Shown: one piece after another, positions 1 to 64,000 of the stretch
How the letters are laid out: each line of letters opens with the position of its first letter
Position numbering within the stretch: position 1 is the stretch's first letter
Source of the DNA: Ostreococcus lucimarinus
Lineage: Eukaryota
Assembly: GCA_000092065.1 (NCBI GenBank)
Contig: CP000591.1
DNA length: 64,000 nucleotides
Reading direction: 5' to 3' (one strand)
The notes under the pieces: generated by a model
What the model was told of the DNA's origin: nothing
Databases searched by the model: none
Seen by the model: only the letters and a program-made list of their open reading frames with translations
Translations under genes and position numbers: made by a program

Positions 1-1
1 G

Positions 2-418
2 CACGCGTCGAGCGCGTACGTGCACTCACTGAGTGAAGTCTTGGAGAACCCCACGGTTCGAGCTTTGATTTCCGATACCAAAGCGGCGAGCGAAGTGAAA
101 GCGCTCGATGACTTCTTCGAAATGCTCGCTAATGATCCCGCGCGCGCGTTTTACGGTCCCGCGCACGTCATGGCGGCGCACGAGCTGAACGCCATCGACA
201 AGCTTTTGATCACGGATACGGTGTTTCGAACGCGCAACGTCGCGCAACGAAAAATGTGGGTGCGCGTCACCGAAGAAGTCACGAAATCTGGTGGAATCGT
301 GCACATTTTTTCATCCGCGCACGCGAGCGGGGAGCAGCTCGAGCAAATCACGGGCGCGGCGGCGATTTTGCGATTTCCACTACCCGACCTCGCCGACGCC
401 GAGTTGCCGGCGCTCTAG
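2..418 (+). CDS. PELO: Pelota/Dom34 ribosome-rescue factor, C-terminal part (gene begins upstream of the window)
   Basis: The reading frame is open from the window edge. The motif DDFFEMLANDPARAFYGPAHVMAAHELNAIDKLLITD ... VHIFSSAHASGEQLEQITGAAAILRFP matches eRF1 domain 3 of Pelota. The nominal M at 20 is a GTG codon. Confidence 0.8.
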   Translation, partial: HASSAYVHSLSEVLENPTVRALISDTKAASEVKALDDFFEMLANDPARAFYGPAHVMAAHELNAIDKLLITDTVFRTRNVAQRKMWVRVTEEVTKSGGIVHIFSSAHASGEQLEQITGAAAILRFPLPDLADAELPAL

Positions 419-488
419 TCTTTTAGTGAACAACGTAGCGGTCATCATTCATAAACAATTCTTTCGTCGCTAAATTTTACGAGACGAT

Positions 489-1298
489 CTAAAACAACAA
501 ATCTTCGTCGTGCTCGCTTTCGATCAAATTCCCTCCCGCCCCGCGTCCGCCCTCACCTCCGATGACGTCCCCGAACGCCCGCAACTCCGCATCCACGGCT
601 TGCGTGATCCGTTTCTCTTCCTCCGCCTCCATCATCTCCGTCTCCTCGATGTCTTTCTTCTTCTTCGCCTGCACCTTTTTCAACCTAAAGAACTCCTCCC
701 GCTCGAGTTCGTCCAACTCGCTCAAGATGTACTTCACCGTGTTCTGCAATCTCGGCGTCACGTAATTCTCCAACGCGTTCACCCGTCGATTCGTCGTCTT
801 TATCGCCTCGTCCAGCGTCACGAACGCCGTCTGCAAGCTCGCTAATTCGCTCAACAATCCAATCGCCTCGCCGTACGACGCCTTCGCCTCTCGCACGCGC
901 GCCCCCCCCCGCGCCAATCCCGTCAGCTCCATCCTCCGTTCGTCCGCCCCGCACTTCCTGCACGTAAACTTCGGTATCTTCACTCCCGCCACGTTATCCT
1001 CGTGCGCCATCACTCGCACGTTCGCCCGGTCCACGCCGTCCAGCACCGCGTGCTTCACCGCGTCCCCCCCCGCGTACTTCGCCCGCGTCCACGCGAAGTG
1101 CGCGTCCCGCATCGACGTCGCCAGCTTACGCTTCGCCTCGACGATGTCGCGCAGGATGCCGCGATACCGCAGCGTCAGCGCGTCCGCCTTCTTCTTCAGC
1201 AATCGATGCCCGCGCTGCGCGCCCGCGAGCCGAGATTTGATCACCGCGAGCGTCGTCACCGTCGGCGTCACGTTCAATCGCGCGCCCGCGCTCGACAT
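489..1298 (-). CDS. ATP6V1D: V-type ATPase subunit D
   Basis: Translates to MSSAGARLNVTPTVTTLAVIKSRLAGAQRGH..LLKKKADALT ... LDEAIKTTNRRVNALENYVTPRL, collinear with V-ATPase subunit D/Vma8 along its full length. A real ATG lies at 1298; the ORF-track start at 1445 is an Arg-rich upstream extension. Confidence 0.9.
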   Translation of the reverse strand: MSSAGARLNVTPTVTTLAVIKSRLAGAQRGHRLLKKKADALTLRYRGILRDIVEAKRKLATSMRDAHFAWTRAKYAGGDAVKHAVLDGVDRANVRVMAHEDNVAGVKIPKFTCRKCGADERRMELTGLARGGARVREAKASYGEAIGLLSELASLQTAFVTLDEAIKTTNRRVNALENYVTPRLQNTVKYILSELDELEREEFFRLKKVQAKKKKDIEETEMMEAEEEKRITQAVDAELRAFGDVIGGEGGRGAGGNLIESEHDEDLLF

Positions 1299-1402
1299 GA
1301 CGGCGATTGAATGATCCGCGCGTCGGGTCGCGGCGTTCCTATCGCGTCGGCGCGCGATGTGCGGCGTCACATCGCGCGCCGCATCCATCCATCCATCGCG
1401 CG

Positions 1403-2578
1403 ATGCGCGCGCGCGGCGTCGCGCGCGTCGCGTCGGGACGTCCATCGACGCGCGCGAGGCGCGTCGTCCATCGACGTCGCGCGCGCGCGTCGATGGACGA
1501 CGCGCGAGGCGCGAAGCGGGCGTCGCCGACGCGCGAGACGACGACGATGGCGAATCTGGACTCGGCGCTGGGGACGCGCGCGCGCGACGGCGACGGCGCG
1601 GCGACGCGCGAAGCGCGATCGACGCGCGACGAGGCGTCGGACGACGCGACGCGCGGGCGCGCGGATCCGCTGGCGGCGTACGACGCGGATCGGGATTGGC
1701 TCGGCGCGGGGCCGCGATGGGACGTCCCGCACGGCGGCGCGCGCTTCGCGGCGACGATGCTCGCCGTGGACGCGAGCTTCTACGCGGCGGGGTGCTTGGC
1801 GCCGATGGTTGAGCACGCGGCGAGGGCGAGTCGGGAAGGGCGGGACGCGCCCGAGAGCGCGGAGGCGCTGGCGGAGGATTTGCGACGCGCGTTCGACGAC
1901 CCGAGCGCGTTCGCGGATATTCTACTAGACGCGGAGATTATTCAAATCGCGCTCGGCGCGGGGATTTTGGCGCTGAGCGTGAAGAAGTTCGCGCCGCTGC
2001 CGTTGGGGTGGTTTAACGATGCGTTCTCGTCGAGTGATGCGGCGGTCAACGCGACGGGTCGCGACGCGTCGAAGTGGAAGCGAGACGCCGCGGCCAAGGC
2101 GCAAAACGAACGCGCGAGCGCGAGCGCGAGCGAGGCGGGAAGGGCGATTTTAGGCACGTTTTTAGGCGTCGCGCTCGTGACGTGGGTTTTGTACGCCGCG
2201 GGATTACGCGGAGGCGATGGGAATGGGTCGTCTAGCGTAGACGTCATCGAAAAGGCGTTCGCGGCGGGCCCTCACGGAATCGCGAATCTCGTCGTCACGA
2301 CGGTGATTTTGGCGCCGATTTTTGAGGAGACCGTGTTTCGCGGGTACATGTTGCCGTCGCTCACGAAATTTATGGACACCACCCCAGCCATCGGGGTGTC
2401 GGCGCTGATTTTCGCGTTGATTCACCAGCACGGCGTCGGCGACACGGTGCAACTCGTCGCCGTTGGGTTGGCGACGGGCATCGTGTACGCGAGGACGAGA
2501 AACTTGGCAGCATCCATCGCGGTGCACGCGGCGTTCAACGCGAGCGTCATCGCGTTGTTCGCTTTGTGGGTAAGTTGA
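1403..2578 (+). CDS. CPBP-family (CAAX protease / Abi) intramembrane metalloprotease with an Arg/Ala/Ser-rich N-terminal presequence
   Basis: The C-terminal half carries the CPBP motifs PIFEETVFRGY ... FALIHQ ... HAAFN plus several hydrophobic helices. The first in-frame ATG is at 1403; the track start at 1307 is TTG. Confidence 0.7.
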   Translation: MRARGVARVASGRPSTRARRVVHRRRARASMDDARGAKRASPTRETTTMANLDSALGTRARDGDGAATREARSTRDEASDDATRGRADPLAAYDADRDWLGAGPRWDVPHGGARFAATMLAVDASFYAAGCLAPMVEHAARASREGRDAPESAEALAEDLRRAFDDPSAFADILLDAEIIQIALGAGILALSVKKFAPLPLGWFNDAFSSSDAAVNATGRDASKWKRDAAAKAQNERASASASEAGRAILGTFLGVALVTWVLYAAGLRGGDGNGSSSVDVIEKAFAAGPHGIANLVVTTVILAPIFEETVFRGYMLPSLTKFMDTTPAIGVSALIFALIHQHGVGDTVQLVAVGLATGIVYARTRNLAASIAVHAAFNASVIALFALWVS

Positions 2579-2616
2579 GCGAGTAACGCAGCAACTAGTA
2601 TATTTTATTCAATTGA

Positions 2617-3762
2617 TTACGCGCTAGAAAGAAATTCATCCGCGTCCAACGCTCGGCGCACGCTAAATCGCTCGTTCGGATCGACGGCGGCTAATCTCGT
2701 GATCGTCGCCCACGCGCCCAATTCATCCAATAATGTGAAATCATTCACCCCTGGCACGCACACCTCGCGACGCCAAAGGTCTAAATCTCCCCCGCACGCG
2801 TCAATATCCTTTCGCGCGCGCACGATGGCGCTTTCCCCGCGAAGAGACGGCACGCCGCATCTGAGGAGCGTGACGCCGAGCGAGTACGCATCGAGCAACA
2901 CCGTCGGTGGCTCTCCACTCGGCTCGAGCGTAAAACCATTCGCGGAACTCGCTTCGGCGTTTTTCTTCCTCCCGAACAACCCACCGATGCTCGGAAATCC
3001 ACCGAGCGGCGGCGAACTCGCCACTTTACGAAACTGCTCCGGAGCGCCGTACGTCGGATCAAATATCGCCTCCGCGCCGTCCATATTCCGACCCGTCTGC
3101 ACGTCCGCGCACGCCCCCACGTCGCACAACAACGTCCGCTTTCGTGCGTCGGATAAAATGACATTCGCCGGTTTCACATCCCTGTGTATCATATCGAACG
3201 CGTGCACCGACGCCACGGCTCGCGCGAGCGTCGACGCGAGAAATCGAAACGCCGCCGCGTCGTCGCTCAAATCCCCAAACGTCTCCCTCGCCAGCGCCAG
3301 CCCATCGCCGCGCGCGAGAACGTCCTCTAAAGTCACTCGTCCGACGTCTTCCCACACGAGCCACTGTCCGACGCCGGCGGCGCCCATGAAGGGCGCGACG
3401 CCGTCGCAGTCGCGCAGCGCTCGCGCGCTCTCGAGCTCGTCCGCGTAAAAGCTTTCCACGTCCCGGCCTCGCACGTCCACGCGATACCGCTTGGCGACGA
3501 CGTTCGCAGAATCCTCGTACGTGCCGCGGAAGCACTCGGAGAAGGCGCCGCGACCGACGACGGCGCGCTCGTCGATGCGAAGTTTCGCGAGCGTGAGCTC
3601 CGGGACAGCCGATGTCCCGGAGGTGAAATCCGCGCCGTCTTGCTCGTAAAACGAGCGCCGTCGGCCGAGCGCCGTTCGAGATCGCGCGCGCGCGCGTTGC
3701 GACGCCGTGCGCGCGCGTGCGAGGGCGCGCGCGGGCGCGGGCGTCGATGGACGCGCGCGCAT
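2617..3762 (-). CDS. Ser/Thr protein kinase
   Basis: Kinase motifs are all present: glycine loop GRGAFSECFRG, VAKRY lysine, HRDVKPANVIL catalytic loop, DVGAC and APEQ. The start is an ATG at 3762. Confidence 0.75.
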   Translation of the reverse strand: MRARPSTPAPARALARARTASQRARARSRTALGRRRSFYEQDGADFTSGTSAVPELTLAKLRIDERAVVGRGAFSECFRGTYEDSANVVAKRYRVDVRGRDVESFYADELESARALRDCDGVAPFMGAAGVGQWLVWEDVGRVTLEDVLARGDGLALARETFGDLSDDAAAFRFLASTLARAVASVHAFDMIHRDVKPANVILSDARKRTLLCDVGACADVQTGRNMDGAEAIFDPTYGAPEQFRKVASSPPLGGFPSIGGLFGRKKNAEASSANGFTLEPSGEPPTVLLDAYSLGVTLLRCGVPSLRGESAIVRARKDIDACGGDLDLWRREVCVPGVNDFTLLDELGAWATITRLAAVDPNERFSVRRALDADEFLSSA

Positions 3763-3842
3763 GGCGTCGCGTTGTGCGGACGAGCGCGCGAGCCGAGTAC
3801 GATTTCGATCGAGTCAACGCGCTCGCACGAGTTACATGACGC

Positions 3843-4781
3843 CTACACCGAGTCGAAGAGTTTTTGCCACTTCTGCACGTCGTCCTGCGGGCCGTCGCCG
3901 CCCTCGGTGCTTCCGAGCTCGTACGCTCGACCGGCGGCGCTCGCGCACACGAGCGCCGCGCACGCGGCTTCGGCGACGACGAGCCTGGACGTCGCTTCGG
4001 GCAGCAGCTTGTCGTCGCCACCGCCGATCTGCACGTCACGACGCGCGCCAGACGTCGCCTTGAGCAGGGTGTTTAAATCGTACGACGTGTACGGGCCGTC
4101 GGTGAGTCGACCGGGGCGTAAAATCGTATACGGCAACCCGGAATTCTCCACGCACTCCTCACCCTTCCTCTTCCACTTCAGCACCCCGAACGCGTTCAAG
4201 ACGACGAACGGCATCACGTTCGTTCTCAAAACGCCCACGCTGGACACGAAGACGAATCGCTTCAAATTCGGCGCTAATTTCTTCGTCGCCTCGACGACGT
4301 TTCGCGCGCCGACGTAATCCGTCGCCTCCGGCCCGTTCGTAAACTTCCCATCCTCATCCCGCCATCGCGCGCTCGGAAACGCCGTCGTCCCGAGACAACA
4401 CACCACCGCCTCGACGTCGCCGTCGAACGCGCCCGACGCCTCGATCGAACGCGCGTCTCGACAATCGACGCCGCCGACGCTTCGCGGCCCCGTCGTCGTC
4501 GTCTCCTCCGTCCCGCGCCCTCTCGACACCGCCACGACGTCGTACCCGCGCGCGTGCAGTTTCGCGCAGATCACCTGTCCGACCCCACCGCGCGCGCCGA
4601 CGACGACGACGCGCGCCCCGCGCCCTATCGTCGTCGTCGTCGTCGTCGTCCCGTTCCCATTCGCATTCGCATTCGCGCCGCCGCGTCGTCGCCCTCGCGC
4701 GTCGCGTCGTCGCCGACGGTCCACCGCCCCGCGCGACCGCACCGCGACGACCGCCGCGTCTCTCGCGCGCGCCGTCGACAT
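3843..4781 (-). CDS. NAD(P)-binding Rossmann-fold protein, atypical SDR / NmrA-like, with a transit-peptide-like N-terminus
   Basis: Has the dinucleotide-binding motif VVVVGARGGVGQVICAKLHARGYDVVAVSR and an SDR-like fold. The Thr7 run is encoded by an (ACG)n stretch. Start placed at the ATG at 4781. Confidence 0.65.
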   Translation of the reverse strand: MSTARARDAAVVAVRSRGAVDRRRRRDARGRRRGGANANANGNGTTTTTTTIGRGARVVVVGARGGVGQVICAKLHARGYDVVAVSRGRGTEETTTTGPRSVGGVDCRDARSIEASGAFDGDVEAVVCCLGTTAFPSARWRDEDGKFTNGPEATDYVGARNVVEATKKLAPNLKRFVFVSSVGVLRTNVMPFVVLNAFGVLKWKRKGEECVENSGLPYTILRPGRLTDGPYTSYDLNTLLKATSGARRDVQIGGGDDKLLPEATSRLVVAEAACAALVCASAAGRAYELGSTEGGDGPQDDVQKWQKLFDSV

Positions 4782-5386
4782 CGCGCGTCGCGTCGTCGCC
4801 TGGCGCCGCGACCGTCGACGCGATGCCCCTGAACCCTCGATAAATCTCTCCCGTGTGCACAAACACTACGAACAGTACTAAAACGCACGTCAATCATTAC
4901 ATAGCGATAAAGGACATAGAATGCGCGTAAACGAACGGCCGAGCGCGACCGACGCGCGCGCCACATCGCGCCCGACCATGCGCGCGGCGCTCGTCGCGAG
5001 CGGTGGAGGTGCGCGACGCGACGCGACGCGCGCGACGCGCGCGAAACCAAACGCGACGCGACGCGCGCGCGCCTCGAACGCGCGATGGACGACGCGCGAA
5101 ACGCGAAAACGATGGCGTCTCGAGACGAACGATCGACGGATCGACTGACGACGACGACGACGACGACGACGATAGGAATCGCGCGCGTGAGTCGCGAACG
5201 AAAGACGCGAAGCGGACGCGTTAAGGATAGACTCGCGATGCGAGCGACGCCGGCGAGCGCGCAGGCGGCGGCGACGGCGGTGAAGGTGCGACGACGACGA
5301 CGAGACGCGGCGACGCGAGACGAGCGGACGACGCGCGCGGACGACGAGACGCGGAGACTGACGAAGGCGCGACGCGATGGACGCGG

Positions 5387-7159
5387 ATGGGGACGCAGGG
5401 CGGCACGGCGCTGATAAGCACGACGGCGGAGTGGCGAGCGCTGAAGGAACACTTCGCGAATGAGATCGATAAGACGCACCTGAGAGATTTGATCGCGGAC
5501 GCGAAGCGATGCGAGGAGCTCGTGATTGAGAGCGACGGGGTGTACTGCGACTTTGCGAGACAGCGAGTGACGCACGATACGATGACGAAGTTGTACGATC
5601 TCGCGCGCGCGGCGGGGGTGAAGGAGAAGATCAATGCGATGTTTAATGGGGAGGCGATCAACTCCACGGAGAACCGGGCGGTTTTGCACGTCGCGACGCG
5701 GGCGCCGAAGGATAAGGTGATCAACGTCGACGGGAAAAACGTGGTGCCGGACGTGCACGACGTCTTGGATAAGATTAAGGACTTTTCTGAGCGCGTGCGC
5801 AACGGGGAATGGGTCGGGGAAACGGGTAAGCCGTTGAAGGATGTCGTGGCGATCGGGATTGGTGGATCTTTCCTCGGCCCGCTCTTCGTGCACACGTCGT
5901 TGCGCACGAACCCGGAAGCCGCCGACGAGGCGCGAGGGCGTCAGCTTCGGTTTTTGGCCAACGTCGACCCGGTCGACGTCGCTCGCTCGTTAAACGGTTT
6001 GGATCCGGAAACGACGCTCGTGATCGTGGTTTCGAAGACGTTCACCACGGCGGAGACTATGTTGAACGCGCGCACCGTGCGCGCGTGGATTCGCGCGTCC
6101 CTCGGCGAAGCCGCGGTGTCAAAGCACATGGTGGCCATTTCGACCAACTTGAAGCTCGTTGAAGAGTTTGGCATCGACCCTGATAACGCTTTCGCCTTCT
6201 GGGATTGGGTTGGCGGGCGATACTCCGTGTGCAGCGCCGTGGGGATGTTGCCGCTTTCGCTCCAGTACGGCTACGACACGATGGAGCAATTCTTGAAGGG
6301 CGCGTGGTCGATGGATCAACACTTTGCCAACGCGCCGTTCGAGAAGAACTTACCGCTGACGCTCGGTATGTTGTCCGTGTGGAACGTCAGCTTCCTGGAT
6401 TGTCCGGCTCGCGCCATTTTGCCGTACACGCAAGCGCTCGCCAAGCTCGCGCCGCACATTCAGCAAGTCGCGATGGAATCCAACGGTAAGGGCGTCGCCA
6501 TCGACGGCACCCCGCTCGATTACGAAACCGGTGAGATTGATTTCGGTGAGCCCGGTACGAATGGTCAGCACTCCTTCTACCAGCTCATTCATCAAGGTCG
6601 CACGATTCCGTGCGATTTCATCGGCATCATCAAATCGCAGCAAAGCGTGTACTTGAAGGGTGAAATCGTCTCCAACCACGACGAGTTGATGTGCAACTTC
6701 TTCGCCCAAGCCGACGCGCTCGCGGTTGGGAAATCCGCCATCGAGCTTCGTGCGGAATCTTGCCCGGATGCGTTGATCCCGCATAAGACTTTCACCGGTA
6801 ACCGTCCGTCGTTATCCATTTTGCTCCCCGAGCTCAACGCGTACACCACCGGTCAGCTCTTGTCGCTCTACGAGCACCGCGTCGCGACGCAAGGCTTCGT
6901 CTGGGGCTTGAACTCGTTCGATCAATGGGGCGTCGAGCTCGGCAAGGTGCTCGCCTCCCGCGTGCGCACGTCCATGAACAGCAAGCGCACCAAGGGTGAA
7001 ATCATGACCCCCGGCGACGGCTTCAACCCGTCCACCACCGCCCTGTTGAACCGCTACCTCGCGGGCAAGGCGAAGCTCATCTATCCGGAGCCCAAGGACG
7101 TGTTCCCGTGCGATTTGATCGACGGCGACGAGTGCCGTCCGCCCACGTCGTACGTATGA
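5387..7159 (+). CDS. PGI: glucose-6-phosphate isomerase, plant cytosolic type
   Basis: Near-collinear over about 590 aa with plant cytosolic PGI. Matching blocks include [39 protein letters not shown] and [19 protein letters not shown]. Confidence 0.95.
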
Positions 7160-7369
7160 TCGCGCTCGACCGCGGCGTACATGTAACAAGCACACTAAAT
7201 TCGCGAGCGCCTTCCCCCTCGCGCGCGTCGCGCCTCGCCTCGCCGGCTGACGCGGACGCGTCGACGCATCGCGACGCGATCACATCGTCGCGCCGCGCGC
7301 GTCAGCCGGCGAGCGTCGACGCTCCGAGCGCGCGAAAGAGCGCGACGAACCGTTCGCGTCGCGCGCGCG

Positions 7370-8218
7370 ATGGCCTCGCGCGCGTCCGCGCCGTCGGCGC
7401 GCGCGACGTCGACGAAAACTCGGCGCGCGACGGGGAATCATCGCCGAACGATGATCGCGCGTCTCGCGCGTTCGCGCGTCGCGCGCGCGTCGAACGGCGA
7501 GGGAGACGAAGAATTTCGAGCGTCCGTGGATGGATTGAGGGAACCGTGCGACGATTTCGTGTGCAAGAGCTCGCCCGCGGTGGAGAACACGCTAAAGTCG
7601 TTGATTAAGGACATCAACGCGGCGCGAGGGACGAATCGAAGCGCGGCGCCGTACTCGCCCGACGTGACGTACGACGACGGCGCGCTGCGATTCGCGGGGA
7701 GCGAAAAGTATAAGCGGTACTGCTCGTACATCGAGAATAATCTGAGGCAGGTGACGACGAGGGTGACGGAGATATCGATGGAGGGGTCGCTGGACGTCGC
7801 GACGGTGAAGTGGGAGTTGAACGCGGTGAACGACATCGGAAGAGTCGGCGTGGACGTGACGGCGACGTATAAGATGAATTTGATCACGGGGCGAGTGTTG
7901 GAACACAGAGAGCAATGGGTGGTGAATCCAGCGAGGACGGATGCGCAGGCGGGGGCGTTGTTGGAGTCGACGCGAAAGGCGCACGCGTTGCCGCTCAACG
8001 CCATGGAGGTGGCGGACGAGGCGAAGAAGAAGTTTCGAGAGATTTCGAAATCGTTCGCGTCGGAGGACGACCAAGAAAATAGTAACATATACGTCGACCC
8101 GAACGACCCGATGAAGTTTTTCCAGCAAGACGACACGTCAAAGACGGATCTCTTGCAGTTGAGTCTCGTCGCCGCCGTCATCTATCTCCTGACGAAGGTT
8201 TTTCAAGTCTTGAATTGA
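7370..8218 (+). CDS. hypothetical protein with a C-terminal transmembrane anchor and a transit-peptide-like N-terminus
   Basis: High G/C at codon third positions and a non-repetitive sequence, unlike the low-complexity antisense ORF at 7438-8181. Ends in a hydrophobic tail LLQLSLVAAVIYLLTKVF. I recognise no family. Confidence 0.45.
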   Translation: MASRASAPSARATSTKTRRATGNHRRTMIARLARSRVARASNGEGDEEFRASVDGLREPCDDFVCKSSPAVENTLKSLIKDINAARGTNRSAAPYSPDVTYDDGALRFAGSEKYKRYCSYIENNLRQVTTRVTEISMEGSLDVATVKWELNAVNDIGRVGVDVTATYKMNLITGRVLEHREQWVVNPARTDAQAGALLESTRKAHALPLNAMEVADEAKKKFREISKSFASEDDQENSNIYVDPNDPMKFFQQDDTSKTDLLQLSLVAAVIYLLTKVFQVLN

Positions 8219-8251
8219 TATCGCTGTAATATTTATCACATCTGTGCCGCG

Positions 8252-9238
8252 CTATTCGATATCGTACGAGTCGCCAAACATCATGCGTCTCGCTTCGCCT
8301 TCCGAGCGAAGATGCTTGAGCGCCGTCGCAGCGCGCCGATCGACGCTGCCTCCTCCGCTCGAGCCACCGTCTCGCCGTCCTTTGTTCTTCCCTTTCTTTT
8401 TCCCTCGCCTCCTTAAAGACGTCACCGCGTCTTCGCCGTCCCGTCCCGACGCTGACGCCGACGCCGACGTCGAAGCATCGCTCGTCTCCGTCGCCTCCGT
8501 CGTCTCCGCCTTCTCGTTCTCCGGAATGCGTCCTCGCAGTCTCGCGAGTAACTTCCCACCCGTCGTGTGCTCCCATCCCGTCAAATCCGTCAGCCCAAAC
8601 TCCACCAAAAACTCTTCAAAATATTCCTCCGCCGTCACGCGATCGGGCTTTGGTAAGTTCTTATTCCTACTCTTTAACTTTTGCAAATAAAAGGCGCTCT
8701 GCATCAACGATTGCTTGTCCGCCGCTCTCGAAGTGTACTGCGCCACCGAAACGAACGACACACAAAACGCCGTAAACACCGTCATCACCAACCATGCGCT
8801 GAATTTCACCTCCTCCTTATCAAACGCGCTTCTCTTTCCAAATTTCGGTCTCGCAAACTTCGGCAACGACGCGATGACGTCGTCGTACTCTTTCCGCAGC
8901 GTCTCGTCGAGCAAAATTTTCTTCGCCTCGGCGATGACTTCAAAATGTTTCTTCGCCTTTTGGCGCTGCGCACGGTCCATCTCCTTCGGCAGTTTGTCCG
9001 GGTGCAAGCTCAGGGCGAGTTTACGGTACTTCTTCGCGATGATCGTGCTATTGGCGTCTCGTGCGACGTCCAGAGCGCCGTAAAAGTCGTTTCGAGCGTA
9101 GTGGATGAACTCATAGGTTGTCGACGCTTCGACGCCGCGCACGCGCGACGCGACGCACGCAAACGCGGATGCGCACGCGAACAAGGTCACATACCACGTC
9201 GCACGTCGGCGCGTCGCACGCGAACGCGCGTTCGACAT
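8252..9238 (-). CDS. membrane DnaJ (J-domain) protein, DNAJC1/ERdj-like
   Basis: Has an N-terminal signal/TM segment (YVTLFACASAFACVA) followed by a J domain with the HPD motif (YGALDV ... YRKLALSLHPDK ... EYD) and a second TM helix. Confidence 0.75.
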   Translation of the reverse strand: MSNARSRATRRRATWYVTLFACASAFACVASRVRGVEASTTYEFIHYARNDFYGALDVARDANSTIIAKKYRKLALSLHPDKLPKEMDRAQRQKAKKHFEVIAEAKKILLDETLRKEYDDVIASLPKFARPKFGKRSAFDKEEVKFSAWLVMTVFTAFCVSFVSVAQYTSRAADKQSLMQSAFYLQKLKSRNKNLPKPDRVTAEEYFEEFLVEFGLTDLTGWEHTTGGKLLARLRGRIPENEKAETTEATETSDASTSASASASGRDGEDAVTSLRRRGKKKGKNKGRRDGGSSGGGSVDRRAATALKHLRSEGEARRMMFGDSYDIE

Positions 9239-9379
9239 CGAGTCTCGTCGCTCGAGCGCGGGAATGTGTGGTTCTCGTCGTCTGGGCGGCGCTCGGGCGC
9301 CGCCGCGTCTCAGTTGTTTTTACAAACGCGCTATTCGCTGCGGCGCGTCGATGGTTTCGACGCGACGGTGACTGTGACT

Positions 9380-10402
9380 CTAATTTTTCGACTTTTTCCT
9401 AGGTGACCCGAACGCGTGCTCCGGTGGGCCTTGCGCATCGACGGCGCGAAGCGCGACGTCGCGCTCGACCTCGTCGATCATGGAGAACAAAAATTCGCCC
9501 AGCTCGTCGTCGGCGTCCATGAGGGATTGCATGACGTTCTCCACCGTGCCCTCGTCGATGAGTTCGCCCTTCGCTGGATCACCGTATTTCGACAGTTGCA
9601 CCTTACCGCGACCGCCGAGCGCGCCGACGATGACGTCCGCCATCTTCTTTTGCGCCGCGCCGTCGGCGAGCTCTGGCATGTGAAACGGACGCAGCGACCC
9701 GAGCGGCGCCTTCGCGCTCAACGGCGTCAGTTTCGGCGTCCCGTGCATCGATCGCGCCCCACTCGTAGACGCGACCGCGTTCCCGTTCGCCGTCGGCCCT
9801 CGTCCGGGAACGAACCGTTTCGGCGCCACGCTCGCCTTTTTCCGTCGATTCGAACCCGCCGGCGCCGGCGCCGCATCCGCCGCTCGTCTCGTCGCCGCGA
9901 TTTCCCTCTCCACGATTTCCTCCGATTCCGACTCCGACCTTTCGTCGTCATCCACCGCATCGCTCTCGCTCCCCGACGCTCCGCTCGCGTCGTCTCTCGT
10001 CCCTCTCCGTCCCCGTCCGCGTCCTTCGTCTCGCGACTTCGACTCGCGTCCCGCCAGCGCGTCGTCGATCACCTTCATCATCTTCCCCACCACTCCCGTG
10101 CAATGTCGTCGTCGATGCTCCGCGTCCTTCAACCGCACGTATTCATCGATCACGCGCTTCAAATCCTTCGTCTTTCTCCCCCCTCCGCGCGGCGCGTCGT
10201 CGCCGAGCGTCGTCGCCGCGTCTTTTAAAAACGCCTTTCTCGCGCCTTCGTACCCTTGTCGTTCGAGATAGCGCAGCACGACGCGCGCGACGTCCGCGTC
10301 GTCCACGCGCGCGGGTTTCGTCGCGCGCTTCATCGTCGCGCGCGCGTCGGAAGAGCGCGTCGCGGCGGCGTGTGACGCGCCGATGAGGATTCGCGCTGAC
10401 AT
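9380..10402 (-). CDS. LisH-motif protein with long acidic Ser/Asp/Glu-rich tracts (Nopp140/treacle-like architecture; weak assignment)
   Basis: An N-terminal LisH-like helix pair (VARVVLRYLERQGYEGARKAFLKDA) is followed by SGSESDAVDDDERSESESEE tracts and a basic KKxS region. ATG codons at 10402 and 10333 are both usable. Confidence 0.4.
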   Translation of the reverse strand: MSARILIGASHAAATRSSDARATMKRATKPARVDDADVARVVLRYLERQGYEGARKAFLKDAATTLGDDAPRGGGRKTKDLKRVIDEYVRLKDAEHRRRHCTGVVGKMMKVIDDALAGRESKSRDEGRGRGRRGTRDDASGASGSESDAVDDDERSESESEEIVEREIAATRRAADAAPAPAGSNRRKKASVAPKRFVPGRGPTANGNAVASTSGARSMHGTPKLTPLSAKAPLGSLRPFHMPELADGAAQKKMADVIVGALGGRGKVQLSKYGDPAKGELIDEGTVENVMQSLMDADDELGEFLFSMIDEVERDVALRAVDAQGPPEHAFGSPRKKSKN

Positions 10403-10468
10403 CGTTATCTAACCGTCGTCGTCATTCCGCGACGCGACGCGCTCTTCCGACGCCGAGACGCGCGCGCG

Positions 10469-12076
10469 ATGCTGCGACGATGCGCGAAACGCGTCCTCAC
10501 GTCGTCCGCGACGCTCGTCCGCGACGCGCGATCGACGCACGCGCTGGAACCGACGCGAATGATGTTTTCGAGCGTCGCGATCGGGACGCCTCGTAAACTC
10601 GTCACCCCTCGGAAACCGCTCGCGAGGACGCTCGCGCGCGCGTTCGCGACGTCGGGCGAAGAGCAAGACGTCGTCATCGTCGGCGGTGGGCCGGGAGGGT
10701 ACGTCGCCGCGATCAAGGCGGCGCAACTCGGGTTGAAGGTGACGTGCGTCGAGGGACGAGGGACCCTGGGCGGGACGTGCCTGAACGTCGGGTGCATCCC
10801 GAGCAAAGCGCTGCTGAACGCGAGCCACAAGTACGAGGAAGCGAAACATGGGATGGCGAAACACGGAATCACGTTCGGCGGTGAGGTCGCGATCGACGTG
10901 GAGACGATGATGGGACACAAGAGTAAAGCGGTGACGGGGTTGACCAAAGGCATCGAGGGACTGTTCAAGAAGAATAAGGTGACGTACGCGAAAGGGTGGG
11001 GGAAGCTCTTGAGCGCGAACGAAGTGAACGTGACGATGGAGGACGGAAGCTCGGAGGTGATTAAGACGAAGAATGTGGTGCTGGCGACTGGGTCGGTGCC
11101 GAGCGCGTTGCCGGGGGTGGATGCGGATGAGGAAACCATCGTCACGAGCACGGGGGCGCTGGAATTGAAAAAGGTTCCGGAAACCATGGTTGTTATCGGA
11201 GGCGGGGTCATCGGACTCGAACTTGGCAGCGTGTGGAGCCGATTGGGGGCGAAAGTCACCGTGGTGGAATTTGCGGATAAAATTTGCGGCGCAGGGATCG
11301 ACGACGAGATTCGCACGACGTTTCAGCGCTCGCTCAAGAAGCAAGGATTCAACTTTAAGTTATCCACTAAAGTCACCAAGGCGGTCAAGAAACCGGAAGG
11401 TGGAGTCACTTTGACCCTCGAACCGTCCGCGGGCGGTGAGCAAACCGAACTCGAGGCTGATATCGTGCTCGTGTCCACCGGGCGCCGTCCGTTCACCGAC
11501 GGTCTCGGATTGGAAGACGTCGGCGTGGAGACGAACAGGATGGGTCAAATTGTCATTGAACCGCACACTTTCAAGACCAACGTCCCGGGCGTGTTCGCGA
11601 TCGGTGACATCGTCGCGGGTCCGATGCTGGCGCACAAGGCTGAAGAAGAAGGCGTCTCCGTCGTCGAGCAAATCGCCGGTAAAAAGGGACACGTCAACTA
11701 CGACACGATCCCCTCCGTCATTTACACCCACCCCGAAGTCGCTTGGGTCGGGAAGACTGAGGCGGAAGTCAAAGAAATGGGCATCGAATACATCGTCGGT
11801 AAGTTTCCGCTCGCCGCCAACTCTCGCGCGCGGGCCAACGACGATTCTGAAGGCGTGGTGAAATTCCTCACCGACAAGGCCACCGGGAAGATTCTCGGCG
11901 CGCACATCGTTTCCGGCGGTGCCGGTGAACTTCTCGCCGAGTGCGTGCTCGCCATGGAGTACGGCGCTACGGCTGAAGACATCGCGCGCACGTGCCACTC
12001 GCACCCGACGGTTTCTGAGGCTGTCAAGGAAGCCGCGATGGCCGCGACGCCGGGAATGGGTTCCATTCACTTTTAA
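10469..12076 (+). CDS. LPD: dihydrolipoamide dehydrogenase (E3 of the pyruvate, 2-oxoglutarate and glycine-cleavage complexes), mitochondrial precursor
   Basis: Has the FAD-binding GGGPGGY motif, the redox-active disulfide GTCLNVGCIPSK, an NAD-binding site and the C-terminal HAHPT(V)SE. The N-terminus is a presequence MLRRCAKRVLTSSATLVRDARS. Confidence 0.95.
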   Translation: MLRRCAKRVLTSSATLVRDARSTHALEPTRMMFSSVAIGTPRKLVTPRKPLARTLARAFATSGEEQDVVIVGGGPGGYVAAIKAAQLGLKVTCVEGRGTLGGTCLNVGCIPSKALLNASHKYEEAKHGMAKHGITFGGEVAIDVETMMGHKSKAVTGLTKGIEGLFKKNKVTYAKGWGKLLSANEVNVTMEDGSSEVIKTKNVVLATGSVPSALPGVDADEETIVTSTGALELKKVPETMVVIGGGVIGLELGSVWSRLGAKVTVVEFADKICGAGIDDEIRTTFQRSLKKQGFNFKLSTKVTKAVKKPEGGVTLTLEPSAGGEQTELEADIVLVSTGRRPFTDGLGLEDVGVETNRMGQIVIEPHTFKTNVPGVFAIGDIVAGPMLAHKAEEEGVSVVEQIAGKKGHVNYDTIPSVIYTHPEVAWVGKTEAEVKEMGIEYIVGKFPLAANSRARANDDSEGVVKFLTDKATGKILGAHIVSGGAGELLAECVLAMEYGATAEDIARTCHSHPTVSEAVKEAAMAATPGMGSIHF

Positions 12077-12126
12077 ACTCGCAGCGCTGCTTCATGTACA
12101 GTTTTAAGAACAAACAAATCTACTGA

Positions 12127-12936
12127 CTACATCCCAAACGCGTCCGTCTTCGCGCGCTGAATCTGAAACGCCGGCGACACCCACGCGCCGCACGAGCACT
12201 GAATCCCCGCCCAGTCAAACGCGCCGATTTTCGTCTCGCATTGCGGGCAGCACAATTTCCCGCGCGTCTCGCCGCCGTCGCCATCTTCGATGCCTTTCAT
12301 CCAGCTCAATGGCGTGAGAAACATCGACGAGCACTGCCTCGCACCCGCACAATCTCTATTTATGCCTTTTGAGCCTTCCTTACGTCGTGCTTTCCAACTA
12401 AACGCGTCGATGCCTTCGCCGTGTTCGTGACACAACACGTGCGTCGACCGCGCCAGCCGGCGTCGACATTTGCGACACGCGAGCCAACCGCCTCCCTCGG
12501 GATCGTCCACCGCATCCGCCGCTCCGGGGTCACGCATCACGCTCGTCGATTCCAAGTACCCGCGCTCGTCGCGTTCGCGCGCGACTTTCGCCACGGACCA
12601 CAATTTATACGCCTCGTTCGCCGTCGACACGCGACACCCCATTTGCGCCCACAACGACAACTGCGCCTGAAATCCCTCGTTAGGTGCCCCCCCGCGCGCT
12701 TCCACGCTCGCCATCGCCTGTTCTATTTCTAATTGTTCAAAGCGCATTAAATACGCCGCGACGACGGCTGCCGAGCGCGACTCGCCCGCGTGACAGTGCA
12801 CGGCGACGACGCTCGAGCTCGCGCTCGCGAGCGCCGTTTCAATAAAAGTCGTCGCCTCGGGCACGACGCCCAAGAGATCGGCCAGGTCATCGTCGGGAAG
12901 CGGCACGACGAGCGTGCGCGACGCGTCGATGCGTCC
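12127..12936 (-). CDS. DUSP12: DUSP12/YVH1-type dual-specificity phosphatase, exon 2 (phosphatase P-loop plus C-terminal zinc-binding domain)
   Basis: Contains the active site VHCHAGESRSAAVV followed by the zinc domain CRKCRRRL ... CPQCETKIGAFDW ... CSCGAWVSPAFQI, as in hYVH1. Exon 2 begins right after a CAG acceptor at 12937; the track's TTG start at 12948 lies in the intron. Confidence 0.85.
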   Translation of the reverse strand, partial: GRIDASRTLVVPLPDDDLADLLGVVPEATTFIETALASASSSVVAVHCHAGESRSAAVVAAYLMRFEQLEIEQAMASVEARGGAPNEGFQAQLSLWAQMGCRVSTANEAYKLWSVAKVARERDERGYLESTSVMRDPGAADAVDDPEGGGWLACRKCRRRLARSTHVLCHEHGEGIDAFSWKARRKEGSKGINRDCAGARQCSSMFLTPLSWMKGIEDGDGGETRGKLCCPQCETKIGAFDWAGIQCSCGAWVSPAFQIQRAKTDAFGM

Positions 12937-13000
12937 CTGGCGGCGCAAAACCCGTCGCGCGTCAGTCGAGAGCTTCGGGACAAAAAGTGTACTTTCGCAC

Positions 13001-13126
13001 CTGCGTCGGGTCTTCGGGCGGCGGCCAGCCGATGGAGACGACGTGGGTCACACTCTGCGCGTCGCATATCGATGGGAGATCATGCTCGGCGCAGAAGATC
13101 AAGCGCGCCGGGTGGACGGACGACAT
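13001..13126 (-). CDS. DUSP12: DUSP12, exon 1 (42 codons) joined to exon 2 through a 64-bp GT-AG intron (13000..12937)
   Basis: My reverse-strand translation from the ATG at 13126 gives MSSVHPARLIFCAEHDLPSICDAQSVTHVVSIGWPPPEDPTQ, then a GTGCGA donor, CGACTGACGCG about 25 nt before CCAG, and an in-frame continuation GRIDASRTLVVPLPDDDLADLL. This matches the N-terminus of the DUSP phosphatase fold. Confidence 0.7.
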
Positions 13127-13221
13127 GATGTGCGGTGACGCGACGCGTGACGCTCGTTGAGGCTAAACGGTTGTTGAGCTTTTAGAGTCGCGGCGCGCTG
13201 CGCGCTGAAATTATCATTATA

Positions 13222-14592
13222 TCACGCGAGACTGGCGGTTTTGTTGTGGAATTCGGCGAGCAGCTTTTCGCGCCCGCATTCGATGGCCGCATCCATGGCT
13301 TCGCGCTCGCGTCGAGAGGCGTCGAGTTCGCGGCGCTCGAGCTCGAGCCGAGCTTCGCGCTCGGCGAATTTTTCTTCCGCCAAACGACGCACCTCTCTGG
13401 AGTGTTCGAGAAGTTTCATGCGGCGCTTTTGTGCGCTCAGTTGCTCCACGCGATCGTCTTCAGCGAGCTTTGCGGCGAGATCTCGCTGAAATTGTTTCTT
13501 TTCTTCCAAAGCTTGAGCCTCTCTCGCTTCTCGCGCGGCGACGGCGGCTTCGTATTCGCGACGCTGCTCATCGCGTCTTCGCGCAGCATTTTCGCGCTCT
13601 TCGGCTTCTTTCACGCGACACGCCTCTTCAAATTCTTCAAATCGCAATCGCGAAATCAGTTCGTCAAAGTCTGCGCGCTCTTGCGCGGCGCGCGTCTGCG
13701 AAGTCTCGACGGAAACGCGAGCGCGTTCTTTACGCTTCTCTTCTTTACGCTTCTCTTCTTCCTCTTTCGCCTCTCGCCGCGCCACCATCTCATCGTGTCG
13801 CATGATTTGCTCTTCCAACGCCTTCACCGCCTCAGCTTCGCGCGCGACTCGCGCTCGTTTCTCCTCCAGCGCCTTCGCCGCGTCGCGTTTCGCGCACTCT
13901 CTTCTCGCGATGGCTTCTCGTCTTTCCTCTTCATCTTCCGCCTCAATCTTTTTCACTAACTGCGCCATCTTCCGTCGCTCGTCCTCCTTCTCCATCGCTC
14001 GTTTGCTCATGCGAAGCGCCCGCTCCGCGTGCTGCGCGTCGAGCGCCTCGCGCGCCGCGATTTTCTTTGCCAACTTTGCCGCTCTCTCTCTCTCATCGCG
14101 CGCCACCCCTTCCAATCTCTCGCGTTCCATCTCCGCATCCAGCGCGCGCTGCCGCTCCATCTCCAACTTTTCCAACGCTTTCTTCTCCTCGATCTGGTTA
14201 TTTCGAATCGCGTGCGTCTCCATCGCCGACAGCCTCGCTCGCAGCGCTCGCATCGCGTCCGTCTCCAGCGCGCGCGCCGCCGTCGACGCCTCTCGACTCG
14301 CCCGCCGTTCCTCGTTCGCCTTCGCCCTCGACGCTCGCTCCAGCGTCGACGCCCGTCGCATCGTATCGTCTCGCGCGCCGTCTCGACCGCCTTCCGTCGC
14401 GTCGCCGCGCGTCGCCGCCGTCGTCGCGCGCGCCGCGTCGTCACCAAACTCGGCGTCGAGCGCCTCCAATCGTCTCTGCAGCGCCTCCTCCCGCGTCCCG
14501 CGTCGCAGCGCCTCGCGCACGTCGCGATTCCATCGCTCGCGCTCTCGAGCCTCGAGCTGTCGCGCCTCGCGCTCGCGCGCCAGCGCGCGCAT
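13222..14592 (-). CDS. Glu/Arg/Lys-rich coiled-coil protein, trichoplein/MNS1/CFAP-type (possible flagellar or centriolar TPH-domain protein)
   Basis: 455 aa that are almost entirely heptad-like E/R/K/A coiled coil (for example EEKRKEEKRKERARV). ATG at 14592. The family call rests on composition only. Confidence 0.35.
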   Translation of the reverse strand: MRALAREREARQLEARERERWNRDVREALRRGTREEALQRRLEALDAEFGDDAARATTAATRGDATEGGRDGARDDTMRRASTLERASRAKANEERRASREASTAARALETDAMRALRARLSAMETHAIRNNQIEEKKALEKLEMERQRALDAEMERERLEGVARDERERAAKLAKKIAAREALDAQHAERALRMSKRAMEKEDERRKMAQLVKKIEAEDEEERREAIARRECAKRDAAKALEEKRARVAREAEAVKALEEQIMRHDEMVARREAKEEEEKRKEEKRKERARVSVETSQTRAAQERADFDELISRLRFEEFEEACRVKEAEERENAARRRDEQRREYEAAVAAREAREAQALEEKKQFQRDLAAKLAEDDRVEQLSAQKRRMKLLEHSREVRRLAEEKFAEREARLELERRELDASRREREAMDAAIECGREKLLAEFHNKTASLA

Positions 14593-15205
14593 CGCGTCGC
14601 GTCGCTTCGCGCTGTGACGATTTATGTCGCGCTCAACGCTAATTTTAGCGCGCGCTATAAATATCGCGCGACGCGACGCGCGTCGATCGACGCGCGCGCG
14701 AGATCCGAGATCGCGTTGTTACCGTTCGCATTACACCCGTCGCCGTCGCCCTCGCGCGCTCGAGCGCTCGCCCTCGCGCGCGCTCGACCCTCGCCGACCC
14801 TCGCCGACCCTCGTCGCGATCGCTCGATCGCCGCGCGCGTCGCGCCGCGCCGCCCTCGCGCGCGTCGCGCCGCGCCCATCGACGTCGCGCGTCACGCCGC
14901 GTCCGATCTCGCGCCCTTGGCGCGTCGCGCCTTGTCCGCGGCGACGTAGACGGCGAACGCGCCGGCGCCGAGCGCGAGCCCCGGGAACGCGCGCGACCAC
15001 GGTTTGTTCAGCAGCGGGTGCGCGCGCCACGCGTCGGCGCGCGCGAACGGGTTCGACGTCGGCATCGCGCGCGTTCGCGCGCGGTCGCGAGAGGCGGCAG
15101 CGCGCGCGTGTGACGCGCGCGCGAAGCGTCACCGTTTCGAATTCGACTCGACTCGACAGCGCGGCGCGCGACGTCGCGTCGACCGCGCGCGCGTCGTGCG
15201 CGACG

Positions 15206-16297
15206 ATGCCGCCGCGGCGCGACGCGCCGCTCGAGGCGTGCGAGGCGTGCTCGACGGACGACGAGGACGCGCTGCGAGCGACGCTCGCGACGACGCCGTG
15301 CACGATCGTGGACGCGCGCGGGAACACGCTCCTGCACCTGTGCTGCGCGAACGACGCGCTGCGATGCGCGAAATTAGTCGTGTCGCGGTGCGTGTTCGCG
15401 TCGACGCCGCCGGAGCGGGCGTACCTGACGCTGAGGAACTCGGACGGGGAGACGGCGGCGGATGTCGCGGAGGCGTGCGGGAGCGCGAGGTGCGCGGAGT
15501 GGTTGGCGAAGATGACGGGCGCGGAACGCGTCGCGACGAACGATGCGCGACGAAAAGACGTGGGGAAGGGCGAGAGGCGACGCGCGGACGACGAACGGCG
15601 ACGAAAGAGGTCGGGAGATGGGGAGACGGAGGCGACGACGCGCGCGCGGGAATCGTTGGTGCGGTCGATTCGAGAGGCGCTGAATATCGGGCCAGGGGAC
15701 GACGGCGACGAGCGGGCGGCGGTGCGGCAGGTGTTGAGGGAGGTTTTGAATCTCGTGAGCGATCGCGAGAGCGCGCGAAGGGAGTTGGAGGAGGCGCATC
15801 GAAAGATTGAAGCGATGGAACGAGACGCGGAGCGGGAACGCGCAAACGTCGTCGAGGCGCTGGGGATGGCGGAGAAGCGGGCGAAGGAGATGATTTCGGA
15901 GCGCGAAGCGCGCGAAAAGGACATCTGCGCGGAGAAAACGGCGCTGAGTGAGGCCCTGAACGCGACTGGGGCGGAGTACGAAGCGGGATACGCGAAGGGG
16001 TGGGCGGACGCGTTGCAGCTGCCGAGTCGCGAATACGTTCGCGCGCAGATGAAGCTCGAGAAGAGCGCTTCCGCGAGCAGCGCGTCGGAGAGCGCGACGC
16101 CGGCGCTGGCGACGGATGATGCGTGCGAAGCGTTCGCGGACGTATCGCTCGATGGTTCCGCGTCCATCGCGTCGCGCGTGACCAACGTTTTTAAGGAAAC
16201 ATTCGTCGGCGTGAAGAAGCGCGTAGATGAGCTAGAAAAGTCGCTCACGGGGAGCGCCGAGAAGAAGAATCCTCCGCGCGCGTCGCCGTCGTCGTGA
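15206..16297 (+). CDS. ankyrin-repeat plus coiled-coil protein
   Basis: After the ATG at 15206 come two ankyrin-like repeats (GNTLLHLCCANDALRCAKLVV ... DGETAADVAEACGSARCAEWL) and then a coiled-coil C-terminal half. The track ORF from 14624 is an upstream Arg-rich extension. Confidence 0.55.
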   Translation: MPPRRDAPLEACEACSTDDEDALRATLATTPCTIVDARGNTLLHLCCANDALRCAKLVVSRCVFASTPPERAYLTLRNSDGETAADVAEACGSARCAEWLAKMTGAERVATNDARRKDVGKGERRRADDERRRKRSGDGETEATTRARESLVRSIREALNIGPGDDGDERAAVRQVLREVLNLVSDRESARRELEEAHRKIEAMERDAERERANVVEALGMAEKRAKEMISEREAREKDICAEKTALSEALNATGAEYEAGYAKGWADALQLPSREYVRAQMKLEKSASASSASESATPALATDDACEAFADVSLDGSASIASRVTNVFKETFVGVKKRVDELEKSLTGSAEKKNPPRASPSS

Positions 16298-16345
16298 GCT
16301 GATTCGAATCGCTCACCGGTTGTACTGTGTTGTAATTCGTATGTA
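16298..16345. terminator. 48-bp AT-richer spacer shared by two convergent genes (ankyrin gene + strand, DPH7 - strand), with TGTAA-type candidate polyadenylation signals on both strands
   Basis: gctgattcgaatcgctcaccggttgtactgtgttgtaattcgtatgtattaaacg contains TGTAA/TGTAT motifs and is the only AT-rich stretch locally. The same pattern occurs at 418-488, 12077-12126, 19567-19646, 24105-24168 and 27655-27697. Confidence 0.4.
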
Positions 16346-17458
16346 TTAAACGTGCCAGCACCGCACGCTCTTGTCGTAAAAGCTACACGTCACGAGGACG
16401 TCTGACGAATCGTCGTCGCCGTCTAATTGCACCCAATCCGCGCCGTAAACTATCGACTCGTGTTCATCGTACGTAAATACCTCCTTGAGTGCGCCGCTGG
16501 CGTCGTCGACGTCGACGAGCACGGCGCCACCGCCCATGGCGGCGCACGCGAGCGCGTTTCGCGTCGGATGCCATCGACATCGCCACGCGCCGCCGCCGAC
16601 GTTCAGCTCGCTCACGGGGGATTTCATCGACCTGACGTCCCACAACCGCACGTGATCGTCGTAAGATCCCGTGACGACGGTATTTTCATCTCGCGGCGAC
16701 GGCACGACGCACGTCACGCCGGCGCAGTGCGTCTTACGATTGACCATTTGCGCCCTCGACGCGTCGCGCAAATCCCAAGCCTTGAAAGCGCAATCATCCG
16801 CGCCCGTGTACAGCACGTCCGCGCGAGTCGCGTCGAACGCGATCGCCCACATCTCTAAATCGTGTGCACCCTCGACGGTATCCACGATCTCGATCGCAGA
16901 CGCGTCCTCGCGCATCACTCGAAAACTCCCATCGGCGGCGCTCGCCGCGAGCGCGCCGTCGGATCGCCAATCCAAACACGTCGCCATCCCGAGCCCACCG
17001 CCGCCGCAGTGCACTTTCGCGAGCGTCTGAAACTCAATTCTCCACCCCGCGTCCTCGCCGTCGCTCTCTCGACTCCCCTCGACGTCCTCCGCGCGCGCCA
17101 GCGTCAAAAACCCGTCGGCGTCCGCGAACGCGCACCGATTCCAATCCCCCTCGCGCGCGCTCCAGCGCGCCTCGAAAACCGCCCCGATCGCGTTCGACGC
17201 GTCATCGTCCGCGTACCGCCCCACCTGTCGCGCGCGAACGACGGCGCCGCCATCGTCGTCCGTCGCGCGCTCGACGCCGTACGCCCTCGCGCCGCCCACC
17301 CGTCGCCCTCTCGACGCCTCGTGTTCGTATTCCGTCACCAGCACCACCCCCCGGCGCGCCCCTCCGCGCGCGCGACGACTCTCCACCCCGCACGCGCCGT
17401 GATTCGTGCGCAGCGCCGCGTGCGTCGTCGCCCGACGGCGATCTTCCGTCTCGACCAT
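16346..17458 (-). CDS. DPH7: diphthine methylester methylesterase DPH7/WDR85 (WD40)
   Basis: Shares blocks with human DPH7: YTGADDCAFKAWDLR ... VTGSYDDHVRLWDVRSMKSPV ... GGAWRCRWHP ... SIVYGADW ... LVTCSFYD. Start placed at MVETEDRR. Confidence 0.8.
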   Translation of the reverse strand: MVETEDRRRATTHAALRTNHGACGVESRRARGGARRGVVLVTEYEHEASRGRRVGGARAYGVERATDDDGGAVVRARQVGRYADDDASNAIGAVFEARWSAREGDWNRCAFADADGFLTLARAEDVEGSRESDGEDAGWRIEFQTLAKVHCGGGGLGMATCLDWRSDGALAASAADGSFRVMREDASAIEIVDTVEGAHDLEMWAIAFDATRADVLYTGADDCAFKAWDLRDASRAQMVNRKTHCAGVTCVVPSPRDENTVVTGSYDDHVRLWDVRSMKSPVSELNVGGGAWRCRWHPTRNALACAAMGGGAVLVDVDDASGALKEVFTYDEHESIVYGADWVQLDGDDDSSDVLVTCSFYDKSVRCWHV

Positions 17459-17840
17459 TCGCGCCTCACCGCGCCTTCGCGCCCCTCCGCGCGCGCGCTC
17501 TACGCGCTCTCGGCGCCGAAGAGCGCCTGCACGACGTACGTCGAGGCGCGAATAACGCCGCACCAGGCGAGGAGGTACGTCGCGTGACGCTTGAGTTCGT
17601 CGTTTTTCATCGCGCGCGTTGTTGAGTGCGGATGCGCGCGGGCGCGATGTCCCGAGGCGCGCAGAGCGCGACGCGGCGGCGCGCGCGCGGAGAAACGCGC
17701 GCGCGCGAACGGTCGCATCGCGCGCCGTCGTCGCCGCGCGATCGGGCGCGCGGACGCGCGCGTGAGGTCGGCGTCGACGCGGCGTGACGCAAAAGACGGT
17801 TCGTGTCCAGAGCTATTTTTAAGCGAGCGGTTCGACGCGA

Positions 17841-19058
17841 ATGGCGACGCACGTCGGCGCGAACGCGCGCGTCGGAAGCGCGCGCGCGCCGGAGGCTTCG
17901 TATATGAAACCGCTGGCGCGCGCGCGAGGGGAGAGCGGCGAGAGCGGAGGGACGGAGGTCGGCGGCGGCGCGACGCTCGAGCGAGGATGGACGGGCGAAG
18001 CGCCGGCGACGCCGCGGGCGAGCTTCGTTCGGCGACGGGATTCGGCGCCCGTGCATCCGACCGCGGACGACGATGGCATCGATGGCGACGGTGACGGGTT
18101 CGTCGATGGCGAGGACGATGGTGAGGATCGGTCGAGTCGACCGACGCCGTCCGCGCCGCCCGCGCCGAGATCCGCGGGAGCGCGTCGGCGAGCGACGCCC
18201 GACGTCGCCGCGCCGATGTCGTGTCCGGCACCGTTGCCGCCGTGGGCGGACGCACGCGCGAGGCGAAAATTCACACTCGAAGCTTTGCCGAACGACGGCA
18301 CGCACGCGAGATGCCACGTGCTGCGCAAGCGCGGGCCGCTCGGCGTCTTTCCGACGTACGTGCTGTATTTGGACGGACGCGAGACCACGACGGCGACGCT
18401 GGGAGACGCGGTGCCCATCTTGGTCGCGCGAAAGCGTAAAAAGTCGAAGTGCACGCACTACGTCATCGGGGACGACGGCGCCGAGCGTGCGGTGAATGAG
18501 GCGCACGCCAGCTACGTGGGCAAGCTCAAGGCGAATTTCATCGGCACGCACTTCGAGTTGTTAGACTCCGGTGTCAGACCGCGCGCGTGGGGCGCGCCTC
18601 GACATCTCGACGACGAAGCTGACGACGAAGAGCAAGGGCCACCGCGTCGCGCGCTGGCGAACATTCGATACGCCGTCAACGTTCTGGGCGCCGGCGGTCC
18701 GCGCGCGCTCTCCGTGTCGCTCCTCGGCGACGACGTCGATGATCCGAACGCCGTCGCGCACGAGCTCGAAAGCGCGCGCCCGACCTGGAATCCATCCGCG
18801 CAGGCGTACGTCTTAAACTTCAACGGCCGAGTCACGCGTCCGAGCGTGAAAAACTTCCAACTGGTTTCCAGCGGGCTCGCCGCCGCGGGCGCGCCGTCCC
18901 GAGCCGACGCCGAGTCCCGCACTCTCACGCGCGGCGTCTTACAGTTCGGCCGCGTCGATGACGACCTATTCACTCTGGACTTTGCGCATCCCCTGAGCCC
19001 GCTCACCGCCTTCGCCGCGTGTCTCAGCGCGTTTGAATCCAAGTTCGCGCGCGAGTGA
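17841..19058 (+). CDS. Tubby-like protein (TULP C-terminal domain) with a low-complexity acidic N-terminus
   Basis: The C-terminal 260 aa are collinear with the tubby domain: VARKRKKSK ... YVGKLKANFIGTHFELLD ... YVLNFNGRVTRPSVKNFQLV ... FGRVDDDLFTLDFAHPLSPLTAFAACLSAFESKFARE. ATG at 17841; an alternative ATG at 18217 lies just before the domain. Confidence 0.85.
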   Translation: MATHVGANARVGSARAPEASYMKPLARARGESGESGGTEVGGGATLERGWTGEAPATPRASFVRRRDSAPVHPTADDDGIDGDGDGFVDGEDDGEDRSSRPTPSAPPAPRSAGARRRATPDVAAPMSCPAPLPPWADARARRKFTLEALPNDGTHARCHVLRKRGPLGVFPTYVLYLDGRETTTATLGDAVPILVARKRKKSKCTHYVIGDDGAERAVNEAHASYVGKLKANFIGTHFELLDSGVRPRAWGAPRHLDDEADDEEQGPPRRALANIRYAVNVLGAGGPRALSVSLLGDDVDDPNAVAHELESARPTWNPSAQAYVLNFNGRVTRPSVKNFQLVSSGLAAAGAPSRADAESRTLTRGVLQFGRVDDDLFTLDFAHPLSPLTAFAACLSAFESKFARE

Positions 19059-19068
19059 GAGAGCGCTC

Positions 19069-19566
19069 ATGCCGGAGCGTCCCGGGACATCGTTCAATCG
19101 CGCGCGCGCGCCTCCGGATATCGCCGACGCGGTCGCGGTCGAAGACGTCGTGCGCGTGACGTCGTGGCACGACTTCGACGGGGACGCGCGCGTCGCGCGG
19201 TCGACGATCGAGGGCGCTGGATACGGATTGTTCGCGCGGCGGCGGTTAGCGACGGGAGACGTCGTCGAGCGGGCGACGTATTCAGGCGATGTTTTGAGCT
19301 TGGCGGAGGCGTTGAAGCTCGGAGATGACGAGAAAGCGTACGTCATGGCGATGCATTTCAACGTGCACGTAGATGCGAGACGACATTATGGGTATTTGGC
19401 GCGGTACGTCAACGACGCCGAGGGGACGCCGTTTGAGACGAATGTGAAATTCGAAAAAGATGTGGCGCAACGTCGAGCGACGCTGCGCGCGGTGAAAGAC
19501 GTGGAAGTTGGGGAAGAGTTGTTCGCGGCTTACGGACGAGGTTACTGGCGCGCGAAAGTGGGGTAA
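19069..19566 (+). CDS. small SET-domain protein (about 165 aa)
   Basis: SET signatures are present: GAGYGLFA ... YLARYVNDAEG ... NVKF ... VKDVEVGEELFAAYGRGYW. The ATG sits 11 nt after the tubby stop codon and in a different reading frame. Confidence 0.65.
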   Translation: MPERPGTSFNRARAPPDIADAVAVEDVVRVTSWHDFDGDARVARSTIEGAGYGLFARRRLATGDVVERATYSGDVLSLAEALKLGDDEKAYVMAMHFNVHVDARRHYGYLARYVNDAEGTPFETNVKFEKDVAQRRATLRAVKDVEVGEELFAAYGRGYWRAKVG

Positions 19567-19646
19567 TAAATATGAATTCTTTCGATGACAAAACAATCAA
19601 CGCGGCGCTCCTAATAAAATACTAACTCGCGAAAAGCGGGTGAGAT

Positions 19647-21896
19647 TCAAACCATAACCATGTCGTCGGGCTTCACGACGCTTGAACGTTCCTTCTCGTC
19701 TTCCTGTGCTTGTGCCTTCCACATGGCGGCGTACATGCCAATCTTTGTGCCGCGACTCGTACCGTCGAGCAACTCGGCGTGCGTGCCTTCCTCGACAATT
19801 CTACCTTGTTCCATGACGATGATGCGATCGCAAGATCGAACGGTGGAAAGACGATGAGCGACGAAAACCGCAGTACGACCGCGAGCCACGTCTTCGAGAC
19901 TCTCTAAGATGCCTTGTTCGGTCGCGGTGTCCAACGCGCTCGTCGCTTCATCGGCGACTAGCATGCGCGGTTCGCGCAAAAACGCGCGCGCGATGGCCAC
20001 ACGTTGCTTTTCGCCACCGCTTAGCTTCACACCACGCTCTCCAACCATTGTTTCTCGCCCCTTGGGCATCTGTTCGATCGTCTTGTTCAAGCGCGCGCGC
20101 GTCGCCGCCATGGCCACCTCGTCGTCATTCGCCGTCGGTCTGCCGTAGCGAATGTTGTGGTCCAGCGTGTCGTTGAAGAGCACGGTATCTTGAGGGACCA
20201 CGGCGACGGAGTCACGAAGAGAATCGATCTTCAAGTCACGCACATCGTAGCCATCGATGGAAATTTTCCCGCTCGATACGTCGTACACGCGCAAAATGAG
20301 TCGGAGCAAGGTGCTCTTCCCAGAGCCGCTCGGGCCGACGATGCCGACGGATTCACCCGGCTTGAGTTTCAAAGAGACGCCTTTGAGAACGTCGCGACCG
20401 TTGCCGTATCGGAACGTCACGTTATCTAGCTCGAGATCTGCACCGCCCGCGTGCGCGGGCAAGGCGATTTCACCGTCGGGGATTTTCGTTTCCGTCGCCA
20501 TGATGTCGAACATTGCCTCCATGTCGACGAGCGACTGACGCAATTCTCGATAGAAGAAACCCAAAAACTGCAGAGGCGCCCAAAGCTGAAGTAAAAGTCC
20601 GTTTGCCATGACCAAGTCACCCACACGAGACGCCAATCCACCCGCAGGATCTACTTTCCACAGCCCCAACGCCGCGCACGATAAAATTGTCGTCATCCCA
20701 CATGCCAAAATAACCGCCTGCCCGGCGTTCAAAAGACTCGACGCTCGCTCGCTTCCGAGCGCAGCTTCGTGGTAGCCGCGCAGGAGTTTGTCGTACTGCT
20801 GACTTTCTAACTCTACGTTCCCGAAGAACGTCACCGTTTCGTAGTTCAACAGCGCGTCCACCGCCTTGCCGGTGGATAAACCGTCCATGTGATTGGCCAA
20901 CTTTCTCTTCTCCGCGCTCACGCCCGTCATGTGCATCGTCCACCACACGTACGCCACGAACGTGGTCAAGACGATGACGACAAAGTGCCAAGAAAACGCG
21001 TGCCAAAGCAACCCGCACACCAGCGCGAGCTCCATCGCGGTCGGTAAAAAGGTAAACACCACGGCGCGAAACACCATGCTCACCGACCGCGTGCCGCGAT
21101 CGATGATTCTCTGCAGCGCCCCCGTGCGTCGCTCGAGGTGAAAGCTCAAATCTAAGTTTAACACGTGATTAAACACCTCCAACGCCACCCTGCGTCCCGA
21201 AGCTTGCGCCACTGGGGTAAACATCACCGTCCTCAGCTCCGTGGCGACGCCGCTAATCGCCTTCAAGCACCCCGAAACCAACAACGCCGCCGCCGCCGCC
21301 TTGGCCGCTTCCGTCGCCACCATCCCCGTCGCCGCCGCCGCCGCCGTACAATGATCTACCGCAACCTTAAAAAGCACCGGCACCGCCAATCCAAAGCTCT
21401 TCTGAATCACTAAAAACGTCAAAGCCGCGCACAACCGCCAAGCCGTGCCCCTCCGCGACAGCGACACCGCGAAAAGATACGGCAGCACATCCCTCAGATC
21501 GCTCGTTCGCGGCGGCGGCGGGATCGGTCCGTCCAGACTCACGTCCCCGGCGCGAAAATACGCGTTTTCATCGCCGCTCTCGCGCGCGGGCATCGCCATC
21601 GCGGCCGCCGCGTTCGCCTTCGTCCGCGCGGATAAGCGTCCCGCGCCGCCGCGCCGTCCCGGTCCCACCGCGATCGCCCGCGTCGTCGTCCGCGCGCTCG
21701 CGCGCGACGAAACGCGCGCCCGCGCGCCGTCGGTCCCGTCCACGGCGCGCGTCGCGCGCGTCGTCGCGTCGGGCGCGCGCCGCGCGACGGCGAAACCGCG
21801 TCGACGTGGCAGCGGCGATTCCGTCGTCGCGTCGCGCGCGCGCGCGGACGCGCCGTCGGCGCGCGCGCGCGCGGCGACGCGCGCGGCGACCATCAT
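19647..21896 (-). CDS. ATM1: mitochondrial ABC half-transporter, ATM1/ABCB7 type
   Basis: An ABCB transmembrane domain is followed by a nucleotide-binding domain with Walker A GPSGSGKST, the ABC signature LSGGEKQR and Walker B MLVADE. There is an Arg/Ala-rich presequence. Start is either ATG 21896 (with presequence) or ATG 21599. Confidence 0.85.
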   Translation of the reverse strand: MMVAARVAARARADGASARARDATTESPLPRRRGFAVARRAPDATTRATRAVDGTDGARARVSSRASARTTTRAIAVGPGRRGGAGRLSARTKANAAAAMAMPARESGDENAYFRAGDVSLDGPIPPPPRTSDLRDVLPYLFAVSLSRRGTAWRLCAALTFLVIQKSFGLAVPVLFKVAVDHCTAAAAATGMVATEAAKAAAAALLVSGCLKAISGVATELRTVMFTPVAQASGRRVALEVFNHVLNLDLSFHLERRTGALQRIIDRGTRSVSMVFRAVVFTFLPTAMELALVCGLLWHAFSWHFVVIVLTTFVAYVWWTMHMTGVSAEKRKLANHMDGLSTGKAVDALLNYETVTFFGNVELESQQYDKLLRGYHEAALGSERASSLLNAGQAVILACGMTTILSCAALGLWKVDPAGGLASRVGDLVMANGLLLQLWAPLQFLGFFYRELRQSLVDMEAMFDIMATETKIPDGEIALPAHAGGADLELDNVTFRYGNGRDVLKGVSLKLKPGESVGIVGPSGSGKSTLLRLILRVYDVSSGKISIDGYDVRDLKIDSLRDSVAVVPQDTVLFNDTLDHNIRYGRPTANDDEVAMAATRARLNKTIEQMPKGRETMVGERGVKLSGGEKQRVAIARAFLREPRMLVADEATSALDTATEQGILESLEDVARGRTAVFVAHRLSTVRSCDRIIVMEQGRIVEEGTHAELLDGTSRGTKIGMYAAMWKAQAQEDEKERSSVVKPDDMVMV

Positions 21897-22184
21897 CGCG
21901 CGCGTTTCGGCCGTCGGCGACGACGCGCGCGGCGGTGTGAAGACGCGGCTTCGCGCGGCGTTTTCGCATTTCGACGCATTTCGACGCATTTCGCGCGACA
22001 TTTCAAGACGCCGACGCGTCGAACGCGCCGCTCGCCGCGCGTCGCGCTCGGACGGCGCGCTCTGTCGCGCGTCGCGCTCGGGCGCCGACGCCGAGGGCGC
22101 GCGCGCGCGCGCGCGCGGCGGACGAGAGGAAAAGCGCGAGCGCGAGACGCGCGGCGGTTTCGTGAATCGACGCGAAAATACGAA

Positions 22185-24104
22185 ATGACGACGCGCGTCG
22201 CGGTCATCGCGGCGCGGGTCGCGCGTCAGGGAGGCGTGACGCCTTCGTCGTCGATCAGGGCGTGCGCGAGCGGACGACAGGCGTGGGCGACGCGCGGAGG
22301 GCTGGGAATGAGCGGAGGGCAAACCTGGACGGCGAACGGCGCCGTCGCGTCGCCGGCGGCGCGACGACGGACGGGACGGCAGAACGCGACGACGACGCGC
22401 GCGCTGGGAGAGCGAGGGAAGGAAAGTCGCGGTGAAAGGATGGCGATGAAGTCGTCGAAGAGCGCGACGCACGTGTCGAACTTGAACGCGGCGGCGACGC
22501 AAGAGTTGAAGCATTGGTCAACGACGAACGAAGCCGAACGAGCGGAACGCGCCGCCACAAAGGTGTTTTGCAATCGAAGTCTGAACATGAAACGAATCAA
22601 CGCGATTGGATTCGACATGGACTACACGTTGGCCATGTACAAGCCGGAGACGTTCGAGATGATGTCGTATTCAGAGACTAAAAAAAAGCTGGTCGAGTCG
22701 TACAACTACCCGCGCGCGTTGCTCGAGTCGTTCGAGTTCGATCCGGATTACATGGTGCGCGGGTTGGTGGTGGATAAGAAGAGAGGGAACGTTTTAAAGA
22801 TGGATCGACACAACTATGTCAAGGTGGCGTATCACGGATTCACGGCTTTAGACACCGATGAACGGTTGGCGACGTATTGCGAGACGAGCAAGCGTCAAAG
22901 TTTTGACGGTCCCGAATTTAGCGCTTTAGACACATTATTTTCCATGGGCGAGGCCTACCTGTTCAGCCAGCTCGTGGAGGCGAAAGATTCGGGCAAGCAT
23001 GGCGAGTTTTTTGAGAGAAAGACATTCATGCAAATGTACGACGAGATACGAGCGGCGGTTGACTTGTGTCACAGAGACGGCTCGTTGAAGCACGCCGTGG
23101 CGGAAAATCCGAGCAAGTACATCACGAAGGACGCAGACTTGGTTCCTTTGCTAAAGGCTTTGCGAGCGAGCGGGAAACAAGTGTTTTTGCTTACGAACTC
23201 TCTGTGGGATTACACAAACGTCGTCATGAATTATCTCATCGACGACAACGTTGGCGACCAAAAAAAACTCGAATGGCTCAACTTGTTTGACGTCGTTGTG
23301 ACTGGCTCGGCGAAACCGGGCTTCTTCGCTAACGATTCGGCGACGATATTCGAAGTCGACACCGCGACTGGGCTTTTGCACAACACCGACAACGGCGCAC
23401 CATTGACTCCAATCGGCAGCGTGTCGGATTCGACGCACAAACGAGCGCTCGCGAGTGGGTTGCGCGCCACGGGCAAAGGTCCGGCGAGGGTGTACCAAGG
23501 CGGTTCGTACACGCACCTTCACGCCATGCTCGGCATTGAGATTGGCTCGAGATTGCTTTACGTCGGCGACCACATTTATGGCGATATTTTGCGAGCGAAG
23601 AAAGAGATTGATTGGCGCACGATGCTCGTCGTCCCCGAACTCGCGCACGAAATCGACTGCCTGGAACGCATGAAGGAAAAACCGCACGCGCTCAGGCGTT
23701 TGCGCACGCTGCGCGATTCTTTGGACGATCAAGTCGCGCGTCACGCCTGGCTCGCGGCGAACGCCGCCGACCCGAAAGCAAACGAAGAGGAGTTAGAACG
23801 CGCGAGACAACTGTCGGCGACGGCGCGCACCGCGCATCGCGAGGGTATGCGCGAGTATCACAAGTCGTTTCACTATGTCTGGGGTCAACTCATGAAGGCT
23901 GGGTCGCAGAACTCTCGTTTCGCGTTTCAAGTTGAGCGGTACGCGTGCCTGTACACGTCGCACGTGAGGAATCTGTGGGGCTACTCGCCCGAGAAGGTTT
24001 TCCGCGCCCCCGCTGACTTTTCGCCGCACGACTTGGACACGGACTACGACTTTCACGACTTTGACGCCGCGGTTTTGGACGACCCATCGTCCATGACTTC
24101 TTAA
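22185..24104 (+). CDS. NT5C2: cytosolic purine 5'-nucleotidase, NT5C2-like (HAD-IG family)
   Basis: Contains VFCNRSLNMKRINAIGFDMDYTL (the HAD motif I, DMDYT) and is collinear with NT5C2 through LYVGDHIYGDILRAKKEIDWRT. The N-terminal roughly 130 aa look like a targeting extension. Confidence 0.85.
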   Translation: MTTRVAVIAARVARQGGVTPSSSIRACASGRQAWATRGGLGMSGGQTWTANGAVASPAARRRTGRQNATTTRALGERGKESRGERMAMKSSKSATHVSNLNAAATQELKHWSTTNEAERAERAATKVFCNRSLNMKRINAIGFDMDYTLAMYKPETFEMMSYSETKKKLVESYNYPRALLESFEFDPDYMVRGLVVDKKRGNVLKMDRHNYVKVAYHGFTALDTDERLATYCETSKRQSFDGPEFSALDTLFSMGEAYLFSQLVEAKDSGKHGEFFERKTFMQMYDEIRAAVDLCHRDGSLKHAVAENPSKYITKDADLVPLLKALRASGKQVFLLTNSLWDYTNVVMNYLIDDNVGDQKKLEWLNLFDVVVTGSAKPGFFANDSATIFEVDTATGLLHNTDNGAPLTPIGSVSDSTHKRALASGLRATGKGPARVYQGGSYTHLHAMLGIEIGSRLLYVGDHIYGDILRAKKEIDWRTMLVVPELAHEIDCLERMKEKPHALRRLRTLRDSLDDQVARHAWLAANAADPKANEEELERARQLSATARTAHREGMREYHKSFHYVWGQLMKAGSQNSRFAFQVERYACLYTSHVRNLWGYSPEKVFRAPADFSPHDLDTDYDFHDFDAAVLDDPSSMTS

Positions 24105-24168
24105 ATTCGTTCGTTCGGCGCGAAATTGTTGTTGTATTACGTACATATTAATATCACATCGTTCGAGT

Positions 24169-25185
24169 TCATCGACGAATCTTCACCTTGAGCACGCGAT
24201 CGTCGCCCTCGTCGTCGTCGTCGACGTCCACCGCGATCGCGCGCGCGAGATACCCATCCATGTGTTCGATCAACTCGACGCCGACTTTACACGCGAGCTT
24301 GCGCATTGCCTGCGCCGTGCCTCGATCAAGACTCTCCCCTCCCGCGCCAAACTCGGCACAAATCGTCCCTTCACGATCGACACCGACGCTCATCGTCGCC
24401 TCCGAACACGCCGTCTCCTCCTCCGTCGCGTCCACGACGCCGTGTCTTCCAATCTTCGTCGTCGTCACCACCACGCCGCACCTCGACACGTCCACGCGCG
24501 AGCACGCCTCGGGATCGTCATCAATCTCCAACTCCCCGCCCGCACCATCCTCACCCACGCCCGCGACCGTGACTTTCGGAATCTTCGTATCCGCCAACGC
24601 CGCTCGCACGCCCACGCTCAGCGCATCCAACATCGACCCTCGATCGCACGCGCACGCGCAGTCCACCGTCAGCGTCCACCGCGCTCGCCCCGGTTTCACG
24701 CACAACGATTTCAAATCGATCCCGAACTGCTCTCGCTTCCCCATCCCTCGCGCGATCGCCCCATCTTCATCTCCCGCTTCCTCTCCCTCGCGTCTCCGCA
24801 CCGCTTCGCGTCCGATGAGCACGGATTCCAACGCTCGCGCGTACGTCGCCCCCAGGTTTTCCGCCGCCTCCTCCCGCGCGCGTTCGTTCCCTCCCTCCCG
24901 CGTCTTCACCGTCGCGCTCGCGTCCACGCGCACGACCACGCGTCCGCAATCCTGATCATCGTCGCTCTCTCGCACCGCCGTCACGTCCGCGCGCACCGCG
25001 ACGACGCACCGCGTCGCGTTCGCGCCGTCCCCCAGCGCCACCGCCGCGCTTCCGCTCGCGCTCGGCACCGCGCGCAGCGTCACGGCGCACGCGCGGTGGT
25101 CGTCCAGCGCGCGTCCGTCGTTTCGCGCGCGCGCCGCGACGCCCGCGACGACGTACGCGCGCTCGGCGCGCGACACCGTCGCCAT
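24169..25185 (-). CDS. RNase PH-like exosome subunit (RRP43/RRP42 class)
   Basis: Has an RNase PH domain 1 core, RNDGRALDDHRACAVTLRAVPSASGSA..GDGAN, and a second RNase-PH-like half. No catalytic phosphate-binding residues are apparent, as in inactive eukaryotic exosome ring subunits. ATG at 25185. Confidence 0.6.
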   Translation of the reverse strand: MATVSRAERAYVVAGVAARARNDGRALDDHRACAVTLRAVPSASGSAAVALGDGANATRCVVAVRADVTAVRESDDDQDCGRVVVRVDASATVKTREGGNERAREEAAENLGATYARALESVLIGREAVRRREGEEAGDEDGAIARGMGKREQFGIDLKSLCVKPGRARWTLTVDCACACDRGSMLDALSVGVRAALADTKIPKVTVAGVGEDGAGGELEIDDDPEACSRVDVSRCGVVVTTTKIGRHGVVDATEEETACSEATMSVGVDREGTICAEFGAGGESLDRGTAQAMRKLACKVGVELIEHMDGYLARAIAVDVDDDDEGDDRVLKVKIRR

Positions 25186-25364
25186 TCGTCGCGTCGCGCG
25201 ATGGCGTCGAATCCGATCGCGACGACGAATCTGCACTCGGTGACGCGTCGCGACGCGCGCGAACGCCCGCGCGACGCGACGCGGGACGCGAAAAGCGCGC
25301 GCGCGGTCGACGCCGTCGAGGCGCGCGCGCGCGACGAAAGGCGCGACGAGAGGCGCCGATCGAC

Positions 25365-25538
25365 ATGATGCTGCAGCGACCGCCGAATCGCGACCGAACG
25401 CGCGAATTCGCCGCCGTCGCGGACCGCGTGCGGAAGACGATGGGCGCGAGCGCGAGCGCGGACGATCGGACGTCGACCGTGGGCGCGGAGGGGGCGAAGA
25501 CGGCGGCGGGGGGAGGGAACGCGAGCGATTTCGCCAAG
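25365..25538 (+). CDS. STX5: syntaxin 5 (Sed5), exon 1
   Basis: MMLQRPPNRDRTREFAAV carries the Sly1-binding DRTxEF motif typical of Syx5/Sed5. The exon ends at ..SDFAK before a GTGCGC donor at 25539. Confidence 0.75.
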
Positions 25539-25669
25539 GTGCGCTCGATCGTTTATTCGAGCGCGAACGCGCGACGAAGGACGACGCGGCGACGACGCGC
25601 GCGGACGAGCGTTTCGAGGACGCGCGACTGACGACGAACGCGTGAACGATGGGTCGCGACGCGAATCAG

Positions 25670-26515
25670 ATGGCGTCGGCGATCGGGCACGGAATTCATC
25701 GAACGTCGCTGAAGCTCGAACGGCTCAATCAGCTCGCGAAGTCGTCGTCGCTGTACGACGATAAATCGAGAGAGATAGCGGAGACGAGCGCGGTGATCAA
25801 GCTGGACATTCAAGCGCTGAATGAATCCATAGTTGAACTGCAGGGCGCGGCGGCGAGGACGCGAGAGCGAGGGGAGGCGAATAAGTCGGCGAGCGATCAC
25901 AGCGTCACGGTGGTGGATACGTTGAAGAATCGACTGGCGACGGCGACGAAGACGTTTAAGGAGACATTGACGACGAGACAGGCGAACATCAAGGCTGGAG
26001 AAGAACGAAGGGCGATGTTTGGCGCGAGCGCGGGACCGAGCGCGTTCGATGGTGGGTTGGACTACCTCGGCGACGACGCGTTTTCGCGCGCCATGCGAGA
26101 AGGCGCGAGCGGATTCGGCAACTTGCAGGGGAACGCGAACGCGTTCGTGCCGCGCCCGAGCGCGCCGGGCGCAGGCGTTTCTGGGGCGCCGATGATGCAA
26201 ACGCAAGGTCAAATGCAGCTTTACAATCAAAACACCGCCTACGCCGATTCGCGGCAGGAGGCTTTGCAAAACGTCGAGCGCACCATCACCGAGCTCGGCG
26301 GCATTTTCCAGCAGCTCGCCACCATGGTGAGCGAACAGGGCGAACTCGCCATTCGCATCGACGAAAACGTCGACGACACCCTGGCCAACGTCGACAGCGC
26401 GCAAACGCAGCTGTTAAAGTATTTGAACACGGTGAGCAGCAACCGGTGGCTGATTCTAAAAATCTTCGCCGTGTTGATCTCCTTCTTTAGCTTCTTCATA
26501 GTCTTCATCGCGTGA
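25670..26515 (+). CDS. STX5: syntaxin 5, exon 2 (Habc region, SNARE motif and TM anchor), after a 131-bp intron (25539..25669)
   Basis: The splice joins SDFAK|MASAIGHGIHRTSLKLERL, matching human SEFTLMAKRIGKDLSNTFAKLEKL. The C-terminus has a Qa-SNARE (IFQQLATMVSEQGELAIRIDENV) and a tail anchor (NRWLILKIFAVLISFF). ACTGACG lies 38 nt before the acceptor. Confidence 0.8.
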   Translation: MASAIGHGIHRTSLKLERLNQLAKSSSLYDDKSREIAETSAVIKLDIQALNESIVELQGAAARTRERGEANKSASDHSVTVVDTLKNRLATATKTFKETLTTRQANIKAGEERRAMFGASAGPSAFDGGLDYLGDDAFSRAMREGASGFGNLQGNANAFVPRPSAPGAGVSGAPMMQTQGQMQLYNQNTAYADSRQEALQNVERTITELGGIFQQLATMVSEQGELAIRIDENVDDTLANVDSAQTQLLKYLNTVSSNRWLILKIFAVLISFFSFFIVFIA

Positions 26516-26589
26516 GCGAAACGAAACATTGTCATAATTCATTCCCCGCCTCCGCAAGCGTTGTCCGCGCGTCGTTCGCCGTCGTATCG

Positions 26590-27654
26590 ATGTCCGATTT
26601 CTCGGCGCGGTCGCCGCCGCACATCATGAAGCGCGGTTCCGATGCCGACGACCCGCGCGCGCCCGCGCTCACCTCCGTATCGCGCGCGGTGAGCGGTGAA
26701 ACCTTTCGTATACTCACTCGCGCGTCGACGTCCGCGATCGACGTCTCCGCGCGCGACGCGAGCGGGAAAACCTTTGTCGGAAGATTGGATTTGCAACGCG
26801 CGCCGTTTGAACGTTTCGGTGAATTCGCGCGCGCAGCGCTCGGCGATCCGCGACGCGAACGCGTCGAACGCGCGTTCACGTTCACGTTCGAGCGCGCGGA
26901 GGAGAACGGGGACGAGTACGAGCTCGTGTGGCGGTTTAGGGAGGCGGAGGCGGAGGCGACGCTGGACGACGGTGCCGAGTTTGCGACGACGCGAGCGAAG
27001 ACGGCGAACGACGGGAAGAATTACGGCGCCGTTCGCACGGGTGTGTGCGGTATGAGGCGCGTGGAGAGCGACGACGCGTTTTGTGATGGAGGATTCGCGT
27101 ACGAGGCGTTGGGGGAGGCGTTGGAGATGGAGGCGCGACGACGCTTCAACGCCGAGCGAGACGGGAAGAGGGCGATCGAGGCGCGCGAAAGGGCGAATGA
27201 GAACTGCGAAACGGCGCTGCGAGAGATGGATGCGTTGAAGGAGCGATTAGCGCAAAACTTTCTATCGCTTTTAAACGAGAAAAAGAAGGGCATGAGGAAA
27301 ATGGCCGAAGAGTTGGAAGCCGCGAGGGCGGAGAACGACGAGTTGAAGGCTGACCTGGCGAGCGCGAGACTGGAACACTCGAAGCCCGACGTCGACGGTT
27401 TCGTGGCGGTCAAAGGCGAGCGAAGCGTCGATGCAGACGTCGACGAGGACCGCGACGAGAGCGAGGACGAATACAACACGGATGATGAAACGGAACGAAC
27501 GCGAAGGCGCGGTCGCAAACGCGACGCGTCGCAACCGTCGCAGCGAAAATCGCAGCCATCGCAGTCGCAACCGTCGCAAAAACGCGCCCGAAATGCGACG
27601 GCGAAAAAGAAATCCTTTTTAGCCGACACCTTAGCCCTGCTCGACGCCGATTAA
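26590..27654 (+). CDS. XRCC4: XRCC4 homolog (non-homologous end-joining scaffold)
   Basis: A head domain is followed by a coiled-coil stalk with FLSLLNEKKKGMRKMAEEL (human KRFILVLNEKKTKIRSL) and an acidic/basic Ser-rich tail. ATG at 26590; an alternative ATG is at 26626. Confidence 0.65.
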   Translation: MSDFSARSPPHIMKRGSDADDPRAPALTSVSRAVSGETFRILTRASTSAIDVSARDASGKTFVGRLDLQRAPFERFGEFARAALGDPRRERVERAFTFTFERAEENGDEYELVWRFREAEAEATLDDGAEFATTRAKTANDGKNYGAVRTGVCGMRRVESDDAFCDGGFAYEALGEALEMEARRRFNAERDGKRAIEARERANENCETALREMDALKERLAQNFLSLLNEKKKGMRKMAEELEAARAENDELKADLASARLEHSKPDVDGFVAVKGERSVDADVDEDRDESEDEYNTDDETERTRRRGRKRDASQPSQRKSQPSQSQPSQKRARNATAKKKSFLADTLALLDAD

Positions 27655-27697
27655 CGACGACGACGTCGATCGAAACAAACATTTAGTATTCATTCGA

Positions 27698-28168
27698 TTA
27701 CAACAAACCGTGCTCCGCCATGTACTTGGCCGCCGTGCCGTTATCGTCCTCCACCAACTGCCCGTTCTTCCAGCACCCCGTCGCCTCACCGATCTTCTTA
27801 TGCTTCGCGTACTCCGCCTCGACCTCGGCCTTCGTCCCTTTCCACCCTTTCGGATACCTCGACAGCGACTGCGTCCCCATCAACCGCGCCGCCTTCACCC
27901 TCAGGTTCAGCGTGTCCCAATCCGGCAGCAAATTCTCCCTGATCGTCCCCCACTCCTGTATCCCGTACGTCTCGATCCCCTCGTACAGTTTCGCGCGCTC
28001 CTCGTCCCCCCACTTCTTCGCGCGCGTCTCGAACACCACGCGCTTCGGTTTAAAAAATTGTTGGTCTATCGATCCATCGTCGTTCAGCGCGTCCCGTCGC
28101 GTGACGCACAGCCGCATCGCGTTCGCCCACGCGACGCGATCGTTCGCTTCGTCGCTCACCGCCGTCAT
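27698..28168 (-). CDS. small Myb/SANT-like domain protein
   Basis: The central WGDEERAKLYEGIETYGIQEWGTIRENLLPDWD stretch is a single Myb/SANT repeat. 156 aa. Confidence 0.45.
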   Translation of the reverse strand: MTAVSDEANDRVAWANAMRLCVTRRDALNDDGSIDQQFFKPKRVVFETRAKKWGDEERAKLYEGIETYGIQEWGTIRENLLPDWDTLNLRVKAARLMGTQSLSRYPKGWKGTKAEVEAEYAKHKKIGEATGCWKNGQLVEDDNGTAAKYMAEHGLL

Positions 28169-28329
28169 CGCGAGTCCGTCGCGTCCGTCGTTCGCCGTCG
28201 TCGCGCGCGCGCGTGTGCGGATTTCAAATCACATCGCGTCGACGCGGCGACCGACCGACCGCACGCTCGCACTGTTTGCGCATACGCGCGTCGCGCGCAG
28301 ACCTCGCCGCGCGCGTCGACGCGACCGCG

Positions 28330-28447
28330 CGACGCGACCGAACGACGCGAGCGAACGAGCGACCGCGCGACCGCGCGAACGAGCGAACGACGCGAGCGAA
28401 CGACGCGAGCGAACGACGCGACGAAACGACGCGACGAAACGACGCCG
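28330..28447. repeat. tandem array of about 13-nt units (GCGAACGACGCGA / CGAAACGACGCGA, 8-9 copies) immediately 5' of the ATG at 28450
   Basis: Read directly: gcgaacgacgcga gcgaacgacgcga gcgaacgacgcga cgaaacgacgcga cgaaacgacgcc ATG. Lies in the divergent promoter/5'UTR between the 27698-28168(-) and 28450(+) genes. Confidence 0.8.
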
Positions 28448-28449
28448 CC

Positions 28450-28875
28450 ATGAGCAAAAAGAATAACCGAACGACGGCGGCGAATCGCGTCGAACACGCG
28501 AAGCGCGTCGAGCGCGAGGCGCTGGTGAAGAAAGAGGCGCGACGGGTGCGAAAGATGGCGGCGATGGCGCTGGCGTCGGACGCGATGGCGGTGGACGGCG
28601 CGGGAGGGAAGGGAGGGACGGCGGGGAGGGCGAGGCTGGAGGCGAAAAACGTGCGCAAGGCGCAGAGCCTGCGCCTCGCGGGAGGGGTGCGAAAGGTGCG
28701 AGCGGGGAAGAACACGCACAAGGTGGTTCGAGGCGTGCCGGTCGGGAAGGCGAAATTGCGAAAGAATGCGGTGGTGATGGGGATTAAGATTGTGGACGCG
28801 GCGACGAAGCAGGCGGCGCTCGACGCCATAGCGGAGGCGCGCGGCGACGGCGGCGCGACGGCGATGCGAAGGTGA
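28450..28875 (+). CDS. small basic Lys/Arg/Ala-rich protein (141 aa), possibly nucleolar or ribosome-associated; no family recognised
   Basis: The ATG sits in a GCCGCCATGA context directly after a tandem-repeat array. The frame has high third-position GC. The upstream part of the track ORF (28213..) is repeat-derived. Confidence 0.4.
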   Translation: MSKKNNRTTAANRVEHAKRVEREALVKKEARRVRKMAAMALASDAMAVDGAGGKGGTAGRARLEAKNVRKAQSLRLAGGVRKVRAGKNTHKVVRGVPVGKAKLRKNAVVMGIKIVDAATKQAALDAIAEARGDGGATAMRR

Positions 28876-28977
28876 CCTGGCGTCGCGTCGTTTTTGATTC
28901 TAAGATTTGAGTGTACTATTGAGAGCTACCGCTACTGTCTATCGCTACGATTGCGCGCGCGGCGCGCGAGCGACGCG

Positions 28978-29658
28978 TCACGCGTCTCTGTCGCACCGCA
29001 AGACGAACAACGCCTCCTCGTCCGCGTTACACGAGCTCACGAGCGAACATCGCAGACCGTCGCGACGCATGATCTCCATCACCTCCTCGGGCTCGTTCTG
29101 CGCTAATAAAATGCACAAAAACATCCCTCTCGGCGCCAACGCGCTTCGCACGCTCGGCAACAGTCGGTCGAGCACCTCGCGCCCTCGCGCGCCGCCCGCC
29201 CACGAGGCCTCGATGCCGCGCCCGCCCACTTCTTCGCTCGGCGTGACGACGTATGGTGGATTGAATACGAGCACATCGCACCCACCGGCGTCGGCGAGCG
29301 CGTCGGCGTGCGGTTCGAGCAAGTCGCCGAGCGCCGTCGCGCACTCCGTCCCGCTCACCCCGTGCGCCTCGCACGTCGCTCGACACGCCGCGACGGCGTC
29401 GGGATTGATGTCAGACGCGCGCGTGCGCGTGACGTCGCCGCATCCGTGCGCGCGCGCGAGCAGGGCGTTGGAACACGCGATGTAACCGCTTCCAGTACCG
29501 AGCTCTATGCAGAGTTTGGGACGCGAGCGCGCGAGCTCGTCGTCCCAGAGCGCGGCGAGGGCGTCGACGAGGAGGAAGGAGTCTTCCGCGGGAGGGTACA
29601 CGCTTTCGTGCGTCGCGATCTTCGCCATGGAGGCGAGATTCGACGGTGACGGCGCCAT
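28978..29658 (-). CDS. N6AMT1: eRF1 glutamine-N5 methyltransferase N6AMT1/Mtq2 (HemK2 class)
   Basis: Collinear with human N6AMT1: SVYPPAEDSFLLVDAL ... CIELGTGSGYI ... DINPDAVAAC ... DVLVFNPPYVVTPSEEVGGRGIEASWAGG..GREVLDRLLP. Confidence 0.9.
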   Translation of the reverse strand: MAPSPSNLASMAKIATHESVYPPAEDSFLLVDALAALWDDELARSRPKLCIELGTGSGYIACSNALLARAHGCGDVTRTRASDINPDAVAACRATCEAHGVSGTECATALGDLLEPHADALADAGGCDVLVFNPPYVVTPSEEVGGRGIEASWAGGARGREVLDRLLPSVRSALAPRGMFLCILLAQNEPEEVMEIMRRDGLRCSLVSSCNADEEALFVLRCDRDA

Positions 29659-29751
29659 GGCCGAGGCGGCGTGTGAAGAAGGACTTTGCGGTGTCGTTTT
29701 TGTTCTCTCGCTTTGGCGAATGCTGGCGGTGGCTGCATTCCTAACGCTACA

Positions 29752-31932
29752 CTAACTATGGGTGGTGTGAACGCCGTCGCCGTCGACGAAGCGCTCGCCG
29801 CGGGCGAACGCGGTGAGCTTCGCGCGAAGGGTTTCGCTCCGCCGCTTGCGGTGCTCGACGTTTTCGACCAAGGACATCTTGGCGGAAAAGACGTTCGATT
29901 TCATGTCGATGAGTCTCGCCGCGAGACGGCGGCGCTCGGCGTCGACGGTGGCGACGTATTTGGTGGCTTCGTCTTTTGCGTCGGCGATGAGATCGGCGGC
30001 GGGTGTGTGGGCGTCGATCTCGTCCTCGAGACGGCGCGTCGCGAAGTCGCGCTTTTCGTCGAGCGCGGCGTAGAGCGCCTCGGATTTCAAACGCAATTTC
30101 GCCGTGGTTTCGTCGAAGCGACGCATTTCGTCGATTATTCGCGCACCAACGAGGTTGCGGGAGACGATCATGTCGTTGTAATCCTCGTCACGGTCAAGGG
30201 AGTGCTTTTCTCGAAGCGCAAACGCGGACGCGCATCGTTCGCGTTCTGCTTGACGCTCAAACGCCGCTGTGGTTTCTTCCACATCTTTCGCCGCGTGAGA
30301 TGCGGTTGAACATAGCTCGGCGCGCGCATTGAGTTTGCACGACACCTTATGACACATTGTTTCGAAACTTGCGAAATCGGCGAGCATCGCTTCGCGGTTG
30401 CGTTGCATGCGTTTCAACAACTCAACAGCGTCGACTTGATCATCGCTCGGCGCGCTCACGAATTCGGAGACACCATCTGTGCCGAACGCCACGTGTGCGA
30501 CGTGTTCGGGGAAACATTCTATGGCGTGCTGTCTATAGTGCTCTTTTGGAACCTTCACATCGCATCCAAACCGCGCGTGCTCGCACACAGACTCAATCAT
30601 CGGGCACGTCGTCTTTTCATGTGATTCGCGTTGCTCAGCGGGCATGATGCGCCGGCACAGTGGGCATTGAAACTCCCTAGCTTTGCATCGTAGCTTGTGA
30701 TCGCCCATTCTTCGTAAGCTCACTTCGCGAGTGCAGTATTCACACGGTCGTTGTTGGTACTGACACGACGCTCTGTGCTGAGCGATGCGTTCGCGCGGCA
30801 CCGTCTCTTTGCAAGTCTCTCGCGTTTCCGAATCTTCGAGTCGACACACGACGGGGTGCAACAAACATTCTGTTGCCACGTGCGCGTCGACGCCGTCGCG
30901 AGCGCCGCGCCACTTACACCGTCTATACGGACAGTGCACTTCAATTTGACCACAAATCATCACGTGTGCGCGCATCTTACGCACTTGTACCGATCGATCG
31001 CAGTCGGCGCACTTTTGAATCCTGTATTCGCACGTCGCTCGGTGCGAATCCATCGTGCGTCGCGGCACCACCGCGTGGCATTTCTCTGCCTTGTTCGTGC
31101 TCTCTGCCGGCAACGAGCACCTCATAAGCGTGTACTCGCACGTTTCCTCGTGCGCGCGCACTTTGCCCAGCGTGGAAACCGCTCGGCAGCCGTCCAAGGC
31201 GACTTTCCACACTAAATTGTCCCCACCCGCGTGCGGCGTCGCCACGTTGCAGCACATAACCGGTAACGCATCTAAGCGCATCTGCGTCTGTACGTCCAAC
31301 CCAAAAAGCTTCGCGCGCGCATCTCCCTCATTTTCGCGTCCACAAGGCGCGCAAAACAACCGCCCCTGCGCGTTCACCAACGGCTCCGCGGCAAAGTCTC
31401 TACACGTGTGACATCGCAACTCATCCGGCGGCGGCGTCAACACCATCGTCCCCGCGCGTCGCCACCGCGTGAGCGACTCCGAAAGATGAAACCAATTATG
31501 TATCATTAGTTCCGACGTCGCCATCGTTCCCTCGGGCACGATACCTTCCTCTTCCGCTCGTTTCGCCTCCGCCGCGCACGCCTCCGCCGCGCTCTTCGGC
31601 GTCGTCACCGCCGTCAGCGGCCACCACTTTCCCCTCTCCTCCTCGCTCGCGTCGCTCTCCGTGTCGCTCTGATCGCGTCCATCGTGCGCCACCTCTTCGC
31701 ACCGCGCGGCGTACAGTCTTTCGACGTCTTCCGCTAATAACGCGCCCTTGGCGTTGGCGATGGATTCAACAAACTTTTGCGTCGTCAGATGTTTATCGCG
31801 CCGTCGCGCGCGGGCCTCGTCCTCGCTCGAATCGCTCGATCGCGCGTCGTCGCGCGTGCGCACGGGTGCGTCTTCCACGGCGGGCGCGAGCGCGCGCGCG
31901 CCGCGGACGGCGTCGCGGCGGGGGCGGGACAT
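29752..31932 (-). CDS. RING plus multiple TRAF-type zinc-finger protein with a C-terminal coiled coil (TRAF-like E3 ligase; no MATH domain seen)
   Basis: CHTCRDFAAEPLVNAQGRLFCAPC is RING-like. It is followed by repeated C-x2-C-x11-12-H-x3-5-C/H units (for example CEYRIQKCADCDRSVQVRKMRAHVMIC ... HCPYRRCKW) and a long coiled coil. Start is uncertain; the ATG at 31932 was chosen and the track start at 32040 is also possible. Confidence 0.55.
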   Translation of the reverse strand: MSRPRRDAVRGARALAPAVEDAPVRTRDDARSSDSSEDEARARRRDKHLTTQKFVESIANAKGALLAEDVERLYAARCEEVAHDGRDQSDTESDASEEERGKWWPLTAVTTPKSAAEACAAEAKRAEEEGIVPEGTMATSELMIHNWFHLSESLTRWRRAGTMVLTPPPDELRCHTCRDFAAEPLVNAQGRLFCAPCGRENEGDARAKLFGLDVQTQMRLDALPVMCCNVATPHAGGDNLVWKVALDGCRAVSTLGKVRAHEETCEYTLMRCSLPAESTNKAEKCHAVVPRRTMDSHRATCEYRIQKCADCDRSVQVRKMRAHVMICGQIEVHCPYRRCKWRGARDGVDAHVATECLLHPVVCRLEDSETRETCKETVPRERIAQHRASCQYQQRPCEYCTREVSLRRMGDHKLRCKAREFQCPLCRRIMPAEQRESHEKTTCPMIESVCEHARFGCDVKVPKEHYRQHAIECFPEHVAHVAFGTDGVSEFVSAPSDDQVDAVELLKRMQRNREAMLADFASFETMCHKVSCKLNARAELCSTASHAAKDVEETTAAFERQAERERCASAFALREKHSLDRDEDYNDMIVSRNLVGARIIDEMRRFDETTAKLRLKSEALYAALDEKRDFATRRLEDEIDAHTPAADLIADAKDEATKYVATVDAERRRLAARLIDMKSNVFSAKMSLVENVEHRKRRSETLRAKLTAFARGERFVDGDGVHTTHS

Positions 31933-32062
31933 CGCGGCGACGTCCCGGCCCGCGGCTCGCAGTGGCGCGTCGCGGCGCGGCGTCGCGGTTCTCTGATGGC
32001 GTTCGGGCCACTGATCGATACACATGATACATACAATCACAAAATGACGAACGAAGGCGCGC

Positions 32063-32902
32063 CTAATACCCGCACAAATGCTCGTCCTTGAGGATGATGC
32101 CGAAGTGCGAGGGATCGCCGCCGGCGTCCTTGGCGCGCTCGGATTTCGCGAAGGCTTCGCGCGCGTCTCGCTTGACTAAGTCTTTCCCGATCAACGTCTC
32201 GGTCGGTTTGCCGAGCTTTTCGCAACAATAAAAGACAATTTTGGGCGTGCGCTTTTGCTCGACGACGCGCAAACCGCACGCGCGAAGCAAACGGCTCATC
32301 TTCTCTTGCGACATGCGCGTGGACGCCGTGACGCAACGCAACGGAAGCATCATAAAGAATAATCCTTTCGGACGTAAAAACGTCGCCGTGCGCGCGATCA
32401 TCTCCCCCCTGAGCTCCGCCGTGGGCACACAATTCACCACCATGCTCGAGTGTATCACGTCGTACGATTCAGCCTCCACGGGCATGTCAAAAAAATCCAA
32501 CTGTTCAATCTTCGGATGCCGCGACTTGACGTCGATGGCGCGCACGTCTAAAAATTTCGCGCTCATCAAATCCGTATTGATCGCCCCAACCTCCAAAGTC
32601 TTAAGCGCGCGCTCTCCGCGCTTCGGTCGTCGATTCTTTTTCGTCAGCACGCTAAACGTCCACTTCGCCGTTCGATGTCTCCGCGTCGTCAGCGCGCTCG
32701 CCTCTTGATACGCGTCCCGTCCCCCGATCGCTTCCAGCGTCGCCTTCGCCCTCGCCTTCGCCTCTTTCGACGCCTTCGCGTCGTCCAACACTCGCGTGAC
32801 GCCGTGAAACTCCGTCGTCACCGCTCGCGCGCGCTTCATCGACTTCATCGACGCGAACAGCGGTTTCGTCGCCTTGCGCTTTTTCCCGCGCGGCGTCCCC
32901 AT
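32063..32902 (-). CDS. BMT2: BMT2/SAMTOR-family SAM-dependent methyltransferase (25S rRNA m1A2142 methyltransferase-like)
   Basis: The C-terminal domain (LKTLEVGAINTDL ... RAIDVKS ... DVIHSSMVVNCVPTAELRGEMIARTATFLRPKGLFFMMLPLRCV) fits the Bmt2/SAMTOR fold. ATG at 32902; the ORF-track N-terminus is Arg-rich junk. Confidence 0.65.
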   Translation of the reverse strand: MGTPRGKKRKATKPLFASMKSMKRARAVTTEFHGVTRVLDDAKASKEAKARAKATLEAIGGRDAYQEASALTTRRHRTAKWTFSVLTKKNRRPKRGERALKTLEVGAINTDLMSAKFLDVRAIDVKSRHPKIEQLDFFDMPVEAESYDVIHSSMVVNCVPTAELRGEMIARTATFLRPKGLFFMMLPLRCVTASTRMSQEKMSRLLRACGLRVVEQKRTPKIVFYCCEKLGKPTETLIGKDLVKRDAREAFAKSERAKDAGGDPSHFGIILKDEHLCGY

Positions 32903-33204
32903 CGGTCGTCCCGCGTCGTCCCGCGTCGTCGTCCCGCGTCGTCGTCGCGCGCGCGCGATCGTTCGTTCGTTCGCGCGTCGCGTCGCGCCGCCGCCGTCGC
33001 GACGCGTCGCGCCGCGCCGCCGCCGTCGCGCGTCGCGTCGCGAAATCACACCGCGCGCGACGCCGTCGCCATCGGCCGCGCGCGGTCGACGACCCGCGCG
33101 CACTTCGCGACGCGACCGATCGATCGGTCGCCATGGGGAGTGCGTCGCGCGCGCCGATCGCGACGACGGAATCGCGACGCGATGACGCGCCGACCGCGAC
33201 GCGC

Positions 33205-33262
33205 GTTCGATCGATGGATCGATGGATGGCTCGATGGATGGATGGATGAATGGATGGATCGC
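33205..33262. repeat. (GGAT/GATG)n microsatellite in the divergent promoter between the BMT2-like gene (-) and annexin (+)
   Basis: cgatcgatggatcgatggatggctcgatggatggatggatgaatggatggatcg, read directly. Confidence 0.85.
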
Positions 33263-33366
33263 GAAGTGCGCTCGAAATGCGCTCGAAAGCGCGCGATGAC
33301 GCGATGACTGACGAAGCGACGCGCGACGCGCGATGAATAGTATGCTCGAGCGCGCCGGAACCGACG

Positions 33367-34983
33367 ATGCGGGCGGACTTCGGACCGTGCCCGCAGGATA
33401 GAGACGGACGCGCGGCGTGGGAGTTGGCGAACGCAATCGCGTGCGAGAATACGCGAGAGATTCTGAAGCGGATCGTGCTGAACGTGCCGGTGTTTTCGAA
33501 CCCGCGAGGGATGTTGAGGATGGATTACATTAAGCGCGTGATCGTGGAAACGTACAACATGATGGGGTACGGGGATTTGAAGTCGGACGTGAAGGAGAAG
33601 ACGCACGGGGACTTGGAAGATTTCATGATGTCGTTGTTGAGCGATAGATTGGATTTCGAGGCGCAGACGGTGATGCGAGCGATTAAGGGTTTCGGTACGG
33701 ATGAAGCGACGCTGATCACCATTCTGTGCACGCTCGCGGAGGAGGATATCTTGCCGTTGCAAATGGCGTTTTCGTCGCGATACGAAAAGTCCATGGAACA
33801 AGCCGTGCTGTCGGAGACGAGCGGAAAGTTTAAGCGCGTGCTTTTGCTCGCCGGTTGCGATGGCGTGGGTGAATCATACGCGAAAGTCATTAATTCCGCC
33901 GTCGCTGGTCTCGGTACGGACACCAAGGCTATTATTCGCTTGATGGTGACGGCGACGCCCGAGCAACTCGACGCGACGCGCGAGGCGTACTCTCGGATCT
34001 ACAAGAAGGATCTCATCCGCGCCGTGGGAAGCGAGTGGAAGGTGAGGGGCGATTTCAAGCGAATAATCGAAGCCTTGGCGAAGCGTCACCCGGCGAACGT
34101 GAACGATGACGCCGATATCGATTACTCCGCCGACGTGCGAGCCATGCGCAACGCCGTCGAAGGCATGGGCACCGACGAAGCCGCCGTCATCGCCCTCTTG
34201 GCGAACAAGTCGCACAAGCAGATCGAGGCCTTCCGTGAAGCGTACAAGATCGAAACCGGGGAGTTGCTGCGCGAACGCATTCGCAACGAAACCACTGGTT
34301 TGTTTGAGAGCAAGCTGTTCCGCGAAACGCTCATGGGTTTGCTGACGCCGCGCGAGGAACAAATCGCCATCTACCTCGGCGAAGCGATGGCGGGCTGGGG
34401 CAACGACGATTGGGGTCTTATTTCTATGCTCGTTCATCGCACGGAGGAAGAAAAGATGGCGATTCGCACCAAATACACCGAACACTTCGGTGGCGATCTC
34501 ATCGCTGACATCCGCTCAAACTGCCGCGGCGACTACGAAGACGCCCTCGTGGCGTGCATCTCTCCGAAGGCGCGCACGCTCGCCCGCGGTATCCGAAAGT
34601 GCATCTCTGGTTGGTTCTCGAGCACCAACAAGACCGGTCTCATGGCGCTCATGACGCACAAGGACGACTTGATGCCCATCTTGCGCAAGGAGTTTGAAAA
34701 GGAATACAACGGCAAGACGCTGCAGGGCGTCATAAAAAAAGAGTGCGCGGGCGAGTTCGAAGCCGCTTTGGTCTCTCTCGCCTCGTACACCCCGCCCAAG
34801 GGCGCCAAGCCGTTAGGTCCGGACGACGAAGTTCCACCGCCACCGGAATCCGCCGCGCCGCCGCAACCCGTCGGCTACGGCGCCGTCGCGCCGCCGCAAA
34901 CCGTGTACGTCACGGCGCCACCCGCTGGCTACCCCCCCGGCGGGTACGCCCCGCAACCGCCCGCGCGTCAAGATTCGTGGTAA
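33367..34983 (+). CDS. annexin (at least 4-5 annexin repeats) with a C-terminal Pro/Gly/Tyr-rich tail
   Basis: Repeat endonexin folds are present: KGFGTDEATLITIL, AGLGTDTKAIIRLM, EGMGTDEAAVIALL, AGWGNDDWGLISML. The last roughly 60 aa are PPKGAKPLGPDDEVPPPPESAAPPQPVGYGAVAPPQTVYVTAPPAGYPPGGYAPQPP. Confidence 0.85.
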   Translation: MRADFGPCPQDRDGRAAWELANAIACENTREILKRIVLNVPVFSNPRGMLRMDYIKRVIVETYNMMGYGDLKSDVKEKTHGDLEDFMMSLLSDRLDFEAQTVMRAIKGFGTDEATLITILCTLAEEDILPLQMAFSSRYEKSMEQAVLSETSGKFKRVLLLAGCDGVGESYAKVINSAVAGLGTDTKAIIRLMVTATPEQLDATREAYSRIYKKDLIRAVGSEWKVRGDFKRIIEALAKRHPANVNDDADIDYSADVRAMRNAVEGMGTDEAAVIALLANKSHKQIEAFREAYKIETGELLRERIRNETTGLFESKLFRETLMGLLTPREEQIAIYLGEAMAGWGNDDWGLISMLVHRTEEEKMAIRTKYTEHFGGDLIADIRSNCRGDYEDALVACISPKARTLARGIRKCISGWFSSTNKTGLMALMTHKDDLMPILRKEFEKEYNGKTLQGVIKKECAGEFEAALVSLASYTPPKGAKPLGPDDEVPPPPESAAPPQPVGYGAVAPPQTVYVTAPPAGYPPGGYAPQPPARQDSW

Positions 34984-35289
34984 TCGCGCCGCGTTCCGTC
35001 GCGTCGGCGCCGTCTTTCATAAAAACTCTTCATCCGTCATCCAACCACCGTCCGCGCGTGCGTCTCGTCACTCATCGCCTCGCGCGATCGCGGCGCTCGA
35101 CCGATGCCGCCTCAGACGCGCCGCGCGCGCGCGACCGTCGCGGTGCGTCGCGCGCGTCGTCTCGCGCGACGCGGCGACGTCGAGATTCGACCGCGCGAAT
35201 TCCCGCGCGACGCCCGAATCTGACGTCGCGACGCGCGCGCGACGCGAAGACTGACGCGAACGCGCGCGCGAACGCTCGAATAGGCGACG

Positions 35290-36474
35290 ATGGTGAGCGC
35301 GATGGCGATGCTCGCCGCGCCGGCGCGCGGGAGCGAGTTACATCGCGTGCGGATGACGAAGAGAGAGGCGCCGGAGGACGGCGGCGCGGCGTGGCGCGCG
35401 CGCGCGGAGGCGAGCGTGGAGCGATTGCGGAAGAGGTACGACGCGAAAGAAGGGACGATGGACGCGAGCGATGAAGAACGGTCGGCGCCGAAGCGCGGGG
35501 GCGTGGATGTACACAATTACATGGATGCGCAGTATTACGGGGAGATTGAAATCGGCAACCCGCGACAAAAGTTCCAAGTCGTCTTCGACACCGGAAGCTC
35601 GAACCTCTGGGTGCCGAGCTCGAAGTGTGGATTTCTGCAGATTCCGTGCGACTTGCACGCAAAGTTCGATTCGCGAGCGTCGGAGACGTACGAGGCGGAT
35701 GGGACGCCGTTTGCGATTCAGTACGGAAGCGGCTCGTTGAGCGGATTTTTGTCCAAGGACGAAGTCAAAGTCGGCGACTTGGTCGTCCAGGGGCAGTACT
35801 TCGCCGAAGCGACGAAAGAGCCGGGGATCGCGTTCTTGTTTTCGAAGTTCGACGGTATACTCGGTCTCGGGTTCGACAACATCGCCGTGGACAAGGTGAA
35901 GCCGGTGTTCTACAACATGATGGAGCAAGGCTTGGTTGAAAATAAAATGTTTAGCTTTTGGCTGAACCGCACGTCGACGAAGGATGGGATGCCGAGCGAG
36001 GTCGGTGGCGAGCTCATTTTTGGCGGGTCTGATCCCGACCACTTCATCGGCGAGCACACGTACGCCCCCGTCACGCGTGAAGGGTACTGGCAAATCAAAA
36101 TGGACGACTTCAAAGTCGACGGGCGTTCGTTGGGCGCGTGCGACGGCGACGACGGTTGCCAAGTCATCGCCGATACGGGGACGTCCTTGCTCGCCGGTCC
36201 GACGGAGATCGTAAACAAGATTAACGACTACATCGGCGCACACTCTATGATCGGCGAGGAGTGCCGATTATTGATCGATCAGTACGCCGAACAGTTTGTA
36301 GAAGACCTCGAGAACTACTCGAGCGAGCAAATTTGCGCCTCCATCGGCGCGTGCGACGCCGACGGAGTGGAAGCGATGGAAGCCGATGACGACGATGATG
36401 TTACTTCGCATCTCGCCATCGCTCGAAAGTTGTTGCATCGCCACGGCGATCACGATGGACACGACCACGATGGA

Positions 36475-36514
<40 letters not shown>

Positions 36515-37044
36515 GAGATGGCCGCCGCGGTCATCGCGAACACGAGCGTCGCGGCCGCCGCGGTCCGCGTCGCCACGGTCGAGGTCCGCATCATCACGGA
36601 CGCCATCCACCGCGAGGCGAGCTTGGTAAATCCTCGAGCTCGTTTGAAGGCCAAATCGCGTGCACGGCGTGCAAAACCGTCGTCAATTACGCGCAAGACA
36701 TGCTCGCGCAAAACGTCACCGAGAAAATAATCGTCAACGAAGTCAAGCGCGTGTGCGATATGGTTCCTAGCGTCGGTGGCACCGCGTCCGTGGATTGCGA
36801 CAACATCCCAAACATGCCCGACGTCGAATTCGTCATCGGCGGCGTCCCTTTCAAGCTCACACCCGAGCAATACGTCTTAAAAGTCTACCAAGACGGCGAG
36901 GCGCAGTGCGTGAGCGGTTTCATGGGCATGGACATCCCGAAGCCCGCGGGTCCGCTTTGGATCTTGGGCGACGTGTTTTTGGGCCCGTACCACACTGAAT
37001 TCGACTACGCCAACCGTCGCGTCGGCTTCGCGCCCGCGGCGTGA
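35290..37044 (+). CDS. pepsin-family (A1) aspartic protease, phytepsin/cathepsin-D-like, with a saposin-like plant-specific insert
   Basis: Both active-site motifs VVFDTGSSNLWVPS and VIADTGTSLLAGP are present. The insert between the lobes has saposin cysteines (EECRLLIDQYAEQFV ... ICASIGAC ... IACTACKTVVNYAQDML ... VKRVCDMVP). Inside the insert sits a His/Asp repeat HGDHDGHDHDGHDHDHDHDHDHDHGDG ... HHHGRH. Confidence 0.9.
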
Positions 37045-37193
37045 GCCATTCCTCCGCGTCGCGGACGCGTCTTGTAATCACACTCCGACACGTATACATT
37101 TCAAAAGCACCAGCCAGCGCTCGTGCAACTTCCGTCGTCATCGCGACGCCCCACACGACGACGCGCGAATCTCGCGCGGTTCGCGCGGGTGAT

Positions 37194-37626
37194 GGTGGAA
37201 ACGCGTTCGAGTCCTCGTCGCGCGCGCGCAGAAACCGCGTCATCGCGCGCGGCGACGACGGAAACGACGACGGAAACGGCGCCAACGCCGTCGTCCACCG
37301 GTCTCATCTTGAACGTCAAAACCTGGCACGGCGTCGGCGCGTGGACGTGGGGCGCCGGCGACGTCGGTGACGTGTGTGGCATATGTCGCATCGCCTTCGA
37401 CGGGTGCCCGCCGGACGCGAAGTTCCCAGGGGACGATTCTCCGGTGGTGTGGGGAAAGTGCGGGCACGCGTTTCATTTGCAGTGCATCACGAAGTGGTTG
37501 AGCGGGGCCAACGCGGAGGCGCCGAGGTGTCCGATTTGCCGAGGAGCGTGGGAGTTTAAGGAACTGGAGGGCGCGGACGCGAACGCGAACGCGAACGGGG
37601 GTCAGGGGGATGAGATGTCGACGTGA
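37194..37626 (+). CDS. APC11: anaphase-promoting complex subunit 11 (RING-H2) with a roughly 45-aa Ser/Thr-rich N-terminal extension
   Basis: LILNVKTWHGVGAWTWGAGDVGDVCGICRIAFDGCPPDAKFPGDDSPVVWGKCGHAFHLQCITKWL ... CPICRGAWEFKE is collinear with APC11 from plants and human. The first in-frame ATG is at 37194. No splice signals lie upstream. Confidence 0.8.
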
Positions 37627-37749
37627 CGTCGTCGTGAGTTAATTTGTTTAGCCTAGGTAGCCGTACAGTGTTTTGTAACGCGTAGTAACCTGATCGTACA
37701 GTACATCCGTCGGGGATTATTGATCTCACCGCGCGGGGTGAGTTTTGTT

Positions 37750-39613
37750 TTACTCTTTTATAATGTGTTGCCCGATCGCGGCCCAAGACGTGGGGCCCGC
37801 GACGGGACGGCCGATGGTGACGCGAGTCGCTGCTCGCTTGCGTCGCCACGAAGGAATGGATCCAGGAGCCGACTGCGGTGCCGCTCGAAACTGTTGCGAT
37901 TTCTTTGGCATCACCGCCGCACCAGCTTTGGCGACATTTGGCTGTTCGTACCATATTTCAGTGTCTTCAACCTTGACAGTCTGCTTGGCGCTCTTTTTGG
38001 GTGCCGCCGCGCTCGAGCTCGTCGGCGCTTTACGTTTACTGGCTGCGGACACTTTACCACCCTTGGACGCCGCAGCCTCGGCGGCGTCGTTTTCAGCCTC
38101 CGAACGATAGCGCCGAGCGTCGTATATACCGTATCTCCGGTCTTCAACGACTCGCCCACCCGCCGCGTCTGCGCCGTCGTTTTGAGAGGGCGCCGACTTT
38201 GCCTTTGGTTTTGCCTTCGACTTTGAAGTGGGTTGCGGCCTGATCTCCTCTTCGATCTCCTCGTCGTCGACCAAATCTTCGTCGATTTCTTCGTCGTCTT
38301 CGTCATCGACTTCGTCGTCTTCGTCTTCGTCGTCTTCGTCTTCGTCGCCATCCATGGTGAAACTCTTCTCTAAATCGTCGTCGTGGTCAAAAGCTGCCGA
38401 CGTCGTCGCTTTCGCGTTTGCCGCCGCATTGTTGTGTGCGCTGACGAGTGCTTCGGCAAACTCTGCGTCTACGGCCTCCAACGCCAGGCGCGCGTGCACG
38501 ACTGCGGCGTTCGCGGCTTCAAGCTTTTTGAGCTCGGTGAGCAACACGTGTTCAATTTCGTGCATGGGAGGTAACCCAGCCTCGGCGAGCACCTCGTTTG
38601 CAATCCTCACCGCGCGTTCCTCCTCATCTAAATCGTCGTCGTCCTCGTCGCTATCTACGAGATCTTCGTCGATTTCCTCATCGCTGTCGTCGTCGTGATC
38701 CGTGGCGTCTTCGTCCACCGCCGCCTTTGGCCTCTTTTCGCTCGGCTTCTTTTCGCTCGGCTTCTTAATGCCCCGTTTCACCGCTTCGTGCGCTTCTGCC
38801 GCGGCTTCAGCGGCACGAGCCACCTCTTCGTCGTCGTCTTCGTCCTCGTGCTCGCCAAAGTGCAAGTACTTGTCCCAGTCGGCGGTGTCTTCGCCCTCGC
38901 CGTCCTCGTAGTACTCATCCTCCCCGTGCGCGCCCACGAGCGCCTCGTGCACGCGCGCGCGCGCGGACGAGTACACCGCTTCCGCTTCTTCTACGACCGT
39001 CTTCATCCTCGCGAGTTCGCTCTCGGCGTGTTCGACTTCGTTCACCATGCCCGCGCGTTTCGCCTTGAGCTGGGTCACCACGGCGTCCACGCCGGCGTCG
39101 AATTTTGCCTTGGCCCCTGTCGATGGTCGACCGACGCCTGCGATTTCTTCGTACTCATCGTCCTCGTCTTGATCATCATCGTCGTGCCTGTGCCCGAACC
39201 TGGCTTTGAGCTTCTCCTTGGCGCTCATCGTCGGCGCGCCCGCGACGTTTGTCGTTCCGCCGCCGCCCTTCTTCGGCAACGCGTCTCGACTCACCGCCAT
39301 CGTTTTCTTCCCCCCCGCGCCCTTCTTCGCGCTCGACGCACTCGCGCCTTTACCCTTCTTCGCATTCACCGCCGCATTCGTCTTCCTCGCGCTCGCCGCG
39401 CTCGCAGCTTTTCCTCCCTTCGCGTTCGCCGCGCTCGCCCCCCTCGCGCCGCCCTTGTCCGCGCCGCGTCCCGCTTTCCCTCCCGTCGCGTTCGCCGCGT
39501 TCGCCGCCTTCACCGCGGCTTTATAAGGCACCTTCGCCGCCTCATCCACGCGCAAGTGTTGAAACTTGATCAAATTTCGCCACTTATCCTTCAATTGCAC
39601 CCCCGTGCGCGAC
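37750..39613 (-). CDS. single-Myb (telobox) histone-H1-tail protein, TRB/SMH-like, exon 2
   Basis: Starts with the end of the telobox (..RSRTGVQLKDKWRNLIKF), followed by a Lys/Ala-rich H1-like tail, long acidic D/E tracts and coiled-coil segments. The track's M at 39600 is a GTG codon inside the exon. Confidence 0.7.
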
Positions 39614-39814
39614 CTGCGTTCGCGCCGTTCGTCGTTCGCCCCTCGTCAGTCCCCGCGTCTCCCTCTCGCCTCGTCCGCGTCGTTCCCTCGCCCGCTCGAC
39701 GCGCCTCGCGCGCGCTCGCGTCCCATCCCATCGCTCGTCCCGCGCCGTTCGTTCGCGCGTTCGTTCGCGCGCGTCGTTCGTTCGTTCGTTCGCTCGCTCG
39801 CGTCGCGCGCGCAC

Positions 39815-40104
39815 CGCAACGCCGCGAATTCCGGATCATTTCGCATCTTCTCCCACGCCCCGATCCCGTGTTTCCGCACCGCGCGCTTCAGCGCCTGTTC
39901 CTCCGGTGCCTGCCAGTACCCTCGCACGCCGCTCGCCTCGCGCGCCGTCGTCGCGCCGTCGTCGCGCGCCGTCGCCGCCGCCCCTCGCTTCCCCGCGCGC
40001 TTCCTCGCGTCCTCCTTCGCGCGCTTCGCGCTCGCGCTCGCGCCGCGCGCCTTGCCGCTCGGCACGGGCGCGGCGTCGCGCGCGCCCTGGGCCTTGGCCG
40101 CCAT
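39815..40104 (-). CDS. TRB/SMH-like Myb protein, exon 1 (N-terminal part of the Myb domain), joined through a 201-bp intron (39814..39614)
   Basis: Encodes MAAKAQG ... GYWQAPEEQALKRAVRKHGIGAWEKMRNDPEFAAL, then a GTGCGC donor. ACTGACG lies 33 nt before the CAG acceptor. The spliced product DPEFAALRSRTGVQLKDKWRNL matches the plant TRB telobox [23 protein letters not shown]. Confidence 0.7.
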
Positions 40105-40390
40105 CCCGGCGTCGACCGCGCGCGATCGGCGACGCGTCGACCGCGCGCGAGGCGTCGGCGTCTCGCGCATTCGCCGGCGGCGGGCGCGCGATGGACGCCG
40201 TGACGTCCTTTTTTCATCCCGTTCGCGTAGTCTACAATATATGAACGACGCGCGCGCGCGTCGAAATCCGCGCGCGCGCGGCGCGCGGCGAATGCGCGAC
40301 CGGGCTGAGTCACGACCGGTCGCGAGTCGCGCGGGCGTGGATATTCGGACACTCGGCGTGTGCGTCGAACTGTATGCGCACACGAATGCG

Positions 40391-40425
40391 TCGGTCGGTC
40401 GGTCGGTCGGTCGGTCGGTCGGTCG
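40391..40425. repeat. (TCGG)8 tetranucleotide microsatellite in the divergent promoter between the TRB-like gene (-) and the SGNH hydrolase gene (+)
   Basis: tcggtcggtcggtcggtcggtcggtcggtcggtcg, read directly. Confidence 0.9.
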
Positions 40426-40484
40426 CCGCGTCCGTCAGTCATCCGCGCGCGGCGTCGCGTCCGCGCGTCGCCGCGCGTCGGCGC

Positions 40485-41465
40485 ATGCGCGCGTGCGCGC
40501 GCGCGGTCGCCGCGACGACGGTCGCGGTGACGGCGGTGACCGCGCTCGAGGCCGCGGCGCTGACGGCGACGTACGTGACCGCGCCCGAGGCGCGCGGACC
40601 GCGCGAGGGACTCGCGCGGTACGACGCGGCGACGACGACGACGACGACGACGACGCGGGGGGGCGCGATGCGCGCGACGCGACGACGGCGACTCGTCGCG
40701 GTCGTCGCGGGCGATAGCACGGCGTGCGGCGTGGGATGCGGGGACGACGGACGAGGACGGACGAGGGGCGAGACGGCGGCGGGGGAGGCGGGACCGACGC
40801 TCGCGCGCGCGTTCGCGCGAGGACTCGGCGAACGCATGACGGCGGACGTCGAGTGGCGCGCGCTCGGGTTTAAGGGCGCGGACGTGCGAGGACTGAGGGA
40901 TAAGCTGATACCGGCGCTGCGGGAGGCGACGGAGGGAGCGGGGGGACGCGGAGACGACGACGACGACGCGAGCGAGAGGGACGGGCGCGGGCGACGCGCG
41001 AGCGTGGACGCGGTGGTGATCATGTGCGGGCTGAATGATCTGAAACACTCCATCGTGGGGCGACGGAGCGAGACGTTTCGAACCGAGCTGAGAGAGCTGG
41101 TGAGGGAGGTGCGCGACGTCGTCGGCGACGAGTGCGTGGTGGTGCTGCCGGCGACGCCGCTCGAGGCGGCGACGCTGTTTCCGCCGCCGTTGGCGTGGGT
41201 GGCGACGCGCATGAACGATTTGTGGGACGAACAAAAGGCGCACGTCAGTCGACTGTTCGCCCACAACGTCTTGTTCGTTTCAAAGCCGAGTTTAGACGCC
41301 ATGCGGGAACGCGCGGCGAAACACACCGGGCGCGTCGCGGAGAGCATCTCGCTGATTTGCGGGGATGGTATTCACCCCAACGACGACGGTTACGACGCCT
41401 GGGCGCGACACATCGCGGATGAGTGCGTGCCGAGTCTCGAACGCGCGTTGGCGGCGCAAAAATAG
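40485..41465 (+). CDS. SGNH/GDSL-type hydrolase (esterase/lipase fold), probably secreted
   Basis: Block I is VAVVAGDSTACG, a GxND block is MCGLNDL, and the catalytic DxxH is GDGIHPNDDGYDAW. The ATG at 40485 gives a signal-peptide-like MRACARAVAATTVAVTAVTALEAAALTA; an alternative ATG lies at 40668. Confidence 0.65.
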   Translation: MRACARAVAATTVAVTAVTALEAAALTATYVTAPEARGPREGLARYDAATTTTTTTTRGGAMRATRRRRLVAVVAGDSTACGVGCGDDGRGRTRGETAAGEAGPTLARAFARGLGERMTADVEWRALGFKGADVRGLRDKLIPALREATEGAGGRGDDDDDASERDGRGRRASVDAVVIMCGLNDLKHSIVGRRSETFRTELRELVREVRDVVGDECVVVLPATPLEAATLFPPPLAWVATRMNDLWDEQKAHVSRLFAHNVLFVSKPSLDAMRERAAKHTGRVAESISLICGDGIHPNDDGYDAWARHIADECVPSLERALAAQK

Positions 41466-41565
41466 AGGACGAGCGCGAAACAGTAGCGACGGCGGCGAGG
41501 CGGCGCGCGTATTAATTGATTATAGCCCTATGAAATCTACCGGTAGTGAAAACGCAGCGCAAAGA

Positions 41566-42465
41566 TCACGCCAAAGCCTTGGCCGCGGCGCGCGCGTTGC
41601 CGATGAAGGCGGCGATCTTCGCCGCGTCCTTGACGACGCCGCCTTCGTCGGCGACGCCGCTCGCGACGTCCACGCCGGTGGGATTCGCCGTCTCGATCGC
41701 TTGCGCCACGTTTTCGGGGTTCAGCCCGCCCGCGAGTAACCAACCCTTGCGCGACGCCCCGCGCGGGGCTTTGAGCTTGGACCAATCGAACGCCGTCCCG
41801 CTTCCGGCGTTGACGCCGTCGATCAACAACCAGTCCACCACGCGTCGCGGCCCGCTCACGAAATCAATCGCCGCTTTCCATCCTTGCTCCCCGCTCATGC
41901 GCTTCTGTCTTTCGGCGATCAACTTTTCTTCGTCTCCTGGGAATTTGGAGACGATTTGCCCGTTCGCGTCGGCGTTGAGCACCCAAATCGCCTTCAAGCG
42001 CATCGGCAGCGTCTCCAACGCGTCCCGCGCGCCGTCGCCGTGCAATTGCGCGTGATCGCACCCGATCGCGTCGCACACGCGCGTGATTTCGCTCGCATCT
42101 TCGTCCACGAACACCGCCACCGGAACGGCGCCCTTCGCTTTCGCGCACGCCACGATCTCTTTCGCCGTCGCCTCGTCCACCGACCGCTTCGACTTTGGCC
42201 AGAGAATCATCCCAACGAAATTCGCCCCGTGCTCGCACGCGCTCTCGCAATCGCGCACCGTGGTGATCCCGCACACCTTGACGATCGGTTTCATCGACGC
42301 TTCGTCGCTCCCAGCGCGCGCGTTCGCCGTCGCGGCGCCGCGTCGCGACGCATCTTTCGTCACCGTCACCGCTCGGGACGTTCGCCGTTGCGTCGTCGAT
42401 CGCGTCCTGGGCATCGCACCGCGAGCGCGCGCGGCGCGCGACGGCGCGCACATCATCGAAGACAT
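41566..42465 (-). CDS. TRPF: phosphoribosylanthranilate isomerase (TrpF/PAI) with a plastid transit-peptide-like N-terminus
   Basis: KVCGITTVRDCESACEHGANFVGMILWPKSKRSV ... CDHAQLHGD ... LLAGGLNPENV is collinear with PRAI. The N-terminus MSSMMCAPSRAARARG is Ser/Arg-rich. Confidence 0.85.
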   Translation of the reverse strand: MSSMMCAPSRAARARGAMPRTRSTTQRRTSRAVTVTKDASRRGAATANARAGSDEASMKPIVKVCGITTVRDCESACEHGANFVGMILWPKSKRSVDEATAKEIVACAKAKGAVPVAVFVDEDASEITRVCDAIGCDHAQLHGDGARDALETLPMRLKAIWVLNADANGQIVSKFPGDEEKLIAERQKRMSGEQGWKAAIDFVSGPRRVVDWLLIDGVNAGSGTAFDWSKLKAPRGASRKGWLLAGGLNPENVAQAIETANPTGVDVASGVADEGGVVKDAAKIAAFIGNARAAAKALA

Positions 42466-42653
42466 CGCGCGCGACGTTTTCGTCGAACGTTCGCGCGATT
42501 CGCGCGCGGGTCGGCGTCGTGGAGTGGCGACGTCGCGCTCGTTATCCACGTCGACGTCAGCGCGTCATCGACGGCACTCTCAGCCTCGTCGCGCGCTCGC
42601 TCGCGTCGAAAACTCGCGCGAAACTCGCGCACGTTCGTCTACGCGCGCACACG

Positions 42654-42805
42654 ATGTCTCAGTCCGTTTCCATGACGCAGCGCGCCGCCGCGGCGCCGCG
42701 ACGGGTCGCGATGCGAACGCAGCGCGGCGGCGCGGTCGCGAGAAGTTCTCGCGCCGTCGTTCGCGCGGGGCGCTTCGAAACCGAGCGCACGTACATCATG
42801 ATCAA
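42654..42805 (+). CDS. NDK: nucleoside diphosphate kinase, exon 1 (transit peptide plus first beta-strand)
   Basis: Encodes MSQSVSMTQRAAAAPRRVAMRT ... AGRFETERTYIMIK. The exon ends ATCAA|GTGCGT, phase 2. Confidence 0.75.
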
Positions 42806-42985
42806 GTGCGTGCGCGACGCGCGACGCGATGCGACGCGAAGGCGACGGTGAGGCGCGCGGGAGGGGCGCGGGAGCGGCTTCAGGGTTCCAGGGTTACGCG
42901 CCGCCGCGAGGCGCGCCGCGACGGCGAAGGACGGAACGCGAGACTGACGACGCGCGACGTTGATTCATTTAACGCGAAACGATAG

Positions 42986-43412
42986 GCCCGATGGCGTGCA
43001 ACGCGGTCACGTCGGTGAGATCATCTCGCGATTCGAAAAGAAAGGGATGGTGATGAAGGCGCTGAAGACGTACCAGTGCCCGAAAGCCGTCGCGGAGGAA
43101 CACTACCAAGACTTGTCGAGCAAGCCGTTCTTTGGCGATTTGGTCAACTACATTTGCTCCGGACCGGTGGTCGCGATGATTTGGGAAGGCCCGGGCGTGG
43201 TCAAGAGCGCGCGATTGTTGATTGGCGCGACGAACCCGCTCGAGTCGGCGCCGGGGACGATTCGCGGCGACTTGGCCGTCGAGGTCGGACGCAACGTCAT
43301 TCACGGTTCCGATTCTGTGGAATCCGCCGAGCGCGAAATCGAGCTTTGGTTCGGCGATAAGGCTGGATGCGTGGACTGGCAACCGACCATCACGCCGTGG
43401 GTGCGCGAGTAA
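42986..43412 (+). CDS. NDK: nucleoside diphosphate kinase, exon 2, after a 180-bp intron (42806..42985)
   Basis: The splice restores ..YIMIK|[20 protein letters not shown]. The rest matches NDK ([20 protein letters not shown], catalytic His in GRNVIHGSD). ACTGACG lies 38 nt before the TAG acceptor. Confidence 0.85.
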
Positions 43413-43559
43413 GCGGCGCGCTAGCCTCGTCTCGGGCAAAGCGATTTTTATTGTTAATACAGTGCAGTCATTCATTTCTTTGACCGAGTCAACGCGCGCG
43501 CGCGCGCGACGGCAGTGCGCCACGCGCGTGCGCGCGATATCGCCGATATCATGCGTGCG

Positions 43560-44570
43560 ATGGCTGACGTCGACGGCGCGTGCGCGCGCCTCAAACGCGC
43601 CCTTCGACGCGCAAAGTTTCCGCGAAGCAGAGCGGGAACACGAATCGACACCGAGCTGAAGAGAGGGGATGGTAAAACTTTCGTCGCCATCCTTCGCCAT
43701 GCGCTGTGCGCGCGCTCAAAGCCGGTGTCCAGGCGCGTTTACGATCGTGGGCACGATCTCGTGGGCGTCGAGTCGCCTTTACGATTCACCGAACGCGCGT
43801 TCAGGGCGACGATCGATGTGTTCGGGTACAAGCCAAAGTTGAGCGCGTCGCAATTCGCGTCCACGAACGGGTTCGCCGTGGTGAAGATGATGACGGTCAT
43901 CGACGTTCTCGCGCACGTGGAGGCGATGGAAGTTAATATCGAACGGGAAGTCGCGCGCGAAGCGTCTCGACGACGCACGAGCGGAGGTCTCACCGGGTCG
44001 TTGCTCGACGCGGGGCCGCGCCGTCGCTCGGCGCTGGAGCCTCGCTTCGCGCGGGGCCGAGTCGAGGACGAGCGTGGTGTGGACGAGTCGAACGATGCGC
44101 ACGCACACACGTTCTGCGACACCGACAACTGGGTGACACGCTTGGGCGATGAGTACGACGATGTCGTATACGAAGCGCCTATTCGCGGCGTCGTGTACAC
44201 CAATCCCGGATACGTCGTTCATCGCCGCGCGCGATCGCCGCGCGAACCGGTATTCGATGCGTCCGTATCGATTGATTCCTTACGCGTTGAATTCGCTGAA
44301 GTTCTTGGTAGGCTGACACGCGTAGAAAACGAACTCACCGAGGTCGCCGCGAGGTGTTTGAAGTTGGAACGCCGCGAGGCGCAAACTCTGAAGAAGGTTG
44401 ACCGCGCGCCGGCCGCTTCGCGAGACGCATCGCCTTCGATTCTATCGGACTCGGTTGAAATTCGCCAAGCCGACTCACCGTCGAAGGAATCTACCGAAGA
44501 GTTCATCGCGCGGTATCTTAGAAAGTTGCGCGACGTCGTGCGAGAAGAAGAGACTCGCTTTGATTGCTGA
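43560..44570 (+). CDS. CEP44: centrosomal protein CEP44 homolog
   Basis: The N-terminal conserved domain MADVDGACARLKRALRRAKFP ... LRFTERAFRATIDVFGYKPKLSASQFASTNGFAVVKMMTVIDVL is collinear with the human CEP44 N-terminus, followed by a coiled coil. Alternative ATG at 43551. Confidence 0.65.
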   Translation: MADVDGACARLKRALRRAKFPRSRAGTRIDTELKRGDGKTFVAILRHALCARSKPVSRRVYDRGHDLVGVESPLRFTERAFRATIDVFGYKPKLSASQFASTNGFAVVKMMTVIDVLAHVEAMEVNIEREVAREASRRRTSGGLTGSLLDAGPRRRSALEPRFARGRVEDERGVDESNDAHAHTFCDTDNWVTRLGDEYDDVVYEAPIRGVVYTNPGYVVHRRARSPREPVFDASVSIDSLRVEFAEVLGRLTRVENELTEVAARCLKLERREAQTLKKVDRAPAASRDASPSILSDSVEIRQADSPSKESTEEFIARYLRKLRDVVREEETRFDC

Positions 44571-44615
44571 ATTGCTAAAACAAATTGTTTGAATGTCGTC
44601 GCTGCCGCTAATGCG

Positions 44616-45785
44616 CTAATCAGATGTCGCCGTCGTCGTCGACGCAGATTTCTCGCTGCGTCTAAAGTACATCACCATTGCCGCGAACGCGGCCACCGTG
44701 ATCGCGCCCGCGAGCGCCGGTCGCTTGCGATAAAGTTGCGCCGCGCGCTCGCCGAATCCTCTCGTCGTCGGCTCCGTCGTTGGATCCGTCTGCACCATGC
44801 GCGCGCACACCTCACGCTCGCCCTCGTGCACCGCATTCATGCGTCGACGCACGCGCACGAACGCCTCGCGAATCGCTCGATCTTTGCTCAACTCCAGGGC
44901 GTCGCGAAGCGAAGTCAACGCCTCCTCGTCCCGCCCTTGCTGCTCGAGCGCCATCGCCTTGCGGTACATGGCTTTCACCGCCGTCGCGTCGAGATCCAAA
45001 GCCGCCTCTGCGTGTAGGATCGCTTCGGAGTGTCGTTGTAACTTCGACAAGCACGTCGCCGAGTTCACGTGACACTTCACCGCCAGCGCCAAGGCGTCCT
45101 TCGCGCCGGCTCGCGCCGTCGACATGATGGTTCGCCTCAACGCCGTCGCCGCGTCCTCGTACCTCCGCAACGCCCTGGCGTAGCCATTTTCTTCTTCACC
45201 TCGAGCGAACAACGCGTTCGCTTCCTCCTTCTTCCGTTCACAATACCTCAAAACCTCCTCGACGCTCGCATCAACGCTCGGTTTTTCCTCTCGCGTCACC
45301 GAAAGCAGCTCGACTTCCCACTCGACGTACACGTTTCGCGGCGCCGGCGAAAACGGTTCGCTCGCGAACGGCGCCCCTCCGCTCGGCACGACGATTCCCA
45401 CGCGTTCGCCCACGCGCATCGTCGTCACCGCCGCCTCCACGCCCGCGCACGGCACGAAATTCACCGGCGCCGCGTCGTCCACTCTGAAAGTCAGAACCTC
45501 TCGCGGTCTCGCCGCGTCTCGAGACGTCTCGTCCCGCACGATCGCGTCGTCCTCCACCCTTCGCGCGCGCCAGCCGTAGTGCGCGATCGTGACGACGTCG
45601 TCCGCGCGCGGCGCGCTCGCGTCGTCGCGCGTCGCGTCGTCGTCGTCGTCGTCGTCGCGCGTCGCGAGCGAGATTTTCGAGGCGTCGTCGTCGCGCATCG
45701 AGCGCACGCGCACGCGCGCGCCCGGAGGTAGGCGCGGACCGACGCGCACGACGCGCGCGTCGACGCGATCGTCGCGAGCGGTCAT
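44616..45785 (-). CDS. FKBP-domain plus three-TPR, tail-anchored protein (FKBP8/FKBP38 or TWD1-like)
   Basis: A degenerate FKBP PPIase domain (VTIAHYGW ... FRVDDAAPVNFVPCAGVEAAVTTMRVGERV) is followed by three TPR units and a C-terminal TM anchor AGAITVAAFAAMVMYF. Confidence 0.65.
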   Translation of the reverse strand: MTARDDRVDARVVRVGPRLPPGARVRVRSMRDDDASKISLATRDDDDDDDATRDDASAPRADDVVTIAHYGWRARRVEDDAIVRDETSRDAARPREVLTFRVDDAAPVNFVPCAGVEAAVTTMRVGERVGIVVPSGGAPFASEPFSPAPRNVYVEWEVELLSVTREEKPSVDASVEEVLRYCERKKEEANALFARGEEENGYARALRRYEDAATALRRTIMSTARAGAKDALALAVKCHVNSATCLSKLQRHSEAILHAEAALDLDATAVKAMYRKAMALEQQGRDEEALTSLRDALELSKDRAIREAFVRVRRRMNAVHEGEREVCARMVQTDPTTEPTTRGFGERAAQLYRKRPALAGAITVAAFAAMVMYFRRSEKSASTTTATSD

Positions 45786-46041
45786 CGCGTCGCGATTCGA
45801 CGCGCGTTCGCGTGTGACCGCCGCGCGCGAACCGTCTCGTCGTCTCGTCCCTCGGACTCGCGTTCGCGGGCTTCTACGTTACAACGCTGAAACGAACGCG
45901 AACGACGAGCATCGCGCGCATCATCGGAAACGACGTCGCGTGTTTCCACGCTTGCGTCGTCGCTTCGTCACGGTCGCGGATCCCGTCGTTCGACGTCGCC
46001 GCCGCCGCGACTACTTCCTTCGCTACTTCACCGCTTCGCGT

Positions 46042-46293
46042 CTACTTCATGTACTTTCGCACCCCCGGGGTTTGTTTCGATTTCTCCCACCCGTATTTCA
46101 TCGCGTTCGCCGCGGCTTGCTTCAGATACGCCGTGTTCGCGATCGCCTCGTACGCGTCGGCGCCGTCGCGGCCGCGCGTCAGCGCCACCGTCTCGTGTTC
46201 TTTCCCAACCTTGAACCCGAGCTGTCGCGACGCCGCGCGCGCGGGCGCGTCGTACTGCGGGAATCCGTACTGCGTCGCGGCGCCGTCAGTCAT
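46042..46293 (-). CDS. small hypothetical protein (83 aa)
   Basis: ATG at 46293, coding-like third-position GC, no family recognised (MTDGAATQYGFPQYDAPAR ... KYGWEKSKQTPGVRKYMK). Confidence 0.3.
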   Translation of the reverse strand: MTDGAATQYGFPQYDAPARAASRQLGFKVGKEHETVALTRGRDGADAYEAIANTAYLKQAAANAMKYGWEKSKQTPGVRKYMK

Positions 46294-46575
46294 CGCTCGC
46301 GTCGATCGTTTCGCGTCGTCGCCGTTACCTTGTAAATCACCCTCGACAGCTTCCCCGCTCTGAACAGCGCGAGGTCCTCGCGCGCGGCGATCGGACTCTT
46401 CACGCGTCACGCGATCTGATCGTTCGTCTTGCGACCGGAACCGAACGCGCGCGGGACGACGGCGCGACGACGCGCGGTCGGGGCGGCGAATCCGAGGGCG
46501 AGCGGACGCGCGGCCATCGCGCGAGGCGACGAGTGCGGGCGGCCGGCGACGAACGCGCGGCGGACGCGCGGCGGA

Positions 46576-46601
46576 CGCGCGACGCGACGCGACGCGACGC
46601 G
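46576..46601. repeat. (GACGC)5 pentanucleotide repeat in the intergenic spacer
   Basis: gcgacgcgacgcgacgcgacgcgacgcgaat, read directly. Confidence 0.85.
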
Positions 46602-46656
46602 AATCGCACGACGATCGCTAAAATTACTCGAATCGCACTACACACCGCCGCACCGC

Positions 46657-46971
46657 CTACATCATGTTTTGACGTCTAAAATCGAGCGCGCGCAACTGGT
46701 AGGCGTTGCCGGTTTTGTCGCCGAATCCCTTTTGCAAGTGCGACCGACGCCGCTTGCCCGCCTTCTCCCTCCGGCGGTTCGCCGCTTCTTCGGATAACGC
46801 CAACGCGGTGTCACCGCTCAAGCCGGGAGCGATGCGGCTGAAGCGCGCGCCGCCGAGGGCGCAGAAGGCGAGACCGAATTGCAAGCCCCAAAAACCCAAC
46901 TTGAAGTATTCCTCGCTGCAACGCGCGAGGTTGGGGTCACCGGTGTAGCTGGGAGGGGCGAATTCACTCAT
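46657..46971 (-). CDS. small membrane protein (104 aa) with a glycine-zipper-like TM segment; possible small mitochondrial inner-membrane subunit
   Basis: Encodes MSEFAPPSYTGDPNLARCSEEYFKLGFWGLQFGLAFCALGGARF. ATG at 46971. Upstream track residues are Arg-rich filler. Confidence 0.4.
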   Translation of the reverse strand: MSEFAPPSYTGDPNLARCSEEYFKLGFWGLQFGLAFCALGGARFSRIAPGLSGDTALALSEEAANRRREKAGKRRRSHLQKGFGDKTGNAYQLRALDFRRQNMM

Positions 46972-47177
46972 GTCGTTCGCGCGTTCGTGCGCGTTCGAGC
47001 GTTCGAGCGCGCGCGTCGACGTGTGCGGTCGAACTTCTAACGAAGTCGAGGGTTTGAGCGCGCGCACGACGCGACGCGCGCTAGAATGTCGCGCTCGATG
47101 CGCGCTGCCTACTGGTTTTACTGGAGCTAATGATGCTAAGAATAAGAAGTCGACGCGCGCGCTCGTCGCGCTCGACG

Positions 47178-48053
47178 CTAATTGTGGGTCAACATGTCCG
47201 CCGTCATATATCCAGCGTCGCCGAGACATCGCAGCGAAACGCCGCCGTCGCCGCGGACCTCGACCCGAGTGATCGAACCGTTGTACAGACCGATGCGCAA
47301 CCACGCGTCCGGTGGAAGCTGAAGCGCGCGCAAAACGGAGTACCGAATGACGTTACCGTGACAGACGACGATTTCGTGCTCTGGCGGCGGCGGCTTCGTC
47401 GCCGCCGACGACGGCGACGGCGCTCGGTGGAACGTCTCGCGAAATCCAGCCTCGATTCGCGGAGCGTCCGTGACGTGCACGTGCTCAGCTTGCCTCCAAG
47501 TGTCCGGTTCTGGACGCACGGGCGCGCCCTCGCGAATCAATTCGCTCGATTTACGCGTCGCGTTCGGAAACGCCTCTGCTGCTATGATATCCGCCGTCTC
47601 CTTCGCCCTCACCATCGTACTGTGCGTCATCTTCACCGACGCCGTCGACGGAATGAGTTCCTTCAATCGTCGCGCCGTGAAGCTCGCTTGTTTACGACCC
47701 AAATCCGTGAGTTTGCGCTCGCCGTCCGCCGCGGCGTCGGTTTCGGGCGTCTCCTCCGTCGCCTGGCCGTGTCGCACGAGCCAATACACTTTCGTCGGCG
47801 CCGCGGACGCCGCGACGGAGTCACTTGGAGTTGGATCACCACCGCTCGAACGCCCGTCCCAGTTCCAGTCCCAGGACGTGCGCGCGCGCGCGTCCACGAT
47901 GATTTTTCGTTTCGACAACCGCGCGGCTTCCGCAGCCGCGACCGACGGCTCGGCGCGCGCGTGCGGCGAGACGGCGACGCCTTGGACGCCTAAACCGGCG
48001 CACACGGACGCGAACGCGATCGAGGCGAGACCGCGCGCGCGCGCGCTCGTCAT
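47178..48053 (-). CDS. PGAM5: PGAM5-type Ser/Thr phosphatase (histidine-phosphatase fold) with an N-terminal TM anchor
   Basis: The TM segment MTSARARGLASIAFASVCAGLGV is followed by the WDWNWD multimerisation motif, the catalytic LVRHGQ, and a C-terminus collinear with human PGAM5 (ELIREGAPVRPEP ... IVVCHGNVIRYSVLRALQLPPDAWLRIGLYNGSIT ... LRCLGDAGYM). Confidence 0.8.
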   Translation of the reverse strand: MTSARARGLASIAFASVCAGLGVQGVAVSPHARAEPSVAAAEAARLSKRKIIVDARARTSWDWNWDGRSSGGDPTPSDSVAASAAPTKVYWLVRHGQATEETPETDAAADGERKLTDLGRKQASFTARRLKELIPSTASVKMTHSTMVRAKETADIIAAEAFPNATRKSSELIREGAPVRPEPDTWRQAEHVHVTDAPRIEAGFRETFHRAPSPSSAATKPPPPEHEIVVCHGNVIRYSVLRALQLPPDAWLRIGLYNGSITRVEVRGDGGVSLRCLGDAGYMTADMLTHN

Positions 48054-48168
48054 GGGCTCGTACGAGCGTCGACGAGTGCGGGCGGTGAAAAATTCAGAAA
48101 AATTCAACGTCGTGATATTAAAGGTTAAAGGTACAGGCGCGGCCGGACGCACGGGCTAAAGACTAGGA

Positions 48169-50400
48169 CTAACTGTCTTCAAACTTTTCCACGGATGCTG
48201 TCCTCTTGGCGTGCGCCAACTCCAGTACGACGTGGGAGACGCCCGAGACGCTCAAGTCTTCGTCGATGACTTGCGGGAGGAACTTTTCTCCGAGCAAGTC
48301 CATGAGTGCGCGGTTATCGGGGTCGGTGTTGTGCACGCGGATGGTTTTCCCGACGTCCGCGTATCGCACGTACAGTGAATTCAGCGCGGCGAGGGAGGAG
48401 TAATCCTTGATCTTGCACTTGTCCATGTAAATCACGACGTCTCGTGGATCCGGTCCCATGCGGAACGAGTTTGTAAACTCGCGATCGGTGCCAAAGAAAA
48501 GCTCCCCGTAAACTTCGTACGCCACGCGCGTTGTGCCTTTTTCGCATCCAAATATTTCTTCTTCGCGACGAATGACTCGCAAAGACCCAGTGGAGTTGTC
48601 CCACGCGTAGAATAAGCACGCGACGACGACCCCGACGCCGACTGCGATGGCCAAGTTGGTTCGCTCGGTGACGACGGTGACTAAGATGATGATGGCGGAA
48701 TCTTTCCAGCGAATGCGATCGTTCGTATCGAACCAGAACTTGCGTAGACGACGACCGGCGTAATCTTCGCGCGTGCCATCCTCCTTGCGCCCAATAATCA
48801 ATCCCTTAAGATCGCCGGACATGAGCGGCAAGCACGTCCAGTCAAAGGTGTAAATGACAATCATGAACAAAACTCCCGTCAACGCGGCGAGAGGGATAAG
48901 CTCGATCACCTTGGATGCGGCGACGATGAAAATCAAGAACATAATCGAGGCAAAAGCAGTAGATAAGCGTCCGACGCCGCCAGATTTGACGTTGATCTGC
49001 GATTGCCCAATCATGGCGTCGCCGCCCATCGCCTTGAACATGCCAGACATCGTGTTCGCAATGCCTTGCGCGATGCACTCTTGCGTGAATCTACCGGTGG
49101 CATCCGAGGTGTCGTCCAAAATTTCGTCAACGCACTGAAGCGTGAGCACGGACTCGATCAAACCCACCGCGGCGAGGGAAAACGTGATCCCGAACACGTG
49201 CGCAAAGGACTTGCCTGTGAGGTTCACGTTAGGCGTGTGGTACAAGGGAAAGTCAACCTTCACCGGTGCGGCATCACTCACGACAGGGGTGTCCGCGTGA
49301 ATCAAAGGACGATTAATAGCATGTTCCAAGAGCAAGCACCAAAGAATGGCGACGAGAGATGACGGAAGAATCTTGGTGTACTTTGGCAAGAAGTGCACGA
49401 TGGCCATCGAGGTAAAGACGTAAAACAACATGAGCCAAGTTGTTCCTTCATCGAGCGTGCGCCACACCAATGAATCCTCATAGCCACCGTGGATGTCGGC
49501 GTTTTTGTTTGCCGAGAACTCGGCGAGCGTGATGGTGCCGCTGGAGTCGGTGTCGACCTGCGTCTGCAAGGCGGCGACGTACGCGTTCAAGTCGCTCGTC
49601 GACAAATCCGGAAGTTCGACGGCGTAAACCGTCGTCACCTCCGCCGTGCTGATGAGCCCATCACGATTGCTGTCGAAAACATTAAACGCAGCTTGCCAGT
49701 CTTTCTCCTTGAACACCTCCAACTGAGCCTTGAAGATGATGATGGCCAAGCCGTTGACGAAACCCGTCATGACGGTTTGCGGAATCAGCCGCATGAGTCG
49801 TCCAGCCTGCACGATGCCGAGGACGATCTGTAACACCCCGCACAAGATCATAATCATGAACAACCACTCTAAGCGCGCTGCGTTGGCCTGATGTCGCAAG
49901 CTCTTGCACCCAGCCGCGGCCCCTGTGCACGACGCGATTTCCCCCCACTCCAGCAGCTTCGCCTGCGGCAGCAAACCGTCCGGTTCCATGATCCTCACCG
50001 CCACCACCGCCATCGCTCCCGCGGCGCCGCTCACCATCCCAGGTCGTCCACCGATCAAAGCGGTGATGATGCCCATGAAAAACGTCGCGTACAACCCCAC
50101 GACCGGGTCCACGAGCGCGACGAAGGAAAACGCCACCGACTCGGGCACCTGCGCCACAGCCACCGTGAGCCCGCTCAGGATTTCGCTCTTAAATTTCAAC
50201 GGCTCGGCGCGATAGTACTCGTACGACTCTCTGAAGTATTTCGGTCCGCTCAGGAACGTGTCCGAGAACCCGATGCGGTGCGTGAGCTTTTGCATTCCAT
50301 TCATGGCGGCGACTTTCTCGGCGAGCGCTTTCTCGTGCGCCGCGTCCTCAAGCGCTTGCTTGGACGGCACGTGGTGCAGAGCATCACCGTCGGGCGTCAT
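48169..50400 (-). CDS. SulP/SLC26-family anion transporter with a C-terminal STAS domain and an inserted pair of canonical EF-hands
   Basis: SulP signature region GLTVAVAQVPESVAFSFVALVDPVVGLYATFFMGIITALIGGRPGMVSG. Between membrane helices lie two 12-residue calcium loops, DSNRDGLISTAE and DTDSSGTITLAE. The STAS domain is C-terminal. The first ATG is at 50400; the track start at 50466 is TTG. Confidence 0.75.
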   Translation of the reverse strand: MTPDGDALHHVPSKQALEDAAHEKALAEKVAAMNGMQKLTHRIGFSDTFLSGPKYFRESYEYYRAEPLKFKSEILSGLTVAVAQVPESVAFSFVALVDPVVGLYATFFMGIITALIGGRPGMVSGAAGAMAVVAVRIMEPDGLLPQAKLLEWGEIASCTGAAAGCKSLRHQANAARLEWLFMIMILCGVLQIVLGIVQAGRLMRLIPQTVMTGFVNGLAIIIFKAQLEVFKEKDWQAAFNVFDSNRDGLISTAEVTTVYAVELPDLSTSDLNAYVAALQTQVDTDSSGTITLAEFSANKNADIHGGYEDSLVWRTLDEGTTWLMLFYVFTSMAIVHFLPKYTKILPSSLVAILWCLLLEHAINRPLIHADTPVVSDAAPVKVDFPLYHTPNVNLTGKSFAHVFGITFSLAAVGLIESVLTLQCVDEILDDTSDATGRFTQECIAQGIANTMSGMFKAMGGDAMIGQSQINVKSGGVGRLSTAFASIMFLIFIVAASKVIELIPLAALTGVLFMIVIYTFDWTCLPLMSGDLKGLIIGRKEDGTREDYAGRRLRKFWFDTNDRIRWKDSAIIILVTVVTERTNLAIAVGVGVVVACLFYAWDNSTGSLRVIRREEEIFGCEKGTTRVAYEVYGELFFGTDREFTNSFRMGPDPRDVVIYMDKCKIKDYSSLAALNSLYVRYADVGKTIRVHNTDPDNRALMDLLGEKFLPQVIDEDLSVSGVSHVVLELAHAKRTASVEKFEDS

Positions 50401-50802
50401 GACGTCGCAATCCTCGCGAAATGTCGCGTTCGCGGCGTTCGACGCGCGGGATAGTGCCGGGGACAAGATGCAGAGTGTTTTGGATAGCCGACGCGCGCGC
50501 CGTCGCTCGTCGCGAAACGCGCGGCGCGGACGGAGCGCAGCGCGGACGCGCGGGACGCGGAACGAAGAAACGGAGCGGACGCACGTCTCGAGTTTTCAGT
50601 TTTCGCGCCCTCACCGGCGCGCGTTTTAAAATTTCAACCTTCTACCGTTCGGAGCGAGCTAAACTCCCATCCGGACCGAGACGCGTAGACGCGTCGTCGT
50701 CGTCGTCGTCGTCGCGAACGAGCGAGCGAACGAGCAAACGCGCGACGAACGGTTTACGTCCCATCTCGAGTGTTTCACGTCAACCACCGTCCGAGCGGTC
50801 GT

Positions 50803-50865
50803 TTACGCGGCGCACTTCACGCGACCCGCCTTGTTGATGGCGGAGATGCGAGCGAGCGCGGCTTT
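50803..50865 (-). CDS. RPL28: 60S ribosomal protein L28e, exon 2 (last 20 codons)
   Basis: After a 176-bp intron (51041..50866, GTGCGA ... ACTGACG ... TAG) the frame reads KAALARISAINKAGRVKCAA*, matching plant L28e ..KKAALARLSAISKG. Confidence 0.65.
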   Translation of the reverse strand, partial: KAALARISAINKAGRVKCAA

Positions 50866-51041
50866 CTACGAATCGAACGCGTTTCGCGCACCCGTCAGTC
50901 ATCGGATTCCGTCGCCGTCGCGCGCGCGCACCGCCTCCATCGTCGCGCGCGTCCATCCCGCGCGAACGTCCTGTCCCGCGTGTTACGCGTGTCACGCGCG
51001 TTACGCGTCGCGTCCTCCTCGAAAACCCTAAACGATCGCAC

Positions 51042-51344
51042 CTCCAAGTCCGGTCGCGCCTTCGCCGCGATCTTCACCTCGCCCGCCTGCGACTTGAACG
51101 ACCCGCACAATTTCTTCCCATCGCACGTCGCCGCCGGCTTCCCCTTCCCGCCGTCGTGCTCGCGAATATCGATCGTCTTCGCGTTCGCCAGCCCGCTCGC
51201 GCGGAACGACACCTCCGCGGTCACGTTGCCCGGTTCCGCGCTGAATCGCGCGCCGTGTCCGCTCGTCGACGCGCGCGTGAACGCGTTGTGTTTCTTCGTC
51301 ACCTGCCACAGGAAGTCATCGCTCGCGGGGACGTGGGAGATCAT
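51042..51344 (-). CDS. RPL28: 60S ribosomal protein L28e, exon 1
   Basis: MISHVPASDDFLWQVTKKHNAFT ... FSAEPGNVTAEVSFRASGLANAKTIDI ... KARPDLE is collinear with eukaryotic L28e. ATG at 51344. Confidence 0.8.
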
Positions 51345-51727
51345 CGCGTTCGCGCGTTCGCGTCGCGGAGAGACGGCGCGCGGCATCGGCGCGCGGGCGA
51401 CGACGCGCTGGACCCTAATCACACTCGCGCGCGGCGCCGGACCTCGCGTCGTTTCGCGAGACGCGTCGATCGACGCGACGCGACGCCCGCGACGCGACTT
51501 CCGCGCGCGACTTCCGAGCGAATTTTCGCGATGGCGATCGATAAATTGATGATGATCTCGGGCGCGGGCACGGTGCGCGACGACGCGAACGCGCGAACGC
51601 GCGAACGCGCAAATTTGCAAATTCGCGATTTCATCGCGACGGCGGTGCTGACGCGACGTCGTCCGCGACGCGCGCGACGACTGACGACGCGCGGGCGCGC
51701 GCGCGATAGCTGTCCTACGGCGTGCAG

Positions 51728-51772
51728 ATGAAATTCATGCCCAAAGTGGCGAGTAAGATGTACTGGAAAGAG
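51728..51772 (+). CDS. small conserved-looking membrane protein, predicted exon 1 (15 codons)
   Basis: ATGAAATTCATGCCCAAAGTGGCGAGTAAGATGTACTGGAAAGAG is followed directly by a GTGCGC donor. An 81-bp intron has ACTGACG 25 nt before the CAG acceptor. Confidence 0.4.
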
Positions 51773-51853
51773 GTGCGCGCGACGGCGCGCGCGAACGCGA
51801 ACGCGAACGACCGCGATCGATCGTTCGACTGACGGTTGGGCGTCGCGCCGCAG

Positions 51854-52123
51854 GGCGAACGAAACAACATCGACACCGTGCAGAGCGGATGGTTGGGCAC
51901 CGTGCTCTTGGGCTCGGGCGCGCTGCAAGTCATGTCCGCGCTGGACGGCGAGTGCACGAAGAACCAAATGGGCGGCGCCGCGCTCGCGTGGGCGGTGACG
52001 CTTCCGGAATACGTCGCGCAGCGCGACGACTTCAAGGGACCGATGCTCTACGCGAACACGGCGATGGCCACCGCGCTGACCGCGGTGCTCGTCAAGTCGT
52101 ACTTGGATAAGCGGGACAAGTGA
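51854..52123 (+). CDS. small membrane protein, exon 2 (spliced product about 104 aa)
   Basis: GERNNIDTVQSGWLGTVLLGSGALQVMSAL ... AMATALTAVLVKSYLDKRDK has two hydrophobic helices with GxxxG-like packing motifs. The track's M at 51836 is TTG. Confidence 0.45.
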   Translation, partial: GERNNIDTVQSGWLGTVLLGSGALQVMSALDGECTKNQMGGAALAWAVTLPEYVAQRDDFKGPMLYANTAMATALTAVLVKSYLDKRDK

Positions 52124-52255
52124 TCGCGATGACGACGTCCGCGCGCGGGTCGAGTCGTCGACGGCGCGAAATCAGACCGCGACGAACGCGTTCGATCCCA
52201 AAGCGTCTCGCGAGTCTACAATAAAAGTTTACTTTACGTTTGTCGCACCTCGACA

Positions 52256-52266
52256 CGTCGACGCGA

Positions 52267-52297
<31 letters not shown>
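52256..52297. repeat. (GACGC)7-8 pentanucleotide repeat 5-45 nt upstream of the UAP1 ATG
   Basis: gtcgacgcgacgcgacgcgacgcgacgcgacgcgacgcgcgg, read directly. The same unit recurs at 46576-46601 and, in inverse orientation, at 57814-57848. Confidence 0.9.
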
Positions 52298-52301
52298 GAT
52301 C

Positions 52302-53765
52302 ATGGGATGCGCGAGCAGTAAGTCGTCGTCGCTGACGCTCGCGCGCGCGCGCTACGCGAGTTTACCCGGACCGGAACAAAAAACAATCGTGGGCGCGCTC
52401 GAGCGCGCGGCGACGAGTGATGCGGACGCCGCGAGGCTGTGCGCGGCGTTGGCGAACGTCGAGTGCGAACGCGCGGTCGACGTGTTTCAGCGCAGCGCGC
52501 TGGCGCACGAGACGTCGACGTCGGGGACTTTGGAACCGGTGCGGTGCGATTGCGAGATCGTCCCGGGGAGCGACGACGCCGAGCGGTGGCGTCGACGCGG
52601 ATTGGAGTGCGTGAAGCGAGGGAAGCTCGCGGTGGTGCTCCTGGCGGGAGGTCAAGGGACGAGATTAGGAAGCGCGAATCCAAAAGGGATGTACGACATC
52701 GGGCTGCCGAGCAAGAAAACGCTGTTTGAACTGCAGGGCGAACGGTTGGCCAAGCTCGGCGCGCTCGCGGGCGCGCGAGCGCCGACGTGGTACGTGATGA
52801 CTTCGCCGTTTACGCACGACGCGACGGTGGCGTTTTTTAAGTCGCGCGATTACTTTGGTTTAAATGCTCGAGACGTGGTGTTCTTCAAGCAAGGCACGCT
52901 GCCGTGCTTCACCGAAGATGGGGAAATCATATTGAAATCTTTCGGCGAAGTCTCCGAGGCGCCCGACGGCAACGGCGGTATTTACGCCGCGATGGCGCGC
53001 GAAGGCGTCATCGCGGACATGCGGAAGCGGAAGATCGAACACGTGTACGCGTACTGTGTGGATAACGCCCTGGTGCAAGTCGGCGATCCAACTTTTGTGG
53101 GGTGCTGCGTCGAGCGCGAATGCGAGGCGGGCGCCAAGGTGATCGCCAAGGCGTACCCGACGGAGCCCGTGGGCGTGTTCGCGTGTCGCAAAAACGAAGC
53201 CACCGGGGCGAAGGAGTATCACGTCGTCGAATACAGCGAGATTCCCGAATCTTTGGCCACGGCGAAGGACAAGAAAACGGGCGAGCTTAAATTCAACGCC
53301 GCCAACATCGCGTTGCATTATTTCTCATTTGACTTTTTGTCGAGGTGCTGCTTGGACATCGCGCTCCCGCACCACGTCGCGCGCAAAAAGATCCCGTACT
53401 TGGACGTGAACACGGGAAAAACTATCGAACCATCGTCGCCGAACGGCATCAAGCTCGAGGCTTTCATCTTCGACACGTACAAGTACGCGAAATCCGTGTG
53501 CGTCGTCCGCGGCGACCGCGCGCTCGATTTCGCCCCCGTGAAGAACGCCGAGGGCGCGGGCAAGGATTCCCCCGACACCGCCCGCGAGGCGATATTATCC
53601 CTCCACGCGCGTTGGATTTTACAAGCCGGCGGCGTCATCGTCGACGAAAACGACGTCCCCGTCCCCACCGACCGCGCTCGGTGCGAAGTCTCTCCCGCCG
53701 TCTCCTACGCCGGCGAGTCCCTCGCGTCTCGCCTTCGCGTTCGCGTCGGCGGCGTCGTCCGATGA
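52302..53765 (+). CDS. UAP1: UDP-N-acetylglucosamine pyrophosphorylase
   Basis: Has the nucleotide-binding LLAGGQGTRLGSANPKGMY and is collinear with UAP1/AGX1 through the C-terminus. The N-terminus begins MGCASSK. Confidence 0.9.
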   Translation: MGCASSKSSSLTLARARYASLPGPEQKTIVGALERAATSDADAARLCAALANVECERAVDVFQRSALAHETSTSGTLEPVRCDCEIVPGSDDAERWRRRGLECVKRGKLAVVLLAGGQGTRLGSANPKGMYDIGLPSKKTLFELQGERLAKLGALAGARAPTWYVMTSPFTHDATVAFFKSRDYFGLNARDVVFFKQGTLPCFTEDGEIILKSFGEVSEAPDGNGGIYAAMAREGVIADMRKRKIEHVYAYCVDNALVQVGDPTFVGCCVERECEAGAKVIAKAYPTEPVGVFACRKNEATGAKEYHVVEYSEIPESLATAKDKKTGELKFNAANIALHYFSFDFLSRCCLDIALPHHVARKKIPYLDVNTGKTIEPSSPNGIKLEAFIFDTYKYAKSVCVVRGDRALDFAPVKNAEGAGKDSPDTAREAILSLHARWILQAGGVIVDENDVPVPTDRARCEVSPAVSYAGESLASRLRVRVGGVVR

Positions 53766-54169
53766 TGACGCTCTGCCCCACCCCTCGTCGCGGTCCGTTG
53801 AATCTCTAATATTTTCGCCTTAAATTTTAGAGTTCGTTGGCGTCCCTCGCCTCTCTCCCGCTCGTCCGTCTCTCGCGCGCGTCCCGCGTCCCGCCCGCCC
53901 GCGCCCGCAGACGCAGACGCGCGGCGACCTCGAGTTCGCCGGCGATTCGTTCGGCGCGAACGAGCTGGCGTGGAGCGAGCGACGCGCGTGTGCGTCGAGT
54001 GTAGCTAATCACACACACCGCGTCGCGCCGCATCGCGCGGGGCGGTGGTCGTCGAGCGTCTCGACGACGCGCCGGGCATCGATCGACGCCGCGCCGCTCG
54101 GATTCGGATTCGAATTCGGACTCGCGTCGCGCGCTCGACGCGCGGCGCGCGACCGGCGAGCGATCGGGC

Positions 54170-55975
54170 ATGACGTCATCGATGCCCGCGCCGCCCGAGA
54201 CGCCGAGGGACTGCCCGCTGTGCTGCAACGAGATGGACGCGACGGATCGAAGGTTTCGGCCGTGCCGCTGCGGGTACCAGATCTGCGCGTGGTGCTGGCA
54301 TCAATTGATGGAATTGGCGTCCAAAGACGACGCCAAGGGGCGGTGCCCGGCGTGCAGGACGGAATACGACGAGGACGCCATCTCGTTCGACGCGGTGCCG
54401 GAGGAGGAGCTGGCGGCGAACGCGCAAAGGGCGAAGAAGCGAGAGGGTAAGGCGGGCGCGGCGAACGCGAACGCGAACGGAACGAACGGAATCAAGGCGG
54501 GGAGCGGGACGGGAGCGAACGCGGCGCAGTCGCAGTCGAGGAAACACTTGCAAAACGTGCGAGTGATACAGCGTAATTTAGTCTACGTCGTGGGGTTGAG
54601 CGCGAGGTGTTGCAAGGAGGAAGTGTTGAGGAAGAATGACTTCTTCGGCAAGTACGGGAAAATCCTTAAACTGCAAGTGTCGGTGAATCGAAACGGGAGT
54701 TCGTCGTACGCGGGGAGGAACGCGGATGACACCGGGAGCGCGTACGTGACGTTTTACGAAGAAAACGACGCGATGCAGTGCATTCAACACATTGACGGGA
54801 CGCCGCTCGACGGGAGGATTTTACGCGCGTGCTTCGGGACGACAAAGTATTGCAACGCGTTTCTGAAGTATCAGCCGTGCAACAATCCGGATTGCCTGTA
54901 CTTGCACGACATAGGACGAGATAACGATTCATTCACCAAGGAAGAGATGCTCGCGCACTACGGCACCAAGCACCAAAGTTTTCAAGAGGCGACGAGGGTC
55001 GCGTCCGAGAGCGGGGGGTCGACGCTGGAACGCGTGTCCAGCTTGAGTTCAATTCCGGTGCCACTGCCGACTGGAGCCGCGCGCGTGCCCCAGCCGAGAG
55101 TGGCGCCGCCCGCGCCGCCGGCGGGACCTCCGCCACCGAGCGCTATCGGCGTCGGAGTACCGGTGGCGAGCGCTTGGCCGAGTTTGGGAAGCAGCAAGGC
55201 GCCGCCGCCGGCGCCACCGCCGGCGCCACCGCCGTCCGCCACCGCGAGCGCGGCGACGGCGTCCGCGGCGCCAAAGGTGGCATCTATTCCCGCGCCGCGC
55301 GTCCCCGCGCCGCGCACGGGCGGCGTGTGCCCTGTGCGTCCGATGGCGTCCGCCGCTGGGGGATGGGGACAGGCGAACCAGTCTCTCGGCGTGTTCGGCG
55401 GCCCGTCCGTGGCGTCGCAAGCGAGCGCGTCGAACCCGAGCGGTGGTGCGTCGAACTCGAACTCAACCACCGCGGCGCCGAAGACGAAGAACGGCTTCGC
55501 GTTACCGCAGCCGCGTAAAGTCGCGGGCGCGTCCTCCGGGGTGCGTGGGCCGTCGCCAAAGACGGCTTCGCAGAGCGACGGCGACGCGGGCTCGGAAGCG
55601 GCGAGACCGGCGGGCGACGGGGCGGCAGGGGACTCTTTTCCGGACGCGTTATTTACGGATGCGTTCAATTCGAGCCTAGACTTTGATCCGAGTGCGGTGC
55701 TTCGCAAGCACACAGGGGCGTCGGCGGCGCCGACGTCTCCGGCGGAGCAGCCGAGAGCGTCGAGATTTGGCTTCGCCCTCGAGGCGCAATCCCCGGGGCA
55801 GTGTCCCGTGGCGCACGGTGCGGGGAAGAATGGCGAATCTATTCTTCGTGGGATCTTGCCCCCTGGGGCGAACGTGCGCATCTCGAGCAGCACGGAATCG
55901 TTGAGTGGCGGCGAGCAGGCGCTGCCCGCGCCGAGACGCGGACCTCCGCCGGGATTTGGAGGTTCCGAGGCTTAA
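54170..55975 (+). CDS. CNOT4: CCR4-NOT complex subunit 4 (NOT4 E3 ligase: RING, RRM and C3H1 zinc finger) with a Pro/Ala/Ser-rich tail
   Basis: The NOT4-type RING is CPLCCNEMDATDRRFRPCRCGYQICAWCWHQLM ... RCPACR. The RRM is LVYVVGLSARCCKEEVLRKNDFFGKYGKILKL ... AYVTFYEEND. The C3H1 finger is YCNAFLKYQPCNNPDCLYLH. Confidence 0.9.
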   Translation: MTSSMPAPPETPRDCPLCCNEMDATDRRFRPCRCGYQICAWCWHQLMELASKDDAKGRCPACRTEYDEDAISFDAVPEEELAANAQRAKKREGKAGAANANANGTNGIKAGSGTGANAAQSQSRKHLQNVRVIQRNLVYVVGLSARCCKEEVLRKNDFFGKYGKILKLQVSVNRNGSSSYAGRNADDTGSAYVTFYEENDAMQCIQHIDGTPLDGRILRACFGTTKYCNAFLKYQPCNNPDCLYLHDIGRDNDSFTKEEMLAHYGTKHQSFQEATRVASESGGSTLERVSSLSSIPVPLPTGAARVPQPRVAPPAPPAGPPPPSAIGVGVPVASAWPSLGSSKAPPPAPPPAPPPSATASAATASAAPKVASIPAPRVPAPRTGGVCPVRPMASAAGGWGQANQSLGVFGGPSVASQASASNPSGGASNSNSTTAAPKTKNGFALPQPRKVAGASSGVRGPSPKTASQSDGDAGSEAARPAGDGAAGDSFPDALFTDAFNSSLDFDPSAVLRKHTGASAAPTSPAEQPRASRFGFALEAQSPGQCPVAHGAGKNGESILRGILPPGANVRISSSTESLSGGEQALPAPRRGPPPGFGGSEA

Positions 55976-56236
55976 AGCTTATATCATGATAAGTGAGCGC
56001 GCGCTTTGATGAAAGCGCGCCAGCAAGAAGCAGAACTGTGTATTGCATTGTTGTGTTAGCCATCCATAAACAGACAGACCGTAGATACTCAGACAACGGA
56101 CGACGCCTCGAGCGGCTGAGGCGTTTTTTGTAATTTCACCATCACATTCATCAAAACGGCAACGAGATCGCGAACGACGCGTGCTGGAACGAATGATCTC
56201 GATTTCACTTAGTTCACAAGTCTACTGGTTTATTGA

Positions 56237-57669
56237 TTAACCCACGATCGCCGACGGCTTGATGAGCAGCGGCTTGGCCTGCGCCAAGTCCTCGAGCGAG
56301 GCGGCCAACTTTTGATTCGTTCTCGCGAAGAATTCACGAGCGCTCTTCGCCTTCTTTGTCTCTTCCACTCTGACCACATCCCCGTCTAAGATGACACTCA
56401 TGTCACCGCAGTAAACCTCCTCACCATCCAACGCGCTCGCTCCACCCGTCCACTCCTTCACGGTGTACCCTTGTACGAACGCCTTCAAGCTCGCCTTCAG
56501 ACTCTCCACGGGCGTCTCGACGAGCGCCGCGAGTTTGTCGAGCTTGATCGACGTGTACATTCGCAAGTATCCACGAAGCTTGGGAATTACGGCGTGCGTA
56601 GCGACGGAGTCCAAGAACGCCTTGAGCTGCGTCTTGTGCGCCTCGGAGTTGTCTCCGTCGCCGCTCGCGACAAACTTTGGGCACGCGTACGAAAAGAGGT
56701 CGTCGAAGACGGCGACTTCGCCGCTCGTCATCCGGTTAACCTTTTCGCTATACTTTTGGTGCAAACCCAAAGAAACGGACCCATCGAGTAAGTACTGCTG
56801 GCCCGGAACGAGCGCCATGGTGATAGCGATCAACGCGTACATTTGTTCTTGCTTCTTCAACAAGAGCGGCAGCGCGTGCGGACGTGCGGCGCCAAACCTC
56901 AGCCGTTCGACGTACTGGATGCTTTCGTTAAAGTGACGAATGGCGTCCGTGTATCGGCCGAGCATAAAGTAGGCGAACCCGACGTGATACGAAGTCGCGA
57001 CGTAGGCGCCCGGAATCTTCTTGAACAACCCATCCTTGTCCAAATCCACGGCGTCGAGCGCGGCGAGCGCTCCTTCGTAATCGCCCGTCAAAACGTGCAA
57101 GCGGCAGATACCAATCTGCGCGCAGTACCCGAGCGTGGGCAAAACGTTACTCGAATCAAGCGCGTACCCTTCGTTCGCCGCAAACGAAATCTCTCCCGCG
57201 CGCTCGCGCTCGAGCACGCGCACGATGTCGCTCTTATCCACCAGCGCCTTTAAAAAATTCAACATGCTCGTGCGATCCCAAACTTGCGCGTCCAACGCCT
57301 TGATCGCCTGTAACTCCTCGCTCGTGCGCTTCGAGCTGCCTTTAAACTGTCGGAACGACTGAAACTGATACACGAACTCATCCACCATCTCGTACAACCA
57401 CACGTTCGGCAACTGCATGTTGGCGTCGCCGTGCAACAACGCGCCGAAGAGTTCGCAATAGTTTTCCCACGACCCCTTCCGTTCGTTCGCGCTCGGCGTC
57501 GTCGCTTGGTGCAGGTGTCGGTAATAAAGCTCCGCGTACAGCATCTTAAACACCGGATCGTTCTCCGCGTACGTCGCGATCGCATCGGGCGTCGGCCACG
57601 CCGTCTTCTTGAAGAAGCGTTCGCCGATCGCCGGAAACGAGCGCTCGTACATCGTCAGCGTCTCGTACA
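56237..57669 (-). CDS. EIF3L: eukaryotic translation initiation factor 3 subunit L, exon 2
   Basis: (V)YETLTMYERSFPAIGERFFKKTAWPTPDAIA ... LYAELYYRH ... LPNVWLYEMVDEFVYQFQSF ... PCI domain is collinear with human eIF3L. The track's M at 57670 is a GTG completed by the splice. Confidence 0.9.
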
Positions 57670-57813
57670 CTGCGCGGATCCGCCTCGCCGTCGGCGACGT
57701 CGTCAGTCATCGCGCGCATCGCGCACCGCGCGCCTCCTCGGCGACCGCGCCGTCCCGACGCCTCCTCCGCGCCCGCGCCGCGCGTTCGATCGCGCGCGCG
57801 CGCAAAACCTCTC

Positions 57814-57817
57814 GCGT

Positions 57818-57848
<31 letters not shown>
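57814..57848. repeat. (GCGTC)7 on the plus strand, i.e. (GACGC)7 on the eIF3L strand, located inside the eIF3L intron
   Basis: cgcgtcgcgtcgcgtcgcgtcgcgtcgcgtcgcgcg, read directly. Confidence 0.9.
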
Positions 57849-57850
<2 letters not shown>

Positions 57851-57853
57851 CAC

Positions 57854-57929
57854 CGTTCTTCTCGCGAATGTGTCGATAAAAGTACGTCACGAACTGTTTC
57901 ACCGCATCCCTCGCGCTCGCGGACGCCAT
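57854..57929 (-). CDS. EIF3L: eIF3L, exon 1 (25 codons plus 1 nt), with a 184-bp intron (57853..57670)
   Basis: MASASARDAVKQFVTYFYRHIREKN matches human eIF3L VIPEVIKNFIQYFHKTV. The intron has a GTGCGC donor, ATGACTGACGACG about 35 nt before the CAG acceptor, and contains the (GACGC)7 repeat. Confidence 0.7.
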
Positions 57930-57931
57930 CG

Positions 57932-57936
<5 letters not shown>

Positions 57937-57972
<36 letters not shown>
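57937..57972. repeat. (GTC)12 trinucleotide microsatellite in the eIF3L/DIS3 divergent promoter
   Basis: gtcgtcgtcgtcgtcgtcgtcgtcgtcgtcgtcgtc, read directly. A similar (GAC)9 lies at 5140-5166 and a (GTC)7 at 50696-50716. Confidence 0.9.
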
Positions 57973-58213
57973 TGAGGGCGGCGCGCGGTCGCGTCGGCGC
58001 GCGGCGCGGCGCGAAACCGACGGTGCGAACGCGCGATCGACGGCGCGAGGTTCGATCGCGCGCGATCATCGACGGCGCGAGGGTCATCGCCGATCGCGAT
58101 CTCGAATCCGCGCCCGCATCGACGTCGCGACGAAAAAGCGCACGCGCGACCGCGCGGGCCGGCGACGCGACGGACGACGACGCGCGCGACGACGGACGAC
58201 GCCGACGCGCGCG

Positions 58214-61162
58214 ATGCACCGCGTCGGGAAGACGTTCGTCAAGACGACGAAGCGCGGGCAGGCGGTGACCAAGGTGCGACGGGAGCGGTACCTGCGCGAC
58301 GACGTGTACGTCGGATGCGGGGACGCCGCCGTCGAGGCGCGGTATCGAGGACGCGACGAGGCGCTGTACGTGCTTCGACCGGAGCGCCGAGGCGCGAAAA
58401 GCGAGCGAACGATCGCGCTGATCGATTCGAACGTCGCGCTGCATCAGATGGACGCGCTGGCGGACGCGAGGGTGACGGATGTGGTGATTTGCGCGACGGT
58501 GATGGAGGAGACGCGAAACAAGTCGCGGACGTCGTACGAGCGGTTACGAGGATTGTGTAAGGATAAAGAGAAGCGGTTTTACGTGTTTAGTAATGAGAAT
58601 CACGCGGAGACGTACGCGGAAGACGTCGCGGGGGAGTCGGCGAACGATCGGAACGATCGAGCGATACGCAAGGCGGCGGCGTTTTATCGCCGAGCGATTC
58701 CGCGCGCGGCGTGCGAACGCGTGACGCTCGTGACGAATGATCGAGGAAACGCGAGAAAGGCGCGAGAGGAGAATATAGACGTGATGAGCGTGATTGAATG
58801 GATACAGTCGATCTCAAACGACGCGAGCTTGGTGGATTTGGTCGTCCCGGGCGGAGGGGCGGAGATTCCCGAGGACGAACGCGACGCCAAGCGAGCGAAG
58901 AGCGGCGGCGGCGCGAGCGCGAGCGTTTTCGAGGCGTATCTCGACGCGAATGACATCAAGGAAGGTTTAGCGAGTGGAAAATTGATCAAAGGCGGCGTTC
59001 GAACGTCTAGATATAACCCTTTTGAGGCGCACGTGATGAATGAAGGTACCGGAGAAGGCGTACTGCTGAGCGGACGCGCGGCGATGAATCGCGCCATCGA
59101 CGGCGACTTGGTCGCCGTGGAAATCTTGCCCGAATCCCAATGGATTCGTCCGGGTGGTATGATCATCACCGGTACCGCAGAAGAAGACAAAGAGACGTCC
59201 TCCGCGGACGTCGACGCGAAGGACGACGCCGGCGGACTGGCGCCGGAGACTGCGGATGAAACGGACGTCGCTGTCGCGGCGACGAAGGCGTCGGGCGTCG
59301 TTCCCACGGGAAAAGTTGTAGGTATCATTCGGCGCAACTGGCGCGAACGCGGTTATGCGGCGTCGGTCGACATGGGAAGAGACGGCAAAGGTCCAACCGC
59401 AGCCGGTGGCGGCTTCGCATCGCGCGTCTTGTGCGTGCCGAGCGATAGACGATTTCCAAAGATTCGCATCCAGACGCGCCAACTCGAAGGCTTGCTTGAC
59501 CAGCGCATCGTCGTCGTCATCGACGATTGGCCCGCGGATAGCATGTACCCCGAAGGGCACTACGTCAAGTCGCTCGGATTGATCGGTAGCGTCGATGCCG
59601 AAACACAGGCACTTCTGCTCGAAAACGACGTTGACGATCGACCGTTCGCGCCGGCGGTGTACGCGTGCGTGCCCGCCTTGCCGTGGAAAGTCACCGACGA
59701 CCATCTCGCCGAACCCGGTCGCGAGGACTTGCGCGATTTATTGGTGTGCAGCGTCGATCCTCCGGGGTGTAAAGACATCGACGATGCGCTGAGCGCGCGC
59801 GATATCGACGACGAGCGCATTGAAATCGGCGTGCACATCGCTGACGTGACGTCGTTTCTGTTCCCAGACACCGCCATGGACGAAGAGGCGGCGCGTCGAG
59901 GGACGACGACGTACTTGGTGCAACGCCGTTTGGACATGCTTCCGGGAGCGCTGACGACGGACATATGCTCTTTGGTTGGAGGTCAAGAGCGCTTGGCGTT
60001 TTCGGCGTTTTGGATCGTGCAAAAGTCCACGATGCTTCCGGATGAAACCGTCAAACCACGATTTACGAAGAGCGTCATCAAGAGCGCGGCGGCGTTGACG
60101 TACGAGCAAGCGCAGACGCGAATCGACGATGCATCTTTGAACGATGATTTGACGCTCAGCTTGAGGCGACTTCGTGATGTCGCAAGACAGCTACGCAAGC
60201 GGCGCATGGCGAACGGCGCGCTGACATTGGCTTCGCCCGAGGTGCGATTCGAGATGGATCAGCAGTCGAGCGATCCGCTCGACGTGGGCATGTACGTCAC
60301 GCGCGAGACGAATCAAATGGTTGAAGAAATGATGTTGTTAGCCAACGTCAGCACCGCGGAGCGTATTTTGCAAGCATATCCCGCGGCGGCGATGTTACGC
60401 CGTCACCCGATTCCCGAGCAGAAAATGTTTGAGCCCTTACTCAAGGCGGCCAAGGCGTGCGGCGTGGACATTGACACGCAATCCAACCGCACGCTCGCGG
60501 CGAGTCTAGACGCCGCCGTGCGACCGGAAGACGCGTATTTCAACACGCTATTGCGCTTACAAGCGACGCGGTGCATGTCACAGGCGGTGTACTGCAGCTC
60601 GGGCCAATACGCTGGACCAGAGCGCATGCACTACGGTCTCGCCATGCCGTTGTACACGCACTTTACGTCGCCGATTCGTCGGTACGCCGACGTAATCGTA
60701 CACAGATTACTGAGTGCGGCGATCGGGCTGTGTCCTCGTCACAAGTCGTTGGAGGACTCCGATCACGTCAAATCCGTCGCAGACGTCTGCAACGTGCGTC
60801 ATCGCAATTCTCAGCAAGCCGGTCGCGCGTCCGTAGAGTTACACACCTTGGTGTTTTTCCGCAAGCGCAAAATTGTCGCCGACGCGCGCGTCTTCAAAGT
60901 GCGCGCAAACGGACTCGTGGTTTTTGTCCCAAAGTTTGGCATCGAAGGACCTGTGCTCTTCGTCGAGGGCGAAAATAGCGACACCGCGACTTGTACGCTC
61001 GACGAAGACGCTATGACGGTGACGCACAAAGGAAAGACGTGGAAAGTTTTCGACCGGCTCACCGTGCGAGTGGAGGTCGAACAACTCCCTGCGCATCGGA
61101 GTCGTTTGCTCATCACCATCGTTCCTGACGACACTCCGCGCGGGGAGATCGCGAGCGCGTGA
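58214..61162 (+). CDS. DIS3: exosome catalytic subunit DIS3/Rrp44 (CR3, PIN, CSD, RNB and S1 domains)
   Basis: The N-terminus VRRERYLRDDVYVGCGD plus a PIN domain is followed by the RNB domain with HYGLAMPLYTHFTSPIRRYADVIVHR. ATG at 58214; the track's upstream 260 aa are Arg-rich non-coding sequence in the same frame. Confidence 0.9.
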   Translation: MHRVGKTFVKTTKRGQAVTKVRRERYLRDDVYVGCGDAAVEARYRGRDEALYVLRPERRGAKSERTIALIDSNVALHQMDALADARVTDVVICATVMEETRNKSRTSYERLRGLCKDKEKRFYVFSNENHAETYAEDVAGESANDRNDRAIRKAAAFYRRAIPRAACERVTLVTNDRGNARKAREENIDVMSVIEWIQSISNDASLVDLVVPGGGAEIPEDERDAKRAKSGGGASASVFEAYLDANDIKEGLASGKLIKGGVRTSRYNPFEAHVMNEGTGEGVLLSGRAAMNRAIDGDLVAVEILPESQWIRPGGMIITGTAEEDKETSSADVDAKDDAGGLAPETADETDVAVAATKASGVVPTGKVVGIIRRNWRERGYAASVDMGRDGKGPTAAGGGFASRVLCVPSDRRFPKIRIQTRQLEGLLDQRIVVVIDDWPADSMYPEGHYVKSLGLIGSVDAETQALLLENDVDDRPFAPAVYACVPALPWKVTDDHLAEPGREDLRDLLVCSVDPPGCKDIDDALSARDIDDERIEIGVHIADVTSFLFPDTAMDEEAARRGTTTYLVQRRLDMLPGALTTDICSLVGGQERLAFSAFWIVQKSTMLPDETVKPRFTKSVIKSAAALTYEQAQTRIDDASLNDDLTLSLRRLRDVARQLRKRRMANGALTLASPEVRFEMDQQSSDPLDVGMYVTRETNQMVEEMMLLANVSTAERILQAYPAAAMLRRHPIPEQKMFEPLLKAAKACGVDIDTQSNRTLAASLDAAVRPEDAYFNTLLRLQATRCMSQAVYCSSGQYAGPERMHYGLAMPLYTHFTSPIRRYADVIVHRLLSAAIGLCPRHKSLEDSDHVKSVADVCNVRHRNSQQAGRASVELHTLVFFRKRKIVADARVFKVRANGLVVFVPKFGIEGPVLFVEGENSDTATCTLDEDAMTVTHKGKTWKVFDRLTVRVEVEQLPAHRSRLLITIVPDDTPRGEIASA

Positions 61163-61220
61163 AGAGCGGTACGAAGTAGAATATTGTACAACACGATATC
61201 AGTAGGGCTGCTACGAGCGG

Positions 61221-61925
61221 CTATGAAAAAAACGGCGCCTTGCAAACGCACGTCCGACGATTCCCTTGGCACACTCCCTCGAAGCTAGGAAATCGCTTCG
61301 AAAAGCTCGGTTCCGGGGCGATGGCTAACAGTTTTGCCTTTTCGCACGCCAACTTCTCGTCGTCGTCCTTCAACGCGTACCAATGCCTGTATAACCGCAC
61401 AGATTTCACGCAATCCCCCGCGGCGTCGTGCGTCTCCGCCACCTCCGTCGCCAACAAGCACCGCACCAAATGGTCTTGCCCGAACACGCTCCACGACTTG
61501 TACTGCGCGTTAAACACGCGCCATATCCCGCATAAATCGATTAAATCGCCGTAATCCACACCTCTGACCAATCCGAGCCACTGTTCGACGTCCTTCAGCA
61601 CGCCTTGCCCGACGATGACGCACCGCGCGTCGAGCGCCTTCTTCGTCGCCGCCACCGCCTCCGCGAACGACACCCCGCGCTCGGCGAGCAACTGCTCGGT
61701 GAGTCCGGTGAGGGGGGTCAAATAACTCACCACAGGTTTCTCCTGCTTCACGTACACGTTCAACAGCGTTTGCTCCGTGCGCGCGTCGACGATTGCGATT
61801 TGCGCCACCGCTCGGTCGTTGTGCGTCGTGCCGTTGGCGACGCACTCGACGTCGATGGAGACGACGCGCGGCGACACGGCGTACGGGTCGTACGTGCGTG
61901 TTTCGTCGCGCGCGGGGGATTGCAT
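61221..61925 (-). CDS. DEDDh 3'-5' exonuclease (REX4/ISG20-like)
   Basis: The exo motifs are VVSIDVECV (DEDD I), a middle acidic block, and HDAAGDCVKSVRLY (H-x4-D). 234 aa from the ATG at 61925. Confidence 0.7.
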   Translation of the reverse strand: MQSPARDETRTYDPYAVSPRVVSIDVECVANGTTHNDRAVAQIAIVDARTEQTLLNVYVKQEKPVVSYLTPLTGLTEQLLAERGVSFAEAVAATKKALDARCVIVGQGVLKDVEQWLGLVRGVDYGDLIDLCGIWRVFNAQYKSWSVFGQDHLVRCLLATEVAETHDAAGDCVKSVRLYRHWYALKDDDEKLACEKAKLLAIAPEPSFSKRFPSFEGVCQGNRRTCVCKAPFFS

Positions 61926-62093
61926 GATGCGTGCACGGCGATGCGCGCGCTGGGCGCGATGTGCGGGCTCGGCGTCGCGGAGCGTCGGCGCAAACGTCTG
62001 CGACAATCGGGGCGCGGTTCGCTCAAATTTCCTAGATCAATTCACATTCTACTACTGCAATAAGCCTGTTAATATCATACTATGGTGTGGCGC

Positions 62094-64000
62094 TCACGGC
62101 ACCGCGGTCTCGGCTTGAATCACTTGCGTCGCCGACTCGACGGCTGGCGTCGACGCGTCGTCTTGCGCGGCCTGGGTGGAGACGAGATACGCCGAGTCCA
62201 CGCCAGTCTCGCCAGCGGCGCACGACGTGGAATCGAACGCACGGTTCGGATACGTAGGTTTCGGCGGCAATTCGACGCTTTCGGTGCCCATCAAGTCCAG
62301 GATGGAGGCGATCGCAGCGTCGAGTTGGGCGTCCTTCCCGTGAAACGTCGCCACTGGTAAGTTGGACACGAGAACGTCAGGGGTGACGCCCTTTTGCTCG
62401 ATCGCCCAGTCTCCGTTGATGTACGGGCCAAAGGATGGAATGGTGAACCCCGAACCGTCCACTAGACGAAGTTCGGGGTGGCCGCTGTACCCGATGGCGC
62501 CTCCCCAAGTGCGCTCGCCGATCACCGGACCGATGCCGAGCTGTTGAATTCCGAGCGCGAACATCTCGGCGTCGCTGCTTGTTTGCTCGTCAATCAGCAC
62601 GACAACTTTGCCTCTAAACGTGTATTGCATCGTCGTGTCGCCGGCACCGCTTCGTTCGGTGTCGAACATCCACGCCACGCGACGAAGACGCTCGAGCAGC
62701 CACGTGTCAATGTTTCCGCCGGCGTTGCGACGGACGTCGATGATTAAGCCCTTCTTGCGCACGTTCGGGTAAAACTGAGCGGCGAAGTCGTCGAAGGAAT
62801 TACTCGAACCGCGCCCTTCTTGCTCCATGTCTTCCAAGTAAACGTATGCCACGTCGTCGTTGGTCTGGCTCTTCACGTACTCCCGCTTTTGAACGACAGC
62901 ATCCGCGGCTTCTAAAACGTCGCACTCCTCAAGCATGAGCGGCATGACGATGATCATCTCCGTTGTCGGTGCGGGCTGCTCATTTTCGTCATCGCCCTTA
63001 TGTTCCTTCCCGGCCAACTTCGCGTCAGCGTGCACATCACCGTTTTTCAACGGTCCGACACTGTGCCGCGGCTGACCCAGCGGAAGTCTGGGCGCCCCTG
63101 GGGTGGCGTGCTTACGAACCAGGCTCGCCATGTGCGGATCCCGAAGCGTCTTCGTCGCGGTGCTCGCGCCGCCGAGTTGAGACGACGCCATACCCATGCC
63201 ACCACCCATCATCTGCTGCATCATGCGCAACTCTTTCATCTTTTGCAAATCCTCCTCGTCTTTTCGCTCCTGCTCCGACCGCGGCGATTTGATGACTTCG
63301 AGTAAGACTTGCATCCCAGCTTTGCCGCGAAGCAAATTCGACAGAGGCAACTCGGTGGAGTTGACGAGAACGCCATCAATTTTGGCGATGATGTCTCCCG
63401 CCTGCAGTTTGACGTGCGAATAAAGTGAAGAACGACTCAATGATGACTGCGGAGCCTCCAAGATCCCCGAACTTTCGTGAATGTACGCGATTTTCAAACC
63501 CAACGGTGTCATTTCGAAATTCGCGCCGAGGCACGCCGAGGGCGAACCGAGCGGAAGCACGGGATCGTCAGAATGAACGGATACGAACACGTGCAACGCG
63601 GAGAGCTCACCGAAGGCTTGGGCTAAAATGTCCCGCAACTCGCCCTTGGCAGATATTTTATATACCAATGGGCGATAGCGATCGGTGATGGATGTCCAAT
63701 CGACTCCGTGCAATTTTGGGTCATAGAAGGCATCTCTCATGTTGCGCATCGCCTCCTCGTACATTTGCAGCCATTCCTCGCGAGGATTCACGATGACACC
63801 GAAAGTGTCCGGAGGGTACCAAACTTCGGCTCCACGAAGAGCGGATTCTTGATCCAATCCTGGCTGTAATACGCCCTTGGCGGACAAAAGCGCGACACCC
63901 TGTTCGGTGACGAGGGTGAAGACTTGCATGTCCCCGCTCACGACTACCGCCATAGGATCGGGATACAACGGCAAGATTTGACGCGAGTACATGCTGTACA
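62094..64000 (-). CDS. tricorn-like S41 peptidase, C-terminal part (PDZ plus catalytic C1/C2 region); the N-terminal beta-propeller part lies beyond the window end
   Basis: REEWLQMYEEAMRNMRDAFYDPKLHGVDWTSI ... PDZ-like segment ... the catalytic-serine region GNIDTWLLERL, and FRGKVVVLIDEQTSSDAEMFALGIQQLGIGPVIGERTWGG match tricorn core domains. The frame stays open past 63992 to the window edge. Confidence 0.7.
   Translation of the reverse strand, partial: YSMYSRQILPLYPDPMAVVVSGDMQVFTLVTEQGVALLSAKGVLQPGLDQESALRGAEVWYPPDTFGVIVNPREEWLQMYEEAMRNMRDAFYDPKLHGVDWTSITDRYRPLVYKISAKGELRDILAQAFGELSALHVFVSVHSDDPVLPLGSPSACLGANFEMTPLGLKIAYIHESSGILEAPQSSLSRSSLYSHVKLQAGDIIAKIDGVLVNSTELPLSNLLRGKAGMQVLLEVIKSPRSEQERKDEEDLQKMKELRMMQQMMGGGMGMASSQLGGASTATKTLRDPHMASLVRKHATPGAPRLPLGQPRHSVGPLKNGDVHADAKLAGKEHKGDDENEQPAPTTEMIIVMPLMLEECDVLEAADAVVQKREYVKSQTNDDVAYVYLEDMEQEGRGSSNSFDDFAAQFYPNVRKKGLIIDVRRNAGGNIDTWLLERLRRVAWMFDTERSGAGDTTMQYTFRGKVVVLIDEQTSSDAEMFALGIQQLGIGPVIGERTWGGAIGYSGHPELRLVDGSGFTIPSFGPYINGDWAIEQKGVTPDVLVSNLPVATFHGKDAQLDAAIASILDLMGTESVELPPKPTYPNRAFDSTSCAAGETGVDSAYLVSTQAAQDDASTPAVESATQVIQAETAVP

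Follow-up and report, generated by a model that had tools for sequence, protein, structure and literature searches.

The 64,000-nucleotide stretch analysed here in full (the window) is ordinary gene-dense nuclear DNA of an already sequenced marine alga, Ostreococcus lucimarinus, and a bacterial-style listing of its open reading frames consists mostly of GC-driven shadow ORFs and false GTG or TTG starts. With a probability of about 0.96, we place it in a normal (non-outlier) nuclear chromosome of this green picoalga (clade A, Mamiellophyceae); with equal confidence we take the strain to be CCE9901 or one indistinguishable from it at six proteins.

Origin of the DNA

The translated window contains six reference proteins of O. 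lucimarinus CCE9901 (XP_001420367, XP_001420369, XP_001420371, XP_001420377, XP_001420384 and XP_001420541), each at 100% identity over its full length. The matches include positions 5387-7156 of the glucose-6-phosphate isomerase (PGI) gene (XP_001420367.1), 504 aa of the dihydrolipoyl dehydrogenase (DLD; XP_001420369.1), the C-terminal 280 aa of the Tubby protein (XP_001420371.1) and 301 aa of the annexin (XP_001420377.1). For PGI, identity to the window drops as distance from O. lucimarinus grows: 100% in that species, 90% in O. tauri and O. mediterraneus, 84% in Mantoniella and about 73% in land-plant cytosolic PGI. At the DNA level, marine metagenome contigs are colinear with the window and 99.2-99.8% identical to it.

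These contigs raise the possibility that the window was itself assembled from a metagenome, as a contig of an environmental clade-A O. lucimarinus and perhaps from a bin labelled bacterial, rather than being part of the CCE9901 assembly. Hundreds of metagenome contigs bear the same exact proteins, and the window's 535-aa DLD ORF has been deposited as MDA9599277.1 "[bacterium]". Protein identity cannot separate the two sources, because the PGI, UDP-N-acetylglucosamine diphosphorylase (UAP) and, mostly, DLD of environmental strains do not differ from the reference. Yet the 14 contigs compared all differ from the window, the closest being 99.8% identical, while each of the six reference proteins tested matches it exactly, and a 50-base exact probe from the window found no match in bacterial and archaeal species genomes; we consider an environmental contig unlikely.

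The preliminary description had recognized compact, GC-rich, eukaryotic green-algal nuclear DNA of mamiellophycean type, which the gene set, introns and protein identities bear out, but had called it Micromonas-like. An origin in M. pusilla or M. commoda is highly improbable. The window GC of 62.7%, somewhat below the "roughly two-thirds" first given, lies between the 60% published for the O. lucimarinus genome (13.2 Mb, 7,805 genes) and the 64-65% of Micromonas (PMC3491373, Table 1), slightly above the former mean and closer to the latter, and this intermediate value probably misled the earlier reading. The cilium- or centriole-associated families encoded (TPH, CEP44, Tubby) would also suit a flagellate. 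A Micromonas origin is nevertheless refuted by the six identities to CCE9901; moreover, the nearest PGI clusters outside Ostreococcus reach only 81-84%, the contigs that are 99.2-99.8% identical in DNA bear exact O. lucimarinus proteins, and the splice signals match those published for that species. Least probable of all is prokaryotic or giant-virus (prasinovirus) DNA with an ORF track valid at face value, which would fit the prokaryotic gene callers used in the public annotation of near-identical contigs and the one protein labelled "[bacterium]", but is refuted by the eukaryotic housekeeping genes and the eleven consensus spliceosomal introns modelled, three of which restore split domains, and is opposed by the massive ORF overlap and the lack of matches to tRNA or Rfam models in the window or of the 50-base probe to prokaryotic species genomes.

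Gene content and organization

About 48 protein-coding genes lie on both strands, one per 1.3-1.45 kb or so, their CDS spans covering about 84% of the window (Table 1). Spacers are often below 100 bp, as first described (17 of 43 CDS-to-CDS spacers; median 134 bp); the SET gene's ATG lies 10 bp past the Tubby stop codon. The claim that real genes are marked by G/C at third codon positions also holds: in 41 curated CDS, GC1, GC2 and GC3 are 0.62, 0.48 and 0.76, and 38 of the 41 follow the order GC3>GC1>GC2. Eukaryote-specific genes include those for syntaxin, annexin, eIF3L, Dis3, exosome RNase PH, APC11, a CNOT4-like protein, Tubby, CEP44, V-ATPase D, NDUFB12, RPL28e and phytepsin.

Table 1. 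Genes and candidate genes assigned in the window, with the principal evidence for each
Feature	Position	Strand	Evidence
Pelota/Dom34-like, 3' part cut by window edge	1..418	+	Open frame ends 418
V-type ATPase subunit D	489..1388	-	Pfam ATP-synt_D 3.5e-63
Rce1-like CAAX prenyl protease	1493..2578	+	Pfam Rce1-like 1e-21
Protein kinase	2617..3762	-	Pfam Pkinase 9.4e-15
NAD(P)-binding (NAD_binding_10) protein	3843..4781	-	Pfam 6.4e-24
Glucose-6-phosphate isomerase, plant cytosolic type	5238..7159	+	Pfam PGI 4.9e-210
DUF2358-like protein, weak match	7370..8218	+	Pfam 1e-3, under curated cutoff; coding GC pattern
DnaJ-domain protein	8252..9238	-	Pfam DnaJ 2e-15
Conserved 340-aa protein	9380..10402	-	Exact sequence on 240 contigs; sole Pfam match weak LisH
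Dihydrolipoyl dehydrogenase with N-terminal presequence	10469..12076	+	Pfam Pyr_redox_2 + Pyr_redox_dim
Dual-specificity phosphatase, two exons, predicted intron 12937-13000	12127..13126	-	Pfam DSPc; intron signals
TPH (trichohyalin-plectin homology) coiled-coil protein	13222..14592	-	Pfam TPH 3.6e-38
NADH dehydrogenase B12 subunit, 57 aa	14892..15065	-	Pfam NDUF_B12 1.2e-9
Ankyrin-repeat protein	15206..16297	+	Pfam Ank_2, weak
WD40 beta-propeller protein	16346..17458	-	Pfam WD40 families
Tubby-family protein	17841..19058	+	Pfam Tub 8.3e-54
Small SET-domain protein	19069..19566	+	Pfam SET 1e-9
ABC half-transporter; start uncertain, 22001 or 22514	19647..22001	-	Pfam ABC_membrane + ABC_tran
Cytosolic-type 5'-nucleotidase	22185..24104	+	Pfam 5_nucleotid 8.7e-164
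RNase PH-type exosome subunit	24169..25185	-	Pfam RNase_PH + RNase_PH_C
Qa-SNARE, syntaxin-5-like, two exons, predicted intron 25539-25669	25365..26515	+	Pfam SNARE; intron signals
Protein with coiled-coil and acidic tail	26590..27654	+	Coding GC pattern; translation
Small Myb-like protein, 156 aa	27698..28168	-	Exact match XP_001420541.1; weak Pfam Myb
Basic 141-aa ORF, tentative gene	28450..28875	+	Translation
Small methyltransferase (MTS)	28978..29658	-	Pfam MTS 3.2e-5
TRAF/Sina-type zinc-finger protein	29752..32025	-	Pfam zf-TRAF 1e-12
Bmt2-type 25S rRNA methyltransferase	32063..32902	-	Pfam Bmt2 4.5e-59
Annexin, four repeats	33133..34983	+	Pfam Annexin 1.1e-69
Phytepsin-type aspartic protease with plant-specific insert	35104..37044	+	Pfam Asp split by SapB_2 then SapB_1
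APC11 RING-H2 subunit	37192..37626	+	Pfam zf-ANAPC11 2.2e-26
Telobox single-Myb protein, 717 aa	37750..40104	-	Pfam Myb on spliced protein
GDSL lipase/acylhydrolase	40374..41465	+	Pfam Lipase_GDSL_2 1.8e-14
Phosphoribosylanthranilate isomerase (TrpF)	41566..42465	-	Pfam PRAI 2.1e-36
Nucleoside diphosphate kinase with N-terminal extension	42654..43412	+	Pfam NDK
CEP44-domain protein	43551..44570	+	Pfam CEP44 4.1e-34
TPR-repeat protein	44616..45785	-	Pfam TPR families
Candidate small gene	46045..46600	-	Transit-peptide-like ORF, in-frame TGA, then predicted intron with branch motif at 46290
104-aa ORF	46660..46974	-	Translation; likewise called in near-identical contigs
Histidine phosphatase (branch 1)	47178..48053	-	Pfam His_Phos_1 1.5e-19
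SulP-family anion permease	48169..50400	-	Pfam Sulfate_transp in two stretches + EF-hand families
Ribosomal protein L28e, two exons, predicted intron 50866-51041	50803..51344	-	Pfam
Three-exon gene, 124-aa protein	51531..52123	+	Predicted introns 51573-51709, 51773-51853
UDP-N-acetylglucosamine diphosphorylase	52302..53765	+	Pfam UDPGP; exact match XP_001420384.1
CNOT4-like RING + RRM protein	54170..55975	+	Pfam zf-RING_4 7.5e-19, RRM_1
eIF3 subunit L, two exons, predicted intron 57670-57853	56237..57929	-	Pfam Paf67 2.4e-122
Dis3/Rrp44 exosome ribonuclease	58214..61162	+	Pfam PIN_4, CSD1, OB_Dis3, RNB, S1
RNase T/DEDD-type exonuclease	61221..61925	-	Pfam RNase_T 3.4e-6
Tricorn-like S41 protease, C-terminal part, gene leaves window	62094..64000	-	Pfam Tricorn_C1 + Peptidase_S41

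Several of these genes are also seen in near-identical contigs. The Pelota gene bears Pelota_N, eRF1_2 and eRF1_3 there, the ankyrin-repeat gene is called with 363 aa, the tricorn-like product has 1590 aa, and prokaryote-style callers see three ORFs in the three-exon gene. The SulP permease carries an inserted EF-hand pair, and its exact 743-aa sequence is present in the protein collection. Pfam searches gave no match for the coiled-coil/acidic-tail protein, the 141-aa ORF, the 104-aa ORF or the candidate small gene at 46045..46600, the last of which also showed no SECIS element.

Among the functional identities first proposed, phytepsin with its plant-specific insert and, by homology, the plant-type cytosolic PGI were correct. 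The gene called plastid TrpF does encode a PRAI protein, with a 58-aa N-terminal extension rich in Ser, Thr, Arg and Ala; its plastid location is presumed, as is the subcellular targeting of the nucleoside diphosphate kinase (NDK) and DLD. The supposed TRB protein has the telobox Myb domain, at its N-terminus and followed by Lys/Ala-rich and acidic low-complexity sequence, but not the TRB label, as a search for an H1/H5 domain in it detected none.

Introns and splice signals

About a quarter of the genes carry short introns, one or two each and almost always near the 5' end of the gene. Each of the 11 spliceosomal introns modelled (64-201 nt) has a GTGCG donor and the branch motif GACTGACG 21-38 nt before a YAG acceptor; the motif occurs 16 times in the window against 2.5 +/- 1.6 expected. 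These are the signals (GTGCGTG and GACTGACG) published for O. lucimarinus introns outside chromosome 2, from EST-confirmed introns (PMC2483917).

Predicted splicing completes Pfam domains in three proteins. In NDK, intron 42806-42985 would interrupt the motif IMIK|PDG, and the match grows from 8-132 (166 bits, unspliced ORF) to 1-132 (181 bits); in RPL28e it grows from 2-56 (53.1 bits) to 2-114 of 115 (66.5 bits). Intron 39614-39814 would interrupt the telobox Myb domain, for which the spliced protein matches positions 1-45 of 46 (29.3 bits) and exon 2 alone has no Myb match; among solved structures, TRF-type telomeric Myb domains match best, and the alignment spans the exon junction. The eleven consensus introns, three with restored domain continuity, argue strongly for splicing in the window. 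Exact copies of the spliced NDK, dual-specificity phosphatase and telobox model proteins were not found in the protein collection, and the Pfam score of the phosphatase, whose exon 2 has no ATG upstream of the DSPc domain, is hardly altered by splicing.

Other predicted introns bear on gene starts. For PGI we propose exon 1 at 5238-5285, intron 5286-5398 (GTGCGA, GACTGACG, CAG; reading frame kept) and exon 2 at 5399-7159, which would put the reference model's start ATG, 5387, within the intron. In the proposed annexin model, exon 1 is 7 nt long (33133-33139) and is followed by intron 33140-33340; that of phytepsin has exon 1 at 35104-35142 and intron 35143-35283, the acceptor lying exactly at the ORF opening. 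The human eIF3L alignment begins 5 residues before the predicted exon junction. In the public annotation, the 5' ends of some gene models are probably misplaced, the PGI start being one case. Exon 1 of the Qa-SNARE would encode an N-terminal RDRTREF peptide, which we take to resemble the syntaxin-5 N-peptide.

Shadow ORFs and false starts

The warning that the six-frame, bacterial-style track misleads was well founded. Under bacterial rules (ATG, GTG or TTG starts; at least 100 aa; the 64-kb window) there are 219 ORFs (86 GTG, 72 TTG, 61 ATG), with a summed length 2.31 times that of the window. Only 41 match assigned genes, some of these broken or truncated by introns; the remaining 178 (100-505 aa) match none. 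Of the 178, 117 lie antisense to an assigned gene for half or more of their length and 33 lie on the same strand in another frame, 150 thus mostly overlying genes. At the 100-aa threshold, mononucleotide shuffles yield 121 ORFs; at 200 aa or more they yield only 6.4, against 94 observed. The shadow ORFs had been described as rich in Arg and Ala, and R+A does reach 25% in 129 of the 178, but the excess is in Arg (19.3% vs. 10.2% in real genes) and not in Ala (12.8% vs. 13.3%).

Stop codons are probably rare in non-coding frames because the sequence is 63% GC and its third positions 76% GC. This third-position bias would deplete stops in the other frames, above all antisense, and stop-poor frames could then account for the roughly four shadow ORFs per real gene, read out as Arg-rich peptides. 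Introns would split real genes into separate ORFs, and a rule that takes the first ATG, GTG or TTG after a stop would set false starts in introns, 5' leaders and internal Val or Leu codons.

Six track starts printed as M had been singled out as GTG or TTG codons, and all six are: 20(+), 39600(-) and 57670(-) are GTG, and 12948(-), 50466(-) and 51836(+) are TTG. According to our gene models, none would be a real start. The first is an internal Val codon of the Pelota gene, and 39600 an internal Val in exon 2 of the telobox gene; 12948 falls within the predicted phosphatase intron and 51836 within predicted intron 2 of the small three-exon gene, 57670 overlaps the acceptor of the predicted eIF3L intron, and 50466 precedes the first SulP ATG by 22 codons.

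Open reading frames and codon composition

Under the bacterial rule, reproduced here as the first ATG, GTG or TTG past a stop through to the next stop with a cut-off of at least 100 amino acids, the window yields 219 ORFs, 158 of which begin with GTG or TTG and which together sum to 2.31 times its length. Only 41 share a stop codon with an assignable gene; among the 178 that do not (100-505 aa), 117 run antisense to an assigned gene along half or more of their own length and 33 lie on the same strand out of frame. The preliminary description had called this track misleading, a bacterial-style call full of shadows of the real genes, and it was right: the shadow ORFs do lie mostly over genes, and the six starts it singled out as falsely printed "M" (20(+), 12948(-), 39600(-), 57670(-), 50466(-) and 51836(+)) are all GTG or TTG on those strands. 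Four of the six fall at or in modelled introns or interrupted genes; by our gene models, 12948 and 51836 lie inside introns, 57670 overlaps an acceptor and 39600 falls just past the start of exon 2. The excess in the shadow ORFs is of arginine and not of alanine, since the 178 non-gene ORFs contain 19.3% Arg and 12.8% Ala as against 10.2% and 13.3% in the real genes of the window.

In mononucleotide shuffles the count of ORFs of at least 100 aa is 121, compared with the 219 observed, and that of ORFs of at least 200 aa is 6.4, compared with 94; base composition alone thus explains many of the short ORFs, whereas the long ones need coding sequence in another frame. GC at the three codon positions of 41 curated coding sequences is 0.62, 0.48 and 0.76, with GC3>GC1>GC2 in 38 of them. 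From established codon statistics, a GC3 of 0.76 on a 63% GC background would be expected to deplete the AT-rich stop triplets in frames overlapping a gene, above all on the opposite strand, so that every gene would be shadowed by long open frames, arginine-rich because they are read mostly as G/C-rich codons. The bacterial start rule would then set an "M" at the first NTG past the nearest upstream stop, here often intronic or in a 5' leader. The ORF counts and the codon-position GC are consistent with this mechanism.

Introns and splice signals

The preliminary description offered a lack of spliced transcripts as grounds for refutation, and most of that question is settled by the sequence. 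In three genes, encoding NDK, a telobox Myb protein and RPL28e, a conserved domain is broken at an ORF boundary and resumed upstream, past a stop-containing segment. The introns split the motifs ERTYIMIK/PDGVQRG in NDK, ...DPEFAALR/SRTGVQLKDKWRNL in the Myb protein and ...RPDLE/KAALARISAINKA in RPL28e, the slash marking the junction. Splicing makes each of the three Pfam alignments full-length again: NDK extends from positions 8-132 (166 bits) to 1-132 (181 bits) and RPL28e from 2-56 (53.1 bits) to 2-114 of 115 (66.5 bits), while the spliced Myb domain covers positions 1-45 of 46 (29.3 bits), exon 2 alone giving no Myb match.

These three introns have a GTGCG donor and the motif GACTGACG 29-38 nt before a YAG acceptor. 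The window holds 16 copies of the motif (2.5 +/- 1.6 in shuffles), with a YAG following within range in 13, and following it led to eight further frame-preserving intron models; all 11 modelled introns carry the GTGCG donor and, at a distance of 21-38 nt from the acceptor, the branch motif. A loose donor, branch and acceptor pattern shows no enrichment, with 21 occurrences in the window vs 46 in shuffles, so the informative signal is the extended GACTGACG motif only. The candidate intron in the dual-specificity (DSP) phosphatase rests on the signals and on there being no upstream ATG, its Pfam match being nearly unchanged by splicing (63.3 vs 62.6 bits). The spliced NDK, DSP-phosphatase and telobox proteins, like several ATG-to-stop ORFs, have no exact entry in the protein collection.

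For O. lucimarinus introns that ESTs confirm and that lie outside chromosome 2, Irimia and Roy report a GTGCGTG 5' splice site together with GACTGACG, ACTGAC being present in 87% and the extended motif in 66.5% (PMC2483917). The agreement between these published signals and the modelled ones supports the DNA being eukaryotic as well as its assignment to this species, and puts the window somewhere other than the intron-rich part of chromosome 2. Five of the 16 motif copies (at 33307, 57707, 50899, 46290 and 40439) are extended to GATGACTGACG, which brings an ATG into the branch motif. After the copy at 40439(-) comes a (CCGA)n repeat, with no acceptor in range; the copy at 20534(+) is antisense, within the ABC gene.

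Table. Positions of the genes discussed and of the modelled introns
Feature	Position	Strand	Modelled intron	Basis of intron model
PGI	5238-7159	+	5286-5398	signals and frame
Dihydrolipoyl dehydrogenase (DLD) ORF	10469-12073	+		
DSP phosphatase			12937-13000	signals and frame
TPH-domain protein	13222-14592	-		
Tubby	17841-19058	+		
Tubby-SET junction	19058-19069	+		
Syntaxin-like SNARE			25539-25669	signals and frame
Annexin, first exon and intron	33133-33340	+	33140-33340	signals and frame
Phytepsin, exon 1	35104-35142	+	35143-35283	signals and frame
Phytepsin, remainder	35284-37044	+		
Telobox Myb protein	37750-40104	-	39614-39814	split domain
TrpF (PRAI)	41566-42465	-		
NDK			42806-42985	split domain
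CEP44	43551-44570	+		
Transit-peptide-like ORF	46045-46600	-		
SulP permease	48169-50400	-		
RPL28e			50866-51041	split domain
Small three-exon gene	51531-52123		51573-51709, 51773-51853	signals and frame
eIF3L			57670-57853	signals and frame
Tricorn-like protease, C-terminal part	62094-64000	-		

Gene content

Pfam scans, run on ORFs with a coding-type GC pattern, point plainly to a eukaryotic gene set. They recognize V-ATPase D, an Rce1-like CAAX protease, PGI, DnaJ, DLD, the dual-specificity phosphatase, a TPH coiled-coil protein, NDUFB12, ankyrin and WD40 proteins, Tubby, SET, an ABC half-transporter, a cytosolic 5'-nucleotidase and exosome RNase PH; a Qa-SNARE, Bmt2, a four-repeat annexin, APC11, a GDSL lipase, PRAI (TrpF), NDK, CEP44 and RPL28e; and UDP-GlcNAc diphosphorylase, a CNOT4-like RING-RRM protein, eIF3L, Dis3/Rrp44, a DEDD exonuclease, a tricorn-like S41 protease and a pepsin-type protease. 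Pfam gives no match for four small ORFs or for proteins of 340 and 380 aa; a tRNA scan of the window found no genes, and an Rfam scan at gathering thresholds no matches.

The compactness remarked on from the sequence is borne out, with 17 of 43 CDS spacers below 100 bp (median 134 bp) and assigned CDS spanning about 84% of the window. The 44-48 genes in 64 kb amount to 1.3-1.45 kb per gene; the published figure for O. lucimarinus is about 1.7 kb per gene (PMC3491373, Table 1). The ATG of the SET-domain ORF lies 10 bp past the Tubby stop codon on the same strand, which implies that their transcripts overlap or that the two share a transcription unit.

Species assignment and nearest genomes

In tblastn, five proteins of O. 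lucimarinus CCE9901 (XP_001420367, 369, 371, 377 and 384) are 100% identical to the window from end to end, among them the reference models of DLD, Tubby and annexin. The ATG-to-stop ORFs of PGI and UDP-GlcNAc diphosphorylase are XP_001420367.1 and XP_001420384.1 letter for letter, and a small Myb protein is an exact match to XP_001420541.1. Identical proteins are common to environmental strains too, so that the window may be the reference assembly or a near-identical strain. Fourteen marine metagenome contigs that encode these proteins align colinearly with the window at 99.2-99.8% DNA identity, none being identical to it. An exact 50-base probe from the window found no match in bacterial and archaeal species genomes, which places its source outside that collection. 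The CCE9901 nuclear genome (GenBank CP000581-CP000601; Palenik et al. 2007, as cited in PMC2483917) shares with the window six identical proteins, the GTGCGTG splice site and GACTGACG branch-point consensus, the gene density, the low intron density and the GC range, and differs in nothing substantive, its mean GC being 60% against 62.7% here. The genome is an already published one, and the finding itself brings no novelty or new biology.

O. tauri and O. mediterraneus share the genus and the compact genome. Their PGI orthologues, of which the O. tauri copy is named "cytosolic phosphoglucose isomerase", are 90% identical to that of the window, and 10% divergence in so highly conserved an enzyme makes them different species from its source. 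Identity falls to 84% for Mantoniella and 81-84% for other marine clusters. The label "Micromonas-like" in the preliminary description therefore holds for the class, Mamiellophyceae, but not for the genus, as the exact protein matches are to O. lucimarinus CCE9901; the PGI clusters of Mamiellales other than Ostreococcus are at most 84% identical, and the figure for Micromonas is bracketed by these, none of which is named Micromonas. Micromonas pusilla CCMP1545 and M. commoda RCC299 belong to the same order, Mamiellales, and are GC-rich (64-65%) and gene-dense, so that they present the same shadow-ORF problem, but they represent another genus with larger genomes (21-22 Mb), and the proteins of the window match Ostreococcus exactly instead. 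The GC of the window, 62.7%, lies between the approximately 60% of O. lucimarinus and the 64-65% of Micromonas (PMC3491373, Table 1), which probably explains the slip. Apart from the wrong genus and one over-specific family label, the original diagnosis was correct and useful.

Annotation in public records

The main value of these results is in quality control. Applied to a GC-rich, compact picoeukaryote chromosome, the bacterial ORF rule produces about four spurious Arg-rich ORFs per real gene, and truncates or fragments every intron-containing gene. The 535-aa DLD ORF is deposited at NCBI as MDA9599277.1, "dihydrolipoyl dehydrogenase [bacterium]". Prokaryote-style calls in near-identical metagenome contigs of the locus (L009-L014) cut the three-exon gene into three ORFs, and shadow ORFs are also called as genes in such contigs. 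Ostreococcus sequence is thus present in public resources under prokaryotic annotation, and this mislabelling, with the spurious ORFs, argues for flagging such windows as eukaryotic ahead of ORF-based discovery.

Set against our intron models, several public 5' gene models look wrong, that of PGI above all; these corrections and the prokaryotic annotation of the locus are modest by-products. The start ATG of the reference PGI model XP_001420367.1, at 5387, lies inside the modelled consensus intron, which has a GTGCGA donor at 5286, GACTGACG at 5356-5363 and a CAG acceptor ending at 5398. The upstream ATG at 5238 splices in frame to PGI, and the spliced N-terminus, 16 residues followed after the junction by GGTALISTT, is similar to the one derived from transcripts in Mantoniella, ...GVPAVKDGSALISTT. 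Farther upstream there is another consensus-like candidate intron (donor 5009, branch 5144, acceptor 5175). The annexin model has a 7-nt first exon (ATGGGGA) and a spliced N-terminus MGICSS..., similar to an N-myristoylation/palmitoylation (lipidation) motif; the reference annexin is a 301-aa partial. The CCE9901 reference models for PGI, annexin, Tubby and DLD are all apparently shorter at the 5' end than those derived here.

Individual proteins

The "TRB telobox protein" of the preliminary description does have a telobox Myb domain near its N-terminus (Pfam, residues 61-111 after splicing, with the motif VQLKDKWRNL), as plant TRB/SMH proteins do. To judge by its best solved-structure matches (the Myb domains of zebrafish Terfa, human TRF1 and TRF2, and plant TRP/TBP1, in an alignment that spans the junction), the spliced domain is telomeric in type. 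Unlike the plant proteins, it has no H1/H5 linker-histone domain detectable by Pfam (E<=0.01) or solved-structure search (E<=1), and we therefore call it a telobox single-Myb protein, not a TRB. The other approximately 600 of its 717 residues are Lys/Ala-rich and acidic low-complexity sequence, Lys/Ala/Gly-rich after the Myb domain, with weak GCN4-like coiled-coil matches at residues 276-324.

Of the plant-like enzymes named at the outset, PGI is of the plant cytosolic type by homology, at about 73% (71-74%) identity to land-plant proteins named "glucose-6-phosphate isomerase, cytosolic", the comparison being with cytosolic-named proteins, and its N-terminus has at most about 16 extra residues whether the intron is spliced or not. 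Pfam confirms the PRAI domain of TrpF, for which plastid targeting is a reasonable inference; its N-terminal extension is 58 aa long and Ser/Thr/Arg/Ala-rich. Phytepsin has its Asp domain in two stretches (1.9e-108) split by SapB_2 (326-357) and then SapB_1 (459-495), the plant-specific insert, and on the model its signal-peptide start would come from the 39-nt first exon. Residues ~385-450, within the insert and between SapB_2 and SapB_1, form a His/Asp/Arg-rich low-complexity stretch of ~65 aa, HDGHDHDGHDHDHDHDHDHDHG...RRGPRRHGRGPHHHGRH.

The SulP-family anion permease (743 aa) carries an EF-hand pair between two Sulfate_transp stretches (Pfam), an architecture for which a literature search gave no description; it could be a calcium-regulated anion transporter. 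The joint reading, in which public 5' ends are wrong through missed short consensus introns and the SulP/EF-hand protein is possibly such a transporter, we put at about even odds.

The transit-peptide-like ORF near 46 kb (MAARPLALGF...DQIA) meets an in-frame TGA, past which the frame runs on (VKSPIAAR...VIYK) into a putative intron whose donor is GTAACG and whose branch motif stands at 46290. In two or more near-identical contigs (L012, L013), prokaryote-style calls break the gene at that same point. A permissive Rfam scan found no SECIS element around the TGA at ~46.4 kb, and a selenoprotein is not proposed there.

The families of the TPH-domain, CEP44 and Tubby proteins are ones typically linked to cilia or centrioles; Ostreococcus is, to our knowledge, described as being without flagella. 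The tricorn-like protease, of a family best known from archaea and bacteria, is represented at the end of the window by Tricorn_C1, PDZ_Tricorn and Peptidase_S41, and is called as a 1590-aa product in near-identical contigs.

Follow-up and report, generated by a model that had tools for sequence, protein, structure and literature searches.

Strict splice signals are already on record for Ostreococcus lucimarinus itself, for which they were published in 2008, and they were extended to Micromonas in 2013. The O. lucimarinus introns outside chromosome 2 have GTGCGTG as 5' splice site, a branch point that reads ACTGAC in 87% and GACTGACG in 66.5% of cases, a distance of 20-35 nt from branch to AG, and a preference for CGCAG at the acceptor (Irimia & Roy 2008, PLoS Genet 4:e1000148; PMC2483917). 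Canonical introns of Micromonas favour AG/GTGCGT, where the slash marks the splice junction here and below, and the branch point NCTGAC (Verhelst et al. 2013; PMC3879977), while Simmons et al. (2015; PMC4540971) give the branch point as GacUGAC. The species already serves as the textbook case of strict splice signals in a genome with few introns, and the pattern found at the present locus raises no new question.

The window analysed here, a stretch of 64,000 nucleotides, belongs to a 593,542-bp chromosome of O. lucimarinus CCE9901, and not to Micromonas, as had been guessed from the letters. It is 62.7% GC without a low-GC block and holds about 46 genes and at least 13 introns. The original prediction had named seven small GT-AG introns with an invariant branch-point box and a GTGCG donor. 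All seven are real, and their coordinates, strands and lengths (64, 131, 201, 180, 176, 81, and 184 nt) agree with the sequence; six others, marked as added in the list below, had been missed.

Introns of the Window

5009..5175, plus strand: glucose-6-phosphate isomerase (PGI) intron a, 167 nt, phase 1; added
5286..5398, plus strand: PGI intron b, 113 nt, phase 0; added
12937..13000, minus strand: DUSP12 intron, 64 nt, phase 0; cag/GTGCGA...cGACTGACGc...CCAG
25539..25669, plus strand: syntaxin-5 (STX5) intron, 131 nt, phase 0; exact junction in RNA-derived contigs
33140..33340, plus strand: annexin gene intron, 201 nt; signals and frame fit; added
35143..35283, plus strand: 5'-UTR intron of gene 35290..37044, 141 nt; alternative donor 35058; added
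39614..39814, minus strand: telobox/Myb (TRB-like) intron, 201 nt, phase 2; domain continuity
42806..42985, plus strand: nucleoside diphosphate kinase (NDK) intron, 180 nt, phase 2; RNA-contig junction and Pfam
46270..46328, minus strand: GTAACG-donor intron with the box GATGACTGACGG, 59 nt; branch A 16 nt from CAG; added
50866..51041, minus strand: ribosomal protein L28e intron, 176 nt, phase 0; RefSeq model, junction and Pfam
51573..51709, plus strand: small membrane protein intron 1, 137 nt, phase 0; added
51773..51853, plus strand: small membrane protein intron 2, 81 nt, phase 0; same evidence as intron 1
57670..57853, minus strand: eIF3L intron, 184 nt, phase 1; RefSeq model, RNA junction and orthologous introns

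Evidence for Splicing

Splicing takes place precisely at the GT and the AG, as seen in eight of the 13 introns, for which exact 40-nt spliced junctions occur in RNA-derived contigs. These eight include five of the seven introns named beforehand (eIF3L, NDK, STX5, L28e, and the small membrane protein), whereas DUSP12 and TRB had no match in this transcript-junction check. Removal of each of the seven joins two long open frames into one ORF in a single phase and restores the peptide junctions that had been quoted. With these junctions, three models identical to annotated O. lucimarinus CCE9901 proteins encoded on a single contig, and protein domains that span the junctions, the seven intervals stand as GT-AG spliceosomal introns.

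The exact spliced 40-mer of STX5 occurs in contigs L010 and L011, and its spliced model of 339 aa equals UniRef A0A7R9XRE2. The NDK junction is found in L002 (JGI) and L003 (Logan) and is spanned by the Pfam NDK domain as a single stretch. Residue for residue, the L28e model (121 aa) is XP_001420551.1, the eIF3L model (502 aa) is XP_001420552.1, and the two-intron model of the small membrane protein is XP_001420383.1, which also agrees with MMETSP Transcript_209. The L28e junction lies in contig L012 and within the Pfam L28e domain, and that of eIF3L in RNA contig L001; intron 1 of the small membrane protein, located by means of the box, has its junction in L012 and L013. Both PGI introns have box and donor as well as junctions in RNA contigs L008 and L009, and the spliced PGI model of 633 aa is found in the protein collection. 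In the single run SRR28369075, the introns of NDK and L28e and the two of the small membrane protein are all missing, which points to RNA as the source of the contigs and not to intron-loss alleles; on the same ground, a presence/absence polymorphism of the NDK intron, considered for the intronless multi-gene contigs L002 and L003, was rejected.

In the collections searched, five of the 13 introns had no transcript match: those of DUSP12, TRB, and annexin, the one in the 5' UTR at 35143, and that of 59 nt with the GTAACG donor. Exact look-ups of the DUSP12 and TRB proteins were also without match, and both metagenome junction scans gave 0 matches. The 64 nt of the DUSP12 interval are not a multiple of 3, so it must be removed to keep the frame, and the spliced model and human DUSP12 (4jnb_A) align over the junction without gaps. 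Moreover, three relatives, close and distant (P0248, P0218, and P0220), have an intron at the same codon, whose read-through peptides all start with VR (GTGCG) and end with Q (CAG), the box appearing as TD (ACTGAC) in two of them and as AD (GCTGAC) in P0220. In the TRB-like protein, the junction falls at aa 96.7, inside a Pfam Myb domain (aa 61-111) that is matched as a single stretch, and TRF-type Myb domains of solved structures align across it.

The annexin intron begins seven bases past a candidate ATG (MG/ICSS...) and could be a 5'-UTR intron if translation starts at the downstream Met, from which a 538-aa form is found in the protein collection. The intron at 35143..35283 has the signals and an acceptor 6 nt upstream of the ATG; composition, and only composition, suggests donor 35143 over 35058, and a protein look-up of the neighbouring 584-aa gene returned nothing on record. 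Splicing of the 59-nt intron yields ...SRVIYK/YGFPQY..., which parallels the uninterrupted KVTFKYGFPQY in MMETSP transcripts of relatives.

The eIF3L intron has orthologous introns in three other species at the same site and in the same codon phase. All three keep GTGCG, GACTGACG, and CAG, while the remainder is unalignable.

Splice Signals

Every one of the 13 introns starts with GT, ends with a YAG acceptor (CAG in seven, TAG in six), and contains CTGAC, a branch sequence of the CTRAY type; its putative branch A is 16-38 nt away from the 3' end, within the 10-50 nt usual for U2-type introns. A G precedes ACTGACG every time, so that the full box is GACTGACG, present in 13/13. The box is therefore as invariant within the window as had been claimed, whereas the donor GTGCG, found in 12/13, is a strong consensus only, since the intron at 46270..46328 starts with GTAACG. 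At donor position +6, C (6/13) is more frequent than T (3/13), the base of the published GTGCGTG. The seven introns of the original prediction start with GTGCG followed by A, C, or T, hold exactly one ACTGACG each, and end in CAG or TAG; in them, 21-38 nt separate the branch A from the 3' end. The spacing of 25-40 nt between box and acceptor given for them applies to most, but STX5 and NDK have the box at 42, which widens the range from box start to last base to 25-42 nt.

The stretch from branch to acceptor is rich in G, A, and CG and has no polypyrimidine tract, and the introns overall are 10% T. The T-poor, CpG-rich composition was considered as a separate signal and dropped, as a composition scan also flags many coding and other regions.

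If the introns are retained, the first in-frame stop is the TGA of the box in six of 12 (STX5, DUSP12, TRB, L28e, intron 2 of the small membrane protein, and PGI intron a), and a seventh, the 59-nt intron, has its first stop in the TGA of GATGAC just 5' of the box. Given the few cases, this frequency was judged indistinguishable from the one-third expected by chance.

The claim that the box can be reused for gene modelling is borne out in practice: as a probe, it alone recovered, in this window, the six introns overlooked in a careful first reading, while the composite pattern of donor, box, and acceptor gave one false positive in 13. A relaxed search of the window with one mismatch in the box revealed no further introns. 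Many public 'proteins' that were obtained by prokaryote-style gene calling on contigs of Ostreococcus read through such introns.

Nature and Proposed Recognition of the Introns

The introns are, with a probability of about 0.96, ordinary U2-type introns of the canonical class that occurs throughout the main part of Mamiellophyceae genomes, which is rich in GC and poor in introns. U12-type introns have the 5' consensus RTATCCTT and the branch sequence TCCTTAAC close to the acceptor, and such sequences are absent from all 13. BOC1 introns, those of the outlier chromosome, were defined as shorter than 75 nt, AT-rich (<43% GC), and without recognisable branch motif; the 64- and 59-nt introns are 60% and 68% GC, respectively, and both carry GACTGACG, which places them outside that class.

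The evidence supports the shared box as the branch-point signal, the branch adenosine being assigned by analogy. From what is generally known of the spliceosome, the 5' end aG/GTGCG would be the recognition site of U1 and U6, and GACTGACG would be the branch-point sequence, read initially by SF1/BBP. It may then pair with the GUAGUA box of U2 snRNA, leaving the second A bulged as the branch nucleophile, and the acceptor would be the first YAG 16-38 nt downstream of the branch. Since the polypyrimidine tract is lacking and T makes up so little of the introns, recognition appears to rest on two strict boxes, in the manner of budding yeast, and not on a tract bound by U2AF65.

Alternative Interpretations

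Short motifs may coincide by chance in a GC-rich genome, in which case a part of the intervals would not be introns, above all the ones that lack RNA support. By chance, a window of this kind should hold about 10 copies of ACTGACG and about 370 of GTGCG; the counts are 17 (10.0 ± 2.7 in dinucleotide shuffles) and 367 (370 expected), so that the donor motif by itself is not enriched, and the composite pattern has one false match, at 20451..20553, antisense within a large ORF. The composite GTGCG...ACTGACG...YAG, however, was counted 13 times, whereas shuffled sequence gave 1.86 ± 1.34 and at most 6 in any of 300 shuffles, and 13 of the 17 ACTGACG boxes are on the sense strand within a total of 1,835 nt of intron. 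The accepted introns are without exception on the sense strand and either coincide with an ORF break or immediately precede a start codon, and the exact RNA junctions of eight of them, as well as the frame shift that a retained DUSP12 interval would cause, leave a chance origin very improbable. Still less credible is an origin from a mobile intron family, of which the introns would be copies with boxes inherited from one element, although Mamiellophyceae do have introner elements with the branch point GACTGACG, such as IE-C/ABC-IE of Micromonas (Verhelst 2013; PMC4540971; van Baren et al. 2016, PMC4815162), whose length of ~64-67 nt is matched by the DUSP12 intron. An all-against-all BLAST of the 13 introns within the window gave only short matches in multiple registers, made of GACGCG-type low-complexity sequence and the signals, and none of full length; the DUSP12 intron resembles the published IE-C alignment at the signals only. 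The eIF3L and DUSP12 introns, moreover, share their codon with several other species, whereas introner elements occupy novel positions (PMC3879977), and on these grounds the introner-element reading was rejected.

A dedicated or co-evolved machinery, with altered U1 or U2 snRNA or SF1, might serve the strict-signal introns separately from those of the outlier chromosome, which are AT-rich and have weak signals. The G on both flanks of ACTGAC is invariant (13/13) and is not explained by standard U2 pairing. The usual U1 5' end is 3'-GUCCAUUCAUA-5', longer than the form drawn for Micromonas. In a supplementary figure of Verhelst et al., that form is written 3'-ccgUCCAUAUA-5', and Irimia and Roy (PMC2483917) raised the possibility of a dedicated machinery and left it open. 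The same authors nevertheless cite a screen that found single-copy spliceosomal RNAs in O. tauri and judged one spliceosome likelier; an Rfam scan of the window returned no RNA family at gathering score, hence no snRNA. A separate machinery is improbable, and it is equally doubtful that the flanking Gs and the atypical C at +4 reflect a co-evolved U1 5' end, U2 branch-binding region, or SF1 surface. Such recognition, if it existed, would be specific to Mamiellophyceae and would functionally separate these introns from the weak-signal ones.

Comparison with Known Intron Systems

As canonical U2-type introns, those of the window correspond most closely to the class described by Irimia and Roy in the same species, sharing GTGCG(TG), GACTGACG, a broad spacing from branch to AG, and a location outside the low-GC outlier region. 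The box occurs in 13/13 of this small sample compared with the genome-wide 66.5% for GACTGACG and 87% for ACTGAC, and TAG (6/13) nearly matches CAG (7/13) here in contrast to the published preference for CGCAG; otherwise, there is no substantive difference. Comparison with the Micromonas consensus, which had been proposed as a check, shows agreement in both donor and branch point (PMC3879977). The canonical introns of that different genus are likewise few per gene and located on GC-rich chromosomes, but their branch motif precedes the acceptor by 43-52 bp, compared with 16-38 nt between the branch A and the 3' end here. The introner elements of Micromonas resemble the present introns in branch point and, for DUSP12, in length; however, they are near-identical repeats at lineage-specific positions, whereas the introns of the window have no common body and at least two occupy positions conserved between species. 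Introns of Hemiascomycete yeasts (GTATGT...TACTAAC...YAG) are similar in that the genomes are intron-poor, the 5' and branch boxes near-invariant, and the reliance on a polypyrimidine tract small, but the boxes themselves differ, with GTATGT in place of GTGCG and ACTAAC in place of ACTGAC. The likeness between yeast and Ostreococcus is one of convergence and not of common descent.

Transcript evidence for splicing

RNA-derived contigs show that eight introns are excised at the GT and the AG. Exact look-ups of spliced models recovered the 502-aa eIF3L (XP_001420552.1), the 121-aa L28e (XP_001420551.1) and the 124-aa two-intron small membrane protein (XP_001420383.1, likewise an MMETSP transcript), all from Ostreococcus lucimarinus CCE9901 and sharing one contig, together with the 339-aa syntaxin-5 (STX5), as a UniRef entry from a transcriptome, and glucose-6-phosphate isomerase (PGI) models of 602 aa and 633 aa, both on record. 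Contigs encoding the spliced proteins were fetched and aligned to the window, and 40-nt junction probes (20 + 20 nt), with an exact substring required, were found in every contig named here: eIF3L in L001, which terminates in Illumina adaptor sequence; NDK in L002 and L003; syntaxin-5 in L010 and L011; L28e in L012; both membrane-protein junctions in L012 and L013; and both PGI junctions in L008 and L009. No unspliced boundary was present among the fetched contigs. Thus, five of the seven introns of the original prediction (eIF3L, NDK, STX5, L28e and the small membrane protein) have exact transcript junctions. The original reading, of spliceosomal introns with a branch-point box, is supported. 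For DUSP12 and the TRB-like gene, exact look-ups and two metagenome-collection junction scans yielded no spliced transcript.

Alleles that had lost their introns could also yield spliced contigs. This origin was rejected, since some of the contigs cover several genes on both strands and a single run, SRR28369075, lacks four different introns; these contigs are therefore read as assemblies of overlapping transcripts in a very compact genome. L002, L003, L010 and L012 each form an unbroken stretch over three to five adjoining genes, on both strands and with all introns gone (window 40683..45546, 23626..26557 and 49355..52247), which implies overlapping or read-through transcription of adjacent genes.

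Intron signals in the window

All seven predicted intervals were correct in coordinates and strand on direct reading of the sequence, and each starts with GTGCG and then A, C or T, carries one single ACTGACG (the box) and ends in CAG or TAG. Excision of each interval brings two long open frames together in a single phase, with the junction peptides that had been quoted. The proposed box distance of 25–40 nt holds roughly, its upper limit having to be extended, as the box starts 25–42 nt before the last intron base; the presumed branch A, the second A of the box, lies 21–38 nt from the 3′ end. Because a G precedes the box in all seven, the conserved unit is GACTGACG.

The remaining boxes in the window were followed up and revealed six further introns.

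Introns additional to the seven predicted
5009..5175, PGI intron, 5′ part of the gene
5286..5398, PGI intron, 5′ part of the gene
33140..33340, annexin gene intron, seven bases past a candidate start codon
35143..35283, 5′-UTR intron of the gene at 35290, alternative donor at 35058
46270..46328, minus strand, 59-nt intron with donor GTAACG
51573..51709, first intron of the small-membrane-protein gene

A one-mismatch box scan of the window gave no additional introns, and a codon-usage map showed no other broken ORF among the roughly 46 genes. Taken together, the 13 introns give the consensus aG|GTGCG (12 of 13), GACTGACG (13 of 13) and YAG (7 CAG, 6 TAG), with the branch A 16–38 nt from the 3′ end. 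The GTGCG donor, common to all seven predicted introns, falls to 12 of 13 across the window, the exception being GTAACG at 46270..46328.

In the annexin gene, a start at the ATG just before the intron (33133..33139) would leave ATGGGGA as the whole of exon 1, exon 2 running from 33341 (+). The resulting N-terminus, MGICSS, would plausibly serve as a motif for N-myristoylation and palmitoylation. RefSeq has a partial model of 301 aa, and among the records found the sole form was the one that begins at the downstream Met.

Co-occurrence of the signals

The box occurs 17 times on both strands of the window, against 10.0 ± 2.7 in dinucleotide-preserving shuffles, and GTGCG by itself is not enriched (367 vs 370 expected). 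A composite pattern, defined as GTGCG at most 260 nt upstream, the box, and YAG 8–40 nt downstream, occurs 13 times against 1.86 ± 1.34 in 300 shuffles (highest 6); the intron signals thus co-occur well above chance. Thirteen of the 17 boxes are intronic and on the sense strand, within 1,835 nt of intron. The suggestion that the box could aid gene modelling holds in the window, where the composite recovers 12 of the 13 introns at the cost of a single false positive.

Boxes outside introns
9731, minus strand, in-frame and coding
20534, plus strand, antisense within a 955-codon ORF
40439, minus strand, promoter region
41249, minus strand, antisense in a gene

These four compare with about 10 expected from whole-window shuffles. 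TGA as a stop in one sense frame explains about a sixth of this deficit, and the sample is too small to call the rest avoidance. Upstream of the TRB-like gene, a (GACC/CCGA)n tandem repeat (about 40385..40425, minus strand) comes directly after a stray box.

Conservation of intron positions

The eIF3L intron is shared at the same site and phase with three other species (protein identity 73%, 70% and 68%), and each copy starts with GTGCG, contains a single GACTGACG with the branch A 27–39 nt from the 3′ end, and terminates in CAG. Outside these signals the intron bodies are unalignable between species, and MAFFT left the boxes out of register; nevertheless, the lengths of 184 nt here (57670..57853) and 189, 190 and 193 nt in the other species' loci (L004, L006, L007) hint at a constraint on length. 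Transcript-derived homologues (MMETSP, Chloropicon) are continuous through ...HIREKNVYE..., in agreement with the predicted junction. An (ACG)n run, poly-Thr in one frame, lies upstream of the eIF3L start (57890..57979, minus strand).

In DUSP12, retention of the 64-nt interval would shift the frame, and the spliced model aligns gapless with human DUSP12 (4jnb_A), residue 26 to 27 through 163 to 164. The intron lies at the same codon in three relatives (database proteins P0248, P0218 and P0220), whose in-frame read-through peptides start with VR (GTG CG.), end with Q (CAG) and contain TD (ACT GAC) in P0248 and P0218 or AD (GCT GAC) in P0220. In the TRB-like protein, the Pfam Myb domain (aa 61–111) is unbroken over the junction at aa 96.7, and solved-structure TRF-type Myb domains align over it, exon 2 encoding helix 3 (VQLKDKWRN).

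Many public proteins for these genes (P0001–P0003, P0007, P0171, P0180, P0199, P0217, P0218 and P0248) are prokaryote-style ORF calls that begin in or read through introns; MYETL..., started from a GTG at the acceptor, and MTDGAATQ..., whose first codon is the ATG within GATGACTGACG, are two examples. Such calls are artefacts, yet they conveniently reveal where the introns of orthologues lie.

Intron class and possible recognition

The introns belong to the strict-signal class of U2-type spliceosomal introns that typifies the intron-poor bulk of Mamiellophyceae genomes. Introner elements, the mobile introns of Micromonas, were rejected: matches among the introns were confined to low complexity and the signals, the published IE-C alignment was not matched, and at least two introns occupy positions conserved between species. 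Introns of the kind found on BOC1, the low-GC outlier chromosome, were ruled out, as those here are GC-rich with a branch box; a U12 type was ruled out as well.

By the general splicing pathway, the donor would be recognised by U1 and later by U6, SF1 would bind the box before U2 pairs with it leaving the second A bulged, and the first YAG downstream would serve as acceptor. No polypyrimidine tract occurs in the branch-to-acceptor stretch. The introns contain 10% T, 40% G and 0.25 CpG per nt, exons 19% T and 0.137 CpG per nt, and the sequence just past stop codons 25% T. T-poor introns without a tract fit a yeast-like dependence on the two sequence boxes. The T-poor, CpG-rich composition was dropped as an intron signal, not being intron-specific.

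The gene with the GTAACG intron

The small gene bearing this intron (46045..46516, minus strand) has no usable ATG. From an ATG at 46516, a frame of 36 codons runs to a TGA near 46409, in frame with the remaining coding sequence. In Micromonas and other relatives, which have a 90-aa protein, the Met stands three residues ahead of the F in ...LFRAGKL..., and O. lucimarinus has CTC in its place. Sequencing error was rejected, as P0216, an environmental contig of independent origin, has the same TGA; either a uORF may precede initiation at a non-AUG codon, or the TGA may be read through or decoded as selenocysteine. The 3′ UTR (45915..45985, minus strand) contains a SECIS-like predicted fold made up of an outer helix, an internal loop in which GUGA faces GAUGA, a helix of 9 bp, a loop bearing AA and a mini-stem capped by GAAA. 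Its stability is not above shuffles (z = −0.39), and no Rfam SECIS match was obtained even at E = 10.

Comparison with published introns

Whether the unusual donor and the box-flanking Gs reflect co-evolved snRNA or SF1 recognition is a question raised in 2008; no RNA gene was detected in the window at the Rfam gathering score. The strict signals had already been published for this species, so the observation rediscovers them. Among its EST-confirmed introns outside chromosome 2, 87.2% contain ACTGAC and 66.5% GACTGACG, with an "atypical" GTGCGTG 5′ splice site consensus, CGCAG preferred at the 3′ end and a broad peak of branch-to-AG distance at about 20–35 bp (Irimia & Roy 2008, PMC2483917). 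Canonical Micromonas introns show AG|GTGCGT and NCTGAC, GACTGACG being the very same as the extended Ostreococcus branch point (Verhelst et al. 2013, PMC3879977), and Micromonas introner elements have GacUGAC as theirs (Simmons et al. 2015, PMC4540971).

What the first reader, a model, noticed from the sequence alone, without database searches (positions are those of the whole stretch)
49540..49690. SulP/SLC26 anion transporter carrying an inserted pair of canonical EF-hands
Within the 48169-50400(-) SulP gene, between membrane segments, lie two textbook 12-residue calcium-binding loops, D-S-N-R-D-G-L-I-S-T-A-E and D-T-D-S-S-G-T-I-T-L-A-E, about 35 residues apart and each flanked by helices. 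Canonical SulP and SLC26 proteins have no EF-hands; their regulation goes through the C-terminal STAS domain. A calcium-sensing loop inside the transport domain would be an unusual direct Ca2+ gate on sulfate or bicarbonate transport.
Basis: seen in the sequence. Interest (0 to 1): 0.6.

Follow-up and report, generated by a model that had tools for sequence, protein, structure and literature searches.

The report
SulP transporter with outward-facing EF-hands
A marine green picoalga (Ostreococcus) anion transporter of the SulP/SLC26 family really does carry a pair of textbook calcium-binding EF-hands, but they sit in a loop on the outer (non-cytosolic) face of the protein's scaffold half, so they are more likely a calcium-stabilised outer cap than a switch for cytosolic calcium signals.

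Summary
The single-exon ORF 48169-50400(-) encodes a 743-aa SulP/SLC26 protein (Pfam Sulfate_transp E 2.4e-43; closest solved structure is SLC26Dg). An ~87-aa insert (aa 232-318) holds two canonical EF-hand loops. They are the only two PROSITE EF-loop matches in the six-frame translation of the whole window.

The insert is coding, not an intron. Its dN/dS against three orthologues is 0.09-0.16, and a homologue with the insert comes from an MMETSP transcript.

The insert marks one marine algal clade. Named members are Ostreococcus tauri, Cymbomonas, Pycnococcus and the stramenopile Triparma. It is absent from about 143 other SulP cluster representatives. In some lineages the first loop has decayed.

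The insert lies between TM5 and TM6, which is the extracellular loop of the gate (scaffold) domain, opposite the cytosolic STAS domain. It therefore cannot read cytosolic Ca2+. It always co-occurs with a Cys-pair insert in the neighbouring extracellular TM3-TM4 loop.

My best reading is a Ca2+-loaded ectodomain that shapes the outer vestibule. A luminal Ca2+ sensor in an organelle membrane is the main rival.

The O. tauri orthologue is already auto-named "EF-Hand 1, calcium-binding site". I found no paper describing the architecture. Substrate and location are unknown.

The parts
48169..50400 (-). Complete single-exon CDS (743 aa plus stop) of a SulP/SLC26-family anion transporter
   Evidence: ORF list. 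Pfam Sulfate_transp E 2.4e-43. phmmer to SLC26Dg 5da0 E 2.7e-70. AF2 pLDDT 83.6, pTM 0.80. Foldseek top hit 5da0 E 8e-27. A 100%-identical protein, P0001, is in public data.
49447..49707 (-). ~87-aa insert (aa 232-318) between TM5 and TM6: EF-hand pair plus a conserved tail (IHxGxxE...WRTL)
   Evidence: Gap relative to SLC26Dg between its residues ~154 and 149. Alignments A1 and sel.aln. pLDDT 90-96, with stalk strands 231-233 and 311-313. dN/dS 0.085-0.164.
49639..49674 (-). EF-hand loop 1, DSNRDGLISTAE (aa 243-254)
   Evidence: PS00018 match. EF-hand_1/5/6 hits. Ligand positions 1, 3, 5, 6, 8 and 12 are canonical.
49519..49554 (-). EF-hand loop 2, DTDSSGTITLAE (aa 283-294)
   Evidence: PS00018 match. 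Second stretch of EF-hand_1. Ligand positions canonical.
49711..49806 (-). TM5 (aa 199-230), gate domain, running from inside to outside into the insert
   Evidence: AF2 helices 199-205 and 208-230. Aligned to SLC26Dg residues 94-154.
49378..49446 (-). TM6 (aa 319-341), gate domain, leaving the insert
   Evidence: AF2 helix 319-341. Aligned to SLC26Dg from residue 149.
49873..49974 (-). Companion insert in the extracellular TM3-TM4 loop (aa 143-176) with a conserved Cys pair; it lies on the core domain
   Evidence: Absent from SLC26Dg. The loop is 31-52 aa with 2 Cys in every EF-insert protein except Cymbomonas, against 1-16 aa in other SulPs. pLDDT 78-93.
48703..48816 (-). Basic insert in the cytoplasmic TM12-TM13 loop (aa 529-566); highly conserved but predicted disordered
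   Evidence: 95-97% identity and dN/dS 0.016-0.04 among Ostreococcus orthologues. pLDDT 47-60. 10 K+R in 36 aa.
48256..48591 (-). C-terminal STAS-like domain (aa ~604-715), cytosolic
   Evidence: Pfam STAS 17.4 bits, below GA 22.6. Aligned to the SLC26Dg STAS, i-Evalue 1.5e-05. AF2 predicts an alternating beta/alpha fold. Orthologue P0023 passes GA at 33.1 bits.

Best explanation
The gene encodes a 14-TM SulP/SLC26 anion carrier of an Ostreococcus-type marine picoalga. A calmodulin-lobe-like EF-hand pair was inserted into the TM5-TM6 loop in an ancestor of this algal clade.

That loop is on the extracytosolic face of the gate (scaffold) domain. The EF pair therefore forms a small ectodomain on top of the transporter, next to a second clade-specific insert: a Cys-pair (probably disulfide) hairpin plus short helix in the TM3-TM4 loop of the mobile core domain.

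If the protein sits in the plasma membrane, it faces seawater with about 10 mM Ca2+, and canonical EF loops would be permanently occupied. I therefore propose that Ca2+ is a structural cofactor. It rigidifies an outer cap or vestibule that may contact the core-domain loop and tune access or elevator movement from outside.

Shown here: the gene, the fold, the EF motifs, the insertion site, conservation and purifying selection, and co-occurrence of the two inserts.

Inferred: sidedness (by homology with solved SLC26 structures and by charge bias), Ca2+ occupancy, the cap/vestibule role, and any contact between the two inserts.

Unknown: substrate and membrane.
For: Family and fold:
- SulP identity and fold.

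EF-hand motifs:
- Two canonical EF loops, the only PS00018 matches in the window.
- EF HMM hits above GA.
- Calmodulin matches in PDB.
- A confident 4-helix EF-pair model with the 250/290 beta bridge.

Position and sidedness:
- The insert sits between SLC26Dg-equivalent TM5 and TM6.
- The TM5-TM6 and TM3-TM4 loops are extracellular in solved SLC26 proteins, and TM5-7 belong to the gate domain (PMC8347359; PMC6656431).
- K+R density is 12 per 60 aa in the predicted inside loops and 9 per 160 aa in the outside loops. The insert has net charge -12.
- A conserved Cys pair in the neighbouring outside loop fits an oxidising compartment.

Conservation:
- The insert is kept at 49-89% identity. Both loops are canonical in 18 of 28 clade members examined.
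- dN/dS is 0.09-0.16.
- The two ecto-inserts co-occur strictly.
- All named carriers are marine: O. tauri, Cymbomonas, Pycnococcus, Triparma.

Structural rather than switching role:
- Lineages with a decayed loop 1 (Bathycoccus-like P0019, P0023, P0026; Pycnococcus) keep the insert's length and its predicted fold. This fits a mainly structural module better than an indispensable Ca2+ switch.
Against: - No coordinates were available from the model, so I could not see the position of the EF lobe relative to the membrane, the STAS domain or the TM3-TM4 loop. Sidedness rests on homology and charge bias.
- Subcellular location is unknown. If the protein is in an internal membrane, luminal Ca2+ may vary and the pair could be a true sensor.
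- Strict retention of all six ligand positions in both loops across most of the clade suggests Ca2+ binding matters. That is equally compatible with a regulatory role.
- A permanently saturated site is inferred from typical EF-hand affinities and seawater chemistry (my own knowledge). It was not measured. High Mg2+ and ionic strength could shift the affinity into a responsive range.
- The retained fold in the decayed orthologue was predicted with an alignment shared with canonical members, so it is weak evidence.
Confidence: 0.5

Rival explanations
1. Luminal Ca2+ sensor. The transporter resides in an internal membrane (vacuole or acidocalcisome, ER, or a plastid envelope with the loop in the intermembrane space). 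The EF pair reads luminal Ca2+, as STIM1 does in the ER, and couples anion flux (a counter-ion for Ca2+ storage) to store filling.
For: Same topology evidence as the best explanation: the loop is extracytosolic. Both loops are strictly canonical in most members, as expected if Ca2+ binding and release matters. No location data exclude an internal membrane.
Against: The N-terminus is acidic and helical, with no obvious organelle-targeting presequence. This is only a visual judgement; no predictor was run. Loop 1 has decayed in several lineages without loss of the insert. No experimental localisation exists.
Confidence: 0.2
2. Ca2+-independent module. The EF-hand fold is retained as a scaffold or protein-protein interaction ectodomain, for example for dimer contacts, a cell-surface partner or a virus receptor site. 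Ca2+ binding is incidental.
For: Bathycoccus-like orthologues, Pycnococcus, P0034 and P0039/40 have lost canonical ligands in loop 1, and P0039/40 in both loops. They keep the ~91-99-aa loop length and the flanking conserved motifs. The predicted fold is unchanged in P0023.
Against: 18 of 28 members keep all ligand positions in both loops over deep divergence, including green algae and a stramenopile. Loop 2 ligands are still intact in the Bathycoccus-like group except Gly6. dN/dS of the insert is low.
Confidence: 0.2
3. One reading: a cytosolic Ca2+ gate inside the transport domain that couples cytosolic Ca2+ signals directly to sulfate or bicarbonate transport.
For: The EF-hands are real and canonical. 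EF-hands in most transporters and channels are cytosolic (general knowledge).
Against: The insert is in the TM5-TM6 loop. That loop is extracellular in solved SLC26 structures and belongs to the gate domain, not the core domain. An odd number of TM segments separates it from both cytosolic termini. Charge bias supports the standard orientation. The neighbouring loop carries a conserved Cys pair.
Confidence: 0.04
4. Artefact: the insert is an unrecognised intron or a mis-assembled or mis-called region, not part of the mature protein.
For: None found. The only point is that the insert splits the Pfam Sulfate_transp match into two stretches.
Against: The reading frame is continuous and in frame. 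dN/dS is 0.09-0.16 with dS of 1.2 or more against three syntenic orthologues. Canonical EF motifs are conserved down to 44-55% identity. A homologue with the insert comes from an MMETSP transcript (P0043). The same protein was recovered on hundreds of independent contigs.
Confidence: 0.01

Closest known systems
Ostreococcus tauri XP_022840005.1 / CEF99742.1 (UniRef A0A090MAJ1), auto-named 'EF-Hand 1, calcium-binding site'
   Same: It is the orthologue. It belongs to the 90% cluster of P0003, which is 89% identical to the window protein. It has the same insert with both loops canonical (DANRDGSLSTAE, DTDSSGHISLAE) and the same His_Phos_1 neighbour.
   Different: It comes from a different Ostreococcus species. 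It has only an automated name. I found no functional or structural description in the searchable literature.
SLC26Dg, the Deinococcus geothermalis SulP/SLC26 transporter (PDB 5DA0, 5IOF), described as a fumarate/H+ symporter (my knowledge)
   Same: It is the closest solved structure: phmmer E 2.7e-70, Foldseek E 8e-27, TM-score up to 0.86 on the target. It shares the 7+7 inverted-repeat membrane domain plus a C-terminal STAS domain.
   Different: SLC26Dg has short TM3-TM4, TM5-TM6 and TM12-TM13 loops. The window protein has inserts of about 34, 87 and 38 aa there. Identity over the aligned parts is only about 29-30%, so the substrate cannot be transferred.
BicA (cyanobacterial Na+/HCO3- SulP) and DauA (E. 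coli C4-dicarboxylate SulP)
   Same: Same family. NCBIfam models hit at E 2.8e-32 and 2.5e-38. The BicA membrane domain 6KI1 is a structural match.
   Different: Scores of 112 and 131.8 bits are far below the equivalog cutoffs of 880 and 614. Neither has EF-hands.
Calmodulin-type EF-hand pair (Pfam PF13499/PF00036; PROSITE PS00018)
   Same: Two 12-residue loops with canonical ligands, flanking helices and a loop-loop beta bridge. Calmodulin lobes in PDB match at E about 1e-6.
   Different: It is a single lobe embedded in a membrane-protein loop. The loops are 40 rather than about 36 residues apart. It faces the extracytosolic side. The pair model is just below GA in this protein (27.3 against 30), though above it in Triparma and Cymbomonas homologues.
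Extracytosolic EF-hand domains: the SPARC/BM-40 EC domain (extracellular) and STIM1 EF-SAM (ER lumen). Analogy from my own knowledge, not tested here
   Same: EF-hand pairs that work outside the cytosol, either as structurally Ca2+-loaded modules (SPARC) or as sensors of high luminal Ca2+ (STIM1). These are the two functional models considered here.
   Different: There is no sequence relationship beyond the EF-hand fold. Those are soluble or single-pass proteins, not loops of a polytopic carrier.
Carriers and channels with EF-hands: mitochondrial SCaMC/aralar carriers (N-terminal EF domains facing the intermembrane space) and plant TPC1 (cytosolic EF pair). From my own knowledge
   Same: EF-hands fused to a transport protein so that Ca2+ acts directly on it.
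   Different: Different transporter folds. Their EF domains are terminal or in a cytosolic linker, not inserted in an extracellular loop of a 7+7 elevator-type carrier.

Membership tests
SulP / SLC26 (Pfam PF00916 Sulfate_transp) | Significant match to the Sulfate_transp membrane-domain model above the gathering score | tested here: met
   148.8 bits against GA 23.2, E 2.4e-43, in two stretches split by the insert.
SulP / SLC26 | 14-TM 7+7 inverted-repeat fold with core and gate domains | tested here: met
   AF2 model with pTM 0.80 and 14 helical segments. The 48 best Foldseek hits are all SLC26/SulP structures; 5da0 E 8e-27, 8zzv TM-score (target) 0.86.
SulP / SLC26 | C-terminal cytosolic STAS domain | tested here: inconclusive
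   Pfam STAS 17.4 bits is below GA 22.6. However, aa 569-713 align to the SLC26Dg STAS (i-Evalue 1.5e-05). AF2 predicts a beta/alpha domain at 608-712. Orthologues P0023 and P0194 pass GA.
NCBIfam TIGR00815 sulP subfamily | Score at or above the curated cutoff of 380.45 | tested here: not met
   167.9 bits. The match is fragmented by three inserts. The protein is a divergent family member, not a typical TIGR00815 protein.
BicA bicarbonate transporter (NF050096) / DauA (NF008660) equivalogs | Score at or above the equivalog cutoff | tested here: not met
   112 against 880, and 131.8 against 614. The substrate cannot be assigned.
EF-hand (PROSITE PS00018; Pfam PF00036) | 12-residue loop with Asp1, [DNS]3, [DENSTG]5, Gly6-type residue, hydrophobic 8 and Glu/Asp12, and an HMM score above GA | tested here: met
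   Two PS00018 matches, the only ones in the window. EF-hand_1 29.5 (GA 25.4), EF-hand_5 28.7 (GA 25.9), EF-hand_6 27.4 (GA 25).
EF-hand pair (Pfam PF13499 EF-hand_7) | The pair model scores above GA 30, and the two helix-loop-helix units are packed with a loop-loop beta bridge | tested here: inconclusive
   27.3 bits is below GA 30 in the window protein, but homologues score 35.3 and 35.4. AF2 predicts four helices and the 250/290 bridge at pLDDT 90-96.
EF-hand | Actual Ca2+ binding | not testable with these tools
   Needs ITC, a 45Ca overlay or a structure of aa 232-318.
Extracytosolic EF-hand modules (SPARC-like structural, STIM1-like sensor): functional analogy only | The EF pair is located outside the cytosol | tested here: inconclusive
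   Inferred from the insertion site and the published SLC26 topology, from charge bias and from the Cys pair in the adjacent loop. No coordinates or experiments were available.

The most novel reading that the evidence does not exclude
The EF-hand ectodomain sits on the gate domain, and the co-inherited Cys-pair/helix insert sits on the core domain. Together they could form a Ca2+-dependent extracellular clamp across the core-gate interface. External or luminal Ca2+ would then directly lock or release the elevator movement of an SLC26-type carrier. That would be the first SLC26/SulP regulated from the trans side by a built-in Ca2+ sensor. It could link anion uptake (sulfate, bicarbonate or organic acid) to ambient Ca2+ or salinity in marine picophytoplankton.
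Probability: 0.15. Interest if true: 0.7.

Novelty: new variant of a known kind. Interest (0 to 1): 0.45.

Why it matters
SLC26/SulP carriers are known to be regulated through their cytosolic STAS domain. A folded Ca2+-binding domain built into an extracellular loop of the scaffold half has not been described in the literature I could search.

If Ca2+ binding there affects transport, it would give a natural handle on the elevator mechanism from the outside. It would also be a direct link between seawater or luminal Ca2+ and anion uptake in some of the most abundant marine picoeukaryotes.

If the domain is only a Ca2+-stabilised cap, it is a neat but modest example of domain insertion. The clade-restricted distribution includes a bolidophyte stramenopile, so the insert is also a clean marker for tracing gene transfer between green and ochrophyte algae.

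Tried and rejected
1. A word-indexed homologue search with the 107-aa insert alone returned only two fragments. It wasted one of the three capped searches.

2. Foldseek against afdb50, which would have given named organisms, was unavailable.

3. Model coordinates are not exposed. I could not measure where the EF lobe sits or whether it touches the TM3-TM4 loop.

4. Five literature searches and one targeted read found no description of an EF-hand in any SulP/SLC26. Terms combined EF-hand with SulP, SLC26, STAS and Ostreococcus, or used Ostreococcus/Micromonas with SulP, sulfate permease and bicarbonate transporter. This covers only the open-access library.

5. Cluster look-ups for ten further homologues gave no organism names. 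I assigned P0023 and P0026 to Bathycoccus-like algae only from contig GC (48% and 41.5%) and shared synteny. That assignment is tentative.

6. The intron hypothesis was rejected.

7. The cytosolic-gate hypothesis was rejected on topology.

8. Substrate assignment to bicarbonate or dicarboxylate was rejected as unsupported.
Full report
**1. What is in the sequence**

The minus-strand ORF 48169..50466 has its first ATG at 50400 and encodes 743 aa. An identical 743-aa protein is present in public assemblies, and members of its cluster occur on hundreds of contigs.

Pfam finds Sulfate_transp at 148.8 bits (E 2.4e-43), split into two stretches. Between the stretches it finds EF-hand_1 (29.5 bits, gathering cutoff GA 25.4, two stretches), EF-hand_5 (28.7 bits) and EF-hand_6 (27.4 bits). 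The pair model EF-hand_7 scores 27.3 bits (E 4.8e-06), just under its cutoff of 30.

The PROSITE EF-loop pattern PS00018 matches only twice in all six reading frames of the 64-kb window (127,996 residues). Both matches are here: DSNRDGLISTAEV (aa 243-255, window 49636-49674) and DTDSSGTITLAEF (aa 283-295, window 49516-49554). Calmodulin chains in the PDB match aa 233-296 at E about 1e-6.

**2. Not an intron or artefact**

I compared the window CDS with three syntenic orthologues (L001 87%, L003 89%, L004 78% identical by BLASTP; 86.1%, 89.8% and 77.5% in the codon alignments used here). All three have the same His_Phos_1 neighbour. The insert (aa 232-318) has dN/dS of 0.147, 0.164 and 0.085, with dS of 1.2 or more.

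The insert evolves faster than the TM helices (dN/dS 0.03-0.11) but is clearly protein-coding. A homologue carrying the insert comes from an MMETSP transcript (P0043).

**3. Organism and distribution**

- The 89%-identical cluster contains Ostreococcus tauri XP_022840005.1/CEF99742.1, whose automated name is 'EF-Hand 1, calcium-binding site'. The window is therefore from an Ostreococcus-type Mamiellophyceae genome (window GC 62.7%), and the architecture is already recorded in databases.
- The ~87-aa insert aligns in every member of one eukaryotic clade down to about 44-50% identity. Named members are Cymbomonas tetramitiformis, Pycnococcus provasolii and the stramenopile Triparma columacea.
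- In an exhaustive HMMER search of 1.84 billion cluster representatives there were 6,871 SulP hits. Of the best 150, only seven (P0019, P0041, P0232, P0238, P0271, P0298, P0305) match the insert. None of the others has a PS00018 loop.
- Pelagomonas-type and bacterial relatives lack the insert.
- Both loops keep all canonical ligand positions in 18 of 28 clade members examined. Loop 1 has decayed in low-GC Bathycoccus-like orthologues (P0019, P0023, P0026; contigs of 48% and 41.5% GC with conserved NDK/PRAI synteny), in Pycnococcus and in P0034. Both loops have decayed in P0039/40.
- The decayed orthologue P0023 is still predicted with the same four-helix module at pLDDT about 90. That prediction shares its alignment with canonical members, so it is weak evidence.

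**4. Where the insert sits**

The closest solved structure is the prokaryotic SLC26Dg (5DA0; phmmer E 2.7e-70, Foldseek E 8e-27). Query aa 177-237 align to SLC26Dg 94-154, and aa 319-528 align to SLC26Dg 149-349. The insert therefore replaces the short TM5-TM6 connection.

AlphaFold2 with a 97-sequence alignment gives pLDDT 83.6 and pTM 0.80. The insert has pLDDT 90-96. Helices are at 235-242, 252-262, 268-282 and 292-297. A beta bridge joins loop residues 250 and 290, which is the hallmark of a paired EF-hand. Two short stalk strands (231-233, 311-313) tie the module to TM5 and TM6.

In SLC26 proteins TM1-4 and TM8-11 form the mobile core (transport) domain, and TM5-7 and TM12-14 form the gate/scaffold domain. 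The TM5-TM6 loop is extracellular (PMC8347359), as is the alpha3-alpha4 loop (PMC6656431).

Five TM segments precede the insert and nine follow it before the cytosolic STAS domain. Charge bias agrees with the standard orientation: predicted inside loops carry 12 K+R in 60 aa, outside loops carry 9 in 160 aa, and the insert itself has 16 D+E against 4 K+R.

I conclude with high confidence (about 0.85-0.9), though by inference, that the EF pair is extracytosolic and belongs to the scaffold half. It is not 'inside the transport domain' and it is not exposed to cytosolic Ca2+.

**5. A companion insert**

Every protein with the ~91-aa TM5-TM6 loop also has a 31-52-aa TM3-TM4 loop, where other SulPs have 1-16 aa. 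This loop contains a short helix (LLPQAKLLEW) and a conserved Cys pair (C-x2 to C-x7-C). The only exception is Cymbomonas, which lacks the cysteines.

This loop is on the same extracellular face but belongs to the core domain. A conserved Cys pair fits an oxidising, non-cytosolic compartment. The strict co-occurrence suggests that the two inserts work together. I could not test physical contact because model coordinates are not exposed.

**6. Mechanism**

Best-supported reading (confidence about 0.5): a Ca2+-loaded ectodomain that, with the disulfide hairpin, builds an outer cap or vestibule on a SulP carrier.

All named carriers are marine. At about 10 mM external Ca2+, a canonical EF pair would normally be saturated (general knowledge of EF-hand affinities). 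Ca2+ would then be a structural cofactor, as in the extracellular EF pair of SPARC. Survival of the module in lineages with decayed loop 1 fits a mainly structural role.

Rivals:
- A STIM1-like luminal sensor, if the carrier resides in an internal Ca2+-storing compartment (about 0.2).
- A Ca2+-independent interaction module (about 0.2).
- An intron or artefact (about 0.01).

The substrate is unknown. The BicA and DauA equivalog models and TIGR00815 all score far below their cutoffs. The nearest characterised relative, SLC26Dg, is only about 30% identical.

**7. Comparison with what is known, and novelty**

The protein is a bona fide SulP/SLC26 member by Pfam score and by fold. Its STAS domain is weak by sequence but predicted structurally. 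It carries a bona fide EF-hand pair by motif, HMM and predicted structure.

I found no paper describing EF-hands in any SulP/SLC26. The only prior record is the automated name of the O. tauri orthologue.

EF-hands attached to transport proteins are known (mitochondrial SCaMC/aralar carriers, TPC1), and extracytosolic EF-hands are known (SPARC, STIM1). Those comparisons rest on my own knowledge. The combination seen here, an EF pair inserted in an extracellular loop of a 7+7 elevator carrier, is a new variant of a known kind.

It is moderately interesting. It would surprise an SLC26 specialist and it is readily testable. Its functional importance is unproven, and a purely structural role is plausible.

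**8. Other observations**

- A 36-38-aa basic insert in the cytoplasmic TM12-TM13 loop (aa 529-566) is the most conserved segment among Ostreococcus orthologues (95-97% identity, dN/dS 0.016-0.04). It is nevertheless predicted disordered. It is a candidate cytosolic regulatory site and may be where any cytosolic regulation really acts.
- The architecture is shared between green algae and a bolidophyte, which hints at gene transfer.

Noticed in passing
window 49873-49974 (-), aa 143-176: A clade-specific insert in the extracellular TM3-TM4 loop (core domain). It has a short helix and a conserved Cys pair (C-x6-C here, CxGC in shorter homologues). It is present in every EF-insert protein except that Cymbomonas lacks the cysteines. 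It is a possible partner of the EF module.
   Followed up: partly
window 48703-48816 (-), aa 529-566: A basic insert (GRKEDGTREDYAGRRLRKFWFDTNDRIRWKDS) in the cytoplasmic TM12-TM13 loop. It is 95-97% identical among Ostreococcus orthologues (dN/dS 0.016-0.04) but has low pLDDT (47-60). It looks like a conserved disordered regulatory or binding motif, possibly a calmodulin-type target (speculative).
   Followed up: partly
window 48256-48591 (-), aa ~604-715: The STAS domain is divergent. The Pfam score of 17.4 is below the 22.6 cutoff, although the fold is predicted and orthologues pass the cutoff.
   Followed up: partly
P0194 (Triparma columacea GMI44972.1) and cluster P0038: A stramenopile (bolidophyte) carries the same SulP+EF architecture with both loops canonical (EF-hand_7 35.3 bits). 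It is about 54% identical to the Ostreococcus protein. This suggests green-to-ochrophyte gene transfer or endosymbiotic gene transfer.
   Followed up: partly
window 47178-48152 (-); loci L001, L003, L005, L006: The downstream neighbour is a His_Phos_1 phosphatase (E 1.5e-19). SulP-His_Phos_1 microsynteny is conserved among Ostreococcus. Nearby NDK and PRAI genes are also kept in low-GC Bathycoccus-like contigs.
   Followed up: partly
L005 3730-5937 (P0023) and L006 8001-10253 (P0026): Orthologues on 48% and 41.5% GC contigs keep the insert but have lost canonical ligands in EF loop 1 (DSNGAEEISSAD in P0023; an elongated loop in P0026) and Gly6 of loop 2. This is a natural series of decayed sites, useful for testing whether Ca2+ binding matters.
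   Followed up: partly
P0267, P0326, P0295, P0315 and others: The TM5-TM6 loop is a hotspot for unrelated insertions (40-120 aa, no EF motifs) in other eukaryote-sized SulP homologues.
   Followed up: no
window 46657-52123, both strands: Many long overlapping ORFs on both strands and in several frames, rich in Arg, Ala and Pro. They are a by-product of the ~63% GC content rather than genes.
   Followed up: no
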